Part shown: positions 1 to 64,000 of the stretch, piece by piece | Position numbering within the stretch: position 1 is the stretch's first letter | Layout of the letters: the number at the start of each line of letters is the position of its first letter | DNA from: a virus | Taxonomy: Duplodnaviria > Caudoviricetes | Length of the DNA stretch: 64,000 nucleotides | Reading direction: 5' to 3' (one strand) | Virus record (IMG/VR): IMGVR_UViG_3300033067_002581 | Location: 32,001 to 96,000 of that record | Program-made: the position numbers and the translations under genes | Notes under the pieces: model-generated | Told to the model about the DNA's origin: nothing | What the model saw: the letters and a program-made list of their open reading frames with translations, nothing else | Databases searched by the model: none

Positions 1-73
1 TCGGAACGACACGCTCGACCCACGGCCTGATCCTCGGATGAAAGCTGTCATGGACCATAGACACTACGCACAT

Positions 74-1081
74 CTATCTCACCTCACGATAAAAATTTTC
101 GATCGCTGCATCACACCCCCACTTGCTAGGAAGGCAGAACCTGTCAAGAGGCGCAGCGCTTGCGCTCTTGTATCTCTGTTTTATGTTTGTCCTGCCAGAG
201 ACACCAGCTATCGTGGGGTGCGCAAGCCTTGCATACTTGCTTAGCTCGCAGAACAGGTTCTGACAGTCTATCAGCTTAAGCCGGCGCCCGAACAGCGACT
301 GAAAATTCATGCCGCGCTGCGCAAACTCATCATCCGCCCTCGCTGCCATCTCTCTTATGGCGCTAGCAGGATCGACTCTGGACGCAAAGCATTTTGACAC
401 GCCATCGTCCGCGCCCGGGCCTGCGACCACGAACTCGTCCTCGTCAAATGACGTCAGTCGCGAGTAGTTTATGTCGATCGCCATCTGAAACGACAGGAAC
501 CTTCCCATCGAGGGATATGACATGATAACGTTATAAAGATCCTGAAGCGACGCTGATGATAGCACCTTCGTAGTCATGTCATCAACCATCATATACTCGA
601 TCAGCTTCAGGTGATCAGCGTGTTTCGTGACCTCTCCGAGGCGTGGCGAAGGCATCATATAGGCGGCGCTGTATATCGCAGCACCGGAATTCTTAATATC
701 ATCCAGAGCGTCGACATAGACATCGCGATCGAAATCACGCCATGACACGACGCCGACCCTCATCACCAGCTCACGCCACGTGTCGATCTTGTTGAACAGC
801 TTGAAGATCAGGATCCTGAACAGCGTCTCACTCGGAGACTGATCGCCGTCGTTGATGACGTGACGTATCAGGTACTGACTGACCCTGTCAGAGACGCGGT
901 ATGGGTTTGTGAACCTGTGATCGCGTATGATCTCATCCGTCGTCCATGGAGCTGGCAGGTCGCGCAGGCGCCTGAAGAACACCGCCTGTCGCTCGCATGC
1001 AAACGACCAGTATGAGTCATACGCCGGCGTGACATCGACGTCGCTGCCATCAATTCGAATCGATCTGGTCATCCAGCACAC
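74..1081 (-). CDS. 5-hmdU DNA kinase-like protein (aGPT-Pplase1 / thymidine hypermodification family)
   Basis: N-terminal YWxFAxERQxVFxRR..PWTxDxIxxxHRFTNxYRxxDRVSQY, FKLFNKIDTW, AYMM, GPGAxxG and DCQNLFCExSKY motifs, as recalled for this family. Confidence 0.85.
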   Translation of the reverse strand: MCWMTRSIRIDGSDVDVTPAYDSYWSFACERQAVFFRRLRDLPAPWTTDEIIRDHRFTNPYRVSDRVSQYLIRHVINDGDQSPSETLFRILIFKLFNKIDTWRELVMRVGVVSWRDFDRDVYVDALDDIKNSGAAIYSAAYMMPSPRLGEVTKHADHLKLIEYMMVDDMTTKVLSSASLQDLYNVIMSYPSMGRFLSFQMAIDINYSRLTSFDEDEFVVAGPGADDGVSKCFASRVDPASAIREMAARADDEFAQRGMNFQSLFGRRLKLIDCQNLFCELSKYARLAHPTIAGVSGRTNIKQRYKSASAAPLDRFCLPSKWGCDAAIENFYREVR

Positions 1082-1647
1082 GTTATCATGAACGGGTGTC
1101 GCCAGTCAGCACCATCACTAGCGTCGCTGATCGCCCTGATCGCCATCGCCGTGAGCCATGACAGGTTTGGCATCATGCTAAGCGACACGCGCTCGCCATC
1201 CCGTGAATAGCTGATGACATCACCACGAATCACATCAGCTACGTGACAGACAAACACGCTCTCTGACTCGCGGGTCGTGACAGAGTACACATCAGGCGTG
1301 ACTGCACAATACATCGCTGTCTCAGAGAGAGTCAGACCGTCAGCAACGCGTGACACGGTCGCAAAATGCGTCAGATGCTCGATACGCACGCCTGATTCCT
1401 CAAGCGTCTCTCTCCTCGCGCAGCAGGCGTGCGCGCCATCTCTCCACACCTTTCTGCGTTGTCCAGTGAGCAGCGCAGAATCAACGTCAAGACACAGCGC
1501 TACGCGAGCGCTCTCCCAATCACTGTCATCGACCTTGCCACCGATAAAGTTCGCCAATCCAGCGAGTCGCTCTGGGCGAAGCTTGTGAATCAACGCGATG
1601 TCAGTCAGCTGCGGGCTAAGCAGCACGACTGAGCTGTGTCTATCCAT
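1069..1647 (-). CDS. Nudix hydrolase (Nudix box with insertion)
   Basis: NFIGGKVD...ARRETLEESG; about 28 extra residues inside the box. Confidence 0.7.
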   Translation of the reverse strand: MDRHSSVVLLSPQLTDIALIHKLRPERLAGLANFIGGKVDDSDWESARVALCLDVDSALLTGQRRKVWRDGAHACCARRETLEESGVRIEHLTHFATVSRVADGLTLSETAMYCAVTPDVYSVTTRESESVFVCHVADVIRGDVISYSRDGERVSLSMMPNLSWLTAMAIRAISDASDGADWRHPFMITCAG

Positions 1648-1857
1648 TTATTGCCTCCTCTGTCCTGATTCGACATAGGTGAATGATTTCACATCACCTT
1701 CAACGGTGATTGATATGCATTCCCTGCGCAATCGCGGCACCCACCTGAATATCACGTCATCACATACGCCCGCCTCAGCGGCGCGGCGCCTGACGATGCC
1801 TTCATCCCGAGCAGCGATTATGACGCCTCGCACAGGATGGTGCGCGACGAATATCAA
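1648..1857 (-). CDS. hypothetical protein
   Basis: 69-aa ORF that abuts or overlaps both neighbours in the operon. Confidence 0.5.
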   Translation of the reverse strand: MIFVAHHPVRGVIIAARDEGIVRRRAAEAGVCDDVIFRWVPRLRRECISITVEGDVKSFTYVESGQRRQ

Positions 1858-2399
1858 GAGCTGACCATCATAGATGGAAACAGCTCGATCACCCTATCAC
1901 AGCACGTGTCTAACGAGTCATACACTCGTATGCCAGCGCAGTGCGCGTGATACCTGATGTGACCCGTGGTGTCAGCTCTTGGAGGGATTCCGTATATCAA
2001 GAGACCCCTGCTGACACCGGCCTCATGTAGCGCCGACGCTCTGCCCACCTCACTCCTGGTCGTCTTTCCCGGAGTCTCGTCACACATGTCGCACCAAGCG
2101 AGCGTGACGGTTGCTCCATCGATCCATGAGGTCTCCCAGTCAAGCACACGCTGCGTCGAGCGTCTCATGCCTGGGATGATCGACTGCTTGCCGTCATCCC
2201 ACCTCTGCTGAAACGAGCGACCTGACGGATCAGGACCCAGAAACTCTGGGATGATGATTGAGACATCAGCGTTTGCGAACCTGTCTATGACACGCTGCCT
2301 CCACGGCGTTCGAACGCCATTTCGCGCGGTCGGACCGAGCAGAAAAACGCTGAGCCGATCATCAGCGACAAACGGATCATCATACGTTACGAGTCTCAT
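1854..2399 (-). CDS. nucleoside 2-deoxyribosyltransferase-like protein
   Basis: SVFLLGP..WR, IIPEF, DWE, PGKTTRSEVG pattern typical of NDT-like (Nuc_deoxyri_tr2) proteins. Confidence 0.75.
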   Translation of the reverse strand: MRLVTYDDPFVADDRLSVFLLGPTARNGVRTPWRQRVIDRFANADVSIIIPEFLGPDPSGRSFQQRWDDGKQSIIPGMRRSTQRVLDWETSWIDGATVTLAWCDMCDETPGKTTRSEVGRASALHEAGVSRGLLIYGIPPRADTTGHIRYHAHCAGIRVYDSLDTCCDRVIELFPSMMVSS

Positions 2400-3361
2400 C
2401 TAACGTCCCTATATGACTGATACGTCATCCTCAGACCATCATCTAGCTCTACGAGAGGCGACCACCCAAGATCGTTTGAGGCGATGGTGATATCTGGTCG
2501 CCGATTTGTTGGATCGTCAATGAGGCGAGGACCAAACGTGATATTGAGGTGACGACCAGTGACACGCTGGACGGTCTCCGCGAGCTCAAGGATGGATACC
2601 TCATGTGGGTTACCCAGGTTCACTGGGTGATCTGGGGTGCATGGTGCATGGTGCAGCGCGAGCAAGCCAGATATCAGATCTGACACATAACACAGCGATC
2701 TTGTCTGCGACCCATCTCCGTGGATCGCGACTGGGGATCCTGATAACGCAGATCGCATCAGCTCTGTGACGATCCTTCCATCGCCGAGCATCATCCTCGG
2801 ACCATACGTGTTAAAGATTCTAGCGAGGCGAACGTCATGTCCCTCTGAGCGAGCGATCCACAGCATCGCCTCGGCGGCGCGCTTGCCTTCGTCATAGCAA
2901 GCTCGCGGCCCCCAGGTGTTCACCCTACCTACGTATGACTCATCCTGAGGAGAGACCGTCGGATCACCGTATACCTCAGACGTTGAGGCGTGAACCAGAA
3001 CGCAATCAGCTCTTTTGGCGATATGCAAGCAGCTAGCGACTCCGATGACAGACGTCATCAGCGTATGCATGGGAAGACGCTGGTATGCTGGAGGAGACGC
3101 TGGACACGCCATGTTAAAGACTGCGTGAAAGCGAGAGCCCACGGCCGCTAGCAGCGCGCCCGGCTCAGCGATGTTGACCTCTCTGAACGAGAATCTAGGA
3201 CGGCTAATCAGATCGATGTGATGCTTGGAGCCTGGGTCAGATGTCGAGAAATCATCAGCTCCAACGACCTCGCAGCCTCGATCGAGGAGAGCGTCAGCTA
3301 GGTGTGATCCCAAAAAACCTGCGGCGCCGGTGACAAGTACTCGTCTCTTGTGTGTCATCAA
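2396..3361 (-). CDS. UDP-glucuronate decarboxylase (UDP-xylose synthase)-like NAD-dependent epimerase/dehydratase
   Basis: VTGAAGFLGSHL, ACPASPPAYQ, ASTSEVYGDP, GPRACYDEGKRAAE, RIFNTYGPRM, GSQTRSLCYVSDL. Confidence 0.9.
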   Translation of the reverse strand: MMTHKRRVLVTGAAGFLGSHLADALLDRGCEVVGADDFSTSDPGSKHHIDLISRPRFSFREVNIAEPGALLAAVGSRFHAVFNMACPASPPAYQRLPMHTLMTSVIGVASCLHIAKRADCVLVHASTSEVYGDPTVSPQDESYVGRVNTWGPRACYDEGKRAAEAMLWIARSEGHDVRLARIFNTYGPRMMLGDGRIVTELMRSALSGSPVAIHGDGSQTRSLCYVSDLISGLLALHHAPCTPDHPVNLGNPHEVSILELAETVQRVTGRHLNITFGPRLIDDPTNRRPDITIASNDLGWSPLVELDDGLRMTYQSYRDVR

Positions 3362-3405
3362 TGAGACTGTACACCACGCGCAGGACTGATTTCACACATT
3401 CACCG

Positions 3406-3966
3406 TCAACTGGTGGTGCGACGGCGAAGGTGGAAAATAGCTTCTTCTCTGGAGTCGCAAAATTGCTGTAGCATGTTCTCAACGCCAGGAGTTGCTGACC
3501 CTAATTCCTTCATGGAGCGAATCGCTAGCGCAGCTATTCGCAGCAGAAAGAACTCAGCCGCCAGTGACCGTTCCGCTAGCACGCTGACGGAACCAACTGT
3601 ATGAGGCGCGTACATCTCGCTGAGGATCTGCGCCATTCCATTAATCCTGTCGTGCACATCGACGCCGGCATCTGATCCAAGACCTACGATCTTCTCAGCG
3701 AGTGTGTCTATGTCCTCATTAAGCCCATCGTACAGCGTCTCAAAGAGCTTATGATCCGAGTAGTATGACTGGCTGCTCGCCGTCCAGTGATTCGTCCTGT
3801 GTAGCATTGCTACAGCCTCAGCGACCGTTAGCAGCACCGTCAGCTCAGCGTTCACGACGCCTGACCTGTCAGCCAGCATCTTCGCGAACGTCTCGCTTGG
3901 GTCCCTGCCGGCCAGTACTGCGTCAGCCGTCAGGCTCTCTCTGAGAGCTATTCTTCGTCTAATCAT
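3406..3966 (-). CDS. Dps/ferritin-like protein with N-terminal LRE leader
   Basis: HW...HKLFETLYDGLNEDIDTLAEKI resembles the Dps ferroxidase-site motif. Confidence 0.7.
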   Translation of the reverse strand: MIRRRIALRESLTADAVLAGRDPSETFAKMLADRSGVVNAELTVLLTVAEAVAMLHRTNHWTASSQSYYSDHKLFETLYDGLNEDIDTLAEKIVGLGSDAGVDVHDRINGMAQILSEMYAPHTVGSVSVLAERSLAAEFFLLRIAALAIRSMKELGSATPGVENMLQQFCDSREEAIFHLRRRTTS

Positions 3967-3968
3967 GT

Positions 3969-4898
3969 TTAGTACTCATAGGATAGAAGCACGGTATCGG
4001 GCGATTCTACGCACCATTTCACTCTTGACGTCCCACGCAGGCTGGTCTCGACCTGCCTAGCGATCCTTCCAGCGATCGCTCTCTCGCTGTGACCGATTCT
4101 ATGCGTAAATGTTATTCGGCGCGGAGCGTCAATGACGACGCTGGCGTGCTCAGACAACATCCTCTGCTGGATCAGCTTTGGTAACCTCGCTGACTCGATG
4201 ACATAGTCATCCTCCTCAGGTGGTTCCGTGACCTCGTCATTTCGCGGTTCACACTCCTCATCCTCTAGCTCTCGCATAGCGGCGATTGATTCCTCGAGGC
4301 ATGAGAAGTCAGTGCAGTCCTGCATCTCAGCGAGGCGATGCTTCACAGCAGCTTTAAGTTTCTTGGCGTCTAGCGCGACGCCTGACGTGGCCCTGTACGA
4401 CCTGACGACGTCAGCGACAGCGACGCTGACCCAGTCACCGGATCTATCAGGGAAATCATTCACAAGGCGCTGAGCGATGCTATCATAATACTCGTCAGAG
4501 AGATCGACCAATGGTGCCGTGTCTGGCATTGTCTCTCCAACCTCTCTTAGGCGAGAGAGCGCTGCGGCTCGAACATTCTTTGATGGGTCATTCAGAGACT
4601 CTTGCAACTGTCTCCCGCGCGACAGGCGCGCGCACACGGCGCGCACCGCAGAGCTGTCGTGCTCCATCAGCGACTTTGGTACTGATTCTTTAAAGGAGAT
4701 GACCGCTTTAGGATCAGCTAGTTTGAACAGCTGAGACGCGTGCTCAGCGATGACGGTCGCTGGCAGCGAGATGTCAAGCTTTGGGATTAGTCTCTCAAGA
4801 GAGATGAAGAACTTAGCTTCAGATAGCGCCTGTTGTGCTTTCTTGATCACAGCACTAACTATTGACTTCCCACATACGCCTCCCACGAGGCGTGCCAC
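3969..4898 (-). CDS. hypothetical protein (many L/I-x-E sites; possible head-core protein)
   Basis: 309-aa ORF in operon; true start may be downstream of the annotated one. Confidence 0.55.
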   Translation of the reverse strand: MARLVGGVCGKSIVSAVIKKAQQALSEAKFFISLERLIPKLDISLPATVIAEHASQLFKLADPKAVISFKESVPKSLMEHDSSAVRAVCARLSRGRQLQESLNDPSKNVRAAALSRLREVGETMPDTAPLVDLSDEYYDSIAQRLVNDFPDRSGDWVSVAVADVVRSYRATSGVALDAKKLKAAVKHRLAEMQDCTDFSCLEESIAAMRELEDEECEPRNDEVTEPPEEDDYVIESARLPKLIQQRMLSEHASVVIDAPRRITFTHRIGHSERAIAGRIARQVETSLRGTSRVKWCVESPDTVLLSYEY

Positions 4899-5377
4899 CT
4901 GCCGTGAGCGTCCGCGCGCCAGACGTTAACGACTGACGGGTTCGCGGGTCTCTTTGCAAGCTGCATCCCTGCCTCAGCGAGCGACTTATGACCCTTGTTC
5001 TTATTGCAGCGAAGGCATGCTGTGACGCAGTTTGACCATGACGTCTTTCCTCCCTTGCACCTTGGGACGAGATGATCGACGGTAGCAGCGCGGCGCGTCA
5101 GCGTATCACCACAGTACTGACATCGCCACTCATCACGCTCAAACAGCGTCTTTCGCTGAAACTTTGGTGGTCTTGTTGCACGTGGAGCGCGAGCGAGCAA
5201 CCTGACCACGGCTGGCATTGCGATCTTGTTTCCACCGCCGTGACCGACGTGAACGTCATCCCACGTCGCCAGGGTCTCAACCTTGCTCTTTATCAAGAGA
5301 CGCATCACGCGCTTCTTACTCAAGAAGCAGAGTGGCTCATATGTACTGTTCACAAGAAGCGCGTGACTGTCATTCAT
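4859..5377 (-). CDS. HNH endonuclease
   Basis: LLVNSTYEPL, RDEWRCQYCG, TVDHLVPRCKGG, WSNCVTACLRCNKNKG. Confidence 0.92.
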   Translation of the reverse strand: MNDSHALLVNSTYEPLCFLSKKRVMRLLIKSKVETLATWDDVHVGHGGGNKIAMPAVVRLLARAPRATRPPKFQRKTLFERDEWRCQYCGDTLTRRAATVDHLVPRCKGGKTSWSNCVTACLRCNKNKGHKSLAEAGMQLAKRPANPSVVNVWRADAHGRWHASWEAYVGSQ

Positions 5378-5379
5378 GG

Positions 5380-6279
5380 TTAGAACTCTCTATCGTCTAA
5401 CTGCATCACAGTGAGACCGACCGAACGCCAGAAACGCACGACGTTCGGTCTGTCGTCTAACACAACAAGCACGTTAAACTTTTCGAAGATGTGTTTCTCA
5501 TATATGTCAGCCTTGACTGCGTCGTCAGAGCGCGAGTCGCCGACCGCGCGCATGAGAAGAACTCGATCTGTCGAAAACGGGTGCGCCGCTGCGAGGAACC
5601 TCTCTGTCGGCTCACGATACTCATCTGACCTGCCGCTGACGTACAGCGGTCTGACACCCTGAGAGACCAGCCCGGCGACGACAGCTCTGACAGCAGGACA
5701 CACGATATCGACTGTATCGCACGCGCTAGCGTTGTATGGACTCCTATCACCAATGACAGCAGCCGTCCCATCAAGATCTATTACAACAGCGTCAGGCAGC
5801 TTTGCATCGCTGAGCGCAACGCGTCTCTCAAACCTTGGATAATAGATCGTTGTCGTGTCATCTGGCCAGCCGCTCGCCCAGCCAGAGCGCTTCCACATCC
5901 TGCGAATGACACCCTCGCCAACCTGGTCACGCGGCGGGCGCTGCGAGTCCCTAATGACACACTCAGCGGGCCCCACACGCATGACTCGCGTGTGAAGCTT
6001 GACGTTTCCACACCGCTGAGCGATCTGCCTGTATACGTCTACGTCTCGCTCCTGAACGTGCGTGCAGTCAGCGACGACGCTGTTACCTCGCATGATCGCG
6101 TCTTTGACCAGCGAAACATGCATGGCGTGAACAGTGCCCTCGCTGTCACCAGACCTGACACCGAGCATCGTCCTGATGTCATCCTTGCACACGCGAACCA
6201 CTCCACCTGACGCTATCTCTCGCGAGAGCGTGGACTTACCGCTGCCAGGTAGGCCACGAAGCACAAACAGGTCCATCAT
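5380..6279 (-). CDS. pseT: polynucleotide 5'-kinase/3'-phosphatase (T4 PseT-like)
   Basis: GLPGSGKS P-loop plus HAD DLDGT, SGR, K, DDR motifs; start moved to the ATG overlapping the upstream TGA. Confidence 0.88.
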   Translation of the reverse strand: MMDLFVLRGLPGSGKSTLSREIASGGVVRVCKDDIRTMLGVRSGDSEGTVHAMHVSLVKDAIMRGNSVVADCTHVQERDVDVYRQIAQRCGNVKLHTRVMRVGPAECVIRDSQRPPRDQVGEGVIRRMWKRSGWASGWPDDTTTIYYPRFERRVALSDAKLPDAVVIDLDGTAAVIGDRSPYNASACDTVDIVCPAVRAVVAGLVSQGVRPLYVSGRSDEYREPTERFLAAAHPFSTDRVLLMRAVGDSRSDDAVKADIYEKHIFEKFNVLVVLDDRPNVVRFWRSVGLTVMQLDDREF

Positions 6280-6974
6280 CAGCGAACCTCCAGAGGTTCT
6301 GAACAGCCGCTCCTCCAGACCCACGCATCACAGTTTGATGGGTTCTGGACTTTTACGCACTCGCTCGGAGTCATCGAACCCAGCAGGGCTCGCAGCGCTC
6401 GCATCGCGCCTCCGTGTGTGAATAGGAGTATCGCATCAGTGCCCGGCATCTGATTAGAGACATCAGACAGGAAGTGAGCGAGTCTCGCTGACACGTCAGC
6501 CAGCGACTCGCCGCCAGGCGGTCTGAAAAAGAAATCTCCCTGCATGAGGGTCCTGTTCCTGTCAGCGAACGGATAGTGACGCTCTAGCTCACTATGACGC
6601 ATGTCATAGACGTACCCAGCGTCACGCTCCCTGACCCTTATATCAACGTGCCGCTCTAGCATGAAGAGATCATTCACACTGCGTGTCGATATGTCACATG
6701 TCTGCACGCAGCGCTTATACCCGCTAGAGAAGACGGTGAATCGCTTGCTCACCGTTCTGTCAAGCGCCGCGGCGTCCGCTATGTCAGACCACCTGTCTCT
6801 GAGACGTATCGACTGCTTCTCACCGAGTGGCGAGAGCTGCATCTCCCAGTCTGGGACCGCGGCGGCGCCATCCCTGACGTTCTCCTCAGAGAGGGCCGCG
6901 CCGCCACGTTTTATTGAGTTTCTATGTGATTCGCCGTGCCTGACGGCGACGATGGTTGGGTGCCTGAGCCACAT
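6279..6974 (-). CDS. histidine phosphatase (phosphoglycerate mutase family)
   Basis: RHGES, RCVQT, RERDAG, PGGES, FTHGG motifs. Confidence 0.88.
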   Translation of the reverse strand: MWLRHPTIVAVRHGESHRNSIKRGGAALSEENVRDGAAAVPDWEMQLSPLGEKQSIRLRDRWSDIADAAALDRTVSKRFTVFSSGYKRCVQTCDISTRSVNDLFMLERHVDIRVRERDAGYVYDMRHSELERHYPFADRNRTLMQGDFFFRPPGGESLADVSARLAHFLSDVSNQMPGTDAILLFTHGGAMRALRALLGSMTPSECVKVQNPSNCDAWVWRSGCSEPLEVR

Positions 6975-7007
6975 GCGACTATCATAAACTAAGCCGCATG
7001 AATTTAC

Positions 7008-7343
7008 TCAGCTGATAGCGATATCAAAACTCTCGATCGCTTTGAGCGGGATCTTGACAGTCAGGACGCCATCAGCGAGAGCCGCTGATGTTTTTTCTGC
7101 GATAAGATTCGACGCAAGTTTGAATTCGATCGACCTAGACTTACCAGCTCTTGTCGCAACAAGTTTCATGTTTCTGTCGACGACCTGAAGCTTGATGTCC
7201 TCGCGCCTGACGCCAGGTAAATCAAACTCAATAGACAACGCATCATCAGTCTGTGATACATGATGAGTGATCGACTGAGGACTCGATCGCATGATATCAG
7301 CGAAGAGCGAGTCAATAGGTGACATGTTAGCAGACGTCCACAT
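7008..7343 (-). CDS. Hsp20 small heat-shock protein
   Basis: DLPGVRREDI, A-L-x-D-G-V-L-T-V-K-I-P; strong RBS AAGGAGG. Confidence 0.9.
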   Translation of the reverse strand: MWTSANMSPIDSLFADIMRSSPQSITHHVSQTDDALSIEFDLPGVRREDIKLQVVDRNMKLVATRAGKSRSIEFKLASNLIAEKTSAALADGVLTVKIPLKAIESFDIAIS

Positions 7344-7369
7344 TACGTAGCCTCCTTTGCTTGATCGTC

Positions 7370-7397
7370 AATATAAACACATCTTGACGTGTGTAAA
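7370..7397 (-). promoter_or_regulatory. candidate sigma70-type promoter for hsp20
   Basis: minus strand TTTACA-16 nt-TATATT in the intergenic gap, upstream of AAGGAGG RBS. Confidence 0.45.
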
Positions 7398-7407
7398 GGC
7401 CTAACGA

Positions 7408-7782
7408 TCAATAACCGCTATTGATGCGTCTCTCGTTTATGAGACCTTTTTCGATGTAAACGTCATAGAGCTCATCATCTGTGACGCCTGACACGATACA
7501 CAGTTCAAAGAAGAAGTGCAACACGTCTACGAGCTCCTCGAGGTATTGACGCCTGTCAAACTCGCGAACCTCAGTCGCTCTGTGCTGTTTAGAGTTTTTC
7601 AGGTGCTGCAGCGCCTCGTGCAACTCGTCCATCGCATCATGAGCGATGTCCTTACATAGCTTCTGACCAGGCTTTGACAGGATGTCTACAGGAAACTCTG
7701 GAAAATTCCTGCGATCGCGCAGGAGATTCATGAAGTCTCTCTGCTGCGCGAACATCGCTCTCAGATCACGCGCTTCACTCAT
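7408..7782 (-). CDS. all-alpha NTP pyrophosphatase (dimeric dUTPase/MazG-like)
   Basis: DELHEAL...EELVDVLHFF...YIEKGLINERR. Confidence 0.8.
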   Translation of the reverse strand: MSEARDLRAMFAQQRDFMNLLRDRRNFPEFPVDILSKPGQKLCKDIAHDAMDELHEALQHLKNSKQHRATEVREFDRRQYLEELVDVLHFFFELCIVSGVTDDELYDVYIEKGLINERRINSGY

Positions 7783-8008
7783 TATTCATCTTCTCTAGAT
7801 CAGCGAGCATCTTATCGTGATGCGCCTTCACGACGTCAAGGTACCCATCCGCCAGAGCTACGAACTGGCCGTCAACCTTCAAGTCGATCGCTCTCAGCAC
7901 GTCCGTCACATCCGTTCCGGATAGCAGTGCCTCCTGCAACGCCTGCGCGATCCGCGCGATCACAGAATCATGTAACCTAAGTGCCGTCTTTTCACTTGTC
8001 ATAAACAC
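7775..8008 (-). CDS. hypothetical protein
   Basis: 77-aa ORF with RBS, coupled to the next gene. Confidence 0.6.
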   Translation of the reverse strand: MFMTSEKTALRLHDSVIARIAQALQEALLSGTDVTDVLRAIDLKVDGQFVALADGYLDVVKAHHDKMLADLEKMNNE

Positions 8009-8017
8009 TCCTCTCGT

Positions 8018-8614
8018 TCAAAGCCTTATGTTTCTTTTTCTTGCAGCGATCGCGATGGCCTGCCTCACTCGATCGCTGACCTGCTCAACGCTGCCATTGG
8101 CGTCAACGTTGATCACGCTGATCCCGTCACACGCTTCGCGATACAGCTGCGATGCACGTCGCTGGAGGCTTTCGTCTGACTCGTATGCATCGCGAGACTC
8201 GTCTCTCTGATGCTGCGAGTCTCGCGAGAGAACGACAGTGACGTCCGGTTTGATCAGCAGGGATCCTAACCACTCGCAGAACGACTTTGACAGGCCGCTG
8301 GCCTGCCCATAGACGACACTCGAGAGGTGCCACCGATCGAATATCACGACGCAGTCAGGCATCGTCGTCATGATCGCTATCTGACAAGATAACTTGTTTA
8401 GCATGTGAATGAGCTGAAACAGCCTGGGCCAGCGTTTCGCCGAGCCAGACTCTAGCATCGAGTATATCACGCGATATGTGAACGTCATCTCCCACGGGAC
8501 TTCTACGACGATCGCTGGGATGCCCCGCATCAGCAACTCGCGACGCAAAGCCTCTGACTGAGTCGCCTTGCCTGTCATGTCACAACCTTCGATCGCTACC
8601 CAGAACTTCTCCAT
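8018..8614 (-). CDS. tmk: thymidylate (dNMP) kinase
   Basis: IEGCDMTGKATQ P-loop, FDRWHLSSVVYG, KPDVTVVL. Confidence 0.88.
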   Translation of the reverse strand: MEKFWVAIEGCDMTGKATQSEALRRELLMRGIPAIVVEVPWEMTFTYRVIYSMLESGSAKRWPRLFQLIHMLNKLSCQIAIMTTMPDCVVIFDRWHLSSVVYGQASGLSKSFCEWLGSLLIKPDVTVVLSRDSQHQRDESRDAYESDESLQRRASQLYREACDGISVINVDANGSVEQVSDRVRQAIAIAARKRNIRL

Positions 8615-8637
8615 AAGAGGTCTCCTTGTGTGGCGTG

Positions 8638-9213
8638 TTAAGCAGCTGCAAGCGCGACAAGCGCGTCTCGTATGTCACAAGCGTCCAGCTCGTCACCAGT
8701 GCACACCCAGTCGGGCCTGTCACGCCTGGCGAACATCTCGAGCTTTGGCGAGCCTGGGAACATCAGGTCTAGCGAGTCCTGCAGGCCCTCAGGCTTCCTC
8801 GAGTGACCCTCGTTGACAGCCAGACATACAGACCTCTGACCGTGATCCATGACGGCGCTCGAGACCTTCCCGATGACTCCTGTGATCGCTATCTCGTGAG
8901 ACTGCCTAAACGTGTGACCCATCCCTATCGCTGGTCTCTGCATGTCCTTTCGCATCTTGACCCACACATACGTGCCCTTGAAATCAAAACCCCAACACCG
9001 CATGACGCGGAGGCCGTCCTCTAGCATCGTGCTCGGCACCCACATCACAAGCATGCATGACTCCGCGTCAGCTACGTCTCTGACAGGCAGCGCACATATG
9101 TCATCAAGCGATAGCGTCCTGTAGTTGTCGTCAGCTGACCTTGGCGTCGAACTCATCTGAAGCTTATCAGAGAAACTCCATGGTGGATCAGCGACTATCA
9201 CCCTAAATCTCAT
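8638..9213 (-). CDS. MT-A70 family N6-adenine methyltransferase
   Basis: VIVADPPW, WGF, YVWVK, HSRKP, LEMFAR. Confidence 0.9.
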   Translation of the reverse strand: MRFRVIVADPPWSFSDKLQMSSTPRSADDNYRTLSLDDICALPVRDVADAESCMLVMWVPSTMLEDGLRVMRCWGFDFKGTYVWVKMRKDMQRPAIGMGHTFRQSHEIAITGVIGKVSSAVMDHGQRSVCLAVNEGHSRKPEGLQDSLDLMFPGSPKLEMFARRDRPDWVCTGDELDACDIRDALVALAAA

Positions 9214-9368
9214 CTAGCGTCTCCGATCGCGATCGCTGTCATCGCTGCGGCGATCGCCGCAGCGATGAATCCCCACGCGATGATAAAGCGTTTGAACGGC
9301 GAGTGAAGCCCATCATCGCAATCGCACTCGCACATCGTCTCTATTTGCGGTCCTTTAGGTTTCATCAT
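9210..9368 (-). CDS. small membrane protein, 52 aa (not in ORF track)
   Basis: MMKPKGPQIETMCECDCDDGLHSPFKRFIIAWGFIAAAIAAAMTAIAIGDAR; ATGA overlaps at both ends; C-terminal hydrophobic helix. Confidence 0.6.
   Translation of the reverse strand: MMKPKGPQIETMCECDCDDGLHSPFKRFIIAWGFIAAAIAAAMTAIAIGDAR
9239..9268. repeat. 30-bp perfect palindrome
   Basis: TCATCGCTGCGGCGA|TCGCCGCAGCGATGA. Confidence 0.9.
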
Positions 9369-11812
9369 CCACACTTAGACGCACCGCAGTTTGAGCAGGT
9401 GACGCAGCCGCCCTGGTACACGAGTGACTTCATCTTGCACTCATCACACTCAGAGTCAACCTTCGTGCCGTCTGAGACATATGACTTTATTGTCCTCGCG
9501 ACGCAGGATGCAAACGATCCTATATCACTCCTCTTGTCCTTTTTCAACTGCTCAGCGAGCTCAGCAAGAGAGCATCCCTGGCGAAGCAGCAGTGACGCGA
9601 GGCGAGTTAACGCGCCATGGCTCGGATTCTCAAACAGCGCCACGATATCTCTAAAGATCAGCGGCTCGTCATCTGGGTGGCGTCGCAGCTCCACGTCATA
9701 TGTCGCCACACCATTCACTCGCTTGCTCTTGATGATCTCACCATGCTTGTACGAGCGTGGGATGTCGATCTTGTCTAACGAGCCAGCGAAGATCTCGTAT
9801 GGCTTGTTCTCTAGCTTCCCGACAAGGACGATGTGAGGCTCGCCACGCACAGACACTCTGTGAACGTCACATGGCAGAGATTTTGGTCTGTCGCGTGAAG
9901 CCTTGTGACGCGCGGCGTCACCGTCGCTGACCATCACACCTGCTCGCGAACCATCACGATAGACAGTCACGCCCTTGCATCCAAGCTTCCACGCCTCAAG
10001 GTAGACGAGCTCGACGTCTTCGATCGTAGCGTTTGAAGGCATGTTGACAGTCTTCGAGATCCCGTGACATATCCAGCGCTGCGCAGCTGCTTGCATCTTG
10101 ACAGACGCGAAGCAATCGACCTCAGCCGCAGCAGAACCCCAGTATGGTGATTCCCTGACGTCAGACTTACCTGTGACGGCTCTCCACCTGACGATGCCTG
10201 GGTGCTCTATCTTGTATTCTTTCCACTTGTCTCCAAGCTCATCGACGAAGTCAGCTGGGACGTCTCCGTCCTCAGACGTGAGCTTCCGTCGCCTGACGTA
10301 ATCATAGAGATACATCGGATCGACGCCGTTAGTGCACCGGGCCTCGATCGACGTAGATCCTGCTGGTGAATTCATCGTCATCGCGATGTTGCGCCTGCCG
10401 GTCGCGGCGTGCATGACCCTGTGCTTCTCATCGCACATGCTGAGCATCATCGAGATGAATGGGTGATCTCGCTCGACGACTGGATCCCACGCTGGGAACG
10501 CGCCTCTCTCAGCCGCCAGCTCACATGACGATTCCCACGCAGCCACGCATAGCGTCCTGTATAGATCGGACGTCGAGTTGACAGCCTCGTCTGACCCGTA
10601 CTTCTGACCGAGCATCGCGATCGCGTCAGCGAGCGCCGTGGCGCCGAGACCGGTCCTGCGCCCCCTGACTGCCTTGTCCCTGATCTTCTCCCACAGGAGT
10701 CGCTCTCTGCGTTTTACGTCATCAGCTTCAGGATCTGACGCGATCTTTTTCAGGATCTTGTCGATCGTCTCTATCTCGAGGTCGATCAGATCGTCCATCA
10801 GGCGCTGCGCGAGACGAACGTCTCTTTTTAGAGACTCATGATCGATGCGCGCGTCAGACGTGAAAGCATTCACGATATACGCGATAAAGTTCATGAGCAT
10901 CAGCCTACACGAGTCATACGGAGGCATCGGCAGCTCAGAGCACGGATTGGTGCTCACTGACACGAATTCAACGTACGCATCAGCTGGAGACATCCTCCTG
11001 ATCGTGTCCCAGAACAGCATACCTGGCTCAGCACACTTATGCGCTGATGACACTATCTCGCGCCAGACCTTTCTAGCGCTTGTCATGACGGAGATCGCTG
11101 GTGTTGCTGAATCGATTGGCCATCTCTGCTCGTAATCAGAATCGCTGACGACGGCGTTCATGAACGCGTCTGTCAGGCGAACTGACACGTTGGCACCTGT
11201 CACTCGCTTCAGGTCCTGCTTGACGCGTATGAACGTCATGATCTCTGGGTGATGCACGGAGCATGTCAGCATAAGCGCGCCGCGGCGGCCGTCCTGCGCG
11301 ACCTCGCGACAGGTGTTCGAATACCGCTCCATGAAGACAGCGATGCCGTCAGTCGTCCTGGCTGCGTTTTTCGTCACCGTTCCTTTCGGTCTGATCGTCG
11401 AGACATCGAGCCCGACGCCGCCGCGGCGTTTCATGATCTGCGCTATCTCTTCATCAGCTCTGAAGATGCCACCGTATGAATCCTCAGGAGATGAGACGAC
11501 AAAACAATTTGACAGGCTCTGCACCTGCGTCTCATTGCCGATTGCGGCCTGCGGTGACCCTTGCGGGATGACGCGCTCAAAGTTTTTCAGCAGATCGTAT
11601 ATGACCTGCTCTGACATCGGATTAACGTATTTCGCCTCAATCCTTGCGAACTCTCTCGCTAACCGGCGATGCATGTCATCAGGCGTCAGCTCCAGCAGCT
11701 GACCATTCTCAGTTGAGAGAGCGTATTTCGTGACAAAGACGTCAGCCGCCAGATGATCACCCGTAAAATATGCATTTGAGGCTTCAAGCGCCTGCTGCTG
11801 CGTGTAGCTCAC
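9365..11812 (-). CDS. nrdJ: class II (adenosylcobalamin-dependent) ribonucleotide reductase
   Basis: SLSNCFV, GGVGLDVS, TNPCSE, RRTGLG, SPAGSTS, ISKTVNMP, KGVTVYRDGSR, C-terminal Cys cluster. Confidence 0.92.
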   Translation of the reverse strand: MSYTQQQALEASNAYFTGDHLAADVFVTKYALSTENGQLLELTPDDMHRRLAREFARIEAKYVNPMSEQVIYDLLKNFERVIPQGSPQAAIGNETQVQSLSNCFVVSSPEDSYGGIFRADEEIAQIMKRRGGVGLDVSTIRPKGTVTKNAARTTDGIAVFMERYSNTCREVAQDGRRGALMLTCSVHHPEIMTFIRVKQDLKRVTGANVSVRLTDAFMNAVVSDSDYEQRWPIDSATPAISVMTSARKVWREIVSSAHKCAEPGMLFWDTIRRMSPADAYVEFVSVSTNPCSELPMPPYDSCRLMLMNFIAYIVNAFTSDARIDHESLKRDVRLAQRLMDDLIDLEIETIDKILKKIASDPEADDVKRRERLLWEKIRDKAVRGRRTGLGATALADAIAMLGQKYGSDEAVNSTSDLYRTLCVAAWESSCELAAERGAFPAWDPVVERDHPFISMMLSMCDEKHRVMHAATGRRNIAMTMNSPAGSTSIEARCTNGVDPMYLYDYVRRRKLTSEDGDVPADFVDELGDKWKEYKIEHPGIVRWRAVTGKSDVRESPYWGSAAAEVDCFASVKMQAAAQRWICHGISKTVNMPSNATIEDVELVYLEAWKLGCKGVTVYRDGSRAGVMVSDGDAARHKASRDRPKSLPCDVHRVSVRGEPHIVLVGKLENKPYEIFAGSLDKIDIPRSYKHGEIIKSKRVNGVATYDVELRRHPDDEPLIFRDIVALFENPSHGALTRLASLLLRQGCSLAELAEQLKKDKRSDIGSFASCVARTIKSYVSDGTKVDSECDECKMKSLVYQGGCVTCSNCGASKCG

Positions 11813-13229
11813 CGTTCACACCCCTCAGCTCCTCTTCATCGCGGAGCTCTTTCATTCTTGTTCTGAGCCTGCTGCGAAGCGATTCATCATCGTCATCACC
11901 ATGAAACCTATTCGATGGTGTAGAGCGCGCCTCCTCAGCAGGAGTGTCAAGCAACACAAACGTTGATCGCGCCGTATTGACGCGCAACCCATATAACATG
12001 CCATCTCTACCTGCGCGATTCTTTGCAACAAAGAGGCGCCCAACCCCTAGAGATTTCTCATGTGACTTACGAGACAGTGACAAGACAACGTCAGCCTCCA
12101 TCGCCTTGCTATATGCCTCAGACATATTGCTCAGGTCTACGACTTCAGCAGACGCGCCTTCCTTATTGCTCTGACTCGCTGTCCATATCGGGACGTCTAT
12201 CTCAGACGCATAGGCCCTGAGCTCTTGATATATCAACTGAAGCTCAAAGCGCTTAGCATCATACTGACGTGTGGAGCGCATGATGTCAGCGTAGTCGACG
12301 ACTATCAGATCCGGTTTGAACCCACGAGCGTTTAGCTTCTCAACGTGAGACCTGATGTTGTTGATCGTAGCCCAGCACGTCGGAAACTCCTTGATGAAGA
12401 GCCTTCCGAGTCTCATCTCTTTGTATTTCGCTAAGACGTCCGCTTTTCGCTCATGAACGTCATCACTGTCTATGTCACACAGGTTCGAGTCATATCTCAG
12501 ACCGACGAGCGACTCAGACATCTCAAGCGTGTAATGTATGACATTCTTTCCCTCACGCATTGCGTTAGAGCCAAGCATCGTAAGGAAATGTGACTTACCG
12601 ACACCAGTCGGCGCGACGATGACACCTAGCTCGCCACGACCCAGACCACCATTAAGCACGCCCTTTCCGTCAATCTTTGGCAACCCAGTGATCACTGGGT
12701 TCCTGTTTCGCTTGACGAACCTTGCGTCTGGCTCATTCAGAAAGTCGTGCCCAATCGTCGACGTAGCGCCGAGCGCGACAGCCTTCTTTATGATCTCAGA
12801 GACTGACTCGTATGAGTCAGTGGCCATCAGATCGATTGACTGCTCTATGGCGACCTTCAGCGCCTGTTTTCTGCAGAATTCGAGCGATTTGTCCTTGACG
12901 TACGGGAGATCACCAAGCTCATCATCTGAACGAATCTTTGTCAGAAACTCGACTATCTGTCCCTGGAGCGTCTCATCAGCGGAGTGCCTCAGCTCGTCCT
13001 TTACGATCGCCACGAGTATCTGGAACGTCGGAAACGCTCGGTATTTTTTCGCGTAATCAAAGCATAGCTGCGTCAGCAGCGCGAGGTACTTCAGATCAAA
13101 GTATGACGGTTGCAACACCTCAGCGATCTGCTCAGCCCACTTGTGATCTAGCAGAAGAGCTTGGACGACGCGCTCCTGAAACGTCTTTCCATACCTTGAC
13201 AGAGAATCAGGCATCACGTTATCATGCAT
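11784..13229 (-). CDS. replicative DnaB/gp41-like helicase
   Basis: APTGVGKS, YTLEMSE, VVDYADIM, WTASQSN, KNRAG. Confidence 0.92.
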   Translation of the reverse strand: MHDNVMPDSLSRYGKTFQERVVQALLLDHKWAEQIAEVLQPSYFDLKYLALLTQLCFDYAKKYRAFPTFQILVAIVKDELRHSADETLQGQIVEFLTKIRSDDELGDLPYVKDKSLEFCRKQALKVAIEQSIDLMATDSYESVSEIIKKAVALGATSTIGHDFLNEPDARFVKRNRNPVITGLPKIDGKGVLNGGLGRGELGVIVAPTGVGKSHFLTMLGSNAMREGKNVIHYTLEMSESLVGLRYDSNLCDIDSDDVHERKADVLAKYKEMRLGRLFIKEFPTCWATINNIRSHVEKLNARGFKPDLIVVDYADIMRSTRQYDAKRFELQLIYQELRAYASEIDVPIWTASQSNKEGASAEVVDLSNMSEAYSKAMEADVVLSLSRKSHEKSLGVGRLFVAKNRAGRDGMLYGLRVNTARSTFVLLDTPAEEARSTPSNRFHGDDDDESLRSRLRTRMKELRDEEELRGVNGELHAAAGA

Positions 13230-14197
13230 CCCTTGTACCTCCCAAAAGCAGTAACGATGTCATCAACATTAAGGCTTGATGTGCCCTCCTGCACCAATAC
13301 AGCGTACATCGAGACAACGTCAACCGGTGATCGAGGCGTCTGAAGAAGAGCGCAGATCTGAGACGCTTTCGCAGGCGACAGGCTGGTGATGTCAAGCTTG
13401 ACCAGCTCCCAATTCCTGCGAATCAGCTTCTCAGCGTTTGCTATCCTCTCGCAAGAGTGTGACTCGTGCCTGTGAGATGACGCAAAATTGATGACATCAT
13501 CCAGTATGACACCGCGCTCACGCACCAAGCTTACGCTCTTCACTAGCGTCTTAAAACCGATCCTAGACACGCCAGGGATGTTGTCGCTCGGATCGCCACA
13601 GACAGCCTTCGCTATGCCAAAATTCTCAGCAAGTATCCCATACTCATCATAGACATCAGACGCTGTGAGGACTCGCTTCTTATGAAACGAAAACTGCGTC
13701 ACCCTGTCAGACAGGAGCTGATGCATGTCCTTATCAGATGACGCGATCATCACTGGTCTCTTGATAAGAGGTCCACACGTCAGGTACGCTATCACATCAT
13801 CGCCCTCAACATCTTCAGCATATAGCTGCCAAACAGGGAGGCAGCGAAGCAGTTTCACGAGAGCTATCGTCTGGTGGACTCTGTTCTCATCAGAATCTGG
13901 GATGTCATCTGCGTAAAACCTGTTTAGCTTCTCTGGCCTGCGATTCATCTTGTAATCAGCGTATATGTTCCTCCTCCTAGAGGAGCCTCCACCTTCCCAC
14001 ACGATGATCACACCGCTTGGCGCATAATCGTTAACCAACTTTGTCAGCGTCTTCATGAACCCAACGAAGCCACCGAGCTGGTAGCCATGAGAGCTGACTG
14101 ACGGATAAGCGCAATACGCTCTCACAAAAGCGTTACTACCATCTACGATCAAAACTGGCGCAGCGCTAGACTCAGAATTCAGAACGTCTGCACTCAT
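13214..14197 (-). CDS. 5'-3' exonuclease / flap endonuclease (T4 RNase H-like)
   Basis: IVDGSN, YKMNR, EGDDVI, SSDKD, GDPSDNIPGV. Confidence 0.92.
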   Translation of the reverse strand: MSADVLNSESSAAPVLIVDGSNAFVRAYCAYPSVSSHGYQLGGFVGFMKTLTKLVNDYAPSGVIIVWEGGGSSRRRNIYADYKMNRRPEKLNRFYADDIPDSDENRVHQTIALVKLLRCLPVWQLYAEDVEGDDVIAYLTCGPLIKRPVMIASSDKDMHQLLSDRVTQFSFHKKRVLTASDVYDEYGILAENFGIAKAVCGDPSDNIPGVSRIGFKTLVKSVSLVRERGVILDDVINFASSHRHESHSCERIANAEKLIRRNWELVKLDITSLSPAKASQICALLQTPRSPVDVVSMYAVLVQEGTSSLNVDDIVTAFGRYKGCMIT

Positions 14198-14321
14198 GTG
14201 ATCTCCTGATGTCGCCTGACAACGCTCGAATCGAACCGATCATGTCAATCATTGATCCACCTAATCCAGCAACCGCGCGTGTCGATCTGAGACTGATACA
14301 GCGATTCTTAGATCGACAATA

Positions 14322-14837
14322 TCACCTGGTAGAAGATCTAATGTTGCTGTCATCAGTCGATCCGAACCCAGCACCTTTTCTGTCAGTTGACAGAACGATG
14401 TTTTTTGGAGCTGGGTGCGCGTGTCTATAGAAGACGATCTGCGCTATCTTCTGCTTCGCACCGATAAAGAGCGCAGCACCAGAGACGTTACACATCACGA
14501 CTTTTATTTCGCCACCAAGATAAATCGGATCTATGATCCCGCCGATAGGGAACGCTGCTTGGATAGCTATTGATGACCTTCCCTCTATCTTTGGAAAGCA
14601 TCTTCGAGAGCAATGAGCGAGGCCGACACCGGTCTTGACGATCGAGACGCCTGGCGCTAGAATCACATCATCAAGCGCATAGACATCATATCCGACATCA
14701 CCATCATGCGCCACAGCTGGCAGTGTCGCTCTATCATCAAGTCGCTTGAACTCAGCGCTTAAAAACAGCGCTCGTTTTATTCTAAGCGCTATGTTTCGAA
14801 GCGTCGTGACGTCGATAAAGACTGGTGTCACGATCAC
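14322..14837 (-). CDS. dut: trimeric dUTPase
   Basis: GDVGYDV, GRSS, GIIDPIY, IAQIV, RKGAGFGST. Confidence 0.88.
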   Translation of the reverse strand: MIVTPVFIDVTTLRNIALRIKRALFLSAEFKRLDDRATLPAVAHDGDVGYDVYALDDVILAPGVSIVKTGVGLAHCSRRCFPKIEGRSSIAIQAAFPIGGIIDPIYLGGEIKVVMCNVSGAALFIGAKQKIAQIVFYRHAHPAPKNIVLSTDRKGAGFGSTDDSNIRSSTR

Positions 14838-16036
14838 TCCTTGATCTCGTCTAGTGACATGACTGACTGCGCATCATCCTGCGTATCAGACGATACGTCA
14901 TTTGGATTCACGTTAGCCGTGATATAGACAGCGTCCATCATCTGGTTGACGTGCTCCGCGAACTCTAGATCGCTCATCAGCTCACGCAGCTGTGATTTCT
15001 GAAACCTTTTCTGATAGACGATCTCGTCACCACGTACCACAGCGAGCGTGCGCCATGATCCACTAGGTGGAGCGTCATATACGTACTGACACCCGTTCGC
15101 GCCTGTCAGTGGCCCACTCTTCATAGACTCAGCGAACTGTTTAAAGATGTGATCGTGCTCTATGATCCCATATCCGAACAGTATGTTAAACGTCGCCTTC
15201 CTAAACGGACGAGACACCTTGTTCTTGACGATCGTGGCCGTCACCTCGATGCCGACGACCTCTTCATCAACCTTTATCGCCTTGCCCGCGCTAAGCTTCA
15301 CTCTGACTGACGCATGAAACGGGATCGCCGCGCCGCCAGGCGTGAACTCTGGATTACCAAAGATCACTCCGACCTTGCTCTTGATCTGGTTTAGGCACAG
15401 GAATGTCACGTTGTTTGACGCGATCAGGCCGGTGATCTTCCTCAGCGCCTTTGCGATCATCCTTGCCTGGAGTCCCATCTGCATCTTGTCGTAATCGCCC
15501 TCGAGCTCTTCTTTTGGAGCGGTGGCCGCGACTGAGTCCCAGACTATCAGTATCGGAACGTTCAGCTTGGCGTTTGCCGCGTGAATGATCGCTGACTCAG
15601 CGATCTTAAAGACCTCCTCAGTACAGTGTGTGTCACAGTATAGGAAGCGCTTGCTCACGTCAACGCCCATCTCTGACAGCTTCTCTAATGGGACGGCGTT
15701 CTCAGAATCGATGTAGACGACCATTCCACCCAGCTGCTGCACGGTGCGAGCCATGTGAAACGCGATATGTGACTTCCCACTAGACGGCGGGCCAGCGATC
15801 TCGATGATCCTGCCTTCTGGCATGCCTCCGTTGCGCCTGTTAGAGACGATGTAATCAAGCTGACGTGAACCAGTGTGAATCCATCTCTTGATATGAGTGG
15901 GCGACTCGTCAGAGCTGAGGTTGTACGCGACTCTCGTCCCGAACTCCTTGTTCAGGCTCTGGATCATAGAGCGAGAGATATCCTCCGCCTCACAGGCCTG
16001 ACCGACCTGAGGCTCTTGCTTCTTCTGTTTTGCCAA
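14834..16036 (-). CDS. recA: RecA/UvsX recombinase
   Basis: GRIIEIAGPPSSGKS, IDSENA, WDSVAA, MGLQAR, LNQI, TPGG, KNKV. Confidence 0.93.
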   Translation of the reverse strand: MAKQKKQEPQVGQACEAEDISRSMIQSLNKEFGTRVAYNLSSDESPTHIKRWIHTGSRQLDYIVSNRRNGGMPEGRIIEIAGPPSSGKSHIAFHMARTVQQLGGMVVYIDSENAVPLEKLSEMGVDVSKRFLYCDTHCTEEVFKIAESAIIHAANAKLNVPILIVWDSVAATAPKEELEGDYDKMQMGLQARMIAKALRKITGLIASNNVTFLCLNQIKSKVGVIFGNPEFTPGGAAIPFHASVRVKLSAGKAIKVDEEVVGIEVTATIVKNKVSRPFRKATFNILFGYGIIEHDHIFKQFAESMKSGPLTGANGCQYVYDAPPSGSWRTLAVVRGDEIVYQKRFQKSQLRELMSDLEFAEHVNQMMDAVYITANVNPNDVSSDTQDDAQSVMSLDEIKE

Positions 16037-16048
16037 TGTTACACCTGT

Positions 16049-16077
16049 TGGCGCAAGCGCTTAAAGCGCTTGCGCCA
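16049..16077. promoter_or_regulatory. 14-bp-arm inverted repeat between ssb and recA
   Basis: TGGCGCAAGCGCTT-A-AAGCGCTTGCGCCA. Confidence 0.6.
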
Positions 16078-16089
16078 CTATTTGAGCGT

Positions 16090-16902
16090 TTAGCGCTGTG
16101 AGTCTTTGAACATGTTCTCTAGCTCATCCAGCGTCTTCTGTGACTTGTTAGCTGGCTTCGCTTCTGAGGCAGACTTGTCTGACTTTGTCGCCTCATCATC
16201 CTGCTTCTCGCCGCGCTCAGTGCCATATCCCTGATCGCCAGGTGCGCCATCATTGATCCACTGATCAAGCATGCGCTTGCACTCATCATAAGGCTTCTGC
16301 TTATAGATGTCATCAAGGCGAGGGATCTGCTTAAGCAGATCGTCGATCTCCTTCTTAGAGGACATCGCGACTGACGGCTTTCGACTAGCGTCAACAGACG
16401 TATCGTTAAACTTCTTGCCAGGCGCGCGAGAGATCGTGACCTTTAGGTCATAACCGTCTTGAAGGTCAAGGAAATCTCCGATGTCAGAATCGCAGAAGAA
16501 TCCGAGCAGCCTAGCGTGGATCTCCTTGCCGACGCTCCAGATCTTGACGCCCTCGGACTCCTTGCCACGAACGATGACAGGGATATACGCTCGAACCTTT
16601 GGTAGCAATCGCTTCGCGAGCGTCTTGTCATCTTCCTTTTTCGTGCTGAAGAGCTTGTCGCGCATCTCCTTCACTGGGTCTCTCGCGCTGAACTGAAACG
16701 GCGCCAGCAACCTGTTGTCACCAAAGTAGTAGAATGCGCGCTCGTGAAAAGGCTGGCCTGCTTCAGCGTCCGGCCATGGAAGGCAGCGGATCTTGTACTC
16801 GCCGATCTCCGGGCGCCAGGCGTTCATTCCGCCACCTGACTTTGAGCGACCTTCAGAGATCATCTTCAGTTTTTCACGAATCGCTGCGATATCGACTGCC
16901 AT
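16090..16902 (-). CDS. single-stranded DNA-binding protein (gp32-like)
   Basis: WRP..G...IRCLP, GVKIW, DLQDGYDLKV, acidic tail ending LDELENMF; lies next to recA. Confidence 0.8.
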   Translation of the reverse strand: MAVDIAAIREKLKMISEGRSKSGGGMNAWRPEIGEYKIRCLPWPDAEAGQPFHERAFYYFGDNRLLAPFQFSARDPVKEMRDKLFSTKKEDDKTLAKRLLPKVRAYIPVIVRGKESEGVKIWSVGKEIHARLLGFFCDSDIGDFLDLQDGYDLKVTISRAPGKKFNDTSVDASRKPSVAMSSKKEIDDLLKQIPRLDDIYKQKPYDECKRMLDQWINDGAPGDQGYGTERGEKQDDEATKSDKSASEAKPANKSQKTLDELENMFKDSQR

Positions 16903-16952
16903 CTGTCACTTCTCCCTTTTAAGAAGCGCTACCGTTAGGTGCGCTGTACTCG

Positions 16953-17573
16953 TCACTTGCCAAGCGAGAGATCATCTCCACGCTTCTCTTGCAAAGTAGC
17001 GAGATAGTCTGCTGTCTGCACGACATGGACCAGAGGTGGCTCCTTCAGACAGTACGTCTTGTTCTCCTGAACGACCCACCCATCATTTAGATAGATAGAC
17101 AGCCACTCGTCCTCCTTCAATGTGACACCAAAGGAGTTTAGGATGAACAACCCTCTGAGGGGCACGGACATGTACGTCAATTTGTCGTTATGAGCATACA
17201 TCTCACCGCGGTGTTCCCTACGCCATTTGTCAGGCTGCGGGACGTAATACGGGCGTTTTCCATCACCGATCTTACCCAGATCATGAAATAACGTTGCTAT
17301 GATCAGCGACTCACGATCGACTGGTATGAGCATGCTAGAGCTGTACTTGACAGCGTTGCGAAGAACGCGGAGCGAGTGCTCAACGAGCCCACCAGAAAAC
17401 GCGTTATGAAAATCAACCCTCGCCGACGCCGGAGTGACCGCCAGCTCGCTGCCTATCGCCTCTAGCATCTTAGAGATCGCGCTGCAACGCGGTTCAGACA
17501 CGCTGTGGCAGAACTTTTCATACACGTTCCAGTTTTTGACGATCTGCTCTTCGCTCAATTCTGTCAGCGGCAC
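16953..17573 (-). CDS. HD-domain phosphohydrolase
   Basis: TPAS...HNAFSGGLVEHSLRV, LFHDLGKIG, ADY. Confidence 0.85.
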   Translation of the reverse strand: MPLTELSEEQIVKNWNVYEKFCHSVSEPRCSAISKMLEAIGSELAVTPASARVDFHNAFSGGLVEHSLRVLRNAVKYSSSMLIPVDRESLIIATLFHDLGKIGDGKRPYYVPQPDKWRREHRGEMYAHNDKLTYMSVPLRGLFILNSFGVTLKEDEWLSIYLNDGWVVQENKTYCLKEPPLVHVVQTADYLATLQEKRGDDLSLGK

Positions 17574-18641
17574 TTATTTGATCCTCGAGACCTTATAGTA
17601 AAGCCTACCGACGGTATCGACATCCACGTGACCTATCTCTCCGTCACTGAGGACGCCGTGTTGATCTTGGACGATAACCGCGTCATGGATGATCGCTAGC
17701 GGTCTGACGTCTCGCGATCTGCAGATCATATCAAACCCAAGCACCGCGGCGTCAACGGCAGTTGATTGCGCAAAATCATTGATCACACAACCGTCATCAT
17801 CAAAATCATCTGACATGATCAGCCTGCCGTACGCGTTCGTGACCCGGCGTTGATCGATCGACATCGCTCTTATCGTCGTCGCGAGATCATCAAGCCTGAA
17901 CCATTCCGCTAATGCCTTAGCGTCTCTAGTCCTCGCAGACGGCGTGTTGTATAGAGCGATCACGACAGCTCGCTTAGCCGCGGCTCGATCGCTGACTGTG
18001 AGCACGTTACTCGCTAGCCACTCATACAGATCGGATCCTGAGAATTTCGCTCCAACGGTGTTAGCGATGATCGTCGGTTCAAGCGCTCGAAAATCGACAT
18101 AAAACAGAGGAGAGTCAACATCGGTTCGCAGCGTTGAGCGCAGCTCACTTCTCATGGTGAGCACAGGAGCGCCTGACGTCACGATCATCCTACCGGTGCG
18201 CGTCGATAGCCGACTGTATGAGATCCTCTTGAGTTCTCCATCTCCAGCAGAGCATGGCACAAGCGTCTCAAGAAAATCACTCACGTGACGCCAGGTGCCA
18301 TCGTAGTAAGGCCTGATGATGTCAGCCTTGGCCTCTACTGCCTGCGCTACGAATGACACCACGCAGCTCTTGAACACACGAGTCGGGAGCATCATGCTCC
18401 ACATAGGATCCGTGTCACCAAAGACCTGCTTGCTCACGATCTTGTACTCATCTGGAAACGATAGGTGAGCGTCGCTCGCCGCCAATCGAAGCATCGTGTC
18501 AAAGCAGTCGCTGGTCTTAAACTTACCTGTGTACACTGGGACGCCAACTGGCGTGTCACTGACCCACGTTCCGTCCGCGCCAGTGTCATCAAAGACGAGG
18601 TGCTTCTTAGCGCCGAGCGCGGACGCATGGATGCAGAACAT
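17574..18641 (-). CDS. reduced family-A DNA polymerase-like protein (palm/fingers only)
   Basis: TGR, motif A DFRALEP, motif B RAAAKRAVVIALY, NAYGR, NDFAQSTAVD, motif C IIHDAV. Confidence 0.7.
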   Translation of the reverse strand: MFCIHASALGAKKHLVFDDTGADGTWVSDTPVGVPVYTGKFKTSDCFDTMLRLAASDAHLSFPDEYKIVSKQVFGDTDPMWSMMLPTRVFKSCVVSFVAQAVEAKADIIRPYYDGTWRHVSDFLETLVPCSAGDGELKRISYSRLSTRTGRMIVTSGAPVLTMRSELRSTLRTDVDSPLFYVDFRALEPTIIANTVGAKFSGSDLYEWLASNVLTVSDRAAAKRAVVIALYNTPSARTRDAKALAEWFRLDDLATTIRAMSIDQRRVTNAYGRLIMSDDFDDDGCVINDFAQSTAVDAAVLGFDMICRSRDVRPLAIIHDAVIVQDQHGVLSDGEIGHVDVDTVGRLYYKVSRIK

Positions 18642-18675
18642 GAACGTGATGATTCTTCATGAGATCATGATATTA

Positions 18676-21411
18676 TCACAGCGCCAGGCCTCTGTTATCA
18701 CGCAGCTTGATAGCAACCTTCTTATCAGCGGATGAGACGTCTGCGTTGCGTGACATCGATTGGATGGCGCTTGCGACCGACGGTGCACCTTCAAGGGCGC
18801 CGTATGCATCAGCGAAACCAAACGTGACCTGCGATTCAAACTTTCCTGGTGCGATAGAGTGCGTCAGCTGCGTCACGATATACAGATTGTCAGCCGTCGT
18901 CCCAGTCATGAAATCGATGAACCACACCTGAGCGAGTTGAAGCAGAGCGCAGCCGAGTGTCGTCATCTGCAACGTTGAAGGTATGACCCTCAGCGGCAAC
19001 CCACCAGTCCCAGCACCGTTCGGCTGCGTGTTGTTCTTCTTACCAGCGCGCAGCATCTGCACTGTGGACAGAAGCGCCTCGTGCTGCGATGACAGGTTAG
19101 CGCTTATTATTGACGTCGCTGACGTACCATAAACGAGCGTTGGGACGAGAGCGGCGACGGCCGTCTTAAGCGAGGCGTTCGTGGCACCATCAATCTTCCT
19201 GACACCAGAAGAATCGCTGACTATCTGTTGAGCCAGCTGTTTGATAAGCGACACGTTGTTGGCGTCGGCTGTCTCTGCGGCTCGTCGCAGCGAGTCGCGA
19301 GACACCTCATAGAACGTTGACGACCCGTCATTAGCCCTAAGAAACGAGCCCGCGGCGCGATATGGGTGACACTGCTTGTCGTAAACGTGGATACGCATGA
19401 CCCGGCCGCCGTCTGTTGATGGCGCTGATTCAACGTATATCTCGATGACTGGTTTCCTGAAGACGCCGTGCTTGCCGAGAAGCTCTGCTGTCCTTGACTC
19501 TCGCTTAGCGTTCTGCGTCGGATCCTCAACGAATCCCGCTTTAGAATCGTACGTATAAAACGAGCGAAGTCCGTAGCCAACGGATCGCGGATCGCTGATC
19601 GTCGCGTCAGACAGCACGGACGTGAACTCCTCTATCGTGACATTCTCAGTCCCGCCGCGCTCCGCGTGCTCCCTCCACTGATCCAGAAACACCTGCATCT
19701 CTACTGGAAACTCGCCTATGTTCGTGCTGCTTACAGGACCCGCCTGCGGGTTAAGCGTGTAGAAGAACACCTGGACGTCTAGGTTGCCATCAGCTGACAG
19801 CAGCGCTGGCACGATAAACGAGCAGAAAACTTTTGCGAATGACGCGATCTTTTTCTCTGATCTCTTCACACCGCTAGTTGGCGCGGCGTTCCTGACTGAG
19901 ACAAAACCAGCGACTGGATGCTCTGGGTATTTGTCAGCGTCTGGAAGGAACGGGTCGATCCCGTCTCTCGCCTTGGAGAACTTATCTGACATCTCAGTTG
20001 AGACAGTCCTTTTAAAGGAGACCAAATCAGAAGGTAGCTGCCTCAGCTGAGCTATCAGGCGCTTCTGTTGCTGCGAGCTTACTTTTGGATCTGGTTGCTC
20101 GATCGTCTTGAGCAGGCGCGCCACTGAATCGCGCAGGTCTTGTGACGAGAAGTTGGTCAGTGAGCCTCTCTCCACACCGTCAAGCAGCTGTAGGGGTCGT
20201 ATCTCAGTCAGCGCTCCTGATTCCTGGTCCAGTCCCTTGGCGCGCCTGTACGCCGCCAGGTCATCCCTGAGCTGCGTAAGCTTGCGTAACAACGCGACAC
20301 TTGACGTTGACGACTCAGACACTTTAGTGCTCTTGATCTCAGACGCGCCCCTGGTGAACAGCTCGAGGTCAACCTTGACTGAGCCTCCGCTCTCGAACGA
20401 GTACGAGGCGTTAACGATACCATAACTCTCTCTCACTGACGACTGAGAGTTTATCAGCTCCGCGTATGGGTTTCCCGGCTCGTCTGGATGACGCCACCCA
20501 TAGGTCATATTGACCGTCGTCTTTGGATAGACTTCTGGTTTCAGAAAATCGCTGAGCTCAGTCATGCGACTGCGATCGTGCAGAACAAAGCTAAGTTTTG
20601 CACGCTTGTATGAAAACATGCCGACAGTCGGCGTGACCGATATCTCAGCGCCGAGCAGCGACGCCATCGGTCTTGTTGGATCAATCACACTGACGTATCG
20701 AGCGCCAGCTGATAGCTGCGTCGCCGACATCATTGACTGAGGCGCCGTGAAGACCTCCATCCCAGCCGTCACCGTCTCCCTGTCGCTGTTAACGCTTCTG
20801 GCGCTGTCAAGCATGACCCTGTCAGCACCAGAGGTTACGTCACTCGCTCCAAGCAGAAATTTTATAAGCCCGGGAGCCTGAGCGCCAGAATCAAACCTGG
20901 GTCTGTCAAAGACGAACTCTATGTCTAGCCTTGGCACGCAGCGAGACATGACATGCGTAGGAACCGCCGACAGAAACATCTGAGCTTGTCGCGCTCCTCT
21001 AACAGCAGGATGCACATATGGAGCGTCAATAAGCGCTATCGTCAGATCCCTGTCGTTCGCATCTGGCATGATCTGCTGCATGCTAGCCTCGAACTGCGAG
21101 CCATCGGAAGCCTTGCATAACTTCTGAGACCTACTGGTGTGTGTAGGGTATCCAGCCGTCGTGAACATTTTCAACACGTCTGCTAGCTGTTCTCTATCAG
21201 ACCTAGAGCCTTTTACAGAGACGCTATCAACTCTAGCTTTTAGCGCAGGCGTTGACAGGATCCCAGTCACTGGTGTCATCAAGAACGCGTCAAGAAGCAG
21301 TTGCGCGACGGAGTCTGACTGTCTGCCTGTCCTGAAGTCAACTGCGCCTGACAGATCAGACGGCGATAGCGCTCTGAAGATATCTTCTAACTTTGATCCG
21401 ATCGGCATCAC
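18676..21411 (-). CDS. putative baseplate hub protein
   Basis: 911 aa; C-terminal LG...YIVTQLTHSIAPGKFESQVTF resembles gp27/gpD hub C-termini; follows the LysM gene. Confidence 0.6.
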   Translation of the reverse strand: MMPIGSKLEDIFRALSPSDLSGAVDFRTGRQSDSVAQLLLDAFLMTPVTGILSTPALKARVDSVSVKGSRSDREQLADVLKMFTTAGYPTHTSRSQKLCKASDGSQFEASMQQIMPDANDRDLTIALIDAPYVHPAVRGARQAQMFLSAVPTHVMSRCVPRLDIEFVFDRPRFDSGAQAPGLIKFLLGASDVTSGADRVMLDSARSVNSDRETVTAGMEVFTAPQSMMSATQLSAGARYVSVIDPTRPMASLLGAEISVTPTVGMFSYKRAKLSFVLHDRSRMTELSDFLKPEVYPKTTVNMTYGWRHPDEPGNPYAELINSQSSVRESYGIVNASYSFESGGSVKVDLELFTRGASEIKSTKVSESSTSSVALLRKLTQLRDDLAAYRRAKGLDQESGALTEIRPLQLLDGVERGSLTNFSSQDLRDSVARLLKTIEQPDPKVSSQQQKRLIAQLRQLPSDLVSFKRTVSTEMSDKFSKARDGIDPFLPDADKYPEHPVAGFVSVRNAAPTSGVKRSEKKIASFAKVFCSFIVPALLSADGNLDVQVFFYTLNPQAGPVSSTNIGEFPVEMQVFLDQWREHAERGGTENVTIEEFTSVLSDATISDPRSVGYGLRSFYTYDSKAGFVEDPTQNAKRESRTAELLGKHGVFRKPVIEIYVESAPSTDGGRVMRIHVYDKQCHPYRAAGSFLRANDGSSTFYEVSRDSLRRAAETADANNVSLIKQLAQQIVSDSSGVRKIDGATNASLKTAVAALVPTLVYGTSATSIISANLSSQHEALLSTVQMLRAGKKNNTQPNGAGTGGLPLRVIPSTLQMTTLGCALLQLAQVWFIDFMTGTTADNLYIVTQLTHSIAPGKFESQVTFGFADAYGALEGAPSVASAIQSMSRNADVSSADKKVAIKLRDNRGLAL

Positions 21412-21710
21412 CCAGCCCTCGCGACGATGTCTAACGCTGACGCGAGATCAGGTATCTTGATCACCGTCCCGGGCGGACACTGCAACATCCATCCTATATC
21501 AGACGCGGCGGCTATCACCCACCAGTACCTTCCATCGCCATACACATCTCCAGCGATCGTATCAAGCCGCTCTGAACCCTTGACGTAGCTCTGCTTGTAG
21601 CTAATGGCGCCTGACGTCATCGCGTTCCTGATCGCTGATATCGCATCGCTCGTTCCTGTCTGCGTCGCGCCAGCGATGCGTGGCGCGCTGGCGTATCTGC
21701 TGATAGCCAT
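21408..21710 (-). CDS. LysM/gp53-like baseplate wedge protein
   Basis: ERLDTIAGDVYGDGRYWWVIAAA..PPGTVIKIP. Confidence 0.8.
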   Translation of the reverse strand: MAISRYASAPRIAGATQTGTSDAISAIRNAMTSGAISYKQSYVKGSERLDTIAGDVYGDGRYWWVIAAASDIGWMLQCPPGTVIKIPDLASALDIVARAG

Positions 21711-24199
21711 CAGCCGCTCCTACCAGCGCTATACGTTGGCGCTCGAGAGAAACCGAACCTGTCAAGTCCTGGAGCGATGTCGTGTATGACGCTAAAAACC
21801 ATGCTGATGGTTACGCTCATCGGAGCTCTCCTGTTTACGTCTGTCTCCCACATAGCCTTATCAAGCATGTTTATGCTAAGAGAGTCGATCTTTCCAGCGA
21901 GACCCACACCGCCTGCCTCGCGAAACGATTTGACGATAGCGTTACTATCATCAGCGAAAAACGCGTCAACCTCAGCTGAGCCACCAGCGGGCTGCCCAGA
22001 GACGCGCTTCTCGATGCTCCTGAGCGTCGCCTGCGTCGGTCGAAGCGCTGACACCTCTATGACATAAGACCCACCAGCGTAACGCTGGCCGTATTTTGTG
22101 ACGTCCACCTGTGACACGTCTGACTGCTCTGTGCTCTGTGAGATCGAGCATATAACGGCAGCGTCGCCTATAGATGATAGGACGGTGACAACAAACGTCC
22201 TCTGCGACGATAGCACGGTCGTGTCAAACACCGCCGCAGCGGATGGCGATTTGAGTGGCGCCGCGGCGTAAACACCCGGCGCGACGTAAAACGTATAGCC
22301 AGAACCTGGCTGCGTGGCCGTGGATCGGACGAGCGACGACAGAGCACCAGGATCGATCGCCGATGCATAATTGACCTGTGAGCCACCGAACTTCAGCCCG
22401 TCCTCACCATAGCCGAAGACGCGCTGAAGCGCAAACTTGCTATAATTCGATGTTATGACGTCTCCAACGCGAAGCCTGATCAGCGGCGACGCCGCGAACG
22501 TCTGACTGAAAGGTTGAACGAACCTATCCGTTCCTGAGGCGTCACTCTGCACCCACCTGCCACCATCAAACTGAGGGTATACGAGCGTCACAAGCTTGTT
22601 TATTTTTAACCACATCTCATCAAAATCAGCAGGAGACGTTGCGACAGCTATGAAATCAAGGGCGATCGAGCGAGAGGTGCTCTTATATGTCTGCACGGCG
22701 TCAACGCGCCCAAAGCCCTCAGACGACTCCCACTGAGGTGAGAACGAGTCCTGCAGGTGTGACAGGAACGCATTAAACGCGACGATCTCGTTCGTTCGCA
22801 GGTCGTGAAAGTAAAACGGGACGTACTCAGCGTTCAGCTGTCGCTCGATGCTCTCTCTGTCATCAGTTGAGATGCGAGCGCCACGAGACCGCCTGTCAAC
22901 TGATGACACGATGACGCTCTTCGTTGACGATATCGGTGATGTGAACCCAAGGCCCGGGACTCGTGACAGCTCACGTGACAGCGTGTCTGGTATGAGATAC
23001 GATGTCGGCGGAGCTGACGCTGCCGGGAATGAGACGCGGGCGTCATCACCCGCCGCAGCTGACAGCGCAAGATCACCGAGCGTGGCAAAGGCGCTCACGA
23101 TAGAGACTAGCTGTCTCCCTCTTGTTATCAGCGAGCTGATGTCAGCTGACGTCACATCATTTGGCGTGGCGCTAGCAGCGGACGCAGCTGACCTTATTAT
23201 GAACCGCGCTATCGTCAGCTTGAAACCTGCGTCGCCACCGACGATGTTTGTGAACGCTGAGAGGAACGCTCTCGATGTCTGAACGCCAAAGAACGCTGAC
23301 ACACCGGCGGCGATGCATAGCGAGAACGCGTTTTTAGTATTTGGGATGCCGACGAAGCGAGCGATAGACGAGAGCTGAGACGTGCTCGCGCTCGTTCCAA
23401 GCGGCCTGCGACCTGACGTCTCCAGCGCCGTGGGCGCTGCTGCCGCCGCGGCCGCGCGTGCTGTCGCGGCCGCGGCAGATAGCGCTAATGACACAGCTGA
23501 TATCACGCCAGCTGCGATAGTGATCGCCGCGGCTGACGTGATGCTGTCGTAAGGTGAAGCAGGTGACGACACCTGCCCCCACGTCACCTCAGTTGGTGAC
23601 GTTGTCGCCACACCAGTCGCGGCGACGCGTCTCAGCACATCTATCGCGCTTGATTGTGTGACAGCCCTGCGGACGGAGAAGAGCTGCTCGACGCTAAACG
23701 CGCTCATGCGACGTGGGTCAAACCCTTGCTGTGTCGCCGACGGATCGCCAGCAGCCTCAGCGGCGATGGCTGCGCCGACGTTAAACAGTCTAGCGTCATC
23801 TACCTTCGCGGATCCGCTGTTGATCGACGTAAGCTGCGACACATACGCTGACGTAGACCCTGGAGCTCTTTGCAGCGTATCGCCGCTGAGCATCACCAGC
23901 GATTCGGCGCCTGACGTTGACTTTGGGACGCGCTGACTGAACGAATCGTTCTTGACGACGATCGGCTGCGACCTGAGCGTCGTCTCGACTATCGCCTCAT
24001 CCGTCACACCGCGAACTGACGCTTTAGATGTGCCGCGGCCGAGCGACAGGTCACTCATATAGTGAGCGAGCGCAACTCTAGTGTTTTTTGGTATGTCGCG
24101 CGCGGCAGGCGCGGGCGTGACGTCAACCTCTGGCTCTATCTCTCCGTCTGAGAGACCGGCTGTCGGCGTGTACTGTCTGTTTCTGACCGTGATTGGCAT
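21710..24199 (-). CDS. putative baseplate/tail-tube initiator protein
   Basis: PFYFHDLRTNEIVAFNAFL, GRVDAVQTY, SPLIRLRVGD; located between tape measure and LysM gene. Confidence 0.6.
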   Translation of the reverse strand: MPITVRNRQYTPTAGLSDGEIEPEVDVTPAPAARDIPKNTRVALAHYMSDLSLGRGTSKASVRGVTDEAIVETTLRSQPIVVKNDSFSQRVPKSTSGAESLVMLSGDTLQRAPGSTSAYVSQLTSINSGSAKVDDARLFNVGAAIAAEAAGDPSATQQGFDPRRMSAFSVEQLFSVRRAVTQSSAIDVLRRVAATGVATTSPTEVTWGQVSSPASPYDSITSAAAITIAAGVISAVSLALSAAAATARAAAAAAAPTALETSGRRPLGTSASTSQLSSIARFVGIPNTKNAFSLCIAAGVSAFFGVQTSRAFLSAFTNIVGGDAGFKLTIARFIIRSAASAASATPNDVTSADISSLITRGRQLVSIVSAFATLGDLALSAAAGDDARVSFPAASAPPTSYLIPDTLSRELSRVPGLGFTSPISSTKSVIVSSVDRRSRGARISTDDRESIERQLNAEYVPFYFHDLRTNEIVAFNAFLSHLQDSFSPQWESSEGFGRVDAVQTYKSTSRSIALDFIAVATSPADFDEMWLKINKLVTLVYPQFDGGRWVQSDASGTDRFVQPFSQTFAASPLIRLRVGDVITSNYSKFALQRVFGYGEDGLKFGGSQVNYASAIDPGALSSLVRSTATQPGSGYTFYVAPGVYAAAPLKSPSAAAVFDTTVLSSQRTFVVTVLSSIGDAAVICSISQSTEQSDVSQVDVTKYGQRYAGGSYVIEVSALRPTQATLRSIEKRVSGQPAGGSAEVDAFFADDSNAIVKSFREAGGVGLAGKIDSLSINMLDKAMWETDVNRRAPMSVTISMVFSVIHDIAPGLDRFGFSRAPTYSAGRSG

Positions 24200-24345
24200 A
24201 TTGACGCGCTCACAAAGACGTTAGTCACTCGCACCGCGCTAAGCAATATAGCGCTCGCGCTAGCGTCTATCGAATAATCTCGTAAAACGCTAGCAACTAT
24301 CTCATCTTCTGAGAGATCATCCGCGAAGGTGCTAAGATCAATCAT
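24136..24345 (-). CDS. possible small hypothetical protein (MIDLSTFADD...)
   Basis: fills the gap after the tape measure; preceded by ATACGTA motif; overlaps the next gene by 64 nt. Confidence 0.3.
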   Translation of the reverse strand: MIDLSTFADDLSEDEIVASVLRDYSIDASASAILLSAVRVTNVFVSASICQSRSETDSTRRQPVSQTER

Positions 24346-24358
24346 ACGTATAACGCTA

Positions 24359-27300
24359 TCACTTCCTAGCAGAGATTGGTAACGGAGATGGCGATGATGG
24401 CGACTGAGGTATCTCTGGGACGGCCGCGGTGCCCCTGTACTGGACGTTGTTGAGCCTGTCACGGATCACAGACTCTTTTCTCTGAACAATCACCTTCTCA
24501 ACATCATCAGCTCTCATCGAGACTGACAGGTTCACGGTCAGCACGACGTCACGAGATCTGACGGTGTATTGCCCAGCGGAGCCCATACCTGGCAGCGCTG
24601 TGGCTATCTGCTGAAGCTTCGTCGCGATGTTTATCTTATTCGCGGCGACGTTGCCGAGCGCCGTGTCAAGGTCGTTAACGACCTTGACCATGTCAGCGAC
24701 GCCAGCAGCCGTCGATTCGACGACGCCAGACCTGACTGATTTCGCCAGGCTCTGCAGCGCGGTGAGCTTGACCTCACTGACCTTGTTGAGAGACCACACC
24801 ACTGACGACAGCTTGGAGGGTAGCGTGTCAGAGACTGGCCTGAGGTTCGCCTCAAGCTCGGCGAGCTTCACGCCGAGCTCCTTAAACGCTGAGACATCGA
24901 TCCTTCGCGCCTTGTCCCTCATCATCGCGAGCTCGTCGGTCATCGCTGAGAGCTGGTGAACCCTTGTGACCGGGTCGTCACCGCCACGAAGCTGAGCGTG
25001 TAATCGATTCGCGATGTCTGACGCCTCCTTGTCACGACTCTTCATATCAGCGAGTCGCTGTGACTGAGCCTCAGCGAGCGGCGACTGAGCCTTCACCATC
25101 TCACGTGCCGCCTTCTCAGCCAGCGCTTTCTCAGAGATTATCGCGTCCTGAGCCTTGTCCTGAGCGTCGCGCTTGCGCTTCTCTGCGAACTGCCTCTCTA
25201 GGAACTCGTACTTGTCAGAGATCTCTTTCTCTTTCTTTGCACGAGCGTCAAGCAGCTCCTCCTCGATGTCAAGCTCGTGACCGCTAGTCTCCCTACCCGA
25301 CAGAGAGCTCTTATACGTCTTGTTTCGCGAAGGTCTGATGTACAGGGCGCTGCTCCTGCGAACCGTCTCGAAGCTGCGAGTCACACTTTCCTTGACGTCA
25401 AGGAATAGCTCCTCCAGCCGCCGTCCGACCTTCACCTTGAGCACAGTCATGATGTCGTCGATGGCGTCCAGCAGACCACCGGTTGCTCGCTTGTCAGTGA
25501 GAGCGGCGACGATAGGCTGGAACAGCTGCGTGGCAAACGAGCCACCAGACCTCGCGCCTGATGATAGCGAGCGCAGGGCTGATGATGGATCATACAGGAA
25601 GTCAGCGAGGAACTTCAGCCCACGCTCAAGCGAGCCGATCGCCCACGTTATGCCCTCCCCAACGACTTTTGACACAGTCAGCAGGAACGTCTTCAGTCCC
25701 GAGATGATCTTCTGTCCGCCTGGCGCCTCTGAGCTCAGGAAATCAAAGAACGAGCTCCTCAGCCTCGTCATCAGGTCGCCGAAGCTCATCCTCCCGGTCG
25801 TCACGTCTCTGAAGAACTGCTCCAGAGATCTCCTGAAGCTAGCCGCGAACTTCCTGAACCTGTCAGGCTTGAAGAGGTCGCTGAACCCTTCAAGCAGCGT
25901 CCTGACGCCAGGAAACAGGTCGACGAACGAGCGACCCAACTTCGCGCCCTCGCGCCACACTGACATCAGCGCGTTGCGAAGGTTAAAGACGCTCCTCGTG
26001 AACGGGCCTGACGTCATCACGCCACGAGAGAAACCTTTCAACATCGCGTCAAAGAACCCAGTGAACTCCGGGCCCTGCCTGACGAGTCGCTCGATCGACG
26101 CTGACAGCTTGGCAAGCGCCTCGGCCTGCGTCAGCTGCTTCTTCTCAGCCTGCTCAGACTTCTTCTTAAGCATGTCAAGAGACAGTCCCTGGTTCTGCAT
26201 CGAGAAGGCGAGCCGCGCCGTGGCCTCATCAAGGCCAGTCGTCTGCGAAAGGAGCTTGAGCTCCTGCCTGGTCATCCCTTCAGTCGTCCTACCAGCAGCG
26301 AAGAACGACTTTCGAAGCGCGTCTATCTGCTCGTCAGGTGACTGCGCCTCCATCAGAGAGAACGCGTCGACGAGGACACCAAATGACTGCGACAGCTTCG
26401 CGGCGTTCTCGGCCGCTGAATCAAACGTCTCAAACGCTGACAACGTACCGACGATGCGATCGAGCTCAAGACCAAGTTTCCTGGCATAGACTGAGGCTGT
26501 CGATATCTGCTTGACAGTCGCGCCACCAAAGTGGGCGACGTCACCCAGAGCCTTTCCGACGTCACGAGATATGACCTTTGAGTCGACCCCGAACGCCTTA
26601 CCCAGAGCTATCGCCTGCGACGTCATGGTCACGAGGACGTTCCTACCAGACCTACCCGCCGAGATCGCGACCTCGCCGACTGCCTTTAGCTCCTCATTCG
26701 CGAGCCCCAGCCCCTTCTGGAACGCTATTATCGCCCCGCCGTCAGCCTCAAACTCAGACCGAAGCTTGCCGAACACAGGGCCCATAGTCGTCGCGAGCTC
26801 TCTGACGTACTCTAATCTTTGCGCAAAATTACCGATGACACCCCACGCTGACAGCCCTGTCGCGCTGAAGCCTTTCATGTCTGAAGAGATGCTCACGACC
26901 GCTGACGACACTGGACCAGCGAGGTCACCGAACTGCCTCCTCACGCCCTCGACCTGCGTCTGTATCTCGACTAGTATGCCCGCAACATCGTTTGACAGCC
27001 TCACGAAGCCCTCAAACACGTTAAACGGGATCGCTATGATAGCCTTGCCGACCTCTAAGAGACTTGACGCTATGCCTGTGACGAAGCCGACAGCGCTGGA
27101 TGCGACCGACGCTAGACCGCTGACAGCGTTCGCTAGCGCTTTGACAGCTATGATCGCAAGCGCAGCGCCACCTCCTGTTGTCGCCATAGCTGTCAAAGCC
27201 TTGTCAGCCTTTAGCGACTCGTTGAGTAGCTTAGTGACTGAGTCGTCTGTTGCGTCTCCTACGCTCTTCAGCGATTTTGACACTTTCTTTGACGTGTCAG

Positions 27301-27562
27301 ACAGCGACGTCGCTGAATCTATCAGGTCGTCAAAATCCGTGTCTCTGACAGCGTCTCGCATGTCAGAGATCAGATCTCGCTGCGACTCCTGCTGGCGCAG
27401 CATCTTCTCAAGCAGCTTGCTCTGCTTCTGAAGCTCAGCCGTTATGTCTCTAGAGATGTCTAGGTTGTCTCGCTTAGCGCGAGCTGACTTTGGATCGGTC
27501 GATGCGTCAGTCGACGCTGAATCGCCAGACTTTGACCCGATGCTTACCTTGATGTCAGCCAT
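24359..27562 (-). CDS. tail tape-measure protein (putative)
   Basis: 1067-aa Ala/Leu/Ser-rich helical protein with hydrophobic segment, upstream of baseplate genes. Confidence 0.75.
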   Translation of the reverse strand: MADIKVSIGSKSGDSASTDASTDPKSARAKRDNLDISRDITAELQKQSKLLEKMLRQQESQRDLISDMRDAVRDTDFDDLIDSATSLSDTSKKVSKSLKSVGDATDDSVTKLLNESLKADKALTAMATTGGGAALAIIAVKALANAVSGLASVASSAVGFVTGIASSLLEVGKAIIAIPFNVFEGFVRLSNDVAGILVEIQTQVEGVRRQFGDLAGPVSSAVVSISSDMKGFSATGLSAWGVIGNFAQRLEYVRELATTMGPVFGKLRSEFEADGGAIIAFQKGLGLANEELKAVGEVAISAGRSGRNVLVTMTSQAIALGKAFGVDSKVISRDVGKALGDVAHFGGATVKQISTASVYARKLGLELDRIVGTLSAFETFDSAAENAAKLSQSFGVLVDAFSLMEAQSPDEQIDALRKSFFAAGRTTEGMTRQELKLLSQTTGLDEATARLAFSMQNQGLSLDMLKKKSEQAEKKQLTQAEALAKLSASIERLVRQGPEFTGFFDAMLKGFSRGVMTSGPFTRSVFNLRNALMSVWREGAKLGRSFVDLFPGVRTLLEGFSDLFKPDRFRKFAASFRRSLEQFFRDVTTGRMSFGDLMTRLRSSFFDFLSSEAPGGQKIISGLKTFLLTVSKVVGEGITWAIGSLERGLKFLADFLYDPSSALRSLSSGARSGGSFATQLFQPIVAALTDKRATGGLLDAIDDIMTVLKVKVGRRLEELFLDVKESVTRSFETVRRSSALYIRPSRNKTYKSSLSGRETSGHELDIEEELLDARAKKEKEISDKYEFLERQFAEKRKRDAQDKAQDAIISEKALAEKAAREMVKAQSPLAEAQSQRLADMKSRDKEASDIANRLHAQLRGGDDPVTRVHQLSAMTDELAMMRDKARRIDVSAFKELGVKLAELEANLRPVSDTLPSKLSSVVWSLNKVSEVKLTALQSLAKSVRSGVVESTAAGVADMVKVVNDLDTALGNVAANKINIATKLQQIATALPGMGSAGQYTVRSRDVVLTVNLSVSMRADDVEKVIVQRKESVIRDRLNNVQYRGTAAVPEIPQSPSSPSPLPISARK

Positions 27563-27575
27563 TAGCGATCACACC

Positions 27576-27863
27576 TCACAGAGGCCAGCGAACGCCAAAG
27601 CATCTCTCAAACTCAGCCGCTGATCTGGTCTTCGCGTTTAGTGCCGTCATGACTGACTCGACGTCAGCGCCAGGTTTCGAGATCTCCTGCTGAAACTTCT
27701 TTGATGATACCATCGCGCGCGCCAGAGCAAGCGCCTCAAGCTTAGACGCGCGCACCCTAAGAGAGATCGCCTTACCAGCTAACCACGCAGCGACGGCGAC
27801 AAACAGGAGTTTACCGACGCCGTTTATGTGTAGCTCGTTTAATCGTCTGTCTTGGTTCATCAC
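27576..27863 (-). CDS. hypothetical protein
   Basis: 95 aa; RRLNE near N-terminus, hydrophobic stretch, ends GVRWPL. Confidence 0.65.
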   Translation of the reverse strand: MMNQDRRLNELHINGVGKLLFVAVAAWLAGKAISLRVRASKLEALALARAMVSSKKFQQEISKPGADVESVMTALNAKTRSAAEFERCFGVRWPL

Positions 27864-28227
27864 CAGCTCTCAATCTATGATCATCTGCAACGCTTTTGAT
27901 CTCATCAGCTTTCATGCGAAATTCTTCAGCTGTCGCAGCGTCAAGTGGAATCTCATCTCCACGAACATGATCATAGCAGTTTGCTGCATAGCATAAATCG
28001 TCATGCGCACGTATGCACGCATTGAATGCTTCATAGTGAGAAGACGGAGCGTTGTTGCTCTTTGCGACGGCGCTTAAAGCAAGCGCATTCTTTAGCGCAA
28101 CAGATGCACTAGCCGCTGATTCACTCGCCTCTAATTCTCTACTACGATGTATGACCGGCGCATCAAACATGCGATAGAGATCGCTGTTTGAGATCACTTC
28201 TTTTATCAGAGACTTGAGCAATTTCAT
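27811..28227 (-). CDS. hypothetical leader-bearing protein (MKLLKSLIKE)
   Basis: start re-assigned to the ATG just after the upstream stop; shared leader. Confidence 0.6.
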   Translation of the reverse strand: MKLLKSLIKEVISNSDLYRMFDAPVIHRSRELEASESAASASVALKNALALSAVAKSNNAPSSHYEAFNACIRAHDDLCYAANCYDHVRGDEIPLDAATAEEFRMKADEIKSVADDHRLRAGDEPRQTIKRATHKRRR

Positions 28228-28228
28228 C

Positions 28229-28585
28229 TTACAACCACTGTTCGGTCGCGCGAACCAAGACGCTGATGTCATCAGGCATCAAACCGTCTGTCAGTTCATC
28301 AAACGACATCTTCTGAAACCTGTCACGAACGTCTCTGTCGTACCCGTCAAACTCTTGATTGAGCAGCACTCTACGTTGACGCTCATCAGCAGCATCCCAC
28401 TTCAACTTCGCCGTAGCTTTTCTCTCAGCCTCTCGACGAGCCACAGCGGATCTTGATGACGAGCCACGCTTCTTTGGCTCGTGACGGTGAAAGATCGGGG
28501 CGTCTGTTCCCAGACCCGTCCACGTGCCCTTCACTTCACACACGCGAATCGATTCGCGCACCAATTCTTTTAACGAATGATTCAC
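28229..28585 (-). CDS. hypothetical leader-bearing protein (SLKELVRES)
   Basis: shared leader; DAPIFHR also present as DAPVIHR in the neighbour. Confidence 0.6.
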   Translation of the reverse strand: MNHSLKELVRESIRVCEVKGTWTGLGTDAPIFHRHEPKKRGSSSRSAVARREAERKATAKLKWDAADERQRRVLLNQEFDGYDRDVRDRFQKMSFDELTDGLMPDDISVLVRATEQWL

Positions 28586-31306
28586 TTAGTAACCAAGCGC
28601 TTTGGCGTGACGCCCAGTTCTCGGCCGCGGGCTGACCCTTGAACGTTTCACAGCTGCTTTGATAGCGTTGATCATCGCTTGACCGTCGCTACCAGGCTTC
28701 ACAAGGATCTGCGCGTCCTCAGCATCGGGAAGGTGTTTCCGCACATACCCACTTGACGTGACTGAGTATTTTGCGTCTGTCTGCTTGTCTAACATGACAA
28801 GCGTACCGTTTACGCTCTGCTTGCTAGTGCTGACGTCAACCAAGCCGATATCGCTAAAATCACTCGCTGAAACCTGCTCAGGCTGAGCGGCTACTGACGC
28901 TACAGGTAACAGAACCTGAACAAACGAACTCTCCGCTCCACCTTTAACAGAAGCGTCAAACTTTGCAGCTTTCAGTAACTGTTCAATCTTACTAGCGATT
29001 TTTTTATGAGACGCTATCATATCTGCGTACTCATACGCATCTTTGACGTGCCTATCATCCTCAGATTCAGTGTGCAGTTCAATTCTGTCTGGTTTGTTGC
29101 CACGACCTGAAAACGACATCCACACGCAGAAGCCGTTCGACCCATAGGATTCAGCGCCATCTTCTGGCGGCTCACGTTCGAATCCAAAGCCAGCAGACGA
29201 CAGCAATTTCTCTATCTTCGCAATATTTTTTTCCTGTGCTGCCTCTCGCTGAGCAACAACTGTCGTCCCCGCGGGAGCCTCAGTGAGCTGATTACGCATA
29301 CGACTCCTGATCTCACGAAGCGCCAGCCTCACATCCTGACTCGTGACACCCTCGCCAAAGACAGCCTTACGATCCTTCGTGATCGCGTTGACAACCTTCT
29401 GAACCATCTCCTCTGGCGTCCCGCCTCCCGGGAGCATGAGGTTTGAGTCGAGCGTAGCGCCAGGACGCCGCTTTCGCACGTATCCGCTAGACTGCAGGAA
29501 GTACTTGATGTCTGTCTCCTTGTCGAGGAGGACGACCGTACCGTTAGCCCGCTGCTTCTCTGTCGAGATGTCCTCAACGCCGTTTATCTGCGGGACGTTG
29601 AACGAGAGGTTCTGCTGGATCGCGTCCTCGGCCTTTGGGATCGAGATGGTTACACGCCAGTCGTTTGACTCGCTCATGCCGTAGTTGCGTTTGGGTGTCA
29701 GTTTGACGCTGCCGTACCTCTTGCAGTCACCTGCAAAGTCACGAACTTCCTGTTCAGAGAGAGCGTGACTGTTTCTAAACTCAACAGACACGACGTAGTT
29801 TTTCGCGCTTGATGAAAGGTTTACGAACGCGTTGCTTCTACTGACGTTCAGGTTGTCACGAACCTCTCGTTGTATCTCATCGAACGCGCGCCTGACATCT
29901 GATGGGTACTGCCTGGTCATGTGCAGTGGCTTGCCTTTGATCTCAGCGAGCCTGCGCTCACGACCTTCACCGAATCTCTTCATACGAGACTTCTTAATCC
30001 TTGAGACAACGATGTCGACCATCTGCTCTGGTGTGCCCCCGCCTGGCTTCATGATGACCTGGCCCTCCTCACGACCAGCGGTGTATGGGTTCGTCGACAC
30101 AACGATCTTGCGAACATAACCGTTTGAATACAGCGCGTACTTGTCGTCGGTCTCTTTATCCTTGATGACGAGCGTACCATTCGCTCTCTGCTTCTCAGTC
30201 GAGACGTCAGCGATGCCCGGGATTTCAGGCATGACAAACTGCTTCGGCGTCACAAGCCTGTCTTCGCTCTTGGGTATCGTGAAAATATACTGAGTTCGAT
30301 CGTCGCTGTAAGGCCTGACGATTTTCACAGGACCTAGCTTTTTGAGTATCGAAAGAAACTTCGCTTCAACTGATTTTCGGCGTTCTGATTCATAGATCTC
30401 GACAGTGATGAGGTAGTTTTTCGCACCAGAGCTCTTGTGGACCCACCCCTCTCCACGTTTAATACCGACGGATCTAAGAGCGTCTTCAGCGCGCGCCGCT
30501 AGCAGATCGATTTCTGGTGGGTACGTCTCTGATTGATGAAGCGAACGACCTCTGATCGCCTCGTTCACGATGTTCGTTAAAGCGGACAGCGACACGTTGT
30601 TTACTGATCTCAGTACTCTCTTTACCGATCTGACCTCACCAAAAGTTTTTTTACGCGCTTTCGTGATCCTGTCAGACACGAAGCTGACCATCTCATCAGC
30701 TGACTTTCCATCTGGTTTAAGCATCACGGATGCGCTATCTCCGTTCCCACGAAGATACGGACTCGCTGACGTTGTAATTCTTCTGACGTAGCCGTTTGAG
30801 TGAAGCGAGTATCTGGTCCCTGTCTCCTTGTCAAGGATGACCATGGTGCCGTTCTCGCGCTGCTTCGTGGTCGTTATGTCTTCGATCCCAGGAATCTTTG
30901 GTGGCTCGAACGATTTTACATCGATCTCTCCTGTGTCACTCTTCGGAAGAGTCACGATGTATATCGCGCCGCTATCGGCCTCGCTGTGTACTTTCAGCGT
31001 TGGCGATCCACCAGACCATGACGCGCATAGGCTGTTGATGATGCGCTTGCAGGTGTTTCGTCTTGCGCGATCGACGCCGATCGAGTTGCTATCAGGTATG
31101 ATAGACGCGCGTAACATGAACCCACTGTTGTCATCTGACATCCACGCGATGACATAGACATTGATCTTCTCACCTTTAAAGATCTCGCTTAGTCCGCGTT
31201 TCACATTTCTGACAAGGGCTGCAGCCTCAGGTGATATCGCGGTTGATTTGATCTTGCCAACTGCTTCAGTGACGATGTCACGTAGGTCTGTCATGGTCAT
31301 TTTCAT
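28586..31306 (-). CDS. four-module repeat protein / putative head polyprotein
   Basis: four copies of GxxDxxTxKQxxNGTxVxxDKxTxxxYxxxSxGYVR, each module preceded by an L/I/V-x-E leader. Confidence 0.8.
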   Translation of the reverse strand: MKMTMTDLRDIVTEAVGKIKSTAISPEAAALVRNVKRGLSEIFKGEKINVYVIAWMSDDNSGFMLRASIIPDSNSIGVDRARRNTCKRIINSLCASWSGGSPTLKVHSEADSGAIYIVTLPKSDTGEIDVKSFEPPKIPGIEDITTTKQRENGTMVILDKETGTRYSLHSNGYVRRITTSASPYLRGNGDSASVMLKPDGKSADEMVSFVSDRITKARKKTFGEVRSVKRVLRSVNNVSLSALTNIVNEAIRGRSLHQSETYPPEIDLLAARAEDALRSVGIKRGEGWVHKSSGAKNYLITVEIYESERRKSVEAKFLSILKKLGPVKIVRPYSDDRTQYIFTIPKSEDRLVTPKQFVMPEIPGIADVSTEKQRANGTLVIKDKETDDKYALYSNGYVRKIVVSTNPYTAGREEGQVIMKPGGGTPEQMVDIVVSRIKKSRMKRFGEGRERRLAEIKGKPLHMTRQYPSDVRRAFDEIQREVRDNLNVSRSNAFVNLSSSAKNYVVSVEFRNSHALSEQEVRDFAGDCKRYGSVKLTPKRNYGMSESNDWRVTISIPKAEDAIQQNLSFNVPQINGVEDISTEKQRANGTVVLLDKETDIKYFLQSSGYVRKRRPGATLDSNLMLPGGGTPEEMVQKVVNAITKDRKAVFGEGVTSQDVRLALREIRSRMRNQLTEAPAGTTVVAQREAAQEKNIAKIEKLLSSAGFGFEREPPEDGAESYGSNGFCVWMSFSGRGNKPDRIELHTESEDDRHVKDAYEYADMIASHKKIASKIEQLLKAAKFDASVKGGAESSFVQVLLPVASVAAQPEQVSASDFSDIGLVDVSTSKQSVNGTLVMLDKQTDAKYSVTSSGYVRKHLPDAEDAQILVKPGSDGQAMINAIKAAVKRSRVSPRPRTGRHAKALGY

Positions 31307-31324
31307 ATATGATACGTATTGCGC

Positions 31325-31597
31325 TCAGCTCGTGTGTCGGAGCCTCGCTGGGACTACGTGACGTGAGCTACCACGCGCGGCACGCAGATCAGGCGTGTTT
31401 GCTTCAAACGACCTGGTGTCTGTCGAACCCTGCGCGGCGCTGTCTGAGAGCTGCTTGTTTATCCTCTCAACAAACCAACGCCTTATCGGTATCTGTAGAT
31501 CTCTGGCATCAGAGTACGTGAAGCCGAGATGATGCATCAGTATGAAGATCGGTTCGAGCTGACAACGTTGCTTATCGCTTGGCTCGAGGCCAAAGAA
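31325..31597 (-). CDS. tail chaperone C-terminal extension (GT-like), probably reached by frameshift
   Basis: frame is open from TTC TTT GGC at 31597 (FFGLEPSDKQRCQLEPIFILMHHLG...) with no start codon before 31537. Confidence 0.6.
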   Translation of the reverse strand, partial: FFGLEPSDKQRCQLEPIFILMHHLGFTYSDARDLQIPIRRWFVERINKQLSDSAAQGSTDTRSFEANTPDLRAARGSSRHVVPARLRHTS

Positions 31598-32402
31598 ACG
31601 AGACTCCCAGCGGGATGCTCACCTCTTCGACGAAACCACACGACTTGCACTCTGAATCCTGCTTCGTGCTGATGTCTGGCGAGTGCTGCGCGATATACGA
31701 GCGGAGCGCCAGTGAGTCACGAGCTAGCATGTTTCTCGCGAAATCAGCGATCTTCTGACGATCATCGACGCCATCGATCGACACGATCGCGTCTCTCAGG
31801 CTATCAGTGACAGACTGCTCGACCTGGACGGATCCCATCGCCCTCTTACGAGCCACCTGCGTCTTAGCCGACGACTCCTCGGACCTACCAGTCAGGAACC
31901 TGAAGTTGACGACCTTGCCTGACTGCGGCAGCTTGAACTCGAAGCGATTCTCGTAGTCTCTGACGGGCTTGATGTCAAGGAAGTTGATCGGGATCGTCGA
32001 GAGGTCGAACGTCCTGTCTGACTTCTCGCCGCACTCCGAACACTCGATCGACGCCTCGTATGATGGACCGTAACCAGAGATGCGAATGGCGAATACTAGA
32101 GCGTTTCGATCGCCTGCTATCATGTCAGCCGGATCGATCGATTTGTCAATGAGGCAGCTGCGTATCAAGGCGGTGATCGCTGTCCCGTTCTTGATCAGTG
32201 CTGGTGACATGAGGATGTCCTCCTCACGCGCAGTCATCGGCTTGATGTATAGCTCTGCTCGACCATGAAGTGACGACGTATCAGGATACACTAGCCCCCT
32301 AGACGGGAGGGGTATCGTCTCATGCGGCACGTCGTCTGCCTGAGGTTGTGGCTGCGTAGCTGGCTGTGTGAAGATCGCGTTGTTTGTTCGTTTATCTGAC
32401 AT
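31572..32402 (-). CDS. gp26-like baseplate/tail assembly chaperone
   Basis: LPSRGLVYP, IKPMTAREEDIL, GDRNALVFAIRISGYG, CxxC pairs, ends SFLWP. Confidence 0.8.
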   Translation of the reverse strand: MSDKRTNNAIFTQPATQPQPQADDVPHETIPLPSRGLVYPDTSSLHGRAELYIKPMTAREEDILMSPALIKNGTAITALIRSCLIDKSIDPADMIAGDRNALVFAIRISGYGPSYEASIECSECGEKSDRTFDLSTIPINFLDIKPVRDYENRFEFKLPQSGKVVNFRFLTGRSEESSAKTQVARKRAMGSVQVEQSVTDSLRDAIVSIDGVDDRQKIADFARNMLARDSLALRSYIAQHSPDISTKQDSECKSCGFVEEVSIPLGVSFLWPRAKR

Positions 32403-32463
32403 GTAGCGTATATGATAACGTAAGCGATCTTAACGTGTCACTATGCGTGACACGACGATCATC

Positions 32464-32781
32464 TTATGATCCGTACTCACCGTTCATCAGCGCTGTCTCT
32501 GCGCGCTCGATCTCTTCAAGGATCTTGTCATTGAGCCTAGAACACGCCTCTCTGACCTGCGCCGTCCAGCTGTCACGCGATGCGATCTCATCCTCATCAC
32601 CTTCTCCAGCCGGGTTCATCAACTCTGAGCGGTATTGAGCTGACCACTGGTCTTTCAAGCTCTCGACGAGAAAATCGACAGCCTCATCATATGAGCTCGG
32701 GATCTGCCTTGAGTCGATCTCACCAGCTGACTCCCTGATGATGCGTGATAGCTGCCTAGCGGACACTTTTCTGATCTTCAT
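32464..32781 (-). CDS. hypothetical leader-bearing acidic protein (MKIRKVSARQLSRIIRES)
   Basis: shared leader; start re-assigned. Confidence 0.65.
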   Translation of the reverse strand: MKIRKVSARQLSRIIRESAGEIDSRQIPSSYDEAVDFLVESLKDQWSAQYRSELMNPAGEGDEDEIASRDSWTAQVREACSRLNDKILEEIERAETALMNGEYGS

Positions 32782-32813
32782 ATAAGAAGATATCATCATG
32801 CATTACATTATCA

Positions 32814-34520
32814 ATGATGAGCGGACACAAAGAACACTTAGAAGAATTCGCGAAGATGCATGGTGTGACGTGGAGGAGAGGGCAGGACGACGCCATCCTC
32901 GAGATCCTTGCAGCGAAAGATAGTGGCGCGCGGTGTGTCATCCTAGACGCGCCGACTGGCTCTGGCAAGAGCCTGATAGCCATGGCGCTCGGGTGGTGCC
33001 TCTCGCGAGAGGCTCAGAGTTCGTACGTTCTTGTGTCAGACCTGACGCTGCAGCGTCAGTACGTGTCTGACTTTGAGAAGCTAGGCCTGCGATGGCCTTC
33101 GGTCATGGGCGTGAAAAACTATGAGTGCTCTGAGTCACGAACGCCCGTCTCAGTCGGATGGTGCTCAGGGAACCTGATCAAACTAGGCATCAAGAGACGT
33201 GACCTTCCGTGCTATTCTGGGTGTGGCTACTACTCCGCTAGAGATGCCGCCCAGCTGTCAAGCGTCGCACTCTTAAACTACGCGTACTGGCTGATGCAGA
33301 TGAATTACGTCAACCTGCGGCTGCGACGGGGTGAGCAGTCTGAAGGTGGCTTCGCGGTGAGAGACGCATCCATATTTGACGAGGCACACAAGATAGACGC
33401 GATCGTGCACAGTCACTGCGCCGTCAAGCTCGACGCGAGGCTGCTCGCGGCGATATCCTCAATGAAGCACATCGTCCCGCCGCGAGCTCGAACAAAATCA
33501 GTGAAACTCATGCGAGATATCGCGGCGGCTGACAGAGCGTCGTGGCTGCCGATGATAGAGGAGCTTGAGAGGCTCATCGGCAAGATGGAGAGTGCCGCGA
33601 TGAAATGGCGATCCGATCTCGATCCTACCGTCAAGAGGTGGGACGCGAAGACGACCTCGCTGATGCACGCCGCCGCGGACCTAAGGGACGCTCACTGCAA
33701 GATCGAGGACTACCTTCAGATAGTGAAACCCAGCGTCAACGACATGACGCTCACGCCAGAGCCAAGCGGTGCGGTGCTAAACACGCTTGACACTCAATCA
33801 CTCGTCGGCTTCATGCTTAACAGGAGCACCAGGTTTCGAGTGCTGATGAGCGCGACATGGGGCTGTGAGAAAACAGCTAAAAGGTCAATCGGCGCTAACG
33901 ATGCCGTGATCGTGAAGATCAGGAGCGACTTCGACTTCACGAAGAGCTCACTGATCGTGTCACCCAGCGGAGACATGTCAGGTAAGTCTCGAGACGCATC
34001 GGTGCCAAATATCGCTGCGGCGCTCGACACTTTGATCGCTGCGCACCCAGGTATGCGTGGCGTCGTACACACGAGCTCATACGACATACGCGATAGGCTT
34101 ACTGCGCTCGTGTCAGACGCGTCTCGAGCGAGGCTCACACCATATGACGACACTCGAGGCAAAGAGGCGGCCTTGTCGCGACACTCCGCGTGTGATGACA
34201 GCGTCCTGATAGGGCCGTCGCTCGTTGAAGGTATCAACCTGCCTGATGACATGTGTCGCTTCGTAGTGTTCGCGAAGTGCCCGTATCCCTATCTGGGAGA
34301 CGACTGGACAGCGAAGAAGACTGAACGCGACAGGCATTGGTATGAGTGGAAGACAGCTCTTGCGATAGAGCAGGGTAGTGGTCGCGGGATGCGACACGCT
34401 AATGACTGGTGTAACGTCTTTTTCTTAGACAGCGCGTTCCTGAAATTCTTCAGGAACTCAAAGAGCTTCAGCACACAGTTCTCTGAGCGATTGAAGGCTG
34501 GCGATCAAGAGGTCACATGA
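32814..34520 (+). CDS. DinG/XPD-family SF2 helicase
   Basis: APTGSGKS, Cys cluster, DEAH, SAT, EGINLPDD..FAKCPYP, QGSGRGMRH. Confidence 0.9.
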   Translation: MMSGHKEHLEEFAKMHGVTWRRGQDDAILEILAAKDSGARCVILDAPTGSGKSLIAMALGWCLSREAQSSYVLVSDLTLQRQYVSDFEKLGLRWPSVMGVKNYECSESRTPVSVGWCSGNLIKLGIKRRDLPCYSGCGYYSARDAAQLSSVALLNYAYWLMQMNYVNLRLRRGEQSEGGFAVRDASIFDEAHKIDAIVHSHCAVKLDARLLAAISSMKHIVPPRARTKSVKLMRDIAAADRASWLPMIEELERLIGKMESAAMKWRSDLDPTVKRWDAKTTSLMHAAADLRDAHCKIEDYLQIVKPSVNDMTLTPEPSGAVLNTLDTQSLVGFMLNRSTRFRVLMSATWGCEKTAKRSIGANDAVIVKIRSDFDFTKSSLIVSPSGDMSGKSRDASVPNIAAALDTLIAAHPGMRGVVHTSSYDIRDRLTALVSDASRARLTPYDDTRGKEAALSRHSACDDSVLIGPSLVEGINLPDDMCRFVVFAKCPYPYLGDDWTAKKTERDRHWYEWKTALAIEQGSGRGMRHANDWCNVFFLDSAFLKFFRNSKSFSTQFSERLKAGDQEVT

Positions 34521-34792
34521 TCGAGCAGCGACTGCAAGGCATCCAACGCCTCTCTGTATCTAGAGGATGCCAGACGAAGTCGTTCAACGTACCGATCTAG
34601 CCGTGGATCTGACGGCAGCGGCGCTCCAGCGCCGCCGAGCGTATCATCAAGAAAATTCATCGCTCCGATGACACCACCTATCGCTTCTGATGCCTGAGTC
34701 GCAGCGTAAGAGTTATCAGTCGCATCATCCTCTGTATGATGTAGCAGTGATTCCCTGATCGCATGCGTCAGTTGTCTGGCTGTGACTTTCAT
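34505..34792 (-). CDS. hypothetical leader-bearing protein (MKVTARQLTHAIRES)
   Basis: shared leader. Confidence 0.7.
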   Translation of the reverse strand: MKVTARQLTHAIRESLLHHTEDDATDNSYAATQASEAIGGVIGAMNFLDDTLGGAGAPLPSDPRLDRYVERLRLASSRYREALDALQSLLDHVTS

Positions 34793-34798
34793 CTCGTG

Positions 34799-35062
34799 TC
34801 ACTCCTGCGTCGAGCTTACCTGCAGGCGTGCGTTCATCTTGCGCAGCGACGCAAGCATCTGCTCGCCGTTCGGGATCTCATCCCAACCATGCATATCGAT
34901 CAGCTGCTCAAACGCGTCAGCGATCTCAGCGTGCTCTGCGCCCTCGCGGACAGTGCGCTTCTTTTTCTTATCAGCGATCGGCTTTTTCTTAGACTTGGCA
35001 CCCTTCGCCTCAGCGACAGCGCGACCGATGACGCTCTTCAACTCTCTGACTGTGATCTTCAT
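34799..35062 (-). CDS. hypothetical leader-bearing protein (MKITVRELKSVIGRAVAEA)
   Basis: shared leader, Lys-rich stretch; start re-assigned. Confidence 0.7.
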   Translation of the reverse strand: MKITVRELKSVIGRAVAEAKGAKSKKKPIADKKKKRTVREGAEHAEIADAFEQLIDMHGWDEIPNGEQMLASLRKMNARLQVSSTQE

Positions 35063-35127
35063 GTCTGTTTCTATTGCTTTCTGCCGAACAAGCATCAGCG
35101 AGCGCGGCTGGATTTGTTTGATGAATG

Positions 35128-35619
35128 TTAGAATTGCAGGATCGCCTGGTCAAACCTGAGGTTGCACGAGATCTCTACCGGAGTCCCGTCCTCATACGTC
35201 AGCTCACCGAAGTTGATCTCTGTTGGCCAGGCGCCGATGAGGTCCCACAGCTCGATCACGTTCCCGACTGGATCAAGGACCTTCAGCTGGAGGTTTCTCT
35301 TATAGAAATCAGCGTAACCAGACCTGCCTGAGACGTTCTCGTAGATCAGCCTGAGCCATTCTGTCATCTGCTGGGCGCCTGATGGCGCGATCGGGTCGTG
35401 CATCGTGACAGCGATCGGGTTCCATTTCGTCTTGCTCGCGAGGTACCTCGTGGCGTTGATCCACGAGATCTCGACCTCCTCAGTTGTCGCCGTCGGGCGT
35501 GCCGCGGACTTTAGCAGGTACGCATCAACACCCTCGATCGCGAGCAACCAGCGATTCTTTCGCTTCGGCTCAAAATGAGTCGCGAGCATCGACGTAACGT
35601 CTAGTGTCTCAACTGCCAT
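35128..35619 (-). CDS. gp19: tail tube protein (T4 gp19-like)
   Basis: FEPKRKNRW, DPIAPSGAQ, WLR, GYADFYK, LDPVG...W.L.GAWP. Confidence 0.88.
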   Translation of the reverse strand: MAVETLDVTSMLATHFEPKRKNRWLLAIEGVDAYLLKSAARPTATTEEVEISWINATRYLASKTKWNPIAVTMHDPIAPSGAQQMTEWLRLIYENVSGRSGYADFYKRNLQLKVLDPVGNVIELWDLIGAWPTEINFGELTYEDGTPVEISCNLRFDQAILQF

Positions 35620-35660
35620 GTGTAAAGATCCCTCTTCACCTTATGTATGCGAGAGCTCGC

Positions 35661-35993
35661 TTACCGAGACTTCTTCGCGTACTCTTCAAAATAGTCAGAC
35701 ACTCTCTCGCCGGAGCCTCGCAGACCCCATCGCAAAGCGGCCTTCACCTGCTCAGCCGTGCCGCGAACGCGAACCTCAGTATCATCATTAGGTGACACAC
35801 GGATCTGCGAGATCGTCACGCCAGACGTAGCTAGGCTCTTTCTAATCTTTTCTTTATCATCTGACGTCACGTCAAACGAACAAGTGTATGTCTCACTGGC
35901 TTCGCGTAAAATGTTTTGCGATCGCTTTGAATTTTCTTCAGCGCTAAGCGCCTCGCGCAGAAGATTCTTAAAATCTCTTACCATTATCCTCAT
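35661..35993 (-). CDS. hypothetical leader-bearing protein (MRIMVRDFKNLLREA)
   Basis: shared leader plus a second ILREA site. Confidence 0.65.
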   Translation of the reverse strand: MRIMVRDFKNLLREALSAEENSKRSQNILREASETYTCSFDVTSDDKEKIRKSLATSGVTISQIRVSPNDDTEVRVRGTAEQVKAALRWGLRGSGERVSDYFEEYAKKSR

Positions 35994-36448
35994 GTCAGAT
36001 CCACCACTTTCTCTGTCCCAAACAATCTACGCCAGTCACTGATGAATCGATCGTTTACGTTCATCGCGATCGCTCCAGACCTGTCACCACCGTGGAAATC
36101 AAACTCTACGTCTCTGATCGCTCGCTCCGTAAAACCAAGCGATCTTAGCAGGTCTCGAAACTCCTGCTTGCTGATGATGTGCTCGTGGCGAGCTGTTGAT
36201 GTGTCAGCGTGGCGCGGGTCATCCCAGCGCTTACCCTCGTTCTCAGCGATGTACACAAGCAGCTCGCCGTAATCGTTTAAAGTGTGTCGCTTGAGCTGCA
36301 ATTTCGTCACGCTTGAGTCCCTGCAGTGAGCCTTGTAGTTCACGACGTACGGATCCTGAAGCGTCTTCAGCGTCGCGGTTCGAGCGCCACTGTAGATCGC
36401 CTCTGATATAAGAACTCGTAACGGCGAAAGCTTGCTTCTTTTATGCAT
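35990..36448 (-). CDS. hypothetical leader-bearing protein (LRVLISEA)
   Basis: shared leader. Confidence 0.65.
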   Translation of the reverse strand: MHKRSKLSPLRVLISEAIYSGARTATLKTLQDPYVVNYKAHCRDSSVTKLQLKRHTLNDYGELLVYIAENEGKRWDDPRHADTSTARHEHIISKQEFRDLLRSLGFTERAIRDVEFDFHGGDRSGAIAMNVNDRFISDWRRLFGTEKVVDLT

Positions 36449-37512
36449 CAGTAGCCTCTACGACGAGCAAAACGATCCTCGCGGATGCTGATCGACACGT
36501 CAAAATCAACTGTCAGTATCTCTGGCGGTACTTTCACGCGTGAGTCCTTCGGATCAGCCCAGTCATATGAGATCTCTAGCACCTCTGAACCGCTGCTGTC
36601 AAGAGGTACCTCGACGATCATACCGTCATCATTCTTGACATCAAAGCCCGCGGCGCGTACGGCAGCGAAGACGGCGTCACGCATCTCCTCGCCACTCTTC
36701 TTCGAGCGTTTCACATCGACCATCGCTGTCTTGTGAAGCTGAGAGACGACAGGCGTGACTCGCAGCTTGCGTAGCTCGGAGGCTATCAGCTCAGCCATAC
36801 CCATCGGGTCAGCGATCTCTCGCTTCGATTTCTCATACTCTGGCACACCAAACCCGCACGCTGCCGCGTCAGCTCTCTCAGCGACGGACGCCGCGTTCTT
36901 GCCGCTTAGCTTGCCGAGATCGATGAAGAGGTCGTGTATCGTGCCAGCGACGGCGCTCGCTCCGTCCTCCCTGCCTTCATCATCGCGATACTTTCGAGTC
37001 GCCTCGATCTCGCACTCTTGCCAGGCGTCCCACAGCGGGCCCGTCACATCATCAGACCCACCATAATCAAGGTCGCTGATGACGCTGATGACGTCAGGTG
37101 AGAGCCCGAGCTCAGTCGCCAACGAGGCGACATACTTGCGATACTCGCTCCACGATTTTGGATAGTTCTGCGCGCTGAGAGCGAGCTTAGACTTCTGCTG
37201 CTTCTTGCCACGCACGGCTTCGGAGACGATCTGCCGTAGCTCCCTGACTGTCACTCTCATCTTGTCACTCTGCCCAAAGTTCTTTATCTGACTCAGCGAA
37301 GTAGACATGCTTTCAATCGCCGCTTTGTCTTCCTGATTATCAGGATCTGCTGATGCTGAGGCTATCTGGATTAACGTTTTGATGCGATCGGCGTATTGAG
37401 ACGCTATGTTGCTTGCTATCGATGCGCTGGCGGCGTCAGCGATCGCTATGCGCGATTTTTGCAATGAGTGTTTGACCGCGTCATTGGCGACGCTGACCTT
37501 ACGAGTAATCAT
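36448..37512 (-). CDS. hypothetical protein with internal leader (MRVTVRELRQIVSEA at about aa 85)
   Basis: 354-aa ORF; possible gene fusion or internal start. Confidence 0.65.
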   Translation of the reverse strand: MITRKVSVANDAVKHSLQKSRIAIADAASASIASNIASQYADRIKTLIQIASASADPDNQEDKAAIESMSTSLSQIKNFGQSDKMRVTVRELRQIVSEAVRGKKQQKSKLALSAQNYPKSWSEYRKYVASLATELGLSPDVISVISDLDYGGSDDVTGPLWDAWQECEIEATRKYRDDEGREDGASAVAGTIHDLFIDLGKLSGKNAASVAERADAAACGFGVPEYEKSKREIADPMGMAELIASELRKLRVTPVVSQLHKTAMVDVKRSKKSGEEMRDAVFAAVRAAGFDVKNDDGMIVEVPLDSSGSEVLEISYDWADPKDSRVKVPPEILTVDFDVSISIREDRFARRRGY

Positions 37513-37708
37513 CGTCTAACGTATCTTCTTCATCTGATTCAGCGTCGTCAAGGTCGACGTCTGATAGCTCTTCATCAGGATACTCATCTTCATCGTCCAG
37601 TAGAAGATCGTCTGACTCAGCGTCATCATCGCTGAACTCACTGTCATATAGTGTATCTTCTGGTTCGTCATTGATGCTATCAAACAGAGCTTCTCTAAGC
37701 GTATTCAT
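37499..37708 (-). CDS. highly acidic small protein (34/69 D+E) with TLREA leader
   Basis: RBS GAGGAG; composition counted by hand. Confidence 0.7.
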   Translation of the reverse strand: MNTLREALFDSINDEPEDTLYDSEFSDDDAESDDLLLDDEDEYPDEELSDVDLDDAESDEEDTLDDDYS

Positions 37709-37809
37709 GTGATCTCCTCTGAATCAGGTGCTGTCTCGAGCGCCCTGGCACCCAGGGTGCCATCACTCGAGACGATATAGAATCCATGGCTCAGGCTATC
37801 AGGTGTCAC

Positions 37810-37992
37810 CTAGCAGCGAATCGTAGAGCCTTGTGTGGAGCTATCTGTCGATAGCTGCGAGGACTGCCCGTTACGCTTGCGTGACTTGACATAATCGGCT
37901 AAAGGATCGGTGTCATCGACGTCATCTGATCCAAGAGACATCTGAACAAGCTCCACAAGCATAGAGATCTGAGCGCTAAGTTTATGATTCAT
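37810..37992 (-). CDS. hypothetical protein (frame stays open past TAG to 37705)
   Basis: 60-aa ORF. Confidence 0.4.
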   Translation of the reverse strand: MNHKLSAQISMLVELVQMSLGSDDVDDTDPLADYVKSRKRNGQSSQLSTDSSTQGSTIRC

Positions 37993-38005
37993 CTGTTGTC
38001 ACAGA

Positions 38006-38257
38006 TCAGTAAAGCTTTTCAAGCTCTACGCTGTAGAGTTTTATCAGTGACGCCCTGATACGCCTCTCAACTTCCTGAACGCGAATCGCAAGATCATCGT
38101 TGATCTCAACTCCATTGTTGGCTGCGTCATCATAGACAAACGCGCTAAAATCACTAGCGGCTCTGCCAGCGATCCTCTCAAGTGGGCTCGTCCGCTTCGT
38201 GCCCATCACTGGGCCGATCGCTTCGCTGACGATCTTTCGCAAAAGACTCGTTCTCAA
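38006..38257 (-). CDS. hypothetical leader-bearing protein (MRTSLLRKIVSEA)
   Basis: shared leader. Confidence 0.65.
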   Translation of the reverse strand: MRTSLLRKIVSEAIGPVMGTKRTSPLERIAGRAASDFSAFVYDDAANNGVEINDDLAIRVQEVERRIRASLIKLYSVELEKLY

Positions 38258-38281
38258 GACACTTACTTCTTTCTTTTCTCG

Positions 38282-38920
38282 CTATGAGAAATCAAAATCA
38301 AACTCACCTGCGTTCAGGCCGAACCGATTGTTAGCAAGATCCAACGCTCTTTTTTTCACAACGTCGATTTTCTGCCTAGCGGACGCATCTTCACCTCGAA
38401 CAGAGGCGAACGATCTGCTATAGATGTTTCGATACATTGGAGCGTAACAGAACACGCTTATACTGACGCGAGTGATTCTTTTTCCGACACGCAGACGTCC
38501 CTTGACCTCCTGCTCAGATGAGCAGTTAAGAGATAGCTTCACATCGATATTATCAGCCAGTTTAAGTGACCACGTGCCGCTCTGGCCTCTCACCCACTCG
38601 CCGTAACACACGCGTGATTTCTCGTCCTCAAGCATTCGACGTAAATCAGCAACAGTAAGCGCAGATCGCTCATCAACACTATCGATCGCCTCTTTTATAA
38701 GCGCGGCTAGCGACTCAGACACACGTCCAGAACACCTGTCGCAACTCACATCACTATCGATCTTCGGTTTAGAGCTGCCCCACGACTTCAGGTTAAAAAC
38801 ATCGTGGCCACATGAGAGCTTCGCGCCGAAACCCACTGCATCATCTCTGTTTGTCGTCTCGTAACCATCACAATCAGCGTGATAAACGCGAATGATCTTA
38901 CTCATCACCACACTCTCCAT
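38282..38920 (-). CDS. hypothetical protein, N-terminal Cys/His cluster and internal leader (SLAALIKEA)
   Basis: LSCGH...CDRC followed by leader. Confidence 0.6.
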   Translation of the reverse strand: MESVVMSKIIRVYHADCDGYETTNRDDAVGFGAKLSCGHDVFNLKSWGSSKPKIDSDVSCDRCSGRVSESLAALIKEAIDSVDERSALTVADLRRMLEDEKSRVCYGEWVRGQSGTWSLKLADNIDVKLSLNCSSEQEVKGRLRVGKRITRVSISVFCYAPMYRNIYSRSFASVRGEDASARQKIDVVKKRALDLANNRFGLNAGEFDFDFS

Positions 38921-39282
38921 CTCATCATGAGTTGCCTGATGACATCCTCTATCATCTCACGTAGCTCAGCGTTTATCTGCTCGATCACGACGCTCGTCGT
39001 GCGCTGCACGATGCTATCTGTCAGGCCTGTCCTGCCGCTAGGCGCATAGAGGTCGTCTCGCTCCTCCATCTTTGAGATGATCGACTCGCGAAACCGTCTG
39101 TCTCGAAATCGCTTTTTCAGATAATCAGCGATGAAATACCCGAGACTGCGATCGACGTGAGCGGTCTTCAGACCTCCTAGCTCTGCCGCAGGTTCCTCAG
39201 CTGGCGGCCTTGGGGAACCTTCTAAGAGACCTCGCATCCTGATCTCTTCAGCGAGAATCTGCTTAAACCTGACGCTGTTCAT
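38905..39282 (-). CDS. hypothetical leader-bearing protein (RFKQILAEEI)
   Basis: shared leader. Confidence 0.65.
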   Translation of the reverse strand: MNSVRFKQILAEEIRMRGLLEGSPRPPAEEPAAELGGLKTAHVDRSLGYFIADYLKKRFRDRRFRESIISKMEERDDLYAPSGRTGLTDSIVQRTTSVVIEQINAELREMIEDVIRQLMMRWRVW

Positions 39283-39716
39283 GTGATATCCGAATCATAT
39301 TGTGGGTCTGGGAAATAGATCCCAGCGGCGCCACGGCTTGAGACACCGAGCGACACTACCACGCCATCTTTCTCAAACGTTCTGTCACCATCGCTGTTTT
39401 TCATCCCAGCGGGACTGACGCCTCGAAAACTCCAACCAGCGAGAGTCATGATCTGCGCAAGCTTATCACGTTGTCTTTTGACTGGCAAGCGCGTATCAGA
39501 CGCAGGACGCTTCACATCAACCACGATCCTGTTCAGAGAACCGTTCCATCTACTGATTTTTGCTTCGTAACCCGCAACATTGAACGCTTCAACTAGATTG
39601 ATCGCGAGTTTTTCTAATGATTCATCAGTGATACGAGAGACTGTTTCCGCTATCTTCTCTGATAGAAAGATCTCTTCAGACACTATCTGCATAATACGCT
39701 TGGTGGTCAGCGCCAT
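39279..39716 (-). CDS. hypothetical leader-bearing protein (LTTKRIMQIVSEEI)
   Basis: shared leader. Confidence 0.65.
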   Translation of the reverse strand: MALTTKRIMQIVSEEIFLSEKIAETVSRITDESLEKLAINLVEAFNVAGYEAKISRWNGSLNRIVVDVKRPASDTRLPVKRQRDKLAQIMTLAGWSFRGVSPAGMKNSDGDRTFEKDGVVVSLGVSSRGAAGIYFPDPQYDSDIT

Positions 39717-39922
39717 CGCTGCCTATCCTTTCGCTCGCGTCGCTTGAGCTCAGTGGCATTGTTGCGCGCCTCAGCGTCTCTAGCTCGCTCCATCTCATCA
39801 CCTGACTTCACACTATCAACACGAACCTCGCGAGGAGTCTTTGTAGACTCTGATAGACCGACCAGTTTAGCGAGCGCTAGCTCCTCGCGGAGGATCTTGT
39901 TGAACGTCGAGTGTTTTATCAT
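39707..39922 (-). CDS. hypothetical leader-bearing protein (IKHSTFNKILREEL)
   Basis: shared leader; TGATG coupling to sheath gene. Confidence 0.65.
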   Translation of the reverse strand: MIKHSTFNKILREELALAKLVGLSESTKTPREVRVDSVKSGDEMERARDAEARNNATELKRRERKDRQRWR

Positions 39923-42900
39923 CAGACAGAGCCGGGATTCTTGATGTTGAAATCGACAGAGACAAACTCCACAGACTTCACAGGCGCGACAAGGATCTTA
40001 CCTCTCACGGTATTGTTCTCGATGTCAGCTTGAGACGTCGTTGACGCATCGACGATTATACGATACGCTGCTAACCCGTGCTCATTCTGGATCTTTTGCA
40101 GCTGTGGGTTTATCTTTGATGTCAGCAACGCGAGCGTTGACTCGCGGTTCGGCTCAAACTCGATCGTCAGCACTGCACGACGGACGATCCTCCTGATGGC
40201 GATCAGCAAGCGCCTGACATTGATCCTATCAAGCGAGCTATTCGCTCTAGAATACAGCGTCTTCTGCCCCCACACAGTAGCCCCTGAGCGCCTTGAGATG
40301 CCTCCTAGCTCAGGGCTTGGGAACGATATGATCGGGTTCAGGCAAGAGTCATACAGGACGTCAACCTGTTCCTGAGACAGCATCACTCTGGGCTCGACGC
40401 CATCGACGACGGAACCACGAGTCAGACCTGCTGGCGCGAGCCATGGTCTACCAACCGCATCGTTCAGAGCCATGGCTGCGATAGCGGCGACGGTGCCCGG
40501 AGCTGTCACGTTGGTGCGAGTGTTTGGATCTCGCATGATCACGTCAGGGAAATATGCGGCGGCGAAGCTGGAGTTTAATGATCTCGCTGTGAACTCCTGT
40601 GACGTGAACGCTGGGCTCGGAGCGACAGATGAATCTGATCGCAACACGGAATCGTTTGAGTCATACAGGACCGGGTCGATCAGAAGCAGAGCGTCGACTC
40701 TGTCCTCAACAGTCGAGATCGCTGCGTCTATGACAGCTGGCGTCCTGATGCCTGGTAGCGCCAGCAGCTGGACGTCAGCCTCCAGCGTGTTTCTCATGAC
40801 GCTGATCGCCTTCGTGTATGCGACGACTGATGGACCGCTTCTCTGCCCTCGAAGGGTTGATGCTATGTCAGCTGACACGGCGTCGTCAGATAGCTTAGCC
40901 TCGTCCAAGTCAAACACGTTGACACCGTCAAAACCGCCCTGCATCAGTGTGACAAATTTGATGAAACGCCTATTCGCGTTCGTGACGTCAGATGCTGTCA
41001 TAGCTCGCGTCTTAGTCACGTCGTTGACGGGTATGACACCATCTCTGACATATGTTGCGCTCGCCCAAGCGTCTGGGTCGGCGAGGCCGTTTGACGCAGT
41101 GACGATGCGAACATTGCCAAGAGAGAAACCATTCTTACAGAAGCGATCTGCGTCAATGATGCCAAGAGTATCAGTGTCAACAGCTCCAACGGTCTCGTAG
41201 CCGACCGCGAAATTGACGTATGATGTCATGTGGATCGGAAAGTGCTTCGCATACGCGTCAACAGACGCGTTCTGCAGCGTTGACCCGTTCTGCGCCGTTA
41301 AATCAGTGATATGCTCAAACTGCACACCCCAATACAGCGATGAATCAGCCTGAGCTCGCGAACCAGAGCCAGCTGTCACAGAACCACGATAGAGTAGAGG
41401 GGGCTCGACGAGCCTCTTCACAGAGGTCGTAACAGATAGCTGCGTCGTGCTCACGCTCTGCATCGGCGCTGAGCCTGACGTGACAACGTGCTGAGGGCCT
41501 CTGAACCCAAACGGGACCGCCGTCGGATCAAGCGTGCCCTCATCAACAGCGGCTGACACCTCGACTCTAATCACTGATGATGCGTTTGCGTATGAACCAT
41601 CCTCAATGATCCGCTGATCGATCTCAGATGCGTCAAAATCATAAAACCTGTTCTTGTCACCGACGATCCTTGAGACGTACCTGTCAGACGTCGGGTCAAG
41701 GTTCACACCACGAAACTGCTCTATGACGACTGGCTCTACGTCTCTGTCGTTCCAGTCGCGGACAACGACATCAAACGAGCAGTACTGGTTCAGCGGATCA
41801 GCCGAGAGAACGATGTTCTCTATCGCTATCTTCCACTTGTTTGACTGACCAGCGCCGTCTGATCTCGCGTGAAAGCGCATCAGGTTGACTGGGTAGCCAC
41901 CAAGCTTCTGAGACGTGATCCACGGCGTGACAGCGTGTGAGAACCTGTCCTCCCAGTTCTCATAGTCAGGTACAGTCGCTGACCCCAAGTCTCTTGAAAG
42001 AGATGACGTCAGTATGAATGCGGATGATTCAGCGCCGTTTCGCGCCGTTGCGGTCGCACCAGCGCCTGATGTTGTCAGAAGCAACCCAGAGCCAGTGACG
42101 ACCGCGAGAGCTGGGTGAACGTCCCAGCTGGCGTAAAGAAAGTGTCCAGCCTCCTGTAGCTTCGTTGGGTCGGTGTTTAGCACCCTTGAAAAATAGTTCG
42201 GAGCGAGCATGTCGAATGATGCCGTCAGAACGTTTGGCCACTTGGCGCTGACACCTTTGTGACCGTTCAGGAGCATGACAAACTCTTGCTTGACAGTGCC
42301 AGAGTCAGAGAGTACGACAGCACCGAGCGCTGAACCCGTAGAAGTCGCTGACGTCGCGATCAGATCCGAGAGGGGCTGGTTGTTTGACGTGCCCTCAGCT
42401 GACGATGAAAGCCTTGGCACGACTCCTGACGCAGCAAATATCACACCGCGCAGCACTGGGATAGCTGTGTTAACGCCTGGCGTCACAGATCCAACGCCTT
42501 GAAGTCCAGCTGAGCTGAAAACAGTCGAACCAGCTGACTCAGACATGAAACATCCGAGAAAGAGCGTCCTGCCTGGCGCGCCACCAGAGTTCGCGTATGG
42601 GTTCGCGCTGAGTTCGCCAGCAGAACCGCTTGGCTCATTCTCTCCGACGACGAAGCCTGCAGCGATCACCCTACCGGGTTTTGTTGACGTATCTCGTTGC
42701 AGACCAGATCCGGCTCCCAATACGCGGGTGTATGTTAATGCACCTGCGCGCTGCAGCCACTGATACCCAGCTAGCAATCCAAACTTTTCACCATCGGTCT
42801 TACCAAAGACGCTAAAAAGCTCCGCGCTATCAGCGACGGTCGTAGGAACAAAGGCGGGACCTGACGGTGATGTCCCGATGACACCAGCTGGGACGCCTAC

Positions 42901-42978
42901 CGGTGATCTTTTGACAGCTGCTGTGCTATCAATCTCTCTGGCGCGGGCGCCCGCGCCACCAAACTTAAGTGTAGCCAT
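39922..42978 (-). CDS. gp18: tail sheath protein (paralog 2)
   Basis: GPAFVPT, GGFDG, PWLAPAGLTRG, WGQKTL, LDRINVRRLL, FEPN. Confidence 0.92.
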   Translation of the reverse strand: MATLKFGGAGARAREIDSTAAVKRSPVGVPAGVIGTSPSGPAFVPTTVADSAELFSVFGKTDGEKFGLLAGYQWLQRAGALTYTRVLGAGSGLQRDTSTKPGRVIAAGFVVGENEPSGSAGELSANPYANSGGAPGRTLFLGCFMSESAGSTVFSSAGLQGVGSVTPGVNTAIPVLRGVIFAASGVVPRLSSSAEGTSNNQPLSDLIATSATSTGSALGAVVLSDSGTVKQEFVMLLNGHKGVSAKWPNVLTASFDMLAPNYFSRVLNTDPTKLQEAGHFLYASWDVHPALAVVTGSGLLLTTSGAGATATARNGAESSAFILTSSLSRDLGSATVPDYENWEDRFSHAVTPWITSQKLGGYPVNLMRFHARSDGAGQSNKWKIAIENIVLSADPLNQYCSFDVVVRDWNDRDVEPVVIEQFRGVNLDPTSDRYVSRIVGDKNRFYDFDASEIDQRIIEDGSYANASSVIRVEVSAAVDEGTLDPTAVPFGFRGPQHVVTSGSAPMQSVSTTQLSVTTSVKRLVEPPLLYRGSVTAGSGSRAQADSSLYWGVQFEHITDLTAQNGSTLQNASVDAYAKHFPIHMTSYVNFAVGYETVGAVDTDTLGIIDADRFCKNGFSLGNVRIVTASNGLADPDAWASATYVRDGVIPVNDVTKTRAMTASDVTNANRRFIKFVTLMQGGFDGVNVFDLDEAKLSDDAVSADIASTLRGQRSGPSVVAYTKAISVMRNTLEADVQLLALPGIRTPAVIDAAISTVEDRVDALLLIDPVLYDSNDSVLRSDSSVAPSPAFTSQEFTARSLNSSFAAAYFPDVIMRDPNTRTNVTAPGTVAAIAAMALNDAVGRPWLAPAGLTRGSVVDGVEPRVMLSQEQVDVLYDSCLNPIISFPSPELGGISRRSGATVWGQKTLYSRANSSLDRINVRRLLIAIRRIVRRAVLTIEFEPNRESTLALLTSKINPQLQKIQNEHGLAAYRIIVDASTTSQADIENNTVRGKILVAPVKSVEFVSVDFNIKNPGSV

Positions 42979-43025
42979 GTTCTCGCTTTCTCAGCGTAAT
43001 TAGTCTAAACGCGCGGCGGCGTTAG

Positions 43026-43442
43026 TTATGACATCTTCGGTCTAGCGCGCTTTGCGTTGACGAATGTATCTCTTCTGGCTCTCGCTTTCATGAAGGCGTT
43101 TGTCTGAAACGTATCACCGTTTGAGAACATGTCCTCCTCACTCTCGATACCTCTCTCAACGATGTCGTCAGCGATATCGTTGATCGTCTCAGAGATGTTC
43201 AGCAGCAGGTGCTGCAGCGCCTCACGATTGTCACGAAAATCAAACTCACCGATATAATGACCGTATTCGCTATCGTCATCATATTTTGAAGCCGCATCCG
43301 CCATCGCGTCAAGCAGCTTTGAAGCACAGTCACGTATGACAGGCTCGATGCGTTTAGCGATACCGTCTGACAGGCGGTGCGCACCGGCGCCTGATATAGC
43401 CTCACTGATGATCTTTTTAAGATGAGCGTTGGTGATTTTCAT
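43026..43442 (-). CDS. hypothetical leader-bearing protein (MKITNAHLKKIISEA)
   Basis: shared leader; lies between the two sheath genes. Confidence 0.7.
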   Translation of the reverse strand: MKITNAHLKKIISEAISGAGAHRLSDGIAKRIEPVIRDCASKLLDAMADAASKYDDDSEYGHYIGEFDFRDNREALQHLLLNISETINDIADDIVERGIESEEDMFSNGDTFQTNAFMKARARRDTFVNAKRARPKMS

Positions 43443-43451
43443 TATGATCCC

Positions 43452-46400
43452 TTAGACAAAGATGACGCCGCTGCGAGTCACGATGAAGGAGATGACGACG
43501 TACTCGATCGACCTAGTTGGGACAACCGCGACAGAGCAGTTCATCTTGTTCAGATCGATGTCATCCTGCGTATTGTTCGAATCGTCGATCGTGACGATGA
43601 AGTCTTCGACTCCCGCCTGAGCCTTGACGAACCCAAGAGTCTGATCGATGTTCTTCTTAAGAAGCGATCTCGTCGCGGCGTCGTTCTGCTCAAACGTGAC
43701 CTTCCTCGCCGCCTGAAGGATCTTGCGCTTGATCTCTACGAGCATCCTGCGAACGTTAACGCGATCTAGCGCTGACGCGCGCAGCTGCAGCGTCTTCTGA
43801 CCCGTGACGGCCCACCCAAGGTCTGGTGACTTGGAGATCATGTTGATCCTGACATCGCTCAACCTGTCACGATCCGCCTCAGACATCCTTATCGAGGAGT
43901 TCGATACGTTCTGCAGCAGCGCTCTATTATAACCAGCTGGAGCTGACCATGGAAACGCGATGTGATCATTTGTGGCCAACACGCCCATCATCGCGACTGA
44001 CGCAGGCACTCTCGCTGACACGTCCCTGTCATCTAACATGAAGACGTCTGGGAAGTACGCCGCAGCATAACTGTTATCGATCGCGCGGCCTGCGAACTGC
44101 GTTGCCGTCTTGTCGACGCTAGGTCTCTTCGTAGAGGTTGCAAAAAGTCGAGAGCTATCGCTAGAGAACGCTGGGACGTCCATCACGTAAAACAGCGCGG
44201 CGTTTGTCTTTGACCTCTGCGCGGCGTAATCTGTGATGAATGACTCTCTGATCCCGGGTATGCAGAACACGTTCGCGTCAACGGCAGTTGGATCAGTGGC
44301 GATATCAACAGCGGCCCTGAGAGAGCTGACGACGTTGTTCGCTGACCCAGCGCCAGCGACTGTAGCGCTGAAGCCTGTCGGCACATAGCCTGATGACGCG
44401 CCACCGAGAGCGTCAAATGATGACGCCTTGTCGCTCATAAGCGCGTCCTCTGGATCAAGGACGTTTAACCCATCAAAGCCCCCGAACATCACTGTCGTGA
44501 ACTTCAGGAAGTTAGAGAACTTGTTAAACAGCTGTGGCGTCCCAGATGCCAGCAGCGTCGCAGCAGTGACCCTCTTGCCGAGCGTTGGATCTAGGACTCG
44601 ACCGTCAGATGCATCGCCCTTAGCGTCGCGCCAGTACGCCGCCTCTCTGATATGAACGTCAGCTGACGCCGTGACATCAGCGACGGACCCGTTAGAGAAA
44701 ACGACGTTCGCAAGCGAGAACTTGTTATTACACAGGCGATCGGCGCCGGATCCAGTCACCAGCACGTCAAGCTCAGCGATCCCGGAGAATCTCGTGAGCG
44801 CCGCAATAAACCTGCTGTTCTCCTGTGAGACGTTCGCGTTCAGCGGAGAGTTTGACCTCTCAAATTTCACACCCCACGTCAATGACGGCAGCACGCTCTC
44901 TGTCGGCGCAGGTTGCCCTAACCACGCAGGCGATGACGGTCCAAGACCTCTGGTCAGTTTCTGTCGAAACGGGATTGGCGGGATGACAGATCCTGACAGC
45001 GCGGCGCCGACAGACGAGCTGAGGTATCCGGTGATGCGCGCCGTCGCAGAGCTGGGAGCGGTGTCTGCCAAACTGTCAGTCGTCTTCAGCACACTGATCC
45101 CGCGGAAGCCAAATGGCAGGGCGCGCGGTGAAACGATCTTTCTCGCCACAGCATCACTCACTATCACTCTGACGCGAGATGACACGTTGTCGTACTGCCC
45201 GCTGACTGACAGACGACGCTCACCCGCCAGCGCTGCATCAAAGTTCATCATGACGCGGCGATCACCTATCACCCTCGAGACATACTTCTCTGATGACGGA
45301 TCGAGCGAACACAGTGGGTATTGCTCTAGGACACGAGGATCGACATCAGAGTCATTCCAATCACGCACCTGGACGGTGAACGTGCCATACTGGTACGTGT
45401 CATCAATCGACGCTTGCACGTCTCTGATCGTGATCTTATAGACGGTATTTGCGTTCTCTCCATCATCGATCGATTCAACGCGAAACAGCTCAGACTCCAC
45501 GCCGCCAAAAGGCTGAGAGATGAACCATGGAGTCGTTGGCGTCTTAAAGCGTGTGTCAAACGCACCAAACGCTCTGCGATATGACAACCCGGCCTCGGCA
45601 GCGCCAGCGGCTGTATTACCTGAACCAGAGAGGATGGCGACCGTCTCAGCTGATGCGATCTCGGCGTCAACGGCGTAATCAGCCCACAGGACGTGCTGCT
45701 CCTGACCAAACTTAGACGCGCTAGCGTTTAGCAGCTTTCCAACATAGTTCTGCGATGACGGATCGAGGGACGCTGAATACGCTCTCACACCAGAGAAACC
45801 ATCAGCCGATCCAAAGCTCGGGTCCGAGCTTGAGATGATGAGCTTGAACGCACCGCTCACGACTGTAGCGACATCGTCAGGAGCGCTAGACAGCGCCGTG
45901 GCAAGCGACTCATCACCGTCTAGAAGCATGACCCTTGAGCCGCTTGCTGTCATAATGACACCACGGACGAGGTTAACATACCCAGACGACGTCGTGAACG
46001 ATGAGTTACGCGTGAACAGCGGATAGCCAGCTGCCTCGGCAGACGTCAGCCTGTGCCTCGCTGACAGAAACTGCACGCAACCGCAGTGCCTTGACTTTGC
46101 GTCAGCTGGCGCGACGACGCCCTCTAGCTTAAAACCGGCATTCTTCACGCGACCAGTCGTCAACGTCGACTGAACGTCAGCTGACGTCGCGTTAGCTCCA
46201 GCGCCAAGAGTCCTGATAAACGTTAGCGATTTCGCGGAACGCAGGAATTCTCTAGCCGCTAGAGTCGCTGGCCTCTTACGATCAAAATCACCAAAGCGAG
46301 TTATGAAGTCAGTCGAGGTCGCGACAGTCACGGGTACGAACGCGGGCCCACGGTATGACGAACCTGCTATGACAGCCGGCGTCCCTGATGGTCCCTGCTG

Positions 46401-46463
46401 CTCAACGACTGACAGGTCAGTCTCAGTGCTGTAAAAATTCGCTGCTTTAAATGTCTGTTCCAA
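43452..46463 (-). CDS. gp18: tail sheath protein (paralog 1)
   Basis: GPAFVPV, GGFDG, PWSAPAGYNR, GQKTLQ, LDRVNVRRML, FEQN; TTG start with GGAG RBS. Confidence 0.92.
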   Translation of the reverse strand: MEQTFKAANFYSTETDLSVVEQQGPSGTPAVIAGSSYRGPAFVPVTVATSTDFITRFGDFDRKRPATLAAREFLRSAKSLTFIRTLGAGANATSADVQSTLTTGRVKNAGFKLEGVVAPADAKSRHCGCVQFLSARHRLTSAEAAGYPLFTRNSSFTTSSGYVNLVRGVIMTASGSRVMLLDGDESLATALSSAPDDVATVVSGAFKLIISSSDPSFGSADGFSGVRAYSASLDPSSQNYVGKLLNASASKFGQEQHVLWADYAVDAEIASAETVAILSGSGNTAAGAAEAGLSYRRAFGAFDTRFKTPTTPWFISQPFGGVESELFRVESIDDGENANTVYKITIRDVQASIDDTYQYGTFTVQVRDWNDSDVDPRVLEQYPLCSLDPSSEKYVSRVIGDRRVMMNFDAALAGERRLSVSGQYDNVSSRVRVIVSDAVARKIVSPRALPFGFRGISVLKTTDSLADTAPSSATARITGYLSSSVGAALSGSVIPPIPFRQKLTRGLGPSSPAWLGQPAPTESVLPSLTWGVKFERSNSPLNANVSQENSRFIAALTRFSGIAELDVLVTGSGADRLCNNKFSLANVVFSNGSVADVTASADVHIREAAYWRDAKGDASDGRVLDPTLGKRVTAATLLASGTPQLFNKFSNFLKFTTVMFGGFDGLNVLDPEDALMSDKASSFDALGGASSGYVPTGFSATVAGAGSANNVVSSLRAAVDIATDPTAVDANVFCIPGIRESFITDYAAQRSKTNAALFYVMDVPAFSSDSSRLFATSTKRPSVDKTATQFAGRAIDNSYAAAYFPDVFMLDDRDVSARVPASVAMMGVLATNDHIAFPWSAPAGYNRALLQNVSNSSIRMSEADRDRLSDVRINMISKSPDLGWAVTGQKTLQLRASALDRVNVRRMLVEIKRKILQAARKVTFEQNDAATRSLLKKNIDQTLGFVKAQAGVEDFIVTIDDSNNTQDDIDLNKMNCSVAVVPTRSIEYVVISFIVTRSGVIFV

Positions 46464-46502
46464 CTAGCGTCTCCGAGCTCCTGCTAAGTAGGAGCCGACG
46501 TA

Positions 46503-47738
46503 TCAATCAACTGCTAACTCGAAATCAGCCAGATCGAAACCGCTGTATGACGTCTCGCCGCTTGTCGCGCTGACTACACTCGATCTGACAAACCTGTCAT
46601 CAATCCTAGCGATCGACGCGATCCTGTCACGCTTGAAGCGAGGAAGCTTCTCGCCTCGCCTGAGCTGGCTAATGGCTGGGTCTCTCCTCCACGTCGCGCC
46701 GAGATTTCCTGAACCGTCGTCTCTGATGTCGCGTCTGCGTGACGCTGAGACAGTCCTTGGGAGCGTAGGATCATCGCTCCCTAGAAAGGGAGCCTCGATA
46801 TCACTCATCGCGTCGGCGTCTGAGACCTCAGGCATATCAAAAGAAACGCTTGGGTTTGACAGCGAGATCCTTGACGATGACTTCGCGCCAGGCGGCACGG
46901 TGGCGATGATATACGCTGGGACCCTGACCTTCATCGAGGCTCTTATCAGGCGCTCGGAATCTCCCAGGCTGTCAGCGTTTCCGTCATAAGAAAAACCATC
47001 ATCCTCGACATACGCGATGAACCAGTAACCCTTCGGGCTCGACAACCTGATCGCCCTGTCGTGAGGAAGGTAGCACGACACGATGCGATCCGTGATCTGG
47101 TTCATCTGCGTCGTATAAGCCGTCCAGATCTTTATCTCATATGAGATCGTCACAAACTGCGGCGCTGGGACATACGTCGTCTCAAGCACATTCGCCGATA
47201 TGTCATCGCGTAGCACGCCGCCTGCTTGAACGTTTCTGTCATAGGTGCGGAGAGATCCGACTGAGCGCCTTGACAGAGGTCTTGAGCCTGATGGCGCCGA
47301 CCACGCTGATGCATCTGTGAGCCCGGCGCGATTCGTCAGTCGCTGTAACGAGTTGTCACGAGACTTTGACAGTCTCCTTCTCACAGCGATCTTCCCAGTC
47401 TGCTGGTTGATGCCACGACCGACAACGTCTGTCGCGTCATGAGATATTCCACTCCTGACGATAGCGACGATCGGTAGGATCAGGGAACCGTTAGCGTCGC
47501 GCAGGGCCGATCCACGCTTGACCTGGCTCCAGCGCTCTCCAGCCGCGAACACGACCCTGACAGGGACCACTCCATTGGGGTCAATGACTGATAGGCCGAT
47601 GTCACTGGAGAGCGCCATGTGTATCGCTATGTCAACGTCCTCGACCGAGCACGCGGGGATCTGGTCTGCAGCTGGCTGGCCAGCATACCCAGCGTCGTTT
47701 GCAAGATGCCTCGTGATCGTCAGCGGATCACTCATCAT
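46503..47738 (-). CDS. tail terminator / sheath stabiliser (gp15-like)
   Basis: EDVDIA, ERW, LP, PQFVTISYEIKIWT..QMNQI; located between neck and sheath genes. Confidence 0.65.
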   Translation of the reverse strand: MMSDPLTITRHLANDAGYAGQPAADQIPACSVEDVDIAIHMALSSDIGLSVIDPNGVVPVRVVFAAGERWSQVKRGSALRDANGSLILPIVAIVRSGISHDATDVVGRGINQQTGKIAVRRRLSKSRDNSLQRLTNRAGLTDASAWSAPSGSRPLSRRSVGSLRTYDRNVQAGGVLRDDISANVLETTYVPAPQFVTISYEIKIWTAYTTQMNQITDRIVSCYLPHDRAIRLSSPKGYWFIAYVEDDGFSYDGNADSLGDSERLIRASMKVRVPAYIIATVPPGAKSSSRISLSNPSVSFDMPEVSDADAMSDIEAPFLGSDDPTLPRTVSASRRRDIRDDGSGNLGATWRRDPAISQLRRGEKLPRFKRDRIASIARIDDRFVRSSVVSATSGETSYSGFDLADFELAVD

Positions 47739-48393
47739 AGAAGCTCTGCGCCGCGTTTGTTGACGTCCCGTTTGATGACACGGCTCTCTGACCTGTCAGC
47801 GGTCGCTCTAGCACACCGCGACGCTGTAGCTCGCGAACATCGTTCGTGGATCCGAGTTTGTTCTCAGGCAGGCCGCGCTGCTGGACGAACTCAGTCTGGA
47901 TCGCGTCGGCGTCTGAGAGCGATTCATCTGTCGGACCGTGAGTCACGGACTGCTCGATGATCGTCGACCTGGCGCGCAGACCTGTGATGACGAAGCCGTC
48001 TGGGTGCTCGACCTGGCCGTGAATCGGTTTGATGATATTGACGCTCGAGATCTCATAGAACACTTTCCCATATGAGAAGAAGTCTCCCGCTTTTATCTCT
48101 ATGCCCTTATCGACCATGTCGCTATGTTGGACGTAGATTGATATCTTAACGACCGTGTCAAGGCTGAAGGCGTCGTTCGTGTTCTCAAAGTTAGGCGTAT
48201 CGCAGAGCGCCTCGATCTCTACTGGAGGGTCAAAGACCTTTCTCATCGACTCGCCGTATACGTCAGACGCGGGCGTGCGGAGCTCAGAGACTGAGTAGTA
48301 GAAGATCTTCTGATCTATCACGTCCTTGATCAGCTCCTTAGCGATATCGCTGAAAAAACCGATCTCTCTTGGCGTGAGAAACAATCGAGGCAT
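47728..48393 (-). CDS. neck / head-closure protein (gp14-like)
   Basis: ELIKDVIDQKIFYY, VYGE, PVEIEAL, GDFF.YG..YEI. Confidence 0.7.
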   Translation of the reverse strand: MPRLFLTPREIGFFSDIAKELIKDVIDQKIFYYSVSELRTPASDVYGESMRKVFDPPVEIEALCDTPNFENTNDAFSLDTVVKISIYVQHSDMVDKGIEIKAGDFFSYGKVFYEISSVNIIKPIHGQVEHPDGFVITGLRARSTIIEQSVTHGPTDESLSDADAIQTEFVQQRGLPENKLGSTNDVRELQRRGVLERPLTGQRAVSSNGTSTNAAQSFYDE

Positions 48394-48428
48394 GGCGTCC
48401 TACCTCCGCAGCTCCGCCCGTAGTCGCC

Positions 48429-48689
48429 TCACCTGATGTTGCGTCTATCGGCGTTTCTGATACGTGTGAGCACTCGTGACAGACCGTTAGTGATCGAATG
48501 CATTTTATCGAGGGTGCCATAGTCGCCCGAGTGACAGATCACCCTGCTTCGCTACTGGCAACACATCCTCAAGAAGCGATGTCAGTATGACTACGCGCTA
48601 GTGAGATGCTGATCTAATCTAGCGCTATCGTCATCTAGAGACTCGCTGATAAGTTTTCGAAATTCAGCGACTCCAATCGTTTTATACAT
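48429..48689 (-). pseudogene. frameshifted leader-bearing gene (MYKTIGVAEFRKLISESL...)
   Basis: TAATG-coupled start; TAG after 32 aa (48591); protein-like sequence continues in the -1 frame, then returns to frame 0 up to TGA at 48429. Confidence 0.5.
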
Positions 48690-48976
48690 TACACGGCCTT
48701 CTTCGCTGAACCGATGGCGCGGCGTGTAACCAAGGCCATCTTCTCAGAGATGTTTGCGATCTGACTAAGCAAGTAGATCGTCTTTGGCATGACCTCAGCT
48801 CCTGCCGCCGCGGCTGTGAAAGATTCATTTGCAAGAACTGAATCGCTGATCACGTCTAGTTTTCGAATAATGTTACCAAGCTGGTCGTTTGACCGCTCTA
48901 GATCTGGACTGATCGCCTCTCTGATTAGCTTCCTCAATGACTCAAGTTTCATCTCTGTGTTCATCATCCGATCCAT
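48689..48976 (-). CDS. hypothetical leader-bearing protein (MKLESLRKLIREA)
   Basis: shared leader. Confidence 0.65.
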   Translation of the reverse strand: MDRMMNTEMKLESLRKLIREAISPDLERSNDQLGNIIRKLDVISDSVLANESFTAAAAGAEVMPKTIYLLSQIANISEKMALVTRRAIGSAKKAV

Positions 48977-50160
48977 ATCATCTTCGGGATTGGGACATAC
49001 TTCAGCTGCTTAGCGACGTTCTCAGCGAGTGACGCCTGAACCTCAGCGAGCTTGTCTCTAGTCAGCGCTGACAGAAAATCCAGCAGCTGCTGGATCAGCT
49101 TCTCCTTGTCCTCGCGCGCCTGTGACACGAGGTTATCGCCGTTCAACCTGACTTCTGAGTTAGGTATGGGGATTGACTCAAACTTCGAGCGTATCAGCCC
49201 TAGTAGCTCTCTACACAAAGCGAAACAGTAGTCCCTGATCCACTGGCGACCTGGTGAGTTTATGTCCTTGTATTTCAGGACGCCGTACGGAGCGTTAGAC
49301 GGACCGGTCACGCCACCCATAGAGTCATCACCGTATGAACCGCTCGCGTATGATGGCGTCGTTGGGTCCTGTGGTGGCATCACTCTGATGTAAAGGTGAC
49401 CAAGCGTCAGCCCGCTGTTCGGCATGGGATAGATGCGAAGCTTCGTGCCAGTGATCTCATAGCTGTAATGAGACCGGCGTACCCTAAATGACTCCTCAAG
49501 CATGCCGCGGCGCAGGACGTCTTCAAAGACTGGCAGCACGTAGAACACCGTGCTGTTAACGTACGACTCGTAGTTGAAGTTCGTCGCGAGAAAGTTTGTC
49601 ACATTGCTCGCGTTAAGGAGAAACTGCTGCGCGGCGAGCGGCTCGAAGTGCATGACGTCTAGCACGCGCAGCTTACCGCGTGAACCCGACGGTAGCGTGT
49701 CAATCAGCCTCGAACCAGAGACGTCAGCTGACATGAGGTCTGAGTAGATGTCATAATCCTGTACGCCGATCTTTAGATCGAAATACCCGAGCTTCAGGTT
49801 GTATGAGCCTCCATACCCGCCGTACGAGGAGTACGCCTCAGACATCCTCATAAGGAACTCTAGCGTCTGCCTGACATATGTCGTCGACAGGTCAACGCTA
49901 CCGCTGCTACCTGTCGGCGTGCCAAGGACGACAACAAGCTCGGACTTTATCCTTGACTCGTTGATCAGCCTCGAGTACTCGAGGACAGCCTCCTCAAAGC
50001 ACGCCCAGATCTGCTTCTTTGTCAGCTCGACGCTGAGGACGTCATCACCAAGCTTTCGCTTGACAAAAACGACCATGCTGTCGGCGTCGCTCTGAAATTG
50101 TGGGTCTGCATCAAAGACGCCGAACGGCGTTGGGTTTGGTGTAAGCGCGAACGATGTCAA
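48964..50160 (-). CDS. neck / head-tail adaptor (gp13-like)
   Basis: RKLG..VLSVELT..QI..CFEEA, LRIYPMP, QWIRDY.AL.RE.LG.IRSKF..IPIP...LNG. Confidence 0.8.
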   Translation of the reverse strand: MTSFALTPNPTPFGVFDADPQFQSDADSMVVFVKRKLGDDVLSVELTKKQIWACFEEAVLEYSRLINESRIKSELVVVLGTPTGSSGSVDLSTTYVRQTLEFLMRMSEAYSSYGGYGGSYNLKLGYFDLKIGVQDYDIYSDLMSADVSGSRLIDTLPSGSRGKLRVLDVMHFEPLAAQQFLLNASNVTNFLATNFNYESYVNSTVFYVLPVFEDVLRRGMLEESFRVRRSHYSYEITGTKLRIYPMPNSGLTLGHLYIRVMPPQDPTTPSYASGSYGDDSMGGVTGPSNAPYGVLKYKDINSPGRQWIRDYCFALCRELLGLIRSKFESIPIPNSEVRLNGDNLVSQAREDKEKLIQQLLDFLSALTRDKLAEVQASLAENVAKQLKYVPIPKMIWIG

Positions 50161-50175
50161 CTGCTCTCCATGCTA

Positions 50176-50886
50176 TCAGCGCATCGGCGGGATTTGCCGA
50201 TCACAGACTCCATGCGAGACGTGTGGCTGACACAGGTACGTATTATCAGCCGCTGTCAGAGCGGTGAGCCCGATGCTACAAGTGCTCGCTGATTGCGGTG
50301 CGCCACACTCGATCCCGTACAGGTCAGCTGGCAGGTGGCATGTCTTCTTGGCCGCGAAATGAATCCTCTCGTGGACAAGGAACCTGACCTTCGCGCCGAT
50401 GCCGTAATAGTCGTCCCAAGCGTCCGGCCGAGTCGTCTTTGAGTCTATCTTCCCAGGACAGATATACGTCACGTTCGGCTCTGGATACGTGTAAGCCTGA
50501 TACTTGAGCGTCACACACAGGTAATCAAAGGCGCTCATAGTCGAGCCATTGACGACGAAGCTCTTCATGTCAGACTGCGCCATCTGGACAAAGTGAAACG
50601 TGGTTGGCAGCGCATAGTTTGGTGCGTCTGTGAAAGCCTTGGGCGCTATGAGCGCTGCGTTCTTCCACATGTCACACGTCCCATGTAGACCGCACCATGT
50701 CAGAACGTCATCAGTGATGATATACGACAGGGGCGTATCAAGATCAATATTCTCTGGTGTCTTGATCTCTAACGGCGTCGTCAAGCAGTCAAACTGGTGG
50801 TATGGATCTGATGGCGCCTGAGACGAGATGTCACATCCAATGATCATAGATAACGCAAAAACCGCAGCAGCTGTTCTAAAAAACAT
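50176..50886 (-). CDS. Cys-rich lipoprotein with HExxH zinc-metallopeptidase motif
   Basis: signal peptide ending IIG-C; FLVHERIHF. Confidence 0.6.
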   Translation of the reverse strand: MFFRTAAAVFALSMIIGCDISSQAPSDPYHQFDCLTTPLEIKTPENIDLDTPLSYIITDDVLTWCGLHGTCDMWKNAALIAPKAFTDAPNYALPTTFHFVQMAQSDMKSFVVNGSTMSAFDYLCVTLKYQAYTYPEPNVTYICPGKIDSKTTRPDAWDDYYGIGAKVRFLVHERIHFAAKKTCHLPADLYGIECGAPQSASTCSIGLTALTAADNTYLCQPHVSHGVCDRQIPPMR

Positions 50887-50912
50887 ATAGTCAGAATCTC
50901 CTTAGCAGGAGA

Positions 50913-52349
50913 TTAATACACAAAAACCGCAACGAATCCTTGAGCTCCGCCGCCGCCCGCGCCTGACGCCGATCCAGACATCGACGCTCCTCCACCGCCA
51001 CCGCCAGCGCCGTAGAGCCCACCAGCCCCGCCCGGTCCAGCGGCTGAACCTGACGTCACTCTTGTCGCTCCTCCACCGCCACCGCTGCCGGGACATAATA
51101 GCTGCACTGCATAACTCGTGCCAGCGCTGCCAGACCCTCCTGGTAGCGAACCGCTGTTCAACGCGCCGCCAGTAGAACCAGAGAACACTCTGATCATCGC
51201 GCCGGCGACCAGCGAGACGCCACCATCACCAGCTGTGCCAAAAGCGACGCCACCGTTCTGATATTGCCCGCCACCGCCGCCGCCAGGGCCACCAAGCGTG
51301 CTAGTAAAGCCTGGATTACCTGTGCTACCACCTGTCGCCCCTGGAAACATGCCCGGCGCGCCAGTGCCGCCTACGCCCACAAAACTCACGCGGCCTCCAG
51401 CACCACCTCCGCCTCCTAAAGATCGGAGGATCGCGCCAAAAAGTGACGGAGAACCATTGCTACCAGACACGCCATCAGTCACATCAACAACCTGTGATGG
51501 ACCTCCAGCGCCGCCGGCTCCGACTGTCACAGATATCGAACCCGTGACAGCGCTCTTTGGCAACGTGATGTCATTAAGCGCCCCGCCACCGCCACCGCCG
51601 CCGCCCTGCGCGATCGCGCCAGTCGCTCCTGAACCCCTCGCTCCTGCACCACCGCCACCGCCGCCGCCCATCGCCACGATGCGCACAAATGATCCCCTGT
51701 TAGGATCGACCCACGTTGAGCTTGATGTGAAGAATTGGATCAGTGGAGCCGGCTGATCGATCGAGCTAGTCAGCAAAACTGTTGACCCACTGATCACCTG
51801 CCCATACTGGTTCACCTGGACTAGCGAAAAAACGTTTACGATCGACGCTGATCCCGTTGTCCCGCCCGTCACGCGACCGTCAGCGTTAACGCTGACTGGT
51901 AGCATCGTTCCTGGTGTGGTGGTGACACGCGAGCCAGAAGTGATGCGACCCGCGGAGTCTGTAGTGATTTTAGAATACGTGCCAGCTGTTCCCGACGTGC
52001 CAGATCCTGACGTTCCGCCGACGATCTCACCACTAGCGTTCACGACGACAGCCGTATAGATCCCAGCCGCGAGTGTTGACACGGACCCTGATGTCACACG
52101 CCCATATGCGTCAGTCGTAACACGCGTGTAAGATCCCGAGACAGCGTTCGGTCTCATGCTGACGATGGTTGACTGCGTCGCTGCGTCATCCGTGACAAGA
52201 AACTGCGTTGAGAACTTTAGAACGAGTTCTTGTGGTAGAGTCGAACCGCTAGAGACAAAGTTGTAAGCTGATGAGCCATCGATCGCTGCATCAGGAGGCG
52301 GTCTGTAAAATGGGTATGTCTGTCGAAGCCTAGATGCATCTCGCAGCAT
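50913..52349 (-). CDS. Gly-rich tail/head fibre protein (paralog 3)
   Basis: repeats GxYxxVTxDxxGRVTSGS; poly-Gly C-terminal domain. Confidence 0.75.
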   Translation of the reverse strand: MLRDASRLRQTYPFYRPPPDAAIDGSSAYNFVSSGSTLPQELVLKFSTQFLVTDDAATQSTIVSMRPNAVSGSYTRVTTDAYGRVTSGSVSTLAAGIYTAVVVNASGEIVGGTSGSGTSGTAGTYSKITTDSAGRITSGSRVTTTPGTMLPVSVNADGRVTGGTTGSASIVNVFSLVQVNQYGQVISGSTVLLTSSIDQPAPLIQFFTSSSTWVDPNRGSFVRIVAMGGGGGGGAGARGSGATGAIAQGGGGGGGGALNDITLPKSAVTGSISVTVGAGGAGGPSQVVDVTDGVSGSNGSPSLFGAILRSLGGGGGAGGRVSFVGVGGTGAPGMFPGATGGSTGNPGFTSTLGGPGGGGGGQYQNGGVAFGTAGDGGVSLVAGAMIRVFSGSTGGALNSGSLPGGSGSAGTSYAVQLLCPGSGGGGGATRVTSGSAAGPGGAGGLYGAGGGGGGASMSGSASGAGGGGAQGFVAVFVY

Positions 52350-52362
52350 GTTTCACACTCGC

Positions 52363-53799
52363 TCAAAAAACGAAAACAGCGACAAGCCCGCTAGCGCCTC
52401 CGGCGCCGTTGCCACCAAAGCTACCCGTCATCCCACCGCCGCCGCCACCACCACCAGCCCCAAAAGCGCCGCCGGTGCCACCGTCGCCAGCAAACGTAAA
52501 ACTCTGATGAGTTCCCGCGCCGCCGCCGCCGCCCGCGCCCGGGCAGAGCAGAGAAGAAGAAAAACTAACACCGTTACCTCCAAAGCCTCCTGGAGTCGAA
52601 CCACTGGCGCCGCCGCCGCCGACGGACGATGAAAACGTCAGGATCACGTTGCTCATGACTAGAGAGACACCTCCCGCGCCACCTGAAAACGACGAGACGA
52701 CATTGTGACCGCCTCCACCGCCGCCACCTGGCGCGGCGCGGGTCGTCGTTGGCGCTGATGCGCCTACAGAGGTTTTCCCTCCCGCGCCACCCGCGCCCCC
52801 AGGATACATTCCGATTCCCTGAGCACCAGCAGCGCCACCAGCACCAGCGACGCCGCCCAATCCGCGATTGCCACCGTTCGCTCTAGCCAAAAGACCAAAA
52901 AATGACGCCGAACCCGTAACACCATTCGTGCCATTACCTGATGGTGATGGCACGGGCCCACCAGCGCCGCCCGCGCCGACGACAACCGAGATCGAACCCG
53001 TGACAGCGCTCTTCGGTAGGATCAAATCAGTGATACACCCGCCACCGCCACCGCCGCCACCACCAGTTGTCGTGCTCCATTTTGCACCCGAACCACCACC
53101 ACCGCCGCCGCCGATGAGAAAGATCCTGACGAATGAGCCAAACCCAGGATCGACCCAAGTCGAGTTTGACGTAAAAAACTGTGTCAGTTTTGCTGTTGGT
53201 GGTTGAGACGAAGTCGGTAGCGTTACTGATCCGCTCGTGATCAGACCGAACTGATTGACGGTCACGTAAGCGTACGTCCCAGCAAGACCAGCCGACCCAG
53301 TCGTGCCAGTCGTGACTCTACCAAACGAATCAACCGTGACTGTAGAGAACGTACCCGGCGTTATGTTATATGACGATCCGGACGTGACCTGGCCTTGCGC
53401 ATTCACAGCGAACACTGTATATGTCCCAGCCGAACCAGTCGTCAGAGAACCAGTCGTCCCACCCGTCACCTCGCCTGACGAATTGACCGTGACAGTCGCA
53501 TACGTTCCAGGCGTCACAGCATTCGTAGAACCAGATGTGACCCTGCCATACGCGTCAGTCGACACGATCGTATACGATCCAGACAAACCAGCTTCAGCGA
53601 CGTCTATCGTTGTTGATGAACTTGCTGGCTCATCTGTCACACGAAAGAAATTTGAGAAGCGTAGCGTTGTTTCTCGTGGAAGCGTTGTTGATCCCGTGAC
53701 CACGTACGTATACGCAGACGAAACTGACTGCGCCAGTGGTCTGCTGCTGTCAACAGTGAGAGGATACGTCTTTCGAGAACGTTGTGAATCAGACATCAA
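52363..53799 (-). CDS. Gly-rich tail/head fibre protein (paralog 2)
   Basis: same architecture, 478 aa. Confidence 0.75.
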   Translation of the reverse strand: MMSDSQRSRKTYPLTVDSSRPLAQSVSSAYTYVVTGSTTLPRETTLRFSNFFRVTDEPASSSTTIDVAEAGLSGSYTIVSTDAYGRVTSGSTNAVTPGTYATVTVNSSGEVTGGTTGSLTTGSAGTYTVFAVNAQGQVTSGSSYNITPGTFSTVTVDSFGRVTTGTTGSAGLAGTYAYVTVNQFGLITSGSVTLPTSSQPPTAKLTQFFTSNSTWVDPGFGSFVRIFLIGGGGGGGSGAKWSTTTGGGGGGGGGCITDLILPKSAVTGSISVVVGAGGAGGPVPSPSGNGTNGVTGSASFFGLLARANGGNRGLGGVAGAGGAAGAQGIGMYPGGAGGAGGKTSVGASAPTTTRAAPGGGGGGGHNVVSSFSGGAGGVSLVMSNVILTFSSSVGGGGASGSTPGGFGGNGVSFSSSLLCPGAGGGGGAGTHQSFTFAGDGGTGGAFGAGGGGGGGGMTGSFGGNGAGGASGLVAVFVF

Positions 53800-55226
53800 A
53801 ACACCATGACCGCCACGAGACCCGAACCACCATCTCCACCCTTACCGCTTGCAAAGCCGTTTGAGGACGCTCCACCTCCGCCACCTCCGCCACCGAACGA
53901 CCCGCCAGCGCCGCCCGCACCTCCAACTGCGCTAGCGCCGCCACCACCTCCGCCACCACCGCCACCGCCTGGACACAGGGACGAGACAGCATAACTCGCT
54001 CCGACACCACCAGCACCGCTGGGGGATGAACCGCTGTTCAAGCCACCGCCCGCAGAGCCAGAGAACGCGCCGATCGCAACACTTAACAGTATTGATACAC
54101 CACCGTCGCCACCGACGCCCTGGGCGCCGCCCCCGCCGCCGCCCGGAGCGCCAACAGCAAAGAATGAGCTAAAGGTATTCTGACCTGGGCTCGCGGCGCC
54201 CGTCGACGTATTTCCGCTGCCACCAGCGCCGCCTTGCTGAACGCCGACACCACCATTTCCGGCGCTACCAGCGCCAGCTAAAGTTCCAGCGTTACCACCT
54301 TGACCACCACCAGCCTTGAGCAGCAGCCCAAAAGTTGACATGCTACCTGACGCGCCATTGTTGCCAGCAGTGCTGTCAATCGTGATTGACGCACCGCCAG
54401 CGCCTCCAACGCCGACGGTCACAGGTATCGAGCCAGTGACAACGCTCTTCGGCAGGATGAAATCAGTGATCCCACCACCTCCACCGCCGCCGCCACCACC
54501 ACAGCCGGGTATCGTCCCACGAGGTCCGCCGCCGCCACCCCCGCCGGCGCCAATCAGAAAGATTCGCACAAATGAGCCAACACCCGGATCAGTCCAGGTT
54601 GCGCTTGATGTGAAGAACTGAACGAGCTTTGCGAGCGGGGGCATCGCGCTCTGCGGCGCGACAGTTGACCCACTGATCACCTGCCCATACTGATTGACGG
54701 AGACAGAGGCGTAAGAACCAGCTAATGCAGCTGATCCTGTGGTACCTGACGTCACCTCACCAGTTGAGTTGACAGTGACAGGAGCTAACGTGCCAGGAGT
54801 GATGATATTTGATGAGCCAGATGATACGAACCCAAGCGCGTTTGTTGTGACGATCGTATACGTTCCGGGTGTCGCTGAGAGCGTTGAACCGCTAACGACT
54901 TCACCGTTCGCGTTGACTACGACTGCGTAATACGTTCCCGGAGTGACTGACGCTGATGAACCAGAAATGATCCTTCCATACGCATCAACCGTCACAGACG
55001 TGTACGACCCTGTCGAACCCACGAGTCGCGCGTCAACGTTCGTCAGCCCAGAGCCTGGGACGTCCGTCACGTTAAACTGTGATGTGAAAGCGAGATTCAG
55101 GCGCTGTGTCAGCCTGATAGACCCAGATGATATGAAATCATATGGGCCCGAGGTCGTGAACTGCTGAGATTTTTGTGGAAATATCAGCTGCTGCGCCTTT
55201 CGGCGCCTGTTTAGATCAATCAGCAT
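53796..55226 (-). CDS. Gly-rich tail/head fibre protein (paralog 1)
   Basis: same architecture, 476 aa. Confidence 0.75.
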   Translation of the reverse strand: MLIDLNRRRKAQQLIFPQKSQQFTTSGPYDFISSGSIRLTQRLNLAFTSQFNVTDVPGSGLTNVDARLVGSTGSYTSVTVDAYGRIISGSSASVTPGTYYAVVVNANGEVVSGSTLSATPGTYTIVTTNALGFVSSGSSNIITPGTLAPVTVNSTGEVTSGTTGSAALAGSYASVSVNQYGQVISGSTVAPQSAMPPLAKLVQFFTSSATWTDPGVGSFVRIFLIGAGGGGGGGPRGTIPGCGGGGGGGGGGITDFILPKSVVTGSIPVTVGVGGAGGASITIDSTAGNNGASGSMSTFGLLLKAGGGQGGNAGTLAGAGSAGNGGVGVQQGGAGGSGNTSTGAASPGQNTFSSFFAVGAPGGGGGGAQGVGGDGGVSILLSVAIGAFSGSAGGGLNSGSSPSGAGGVGASYAVSSLCPGGGGGGGGGGGASAVGGAGGAGGSFGGGGGGGGASSNGFASGKGGDGGSGLVAVMVF

Positions 55227-55260
55227 CTAGGCTCTAGATAGCCATGATGCTGACACTAGG

Positions 55261-55686
55261 TCATGTATAGACTGTCAGCGAGCCAGATGACGCAAACACG
55301 CACCAAGACGTGCCGTTTGATTTCATCGCCGCAGAGCCACCGACAGGCACGATCAGGACCGATCCACGAGATGTTCCGTTAGAAAGCACAAACGTCTTAC
55401 CAGCATACGCACCAGAGAGCAGAGCTTGGTTCGTGCCGATCTCTGCGACGCTTAGTTCACCGCCAGGTGTATTTGCTGGGTTCGGGACTGTGAACAGAGA
55501 GCCAGACGCGGCGGCTCCGGTGATGAAATAGAAACCTGGAGATGGCGCTGTATACGAACCCACTGTCGCTGTGCTCGTCGCCAGCGTACCACTCCTAGAG
55601 ACTGACGGGACCTCGATGCTCAGAGAGCCGACGAGAGACGACTCCTCGATCACACCGCGGTCTGTGATACGAACGCTAACAGGCAT
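55261..55686 (-). CDS. putative small virion protein
   Basis: beta-rich Ser/Gly/Thr protein ending SNGTSWCVFASSGS. Confidence 0.6.
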   Translation of the reverse strand: MPVSVRITDRGVIEESSLVGSLSIEVPSVSRSGTLATSTATVGSYTAPSPGFYFITGAAASGSLFTVPNPANTPGGELSVAEIGTNQALLSGAYAGKTFVLSNGTSRGSVLIVPVGGSAAMKSNGTSWCVFASSGSLTVYT

Positions 55687-55764
55687 ATGCTTGATTCACT
55701 CGCTTTCTAGCACTTAGATATCTCTGCGTTTCACTCGGAGTGAGATTTGATAACGCCGTTGCTC

Positions 55765-56346
55765 TTATCGAATGACGAGCTGTATCATAGCCGCTTCATA
55801 GTCGTCAGTCTGCTGACCCAATGGGTTCCATCCAGATTTCATGCCAACAAATTGTACGTTATCGCCAAACTCTGACACGAACCTTTTCACACCAGCTGAC
55901 ACAAGACCGTAGTCATGAAAGATGATCCTTGTCGTTCCCGGTGAGATGGCGCTTACGACGTTGTCAAAATCTGATTTGACGCTAGCGTATGAGTGATCCG
56001 CGTCGATCAGCACGACATCCCAACGACCACGCGGGATCGAGGCAGAGTCGCCGACAACAAACTCACAGTTCTTGACGCCTTCTACGTTAGCCCTATCGAT
56101 CCTGTCTGGAGCGATGTCGATCCCTAAGCACGCCTCAAAGAACGGCGCGACTGAGCGCGTCGTGTAGCCAACGTCACAGCCGATCTCAAGGTACTTTGAA
56201 GTCGGAGTGCCGAAACTCGCGATCTGGTCTCTTAGCAACCTAGTCACGGTCGTCTTGTATGTCATCTTGTCTGGATATGTCATATGAACCACCTGTGGCT
56301 CAGCGCTTGTGAGATTTGATAGCTCTTTCCTGCCCGTACGCATCAT
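55765..56346 (-). CDS. class I SAM-dependent methyltransferase (Methyltransf_24-like)
   Basis: YLEIGCDVG, GIDI, LIDADHSY, IFHDY. Confidence 0.85.
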   Translation of the reverse strand: MMRTGRKELSNLTSAEPQVVHMTYPDKMTYKTTVTRLLRDQIASFGTPTSKYLEIGCDVGYTTRSVAPFFEACLGIDIAPDRIDRANVEGVKNCEFVVGDSASIPRGRWDVVLIDADHSYASVKSDFDNVVSAISPGTTRIIFHDYGLVSAGVKRFVSEFGDNVQFVGMKSGWNPLGQQTDDYEAAMIQLVIR

Positions 56347-56621
56347 TCAGAGTCTTGTGTCGACCTAGCAGCTTTCATTGTGAGAGTACAAGCACCACGT
56401 TCTATCGCCTTAGAGTCGCCGCTCTTACATCGCTTGACGATCTCGCTTCTAAGACGATCTGATGAGTCTTCGTCGCGCGCCGCGCAGCCAACAACGCCGC
56501 CCGACGACATCTCATCGATGTCGTCCTCGTATATCGGCGCGGTGTGATACGCGGTGTGCTGAGCTGATACGATCTCATGCAGCAGCGATGCCAGAAGTGT
56601 CATGGCTCTCTGAGGCATCAC
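56343..56621 (-). CDS. hypothetical protein (LASLLHEI leader-like)
   Basis: coupled ORF. Confidence 0.5.
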   Translation of the reverse strand: MMPQRAMTLLASLLHEIVSAQHTAYHTAPIYEDDIDEMSSGGVVGCAARDEDSSDRLRSEIVKRCKSGDSKAIERGACTLTMKAARSTQDSE

Positions 56622-56866
56622 CGTCTGATCGCCTCACCGATGAGCGCTCGCAGCCCACGTAACGCCCTGCTCTCCCAGGTGAAATCCTTCGTTGACAGGC
56701 CAAGAGAGTCCTCTATGTCCTCAAACGGTATCCTGTCACCGTGCTGATCTACGTAGAGAAAATCTGATGGGTCCTTATCGACGAGCCAGATCGCCAGCGA
56801 GCCGATTCCACCCACGCGCGTGATAGGTTTCGAGCTTGAGCTACTCTTCTCAAATACAGATATCAT
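56618..56866 (-). CDS. hypothetical protein with C-terminal leader-like motif (LRALIGEAI)
   Basis: 82-aa ORF. Confidence 0.55.
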   Translation of the reverse strand: MISVFEKSSSSSKPITRVGGIGSLAIWLVDKDPSDFLYVDQHGDRIPFEDIEDSLGLSTKDFTWESRALRGLRALIGEAIRR

Positions 56867-56867
56867 G

Positions 56868-57167
56868 TTATGATAGCGACTTGATGTCGCTCCTCAGGTC
56901 ACGATCCAGCGCGCTCCAGACCTCCTCTGTCAGCGCGATAAGCTCGCTAGCGACAGGTTCGAGCATCTCGTCAGGGTCATCTGAGGCACCAGCCATACTG
57001 TAATCCTCTAGGAACTCGCTGATATCCGGCGCGTCAGCGAGCTGGCCTGCGAGCTCCTTTATGACAGCATAGTGCTGCCTGATCTCTTCCATCAGATCTG
57101 ACGCTGACGCGCCGTTGACGGCCTCTTTTATCACCCTGACTAACTGCCTAGCTGACATCTTTCTCAT
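56868..57167 (-). CDS. hypothetical acidic leader-bearing protein (MRKMSARQLVRVIKEA)
   Basis: shared leader. Confidence 0.7.
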   Translation of the reverse strand: MRKMSARQLVRVIKEAVNGASASDLMEEIRQHYAVIKELAGQLADAPDISEFLEDYSMAGASDDPDEMLEPVASELIALTEEVWSALDRDLRSDIKSLS

Positions 57168-57549
57168 TACTTGCTCCCATATGCATTATATAACTTTGTT
57201 ATAAGCGCCACGGCGCGGCGCCTGTGCTTTTCTGCGGTGCGCCTCAACAGACCAATATCTTCAGACGCATCATCATCTTCAGCTCTGATGTCGCTATTAA
57301 GCTCTGAACACGTATGCATCTCATGAACGATCTGGTCGATAGATGACGCTTGAGAAGGCGTAAATGAAACTAACGCACGTTTTAAAGCGTTTCGAAATGA
57401 GGTTCGTCAGCATCACTATGCCATGCTGACGATATCAGCTCATCAGCTTTCAACAACAACTTCTGAAGCTCACCAGAAGCTAATTTCACGCCATTACCAG
57501 ACGCAGCCTCTCTGATGAGAGAGAATAACTGTTTGTTAGAGATTTTCAC
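57167..57549 (-). pseudogene. frameshifted leader-bearing paralog of the 57730-58236 gene
   Basis: GTG start MKISNKQLFSLIREA, stop at 57382; -1 frame continues SFRNALKRAL...LYNAYGSK to a TAA overlapping the next ATG. Confidence 0.65.
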
Positions 57550-57729
57550 AGATGTTAACTATCACGTGACCGACGCTGTCATACAGCATAGCGGCTCATC
57601 AGGTGTGATGAGGTGATGTGCAGATGATGTTTTATGCGTATTCAATAGATACCATCACTGACATACAGCGGTGAGAGACGATGAACTCATGTGCTCAAAT
57701 GAAAGGCGCATCATTTAGAACACGGCTGA

Positions 57730-58236
57730 TCATCTTTGAGACGCGGCCCATAGATCTTCTAACATGCTCATAACGTTTAGATGAGCGTGATCCGCGTCTC
57801 CACGAAGCTTATCGACGTAATCCTCATCTTCATCGAAATCACCTGTCTCTATCTCTGAGTTGATGTTAGAGACATCACCAATACCACCAACGATCTTACT
57901 GACGAGTGATCTGGTATTATCGGTAGCTAAACTCTCCAAACCAGATCTGAACGCATCAAGCTCATCCCAGTCAGCGCCACCAGTCATGAAGGCATCAGCT
58001 CTATCGGTGAGAGCCTCTAGGTTTGGAAAGCTCTCGCCTTTTTTCTTCTTCGACGACTGAAGCGCTTTCAACGCCTTTTGCGCAGATGATAGTATTGCGC
58101 TAACCTCAAACTCTGTCAGGTCGACGTTATCAAGCTTCTTGATGATACTTGCGACACCAGCACTCATCTTTCGACCTGCACTAACCTCTAATATGATCGC
58201 CGACAGTCGTCTCGCTGACACCTTCATAACGCTCAT
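57730..58236 (-). CDS. hypothetical leader-bearing protein (MKVSARRLSAIILEV)
   Basis: shared leader; start re-assigned using GGAG RBS. Confidence 0.7.
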   Translation of the reverse strand: MSVMKVSARRLSAIILEVSAGRKMSAGVASIIKKLDNVDLTEFEVSAILSSAQKALKALQSSKKKKGESFPNLEALTDRADAFMTGGADWDELDAFRSGLESLATDNTRSLVSKIVGGIGDVSNINSEIETGDFDEDEDYVDKLRGDADHAHLNVMSMLEDLWAASQR

Positions 58237-58265
58237 GAGTACGCATCTCCTATTCAACAAACGAC

Positions 58266-58331
58266 ACACGCCCGACTCTCGCCGGGCGTGTTAACTTGCA
58301 CGCTTACTGATCCTCATTATAAGTGAGGATC
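58266..58331 (-). terminator. two hairpins downstream of the major capsid gene
   Basis: GATCCTCA/TGAGGATC (58309-58331) and ACACGCCCG/CGGGCGTGT (58266-58291); U-tract weak. Confidence 0.5.
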
Positions 58332-58337
58332 GCTCCG

Positions 58338-60230
58338 TTAGATGATGTTCATGTCCATGACGGTGACAGTCCCGTAGAAGTCAGACCTGATCATCTTCTT
58401 GCCGTATCGGGTCATGACACCCTTACGCGGCGTGAAGTCCTCCGGCGCGAAGATCGTCGGGGTGACGATCAGCGGGACATAAGGAGCGTAGCCGGTCTCG
58501 AGGTAGCTTCCGCCCTTATACCCGATCAGGATCTTGTTCCTAGAGAAGTACGGATCCTTGTAGACAGTGAAGCGGTTGCTCAGCGTCCCGATCTGCTCAC
58601 ACCCAATCGAGAACGGTGCGCTGACCTGACCTTGTGAGTCGATCGTCAGCTTCGGCTTGTAACACACTGATGACTCGATGATCGTCGCGACATCAGGGCT
58701 GATGACGATGAAGTTCGCAGAGCCGCGGAGCGTCTTGCGATGGATCGTGTTACCGACGTCGATGATCGTCTCGATCAGAGTCTCGTACCACTCCCTGACA
58801 GTGCCAGTGAAGTGTGGACCGACCGCGAGCGAGTTCGCCAGGTTGATCGTCCTGCCGCTGATCTTGTCGACAAACTTGCCTGGAGACCTGCTCCAATACA
58901 TCGTCGCGCCGTTGGCCTGCGTCACGAGGTCGTTCAGGATCTCTCTGTCGATCTCAAGCGCGACCTGCTGTGACAGGATCGATGTCAGCTCGACTTCAGC
59001 GTCCATCGAGTGATAGGCGTTGAGGTCCTGAGCCAGCTCCGGTGACCAGCGAGCGCGAAGCTTGCGAGTCGTTGCAGTGATCGGGATAGACTCGATCTTG
59101 ATGTCGATCTCAGGGATCGCTGGTGATGGCGACGTGCCAAAGTCGGACTCAAACGACGGGATCGTCAGGGTCGAACCGACAGAGTCACCGGCCTGCAGCG
59201 AGTCGGCGATCGCCATGCTGAACCATGATGCCGCTGTGGCGACAGCCGGGACAGCTGAACCAGTCGACAGCTTCACGACGAACTGCACGTGAGAGCCATT
59301 GAGGGGGTTCGGCGTGAACGTCGAACCGTTCCAATCACCGCGCTTGTTCAGGCGGCGGAGGTTGAGGATGCCCTTGCCAGACTGATACGCCTCGCCCCAA
59401 TCACTCGCGCCGTTATTCGTCGCGAACTTCGTGATCGCGATCTGCTCAGGAGACAGGAAGTCGCCGCGCTGGATCAGCGTCTGCATCGCGCTCACTGACA
59501 TGTGAGCGAAGCAGAAATTCAGCAGGCCTGCGGCCACGTCATTCGTCAACTGGGAGTCAAACGAGATGAAGCGAGCGTTTGAGCCAGTGATGTCAGACTC
59601 AGCTCGCACAGCGCCGCCGACAGTCCACGCATCACCTGTGCCAGTGAAGGCGCCGATATCGAGGCCAGAGCCTGAGAGGCTGTGAGAGCCTGTGTGAACG
59701 CGAGTGTAACCGACGTTCACGAGGTCATACATGCCACCTGCGGCAAGAGAGCCGCTCTGCACGCCGCGACCGGCTGGGTTGTTAAAGAGCGACTGACCCG
59801 CCTGATACGTCTCAGCGGTGGAGTTTGGATCGAGGTTCAGACCCGCCTCGCCACCGACGTTTGAACCGTAGGTGTAGTCGAGATAGAAAATCAGGCCCGC
59901 CGGCAGCGACATAGGTTGGATCGAGACGATCTCATTTGCGACGAGAGCGCCGAAGACCCTACGCACCATGGGAAACGCGATGTTCGAGAAACCGTTGATG
60001 TTTCCCGTGCTCGTTCCACTTGCTCCACCGGTGCTGATGCCGTTAGCACCCTCACGAAGGATCTGTGCGGCCTGGTTCTCGAGCAGCTGCGCCATGTTCT
60101 CGCGCTGCGTCTCGTCAAGGCCTTTCAGGAGGCCGGTCCGCGACCACTTCTCAGTCAGGCGGCGCCTCTCCTGCCCGACGTGTTTCTCTCTGATGCCAGA
60201 GAGTAGCTGGTTTACTGTGACAGTTGACAT
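58338..60230 (-). CDS. gp23: major capsid protein (T4 gp23-like)
   Basis: LLENQ, FPMVRRVF, VSIQPMSLPAGLIFYL, TRKLRARWSPELAQDL, EIDREI, APYVPL, GVMTRYG. Confidence 0.96.
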   Translation of the reverse strand: MSTVTVNQLLSGIREKHVGQERRRLTEKWSRTGLLKGLDETQRENMAQLLENQAAQILREGANGISTGGASGTSTGNINGFSNIAFPMVRRVFGALVANEIVSIQPMSLPAGLIFYLDYTYGSNVGGEAGLNLDPNSTAETYQAGQSLFNNPAGRGVQSGSLAAGGMYDLVNVGYTRVHTGSHSLSGSGLDIGAFTGTGDAWTVGGAVRAESDITGSNARFISFDSQLTNDVAAGLLNFCFAHMSVSAMQTLIQRGDFLSPEQIAITKFATNNGASDWGEAYQSGKGILNLRRLNKRGDWNGSTFTPNPLNGSHVQFVVKLSTGSAVPAVATAASWFSMAIADSLQAGDSVGSTLTIPSFESDFGTSPSPAIPEIDIKIESIPITATTRKLRARWSPELAQDLNAYHSMDAEVELTSILSQQVALEIDREILNDLVTQANGATMYWSRSPGKFVDKISGRTINLANSLAVGPHFTGTVREWYETLIETIIDVGNTIHRKTLRGSANFIVISPDVATIIESSVCYKPKLTIDSQGQVSAPFSIGCEQIGTLSNRFTVYKDPYFSRNKILIGYKGGSYLETGYAPYVPLIVTPTIFAPEDFTPRKGVMTRYGKKMIRSDFYGTVTVMDMNII

Positions 60231-60252
60231 AATGTGTTGTGTATCCTAACCG

Positions 60253-61773
60253 TTAGCGAGCGAGACCAGCGAGAACGCTCCATCGCGCTGCGCTGACGCC
60301 CTCATTGATCGTTGTTGACGAGCCAGAACCCACGGTCCGCGATGATGCACTCATGCGGCGAGCTCCACGATTCTCGTTTAGCTTCTGCGAACCATTCAGC
60401 AAGTCAATGACGCTCTCAAAGATCATCTTGACTTCCCTGACGGTCCCTGCCTTTGACAGGCGCTCCATGACCTGGCGCTTCTGCGCCGCGGAGATGTCGT
60501 TCCTGAGAAGCAGTTTGTTCGCATATGCGAGCTGAGCATTTGTCACGTTGGCTTTTGCCAACTCACTCGACTCATTAACTCGAGCCGACTGTGTCACAGC
60601 GCCTCGCGCTGGAATCCTGCGGCCTGGTGCCGCGCTGTTACGAGTGAGGGTCGCGATTCTCGCCTTACACTCGCGGTATGTCTTTAGCTTGCCCTCTCTG
60701 AGAGCTCTCGTCTTCAGGGCGCGCAGCCTCGAGATACTTCTCTCGGTCACGATATCAACGTCAAGCGGATCACCCTCAGCGCGACCATCACCAAAAGCGT
60801 CTAGGTGACCTGCGCCATGACCCCTGTTATCTGGGCGAGCCTCTGCTTCTCTGACGCTCCTCAGGCGAGCGATCTCAGCCTTGATCTCGGCCTCATCGAT
60901 CTCGATGACGTCATCATCACGCAGCGGCTCTTCAGCCTCGTGCTTGTTGTCATCGTCATCGTCATCGCCGCCATCATCATCATCACCACCGAAATCGAGC
61001 TCGTCACCCGAATCGGAATCATCCTGATTCGAGTCATCGCCGCCCTCATCATCGTTGGTGTCAGACGATTGCTCGCCGCCATCCTCACCATCTGACTCGA
61101 TCTCGACTCCGACGTCCTGCAGATCGATGTCCTCTGGCATACCAGTAAGCTTCAGGCTGATATCGTTCTCTCTGATTCTCTTCATCCCAATCTCTCCAAC
61201 AGCTAGCTGTGCTAGGCTGCGCTCCAAGGCTTCACTTAGCCGTCTTGTCGCACTATCGTCAGCGCCGCCAGCGTTGATCTGCGTGTACATATCTGTCATG
61301 TGAGCTTTTAGCTCCTGCAGGCGCTCTGCGTATGCTGGTGATCTTTTTGAGATCCTTGCGCCAAGCATCATCTTCGCCTCAGCGACAGCGCTTGTCACAT
61401 CATCCTCCATAGACGCATCATCAACACCATCAAGGATCTCTCCGCTGGAATCGATGACATCGGCAGATGGGATCGACGGTGACGGCGGTGTTGGGATCGT
61501 CGGGATGACAGGTTGCGGTGTAGGTTCTGGTCTTGCGACCTGCGCGTCAGCCGTGACAGCGGGTGTGACATTTAGTGTGACGTTTCCGGACGCGTCTGGC
61601 TCTGTCATCTGAACGTCAACGTCGAGGTCATCATCACCCGCTCCTATGACCTCGCTCTCAATGAGACGACGGATGCGTGGTAGAGTCGCGGCGAGCAGCT
61701 TCTCTGTGGCTCGCTCCTCAGCGACCTCAACGTATTTTCGCGCGTCAGTCAGCGCCTGCTCATAGACAGTCAT
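60253..61773 (-). CDS. prohead scaffold/core protein (gp22-like)
   Basis: upstream of capsid gene; acidic tract, many [LIV]xE sites, NAQLAYANKLL, ends WSVLAGL. Confidence 0.8.
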   Translation of the reverse strand: MTVYEQALTDARKYVEVAEERATEKLLAATLPRIRRLIESEVIGAGDDDLDVDVQMTEPDASGNVTLNVTPAVTADAQVARPEPTPQPVIPTIPTPPSPSIPSADVIDSSGEILDGVDDASMEDDVTSAVAEAKMMLGARISKRSPAYAERLQELKAHMTDMYTQINAGGADDSATRRLSEALERSLAQLAVGEIGMKRIRENDISLKLTGMPEDIDLQDVGVEIESDGEDGGEQSSDTNDDEGGDDSNQDDSDSGDELDFGGDDDDGGDDDDDDNKHEAEEPLRDDDVIEIDEAEIKAEIARLRSVREAEARPDNRGHGAGHLDAFGDGRAEGDPLDVDIVTERSISRLRALKTRALREGKLKTYRECKARIATLTRNSAAPGRRIPARGAVTQSARVNESSELAKANVTNAQLAYANKLLLRNDISAAQKRQVMERLSKAGTVREVKMIFESVIDLLNGSQKLNENRGARRMSASSRTVGSGSSTTINEGVSAARWSVLAGLAR

Positions 61774-62282
61774 GTGATGTTATGCTTCCCCAGCTGCAGA
61801 GTCTCTCTCGCGGCATCAAGCCTCAGCGCTCCGATCTCAGGACCCGCCTGAGCAGGGCTGATAGTGCCGTTAGTTCCGATCACAACGTTTGGTCTGACAT
61901 CTGCTGGTGTCACACCCGGATCGGCTGCTTTCAATGGATCGTTATTTATCGCGACGTTCTCACCGATAGCACCGGGATCTGCGCCGGGTGAGACCACGTT
62001 AGGCGTGAACGGTGTCATCGGCAGACCTTTAAACGGCTGCGTCGCGCTCGTCACCGCGTCAACAACAGCAGGCGACGCACTAAAATCTAGCGCGACGCGT
62101 GGAGACAGAAGTGGATCTCCAAACTGGACTCGCGGGATCAGCTTCTCGTTTGCTATCGAGACAAGCTTCTCATGAGTCAAGCTTCCATCATTCTGTGGAT
62201 CAAAAGGAAAGACCTTCGCAAGCAAGACGTTCTTTTTACGTAGCTTGCTGACGACGGTCCCGTATTTTCCTGTTCCTGGCAT
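61770..62282 (-). CDS. hypothetical protein (head module)
   Basis: 170-aa Pro-rich ORF coupled to scaffold gene. Confidence 0.6.
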   Translation of the reverse strand: MPGTGKYGTVVSKLRKKNVLLAKVFPFDPQNDGSLTHEKLVSIANEKLIPRVQFGDPLLSPRVALDFSASPAVVDAVTSATQPFKGLPMTPFTPNVVSPGADPGAIGENVAINNDPLKAADPGVTPADVRPNVVIGTNGTISPAQAGPEIGALRLDAARETLQLGKHNIT

Positions 62283-62318
62283 CTGTTATTTCTGCTATCT
62301 GTCAGATACGTATCATGA

Positions 62319-62744
62319 CTACGCGTCTGGTTTTGGAACAACTGACGATCTCGTCGGCAGCGGCGCGCTGAAGGCTAACTTTTCTAACAGATCACCAGCC
62401 TGCTCAACCACTTGTGGAAGAGCATCACGACGCCTCTCTGCGTGCTCTTGAGCCTGCAGCGTGGTTCGCTGCGTGTCTTGCAGGACGTCCTCAAAGATGT
62501 TTGTCGCAGCCTTCCTTTTAAACGAGATCGTATCAGCGGGCCTTCGCTCGGGACGAGCTTGTGATTCTGTCACGATCGGTCTCTGCTGCGTCGTCGCAGC
62601 ATTTGCGACTCGCGCCTCAGCTATCAGGCTGACAGCCAGCGACCTCATCTTCCTAGAGACGGCTTCATCTATTCGCCGATCTAGCTCCTCAGAGACAAGA
62701 TCCGCGACGATCTCACGAAGATCATCCATGTTTAACTTCATCAC
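62319..62744 (-). CDS. hypothetical leader-bearing head protein (MKLNMDDLREIVADLVSEE)
   Basis: leader, LIAEA and VTES sites; head module. Confidence 0.65.
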   Translation of the reverse strand: MMKLNMDDLREIVADLVSEELDRRIDEAVSRKMRSLAVSLIAEARVANAATTQQRPIVTESQARPERRPADTISFKRKAATNIFEDVLQDTQRTTLQAQEHAERRRDALPQVVEQAGDLLEKLAFSAPLPTRSSVVPKPDA

Positions 62745-63124
62745 ACACCCTCGAGGGTCCCAGCGGACCCGCTGTATTTCGGATACTCTTTTGCCTTGAT
62801 CAACGTGAGGCCGATCAGCAGCTCATATGACGCCGTTCCACCGAGCGCCCCGACGACGACAGTTTTGGTGCGAACTGACATGTCTATCGAGCTTCCTGGC
62901 GCGACGCTGACGCGGTGCGTACCGGCGACGCCTGCAGGCGTAAAACCCACGAGCAACGCTCCAGCAGAGCTAGAGAGGCACCTAGCGTGGATGCTAGAGC
63001 ACACGTTTGGAAGCTCGTGTTCTTTCGTCGCAGCGGGCGCGATCGTGGATGATGTCACCCACGGCACACCTGGCACGAGATATTCGACTAGCGAGTTCGG
63101 TCCTGGTTTTACGTTATCAAGCAT
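62741..63124 (-). CDS. putative small virion protein
   Basis: PG..EY.VPGVPWVTSS, ends YSGSAG...GV. Confidence 0.6.
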   Translation of the reverse strand: MLDNVKPGPNSLVEYLVPGVPWVTSSTIAPAATKEHELPNVCSSIHARCLSSSAGALLVGFTPAGVAGTHRVSVAPGSSIDMSVRTKTVVVGALGGTASYELLIGLTLIKAKEYPKYSGSAGTLEGV

Positions 63125-63164
63125 TATATCTCCGCGCGAGCGCGATCCGATCTAAACGTGTTGA

Positions 63165-63761
63165 TCAGCGCAGCGCAAGCGCCTGCGACGCCAGTCTAGC
63201 GATCCTGTCAGAGCGAGAGAACGCTCTCTTAACCTCAGCGACACTGAGCCTTTTACCCTCTGGCAACATGAAAGCGCCTGGCGTAGAAGGCTCTGAGACG
63301 TAGTCCCAGCATATCAGCTGGAAGTCGTCCTGAACGACGTGCCTGTCACCATCTTTTTTCGTCGACCCGACGCCCCTTGACGAGATGCCGATCTTCACTC
63401 CAGCCTCAACGAGGCTGCGAAGGATCTTCCCGCTCGGTGTGTCAAGTATCTCAACCTTACCTCGAACGACGTTTCCATCGAGCTCGGCCTCTAGGATGAG
63501 GTGAGACACGTTCTTTAGGTTTACGACGCTGTCATCAGGGTGATCTAGCTCGCCCATCGCGCGTCGCTCGATGATAAACTTTTGATAGTTCCTCACCTCG
63601 CGTTCAAGTATCGCAAGAGGATACACGCGGCCGTTCTGATTTAGCGTCTCAGCCTTCTGTAGGATGCCGCTCATGATGAGGCGGCCCCCGTTTTTAGACG
63701 CTGATTCGCGCACTAACGCGGGATCATATACGAAATCATCATATGTCGTTAAAAGATTCAT
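63165..63761 (-). CDS. gp21: prohead maturation protease (T4 gp21-like)
   Basis: NQNGRVYP, AMGELDHP, VSH, TPSGKIL, GISSRGVGS, DYVSEPSTPGA. Confidence 0.95.
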   Translation of the reverse strand: MNLLTTYDDFVYDPALVRESASKNGGRLIMSGILQKAETLNQNGRVYPLAILEREVRNYQKFIIERRAMGELDHPDDSVVNLKNVSHLILEAELDGNVVRGKVEILDTPSGKILRSLVEAGVKIGISSRGVGSTKKDGDRHVVQDDFQLICWDYVSEPSTPGAFMLPEGKRLSVAEVKRAFSRSDRIARLASQALALR

Positions 63762-63994
63762 GTGAGCTCTAGATCGATCAAGTAATCGATGTAATGCGTA
63801 ACTTCCGGATCATCAAGAGAGTCATCATCAGGTATCGCGTCCCAGATGCTAGAGGCCGCAAGAGCATACGCTTGATCACTATCAAGTGAACGAAGATCTT
63901 TTCGCAGCTGTTTCTTTGCTGCCTTGACGGCTCCTACACTCTCAGCTCGCGCAAAGAGTCGCTCAGCTGCGTCTTGTGGCGACTCTTGTGACAC
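63758..63994 (-). CDS. hypothetical protein (may extend beyond window)
   Basis: ATGA-coupled to the protease gene. Confidence 0.5.
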   Translation of the reverse strand: MSQESPQDAAERLFARAESVGAVKAAKKQLRKDLRSLDSDQAYALAASSIWDAIPDDDSLDDPEVTHYIDYLIDLELT

Positions 63995-64000
63995 GTCCTC

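Follow-up and report, generated by a model that had tools for sequence, protein, structure and literature searches.

What is a common N-terminal leader doing on a large set of otherwise dissimilar phage proteins? The question is raised by a 64,000-nt stretch (the window; positions 32,001 to 96,000) of IMG/VR virus record IMGVR_UViG_3300033067_002581, a 155-kb contig estimated to be only 42% complete. A sequence-only reading had noticed the leader there and suggested that it directs proteins into the capsid. All of the ORFs listed in that reading exist and lie on the minus strand, and ~21 minus-strand ORFs between 27.8 and 64 kb of the window start with the common leader (Table 1). Its coordinates led to the right ORFs but mixed starts with stops (57549, for instance, is the GTG start of ORF 57382-57549); most of its members held up, with the ORF at 37499 being weak and that at 28229 moderate, and the tagged mini-ORF at 48591-48689 is a further member beyond its list.

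The leader and the proteins that carry it

The leader consensus spans 14 residues, M-K-[IVL]-[TS]-x-[RK]-Q-L-[KR]-x-[IL]-[IV]-x-E, and is followed by A, E or S. The Glu is invariant, with I/L at -3, I/V at -2 and A/E/S at +1, and leader length in this genome ranges from 10 to 18 residues, 14 being the most frequent. Additional copies were found in other ORFs, three of them internal and one C-terminal, including the internal copies at 36448 and 38282 and the C-terminal copy at 56618 that had been reported before. The complete internal leader in the 354-aa ORF could reflect a fusion, a long propeptide or an internal start.

The enrichment of the motif over background that the capsid proposal presupposed was recovered by two scoring schemes. 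A loose regular expression matched within the first 25 amino acids of 25 of 170 genes, compared with 6.0 +/- 2.2 for shuffled N-termini or random internal windows, and these matches comprised 17 of the 49 genes in the head/tail block vs 8 of 121 other genes (Fisher 1e-5). With leave-one-out scoring, the PSSM yielded 14 N-terminal matches where 1.2 were expected (p 7e-11), and the ten top matches in a six-frame PSSM scan were all on the minus strand and all between 28 and 64 kb of the window. Positions -13 to -10, which the PSSM does not use, read M, K, [LI] and T in 58 family representatives. The motif was absent from the sheaths, tube and hub encoded in the same operons as the tagged genes, and the T4-type late promoter TATAAATA was not found in the contig.

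The leader Leu at -6 is encoded by six codons, with a third-position identity of 0.33; judging by these codons, conservation of the leader works on protein and not on DNA. An origin of the leader by DNA repeat or recent duplication was considered and rejected, the synonymous codons being scrambled. In 5 of 6 families the leader was better conserved than the body. The tagged ORFs are real genes, subject to purifying selection (dN/dS 0.03-0.135).

Downstream of the leader Glu, the bodies gave no pairwise BLAST match below E 0.07, in agreement with the description of them as unrelated. Body length spans 16 to 892 residues and pI 4.1 to 10.1, and the bodies are mostly acidic or neutral (pI below 6 in 11 of 23), with 33 acidic and no basic residues in the body of the ORF at 37499. 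By eye, many look all-helical, and many resemble the scaffold in being acidic and of low complexity. Searches of Pfam and PHROG assigned none of the tagged bodies of this genome to a family, and no body resembled a known anti-defence, host-takeover or other protein in Pfam, PHROG, ESM Atlas and Foldseek searches.

For the 145-aa protein, AF2 (pLDDT 67) modelled an N-terminal helix followed by an alpha/beta domain, and Foldseek comparison of this model with PDB and BFVD gave no match that reached E 1e-3; the matches near that value were all uncharacterised phage proteins. For the 152-aa protein, the single-sequence AF2 model was unusable (pLDDT 43). ESM Atlas look-alikes of the 906-aa and 354-aa proteins gave no usable match, the Atlas models being low-confidence. 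A profile built from standalone relatives detected four copies of one domain within the 906-aa protein; relatives encode this domain on its own. BLAST self-comparison of the 906-aa protein found no repeats.

Table 1. Tagged ORFs, other motif-bearing ORFs and head genes, in window coordinates unless marked as genome. L126 is a related genome; PSSM values are in bits.
Feature	Position	Strand	Score or other evidence
Tagged ORF, 138 aa, short 10-residue leader	27811..28227	-	PSSM 24.0 (20.5 leave-one-out)
Tagged ORF, 118 aa, GTG start, moderate leader	28229..28585	-	PSSM 11.1
Tagged protein, 906 aa; second leader-like site at Glu249	28586..31306	-	Partial DUF6440 match
Tagged ORF, 105 aa, acidic body	32464..32781	-	PSSM 22.8
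Tagged ORF, 95 aa	34505..34792	-	PSSM 19.0
Tagged ORF, 87 aa, 18-residue leader	34799..35062	-	PSSM 12.4
Tagged ORF, 110 aa	35661..35993	-	PSSM 22.3; sub-threshold KH_1 match
Tagged ORF, 152 aa	35990..36448	-	PSSM 21.5
354-aa ORF, complete internal leader (Met codon 37260, Glu 37221)	36448..37512	-	PSSM 17.5, outside training set
69-aa extremely acidic ORF, weak 6-residue leader	37499..37708	-	PSSM 4.7
Tagged ORF, 83 aa, TTG start	38006..38257	-	PSSM 24.3 (21.7 leave-one-out)
212-aa ORF, Cys-rich N-terminal part, then internal leader-like site (Glu 38692)	38282..38920	-	PSSM 17.9, outside training set
Tagged ORF, 125 aa	38905..39282	-	dN/dS 0.033 vs L126
Tagged ORF, 145 aa	39279..39716	-	dN/dS 0.135
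Tagged ORF, 71 aa; two putative cargo genes fused at 39791	39707..39922	-	816-bp deletion relative to L126
Tagged ORF, 138 aa, between two sheath paralogs	43026..43442	-	PSSM 25.5; dN/dS 0.131
Tagged mini-ORF, 32 aa; truncated here, L126 counterpart 86 aa	48591..48689	-	
Tagged ORF, leader Met at 48952; body mostly deleted in L126	48689..48976	-	PSSM 24.2
Tagged ORF, 91 aa, degenerate leader	56343..56618	-	PSSM 16.4
82-aa ORF, motif 4 residues before C-terminus	56618..56866	-	PSSM 13.6
Tagged ORF, 99 aa, acidic	56868..57167	-	PSSM 20.9
Tagged ORF, 55 aa, GTG start	57382..57549	-	PSSM 23.5
Tagged ORF, 165 aa	57730..58227	-	PSSM 14.3
gp23-like major capsid protein, 630 aa	58338..60230	-	phrog_138 1.7e-70
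Acidic (pI 4.5) 506-aa protein, gp22 scaffold position	60253..61773	-	
Tagged ORF, 140 aa, downstream of protease	62319..62741	-	PSSM 13.1
gp21-family prohead protease, 198 aa	63165..63761	-	phrog_207 1.8e-49
Tagged ORF, 96 aa, upstream of protease; start 64048 past window	63758..64000 (genome 95758-96048)	-	PSSM 24.8
Further tagged member just beyond window	genome 98845-99150		

Head genes, array context and turnover in relatives

The protease aligns to the T4 gp21 structure 5JBL (E 3e-15) and keeps His and Ser motifs where the 5JBL chain reads Ala. A leader of the T4 gp21 cut type had been proposed, and both the hydrophobic-x-Glu end and an encoded gp21-family protease are present. The capsid protein carries a conserved site, hydrophobic-L-[KR]-E followed by a small residue, at about residue 60; it was found in all 45 relatives listed of the 59 aligned, save one incomplete sequence, and mirrors the leader end, with the last four positions in common. 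The sequence-only reading had instead placed the capsid site at the N-terminus, where Glu15 is Asp in many relatives. Its observation that the scaffold carries the pattern was correct, as the protein in the scaffold position has a leader-like site near its N-terminus, around invariant Glu39. A complex prediction pairing the 138-aa tagged protein at 43026-43442 with the scaffold (alignment A2) returned no answer (score 0.00) and bears on binding in neither direction.

As had been suggested for an inserted cargo set, the tagged genes sit in indel-prone arrays between structural genes. The largest arrays flank tube and sheath genes, and most arrays lie among tail, not head, genes. Conservation and synteny with terminase, portal and protease are seen for three tagged families, which occupy positions like those of gp67 and gp68.

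Among relatives, the leader is clade-wide: at >120 IMG/VR loci, defined by a gp21-type protease of 64-71% identity or a tail tube of 60-86% identity, it heads at least 80 body families that are unrelated to one another. It is absent from more distant relatives. The leader Glu falls 13-14 residues after the Met in 78 of 129 matches among relatives. BLAST grouped 225 tagged bodies into 80 clusters, 57 of them singletons, and tandem paralogs of tagged genes are present in the relatives L085, L119 and L120. Pfam searches with 18 larger tagged proteins of relatives matched DUF2608 in one and otherwise gave sub-threshold matches, and the only homologue of the 43026..43442 protein in the protein database was a 95% identical twin. 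Comparison with L126 indicated that indels create and destroy tagged genes between genomes that are 90-94% identical.

The closest cultured relative is Microcystis phage Mel-JY01, whose protease is 51% identical. No tagged ORF array was found in the 40 kb around its head genes, and Mel-JY01 cannot serve as an experimental stand-in. Searched by blastn against deposited phages, the head module gave no match.

A candidate packaging tag and its alternatives

[quoted passage not shown] Late in infection, the tagged proteins would be made along with head and tail proteins. Their basic amphipathic leaders would bind the acidic scaffolding core, and through this predicted binding the tagged proteins would therefore be built into the prohead. 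The protease would then cut after the invariant Glu (hydrophobic-hydrophobic-x-Glu, with Ala, Glu or Ser next), freeing the bodies within the head.

An unlikely, though by no means negligible, alternative is that the tagged proteins serve the scaffolding core as accessory components, as gp67, gp68 and gp22 do in T4; they would carry the same tag and meet the same protease, and would be cut up and expelled before DNA packaging, with no delivery. The three conserved families beside terminase, portal and protease fit this account, as do the many scaffold-like bodies, and T4 core fragments mostly exit the head (PMC9026906). Core parts would be expected to be conserved, however, yet for 21 of the 22 clustered bodies of this genome BLAST detected no relative in the remaining tagged ORFs from 122 related loci, and the gain and loss of bodies by indels between such similar genomes fits accessory cargo better. 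We consider it improbable that the tag is an amphipathic N-terminal helix for some other partner (tail-lumen loading, a membrane, a chaperone or a RiPP-like modifying enzyme) rather than a capsid signal. Although the placement of the largest arrays beside tube and sheath genes would suit such a role, the tag end is identical in form to the conserved capsid maturation site, the tag is also present on genes adjoining portal and protease, and the tail proteins themselves lack it; moreover, no radical-SAM gene (PF04055) was found in the 155-kb, possibly incomplete contig, whereas 14 of 14 control genomes matched.

We give very little credence to the idea that the tagged ORFs form one tandem-duplicated family in which only the N-terminal helix is still recognisable, so that the tag would not be a portable module. 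The tandem paralogs in relatives and the four domain copies in the 906-aa protein are what such a family might leave behind, but the spread of body sizes and pI, the lack of detectable similarity between bodies, and the one modelled alpha/beta body among many others judged all-helical by eye argue against it. Even if true, it would account for the origin of the set and not for the retention of the tag alone.

If the leader does act as a targeting sequence and propeptide, some tagged proteins, mainly the conserved families beside portal and protease, are probably core parts like gp67 and gp68, and the many fast-changing singletons in the tube and sheath arrays probably reside inside the head and exit together with the DNA. 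The internal tag copies and the multi-module 906-aa protein are best read as putative fused cargo units. It is possible, and we suggest it only tentatively, that a freshwater/environmental T4-related lineage loads a large, fast-turnover protein set into its capsid by means of a portable 14-residue label, for delivery with the DNA.

The packaged proteins of T4 include the anti-restriction factor IPI* and the RNA-polymerase modifier Alt. If the tag truly directs packaging, it marks the capsid-travelling proteins of an uncultured phage lineage, and the host would encounter such proteins, if packaged, before any other phage protein. A uniform tag on ~80 or more unrelated families would then allow candidate injected effectors to be picked out of metagenomes by one simple criterion and, if the label reading is true, would be a sequence handle for such effectors, among them anti-defence proteins and perhaps a DNA mimic carried in the capsid. 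The leader would also offer a small, naturally occurring tag with which to load foreign proteins into non-T4 capsids. Comparison with the near-identical contig shows putative cargo genes being lost, shortened and joined at a nucleotide divergence of about 6-10%, and would offer a direct view of arsenal change.

Comparison with known systems

T-even internal proteins and their capsid-targeting sequence are reportedly the subject of Mullaney and Black 1996 and Repoila et al. 1994. The T4 capsid-targeting and gp21 processing functions have been reviewed, and the principle is not new, since diverse T-even internal proteins with only a capsid-targeting sequence in common are in print (PMC3012670, PMC9026906). 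The T4 tag is about 10-19 residues long (PMC9026906): ipII, ipIII, gp22 and gp24 open with 9-10 residues ending in hydrophobic-x-E and then A or S, an end that ipI reaches after 19 residues (NC_000866). Replacing this Glu by Asp in T4 prevents cleavage but leaves targeting intact (PMC9026906). Like T4 IPI, IPII, IPIII and Alt, the proteins described here bear a short N-terminal tag ending in hydrophobic-x-Glu on unrelated bodies; as in T4, a gp21-family protease is encoded, and the capsid and scaffold proteins have sites with this motif; and as in T-even phages, the tagged genes vary between related phages. The N-termini of T4 ipI, ipII, ipIII, gp22 and gp24 scored at or below about 1 bit with our PSSM. 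Because the T4 leaders do not score, the link of the tag to T4 rests on pattern and context, not on tag homology.

Unlike that of T4, the tag here is 14 residues long, basic and of its own consensus, and the arrays lie inside tail-gene operons, with some units fused. There are ~21 tagged genes in 155 kb, compared with three IPs plus Alt in T4, and the bodies are mostly acidic or neutral where T4 internal proteins are basic; neither Pfam nor PHROG detected homology of the bodies to IPI, IPII, IPIII or Alt. The small proteins beside portal and protease resemble T4 gp67, gp68 and gp22 in having protease motifs near their N-termini but have no sequence similarity to them, and, unlike T4 core proteins, the conserved protease neighbours bear the same tag as the variable putative cargo.

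In phiKZ-like giant phages, the propeptides of ejection and inner-body proteins are of variable length and sequence, and a small residue occupies P3 of the cut motif. Accounts of these phages (SPN3US; PMC5694885, PMC7411985, PMC10052503) describe many head-internal proteins, a large packaged set and prohead-protease cutting after Glu, all of which recall the present system. One uniform short tag is used here, unlike in those phages. Phage P1 loads its head through a hierarchy of Dar proteins and is not known to use a common protease-removed tag. The P1 Dar system nevertheless resembles the present one in head loading via N-terminal signals, there of anti-restriction and other proteins, although the phage lineages are unrelated (PMC9024508). 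By analogy with T4, the best reading is that this system is a lineage-specific, greatly expanded version of the capsid-targeting sequence and gp21 processing.

A leader shared by genes of the head and tail block

A loose regular expression for the leader, a 14-residue N-terminus ending in Glu, matched within 25 residues of the N-terminus in 25 of the 170 called genes, compared with 6.0 ± 2.2 for shuffled N-termini or random internal windows, and the head/tail block was enriched for matches (17 among its 49 genes vs 8 among the other 121; Fisher 1e-5). The Glu-anchored profile had the consensus M-K-[IV]-[TS]-x-[RK]-Q-L-[KR]-x-[IL]-[IV]-[RKS]-E, followed by [AE]-[IV], with the Glu invariant. In a six-frame scan, the top ten matches were all on the minus strand between 28 and 64 kb of the window, with eight of them 9-16 residues downstream of a start codon, while leave-one-out scoring placed 14 matches in N-terminal zones, where the rate seen inside those proteins predicts 1.2 (p 7e-11). 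The ORFs for which a sequence-only reading had proposed this leader exist and begin as described. Its estimate of about 25 copies agrees with our count of ~21 N-terminal, three internal and one C-terminal; the leader of the 69-aa protein is weak, and a 32-aa mini-ORF had been missed. Two more tagged members lie directly past the window end. No leader-like site was found in the sheaths, tube or hub encoded in the same operons. A DNA repeat was ruled out by codon scrambling, since the Leu six positions before the Glu (-6) is written with six codons, the Glu with both codons, and third-position identity is 0.33.

Features of the region (window positions)
Feature	Position	Strand	Observation
95-aa ORF	27576-27863		no leader; hydrophobic, membrane-like segment; outside tagged set; left boundary in the sequence-only reading
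906-aa tagged protein	28586-31306	-	internal leader copy, Glu249
Helicase, 568 aa	32814-34520	+	phrog_2488, 2e-92
ORF	36448-37512		internal leader copy
69-aa protein	37499-37708		6-residue leader (4.7 bits), then 33 acidic and 0 basic residues
212-aa ORF	38282-38920		internal leader copy
Adjacent tail-sheath paralogs, ~1000 aa each	39922-42978; 43452-46463		phrog_23, 1e-44; 2e-50
Tagged mini-ORF, 32 aa	48591-48689		
Three tandem paralogs, 476-478 aa	50913-55226		weak tail-fibre-type PHROG matches
ORF	56618-56866		C-terminal leader copy
gp23-like capsid protein	58338-60230	-	phrog_138, 1.7e-70
gp21-like prohead protease	63165-63761	-	phrog_207, 1.8e-49

The phage is a distant relative of T4, and besides its capsid protein and protease it encodes two sheath paralogs, a gp19-like tube, a T4-type baseplate hub and gp13- and gp15-like neck proteins. 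Its closest deposited relatives (Microcystis phage Mel-JY01, the Flavobacterium 'immuto' phages and Rhodothermus RM378) share only 35-51% protein identity, and head-module DNA had no match among deposited phages. The gp23-type profile covers the 630-aa capsid protein in two separate segments, implying that this protein carries a large insertion compared with T4 gp23. Almost all genes in the region are on the minus strand; the helicase, flanked by tagged ORFs, is the sole long plus-strand gene found within this virion block, and the tandem paralogs have the neck genes on one side and the head module on the other. The window (32001-96000) belongs to a single IMG/VR virus contig of 154,907 bp, classed there as a provirus. 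Since CheckV estimates its completeness at 42% and related contigs are as long as 310-340 kb, this may be a jumbo phage with more tagged genes off the contig.

The prohead protease and its probable sites

The protease aligned with the T4 gp21 structure 5JBL (E 3e-15), with His (in G-E-L-D-H-P) and Ser (in S-S-R-G) where the 5JBL chain reads Ala. The first of these is His in wild-type T4 gp21, and we take both Ala positions to be mutated catalytic residues. In an alignment of 59 capsid N-termini, a hydrophobic-L-[KR]-E site followed by S, A or G was present near residue 60 in all 45 rows listed, bar one incomplete row; T4 gp23 is cut at a nearby position. The capsid motif had previously been placed at Glu15, but this residue is Asp in many relatives. 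The 506-aa acidic protein (pI 4.5) that occupies the scaffold position is conserved clade-wide; its Glu39 is invariant and lies in leader-like surroundings. The final four leader positions match the probable protease site of this lineage, including its preference for a basic residue beside the Glu. That the tag instead serves a non-capsid partner is less likely, because it matches the capsid site and the contig encodes no radical-SAM enzyme.

Diversity and turnover of the tagged bodies

After leader removal, no pair of bodies matched better than E 0.07 by BLAST, confirming their dissimilarity, and they range from 16 to 892 residues with pI 4.1-10.1. Pfam and PHROG scans of 20 tagged proteins gave no significant match, and nothing usable for function came from searches of the Atlas, from two AF2 models or from two Foldseek runs. 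The model with the higher confidence (pLDDT 67) places the leader within an N-terminal helix preceding an alpha/beta domain. Larger tagged proteins of relatives likewise lack known domains. The 906-aa protein carries one domain in four copies (residues 140-222, 364-395, 575-611 and 819-857) that forms standalone tagged proteins in two related loci, L084 and L085, yet it has only one strong internal leader-like site. Judged by its composition, the 69-aa protein may mimic DNA, and packaging would make it a possible anti-restriction candidate. The 212-aa ORF has a Cys-rich start of ~70 residues, directly ahead of its internal leader-like site, that looks like a zinc ribbon.

Comparison with L126, a 14-kb Logan contig of 90-94% DNA identity, gave dN/dS values of 0.03-0.135 for three shared tagged genes; six genes nearby, most of them structural, had values of 0.004-0.09. 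Two indels have remodelled the cargo between these contigs. A 196-bp segment present here (48701-48896) is missing from L126, leaving a 29-aa stump, and the adjacent tagged gene encodes 32 aa here vs 86 aa in L126. Conversely, an 816-bp segment of L126 holds an extra 212-aa tagged gene, and its absence here has fused two cargo genes at 39791. Both sheath paralogs, separated here by one tagged 138-aa gene and nothing else, are kept in L126.

Among 590 IMG/VR stretches with a protease relative, 80 loci (64-74% identical) were retained and gave 129 start-proximal leader matches, 78 with the Glu 13 or 14 residues past the Met; 42 loci around tail-tube homologues added 87 matches. Ten fell within 12 kb in L085, while none occurred in the five loci with tube identity ≤41%, and Mel-JY01 has no leader array either. 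Five long relative contigs had 2-10 profile matches apiece vs 19 here, with a profile trained on the present contig. The 225 tagged bodies formed 80 BLAST clusters, 57 of them singletons, and M, K, [LI] and T were still seen at positions -13 to -10, outside the search profile, in representatives of 58 families. The leader was more conserved than the body in five of six families. The set may have arisen in part by divergence of tandem duplicates, but this leaves retention of the tag alone unexplained.

Three of the tagged families are conserved and keep synteny with the terminase, portal and protease genes, in the place corresponding to T4 genes 67 and 68. Above all for these families, the tagged proteins may be no more than parts of the scaffold core, broken down and then expelled. 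The reading that tagged proteins would be packaged, cut and perhaps injected is a sound analogy to T4, with several independent sequence features behind it.

Comparison with T4 tags

In T4 (proteins from NC_000866), ipII and ipIII carry a 10-residue N-terminal tag ending in I-A-E then A; the tags of gp24, gp22 and ipI end in L-R-E then S, I-A-E then A, and I-T-E then A, respectively. T4 propeptides of 10-19 residues direct proteins to the core, with targeting in the front part and processing at the end, and phages related to T4 have other proteins with similar tags (PMC9026906). T-even internal proteins are varied defence proteins with the targeting sequence alone in common (PMC3012670). Thus, the principle of a targeting tag on diverse proteins is already established in T-even phages. 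Full-text literature searches on the T4 tag returned no paper describing the tag of the present lineage, which differs from that of T4 in being 14 residues long, basic and undetectable with T4 sequences. The number of tagged genes, their non-basic bodies, their arrays inside tail operons and the fused units also set this phage apart from T4.
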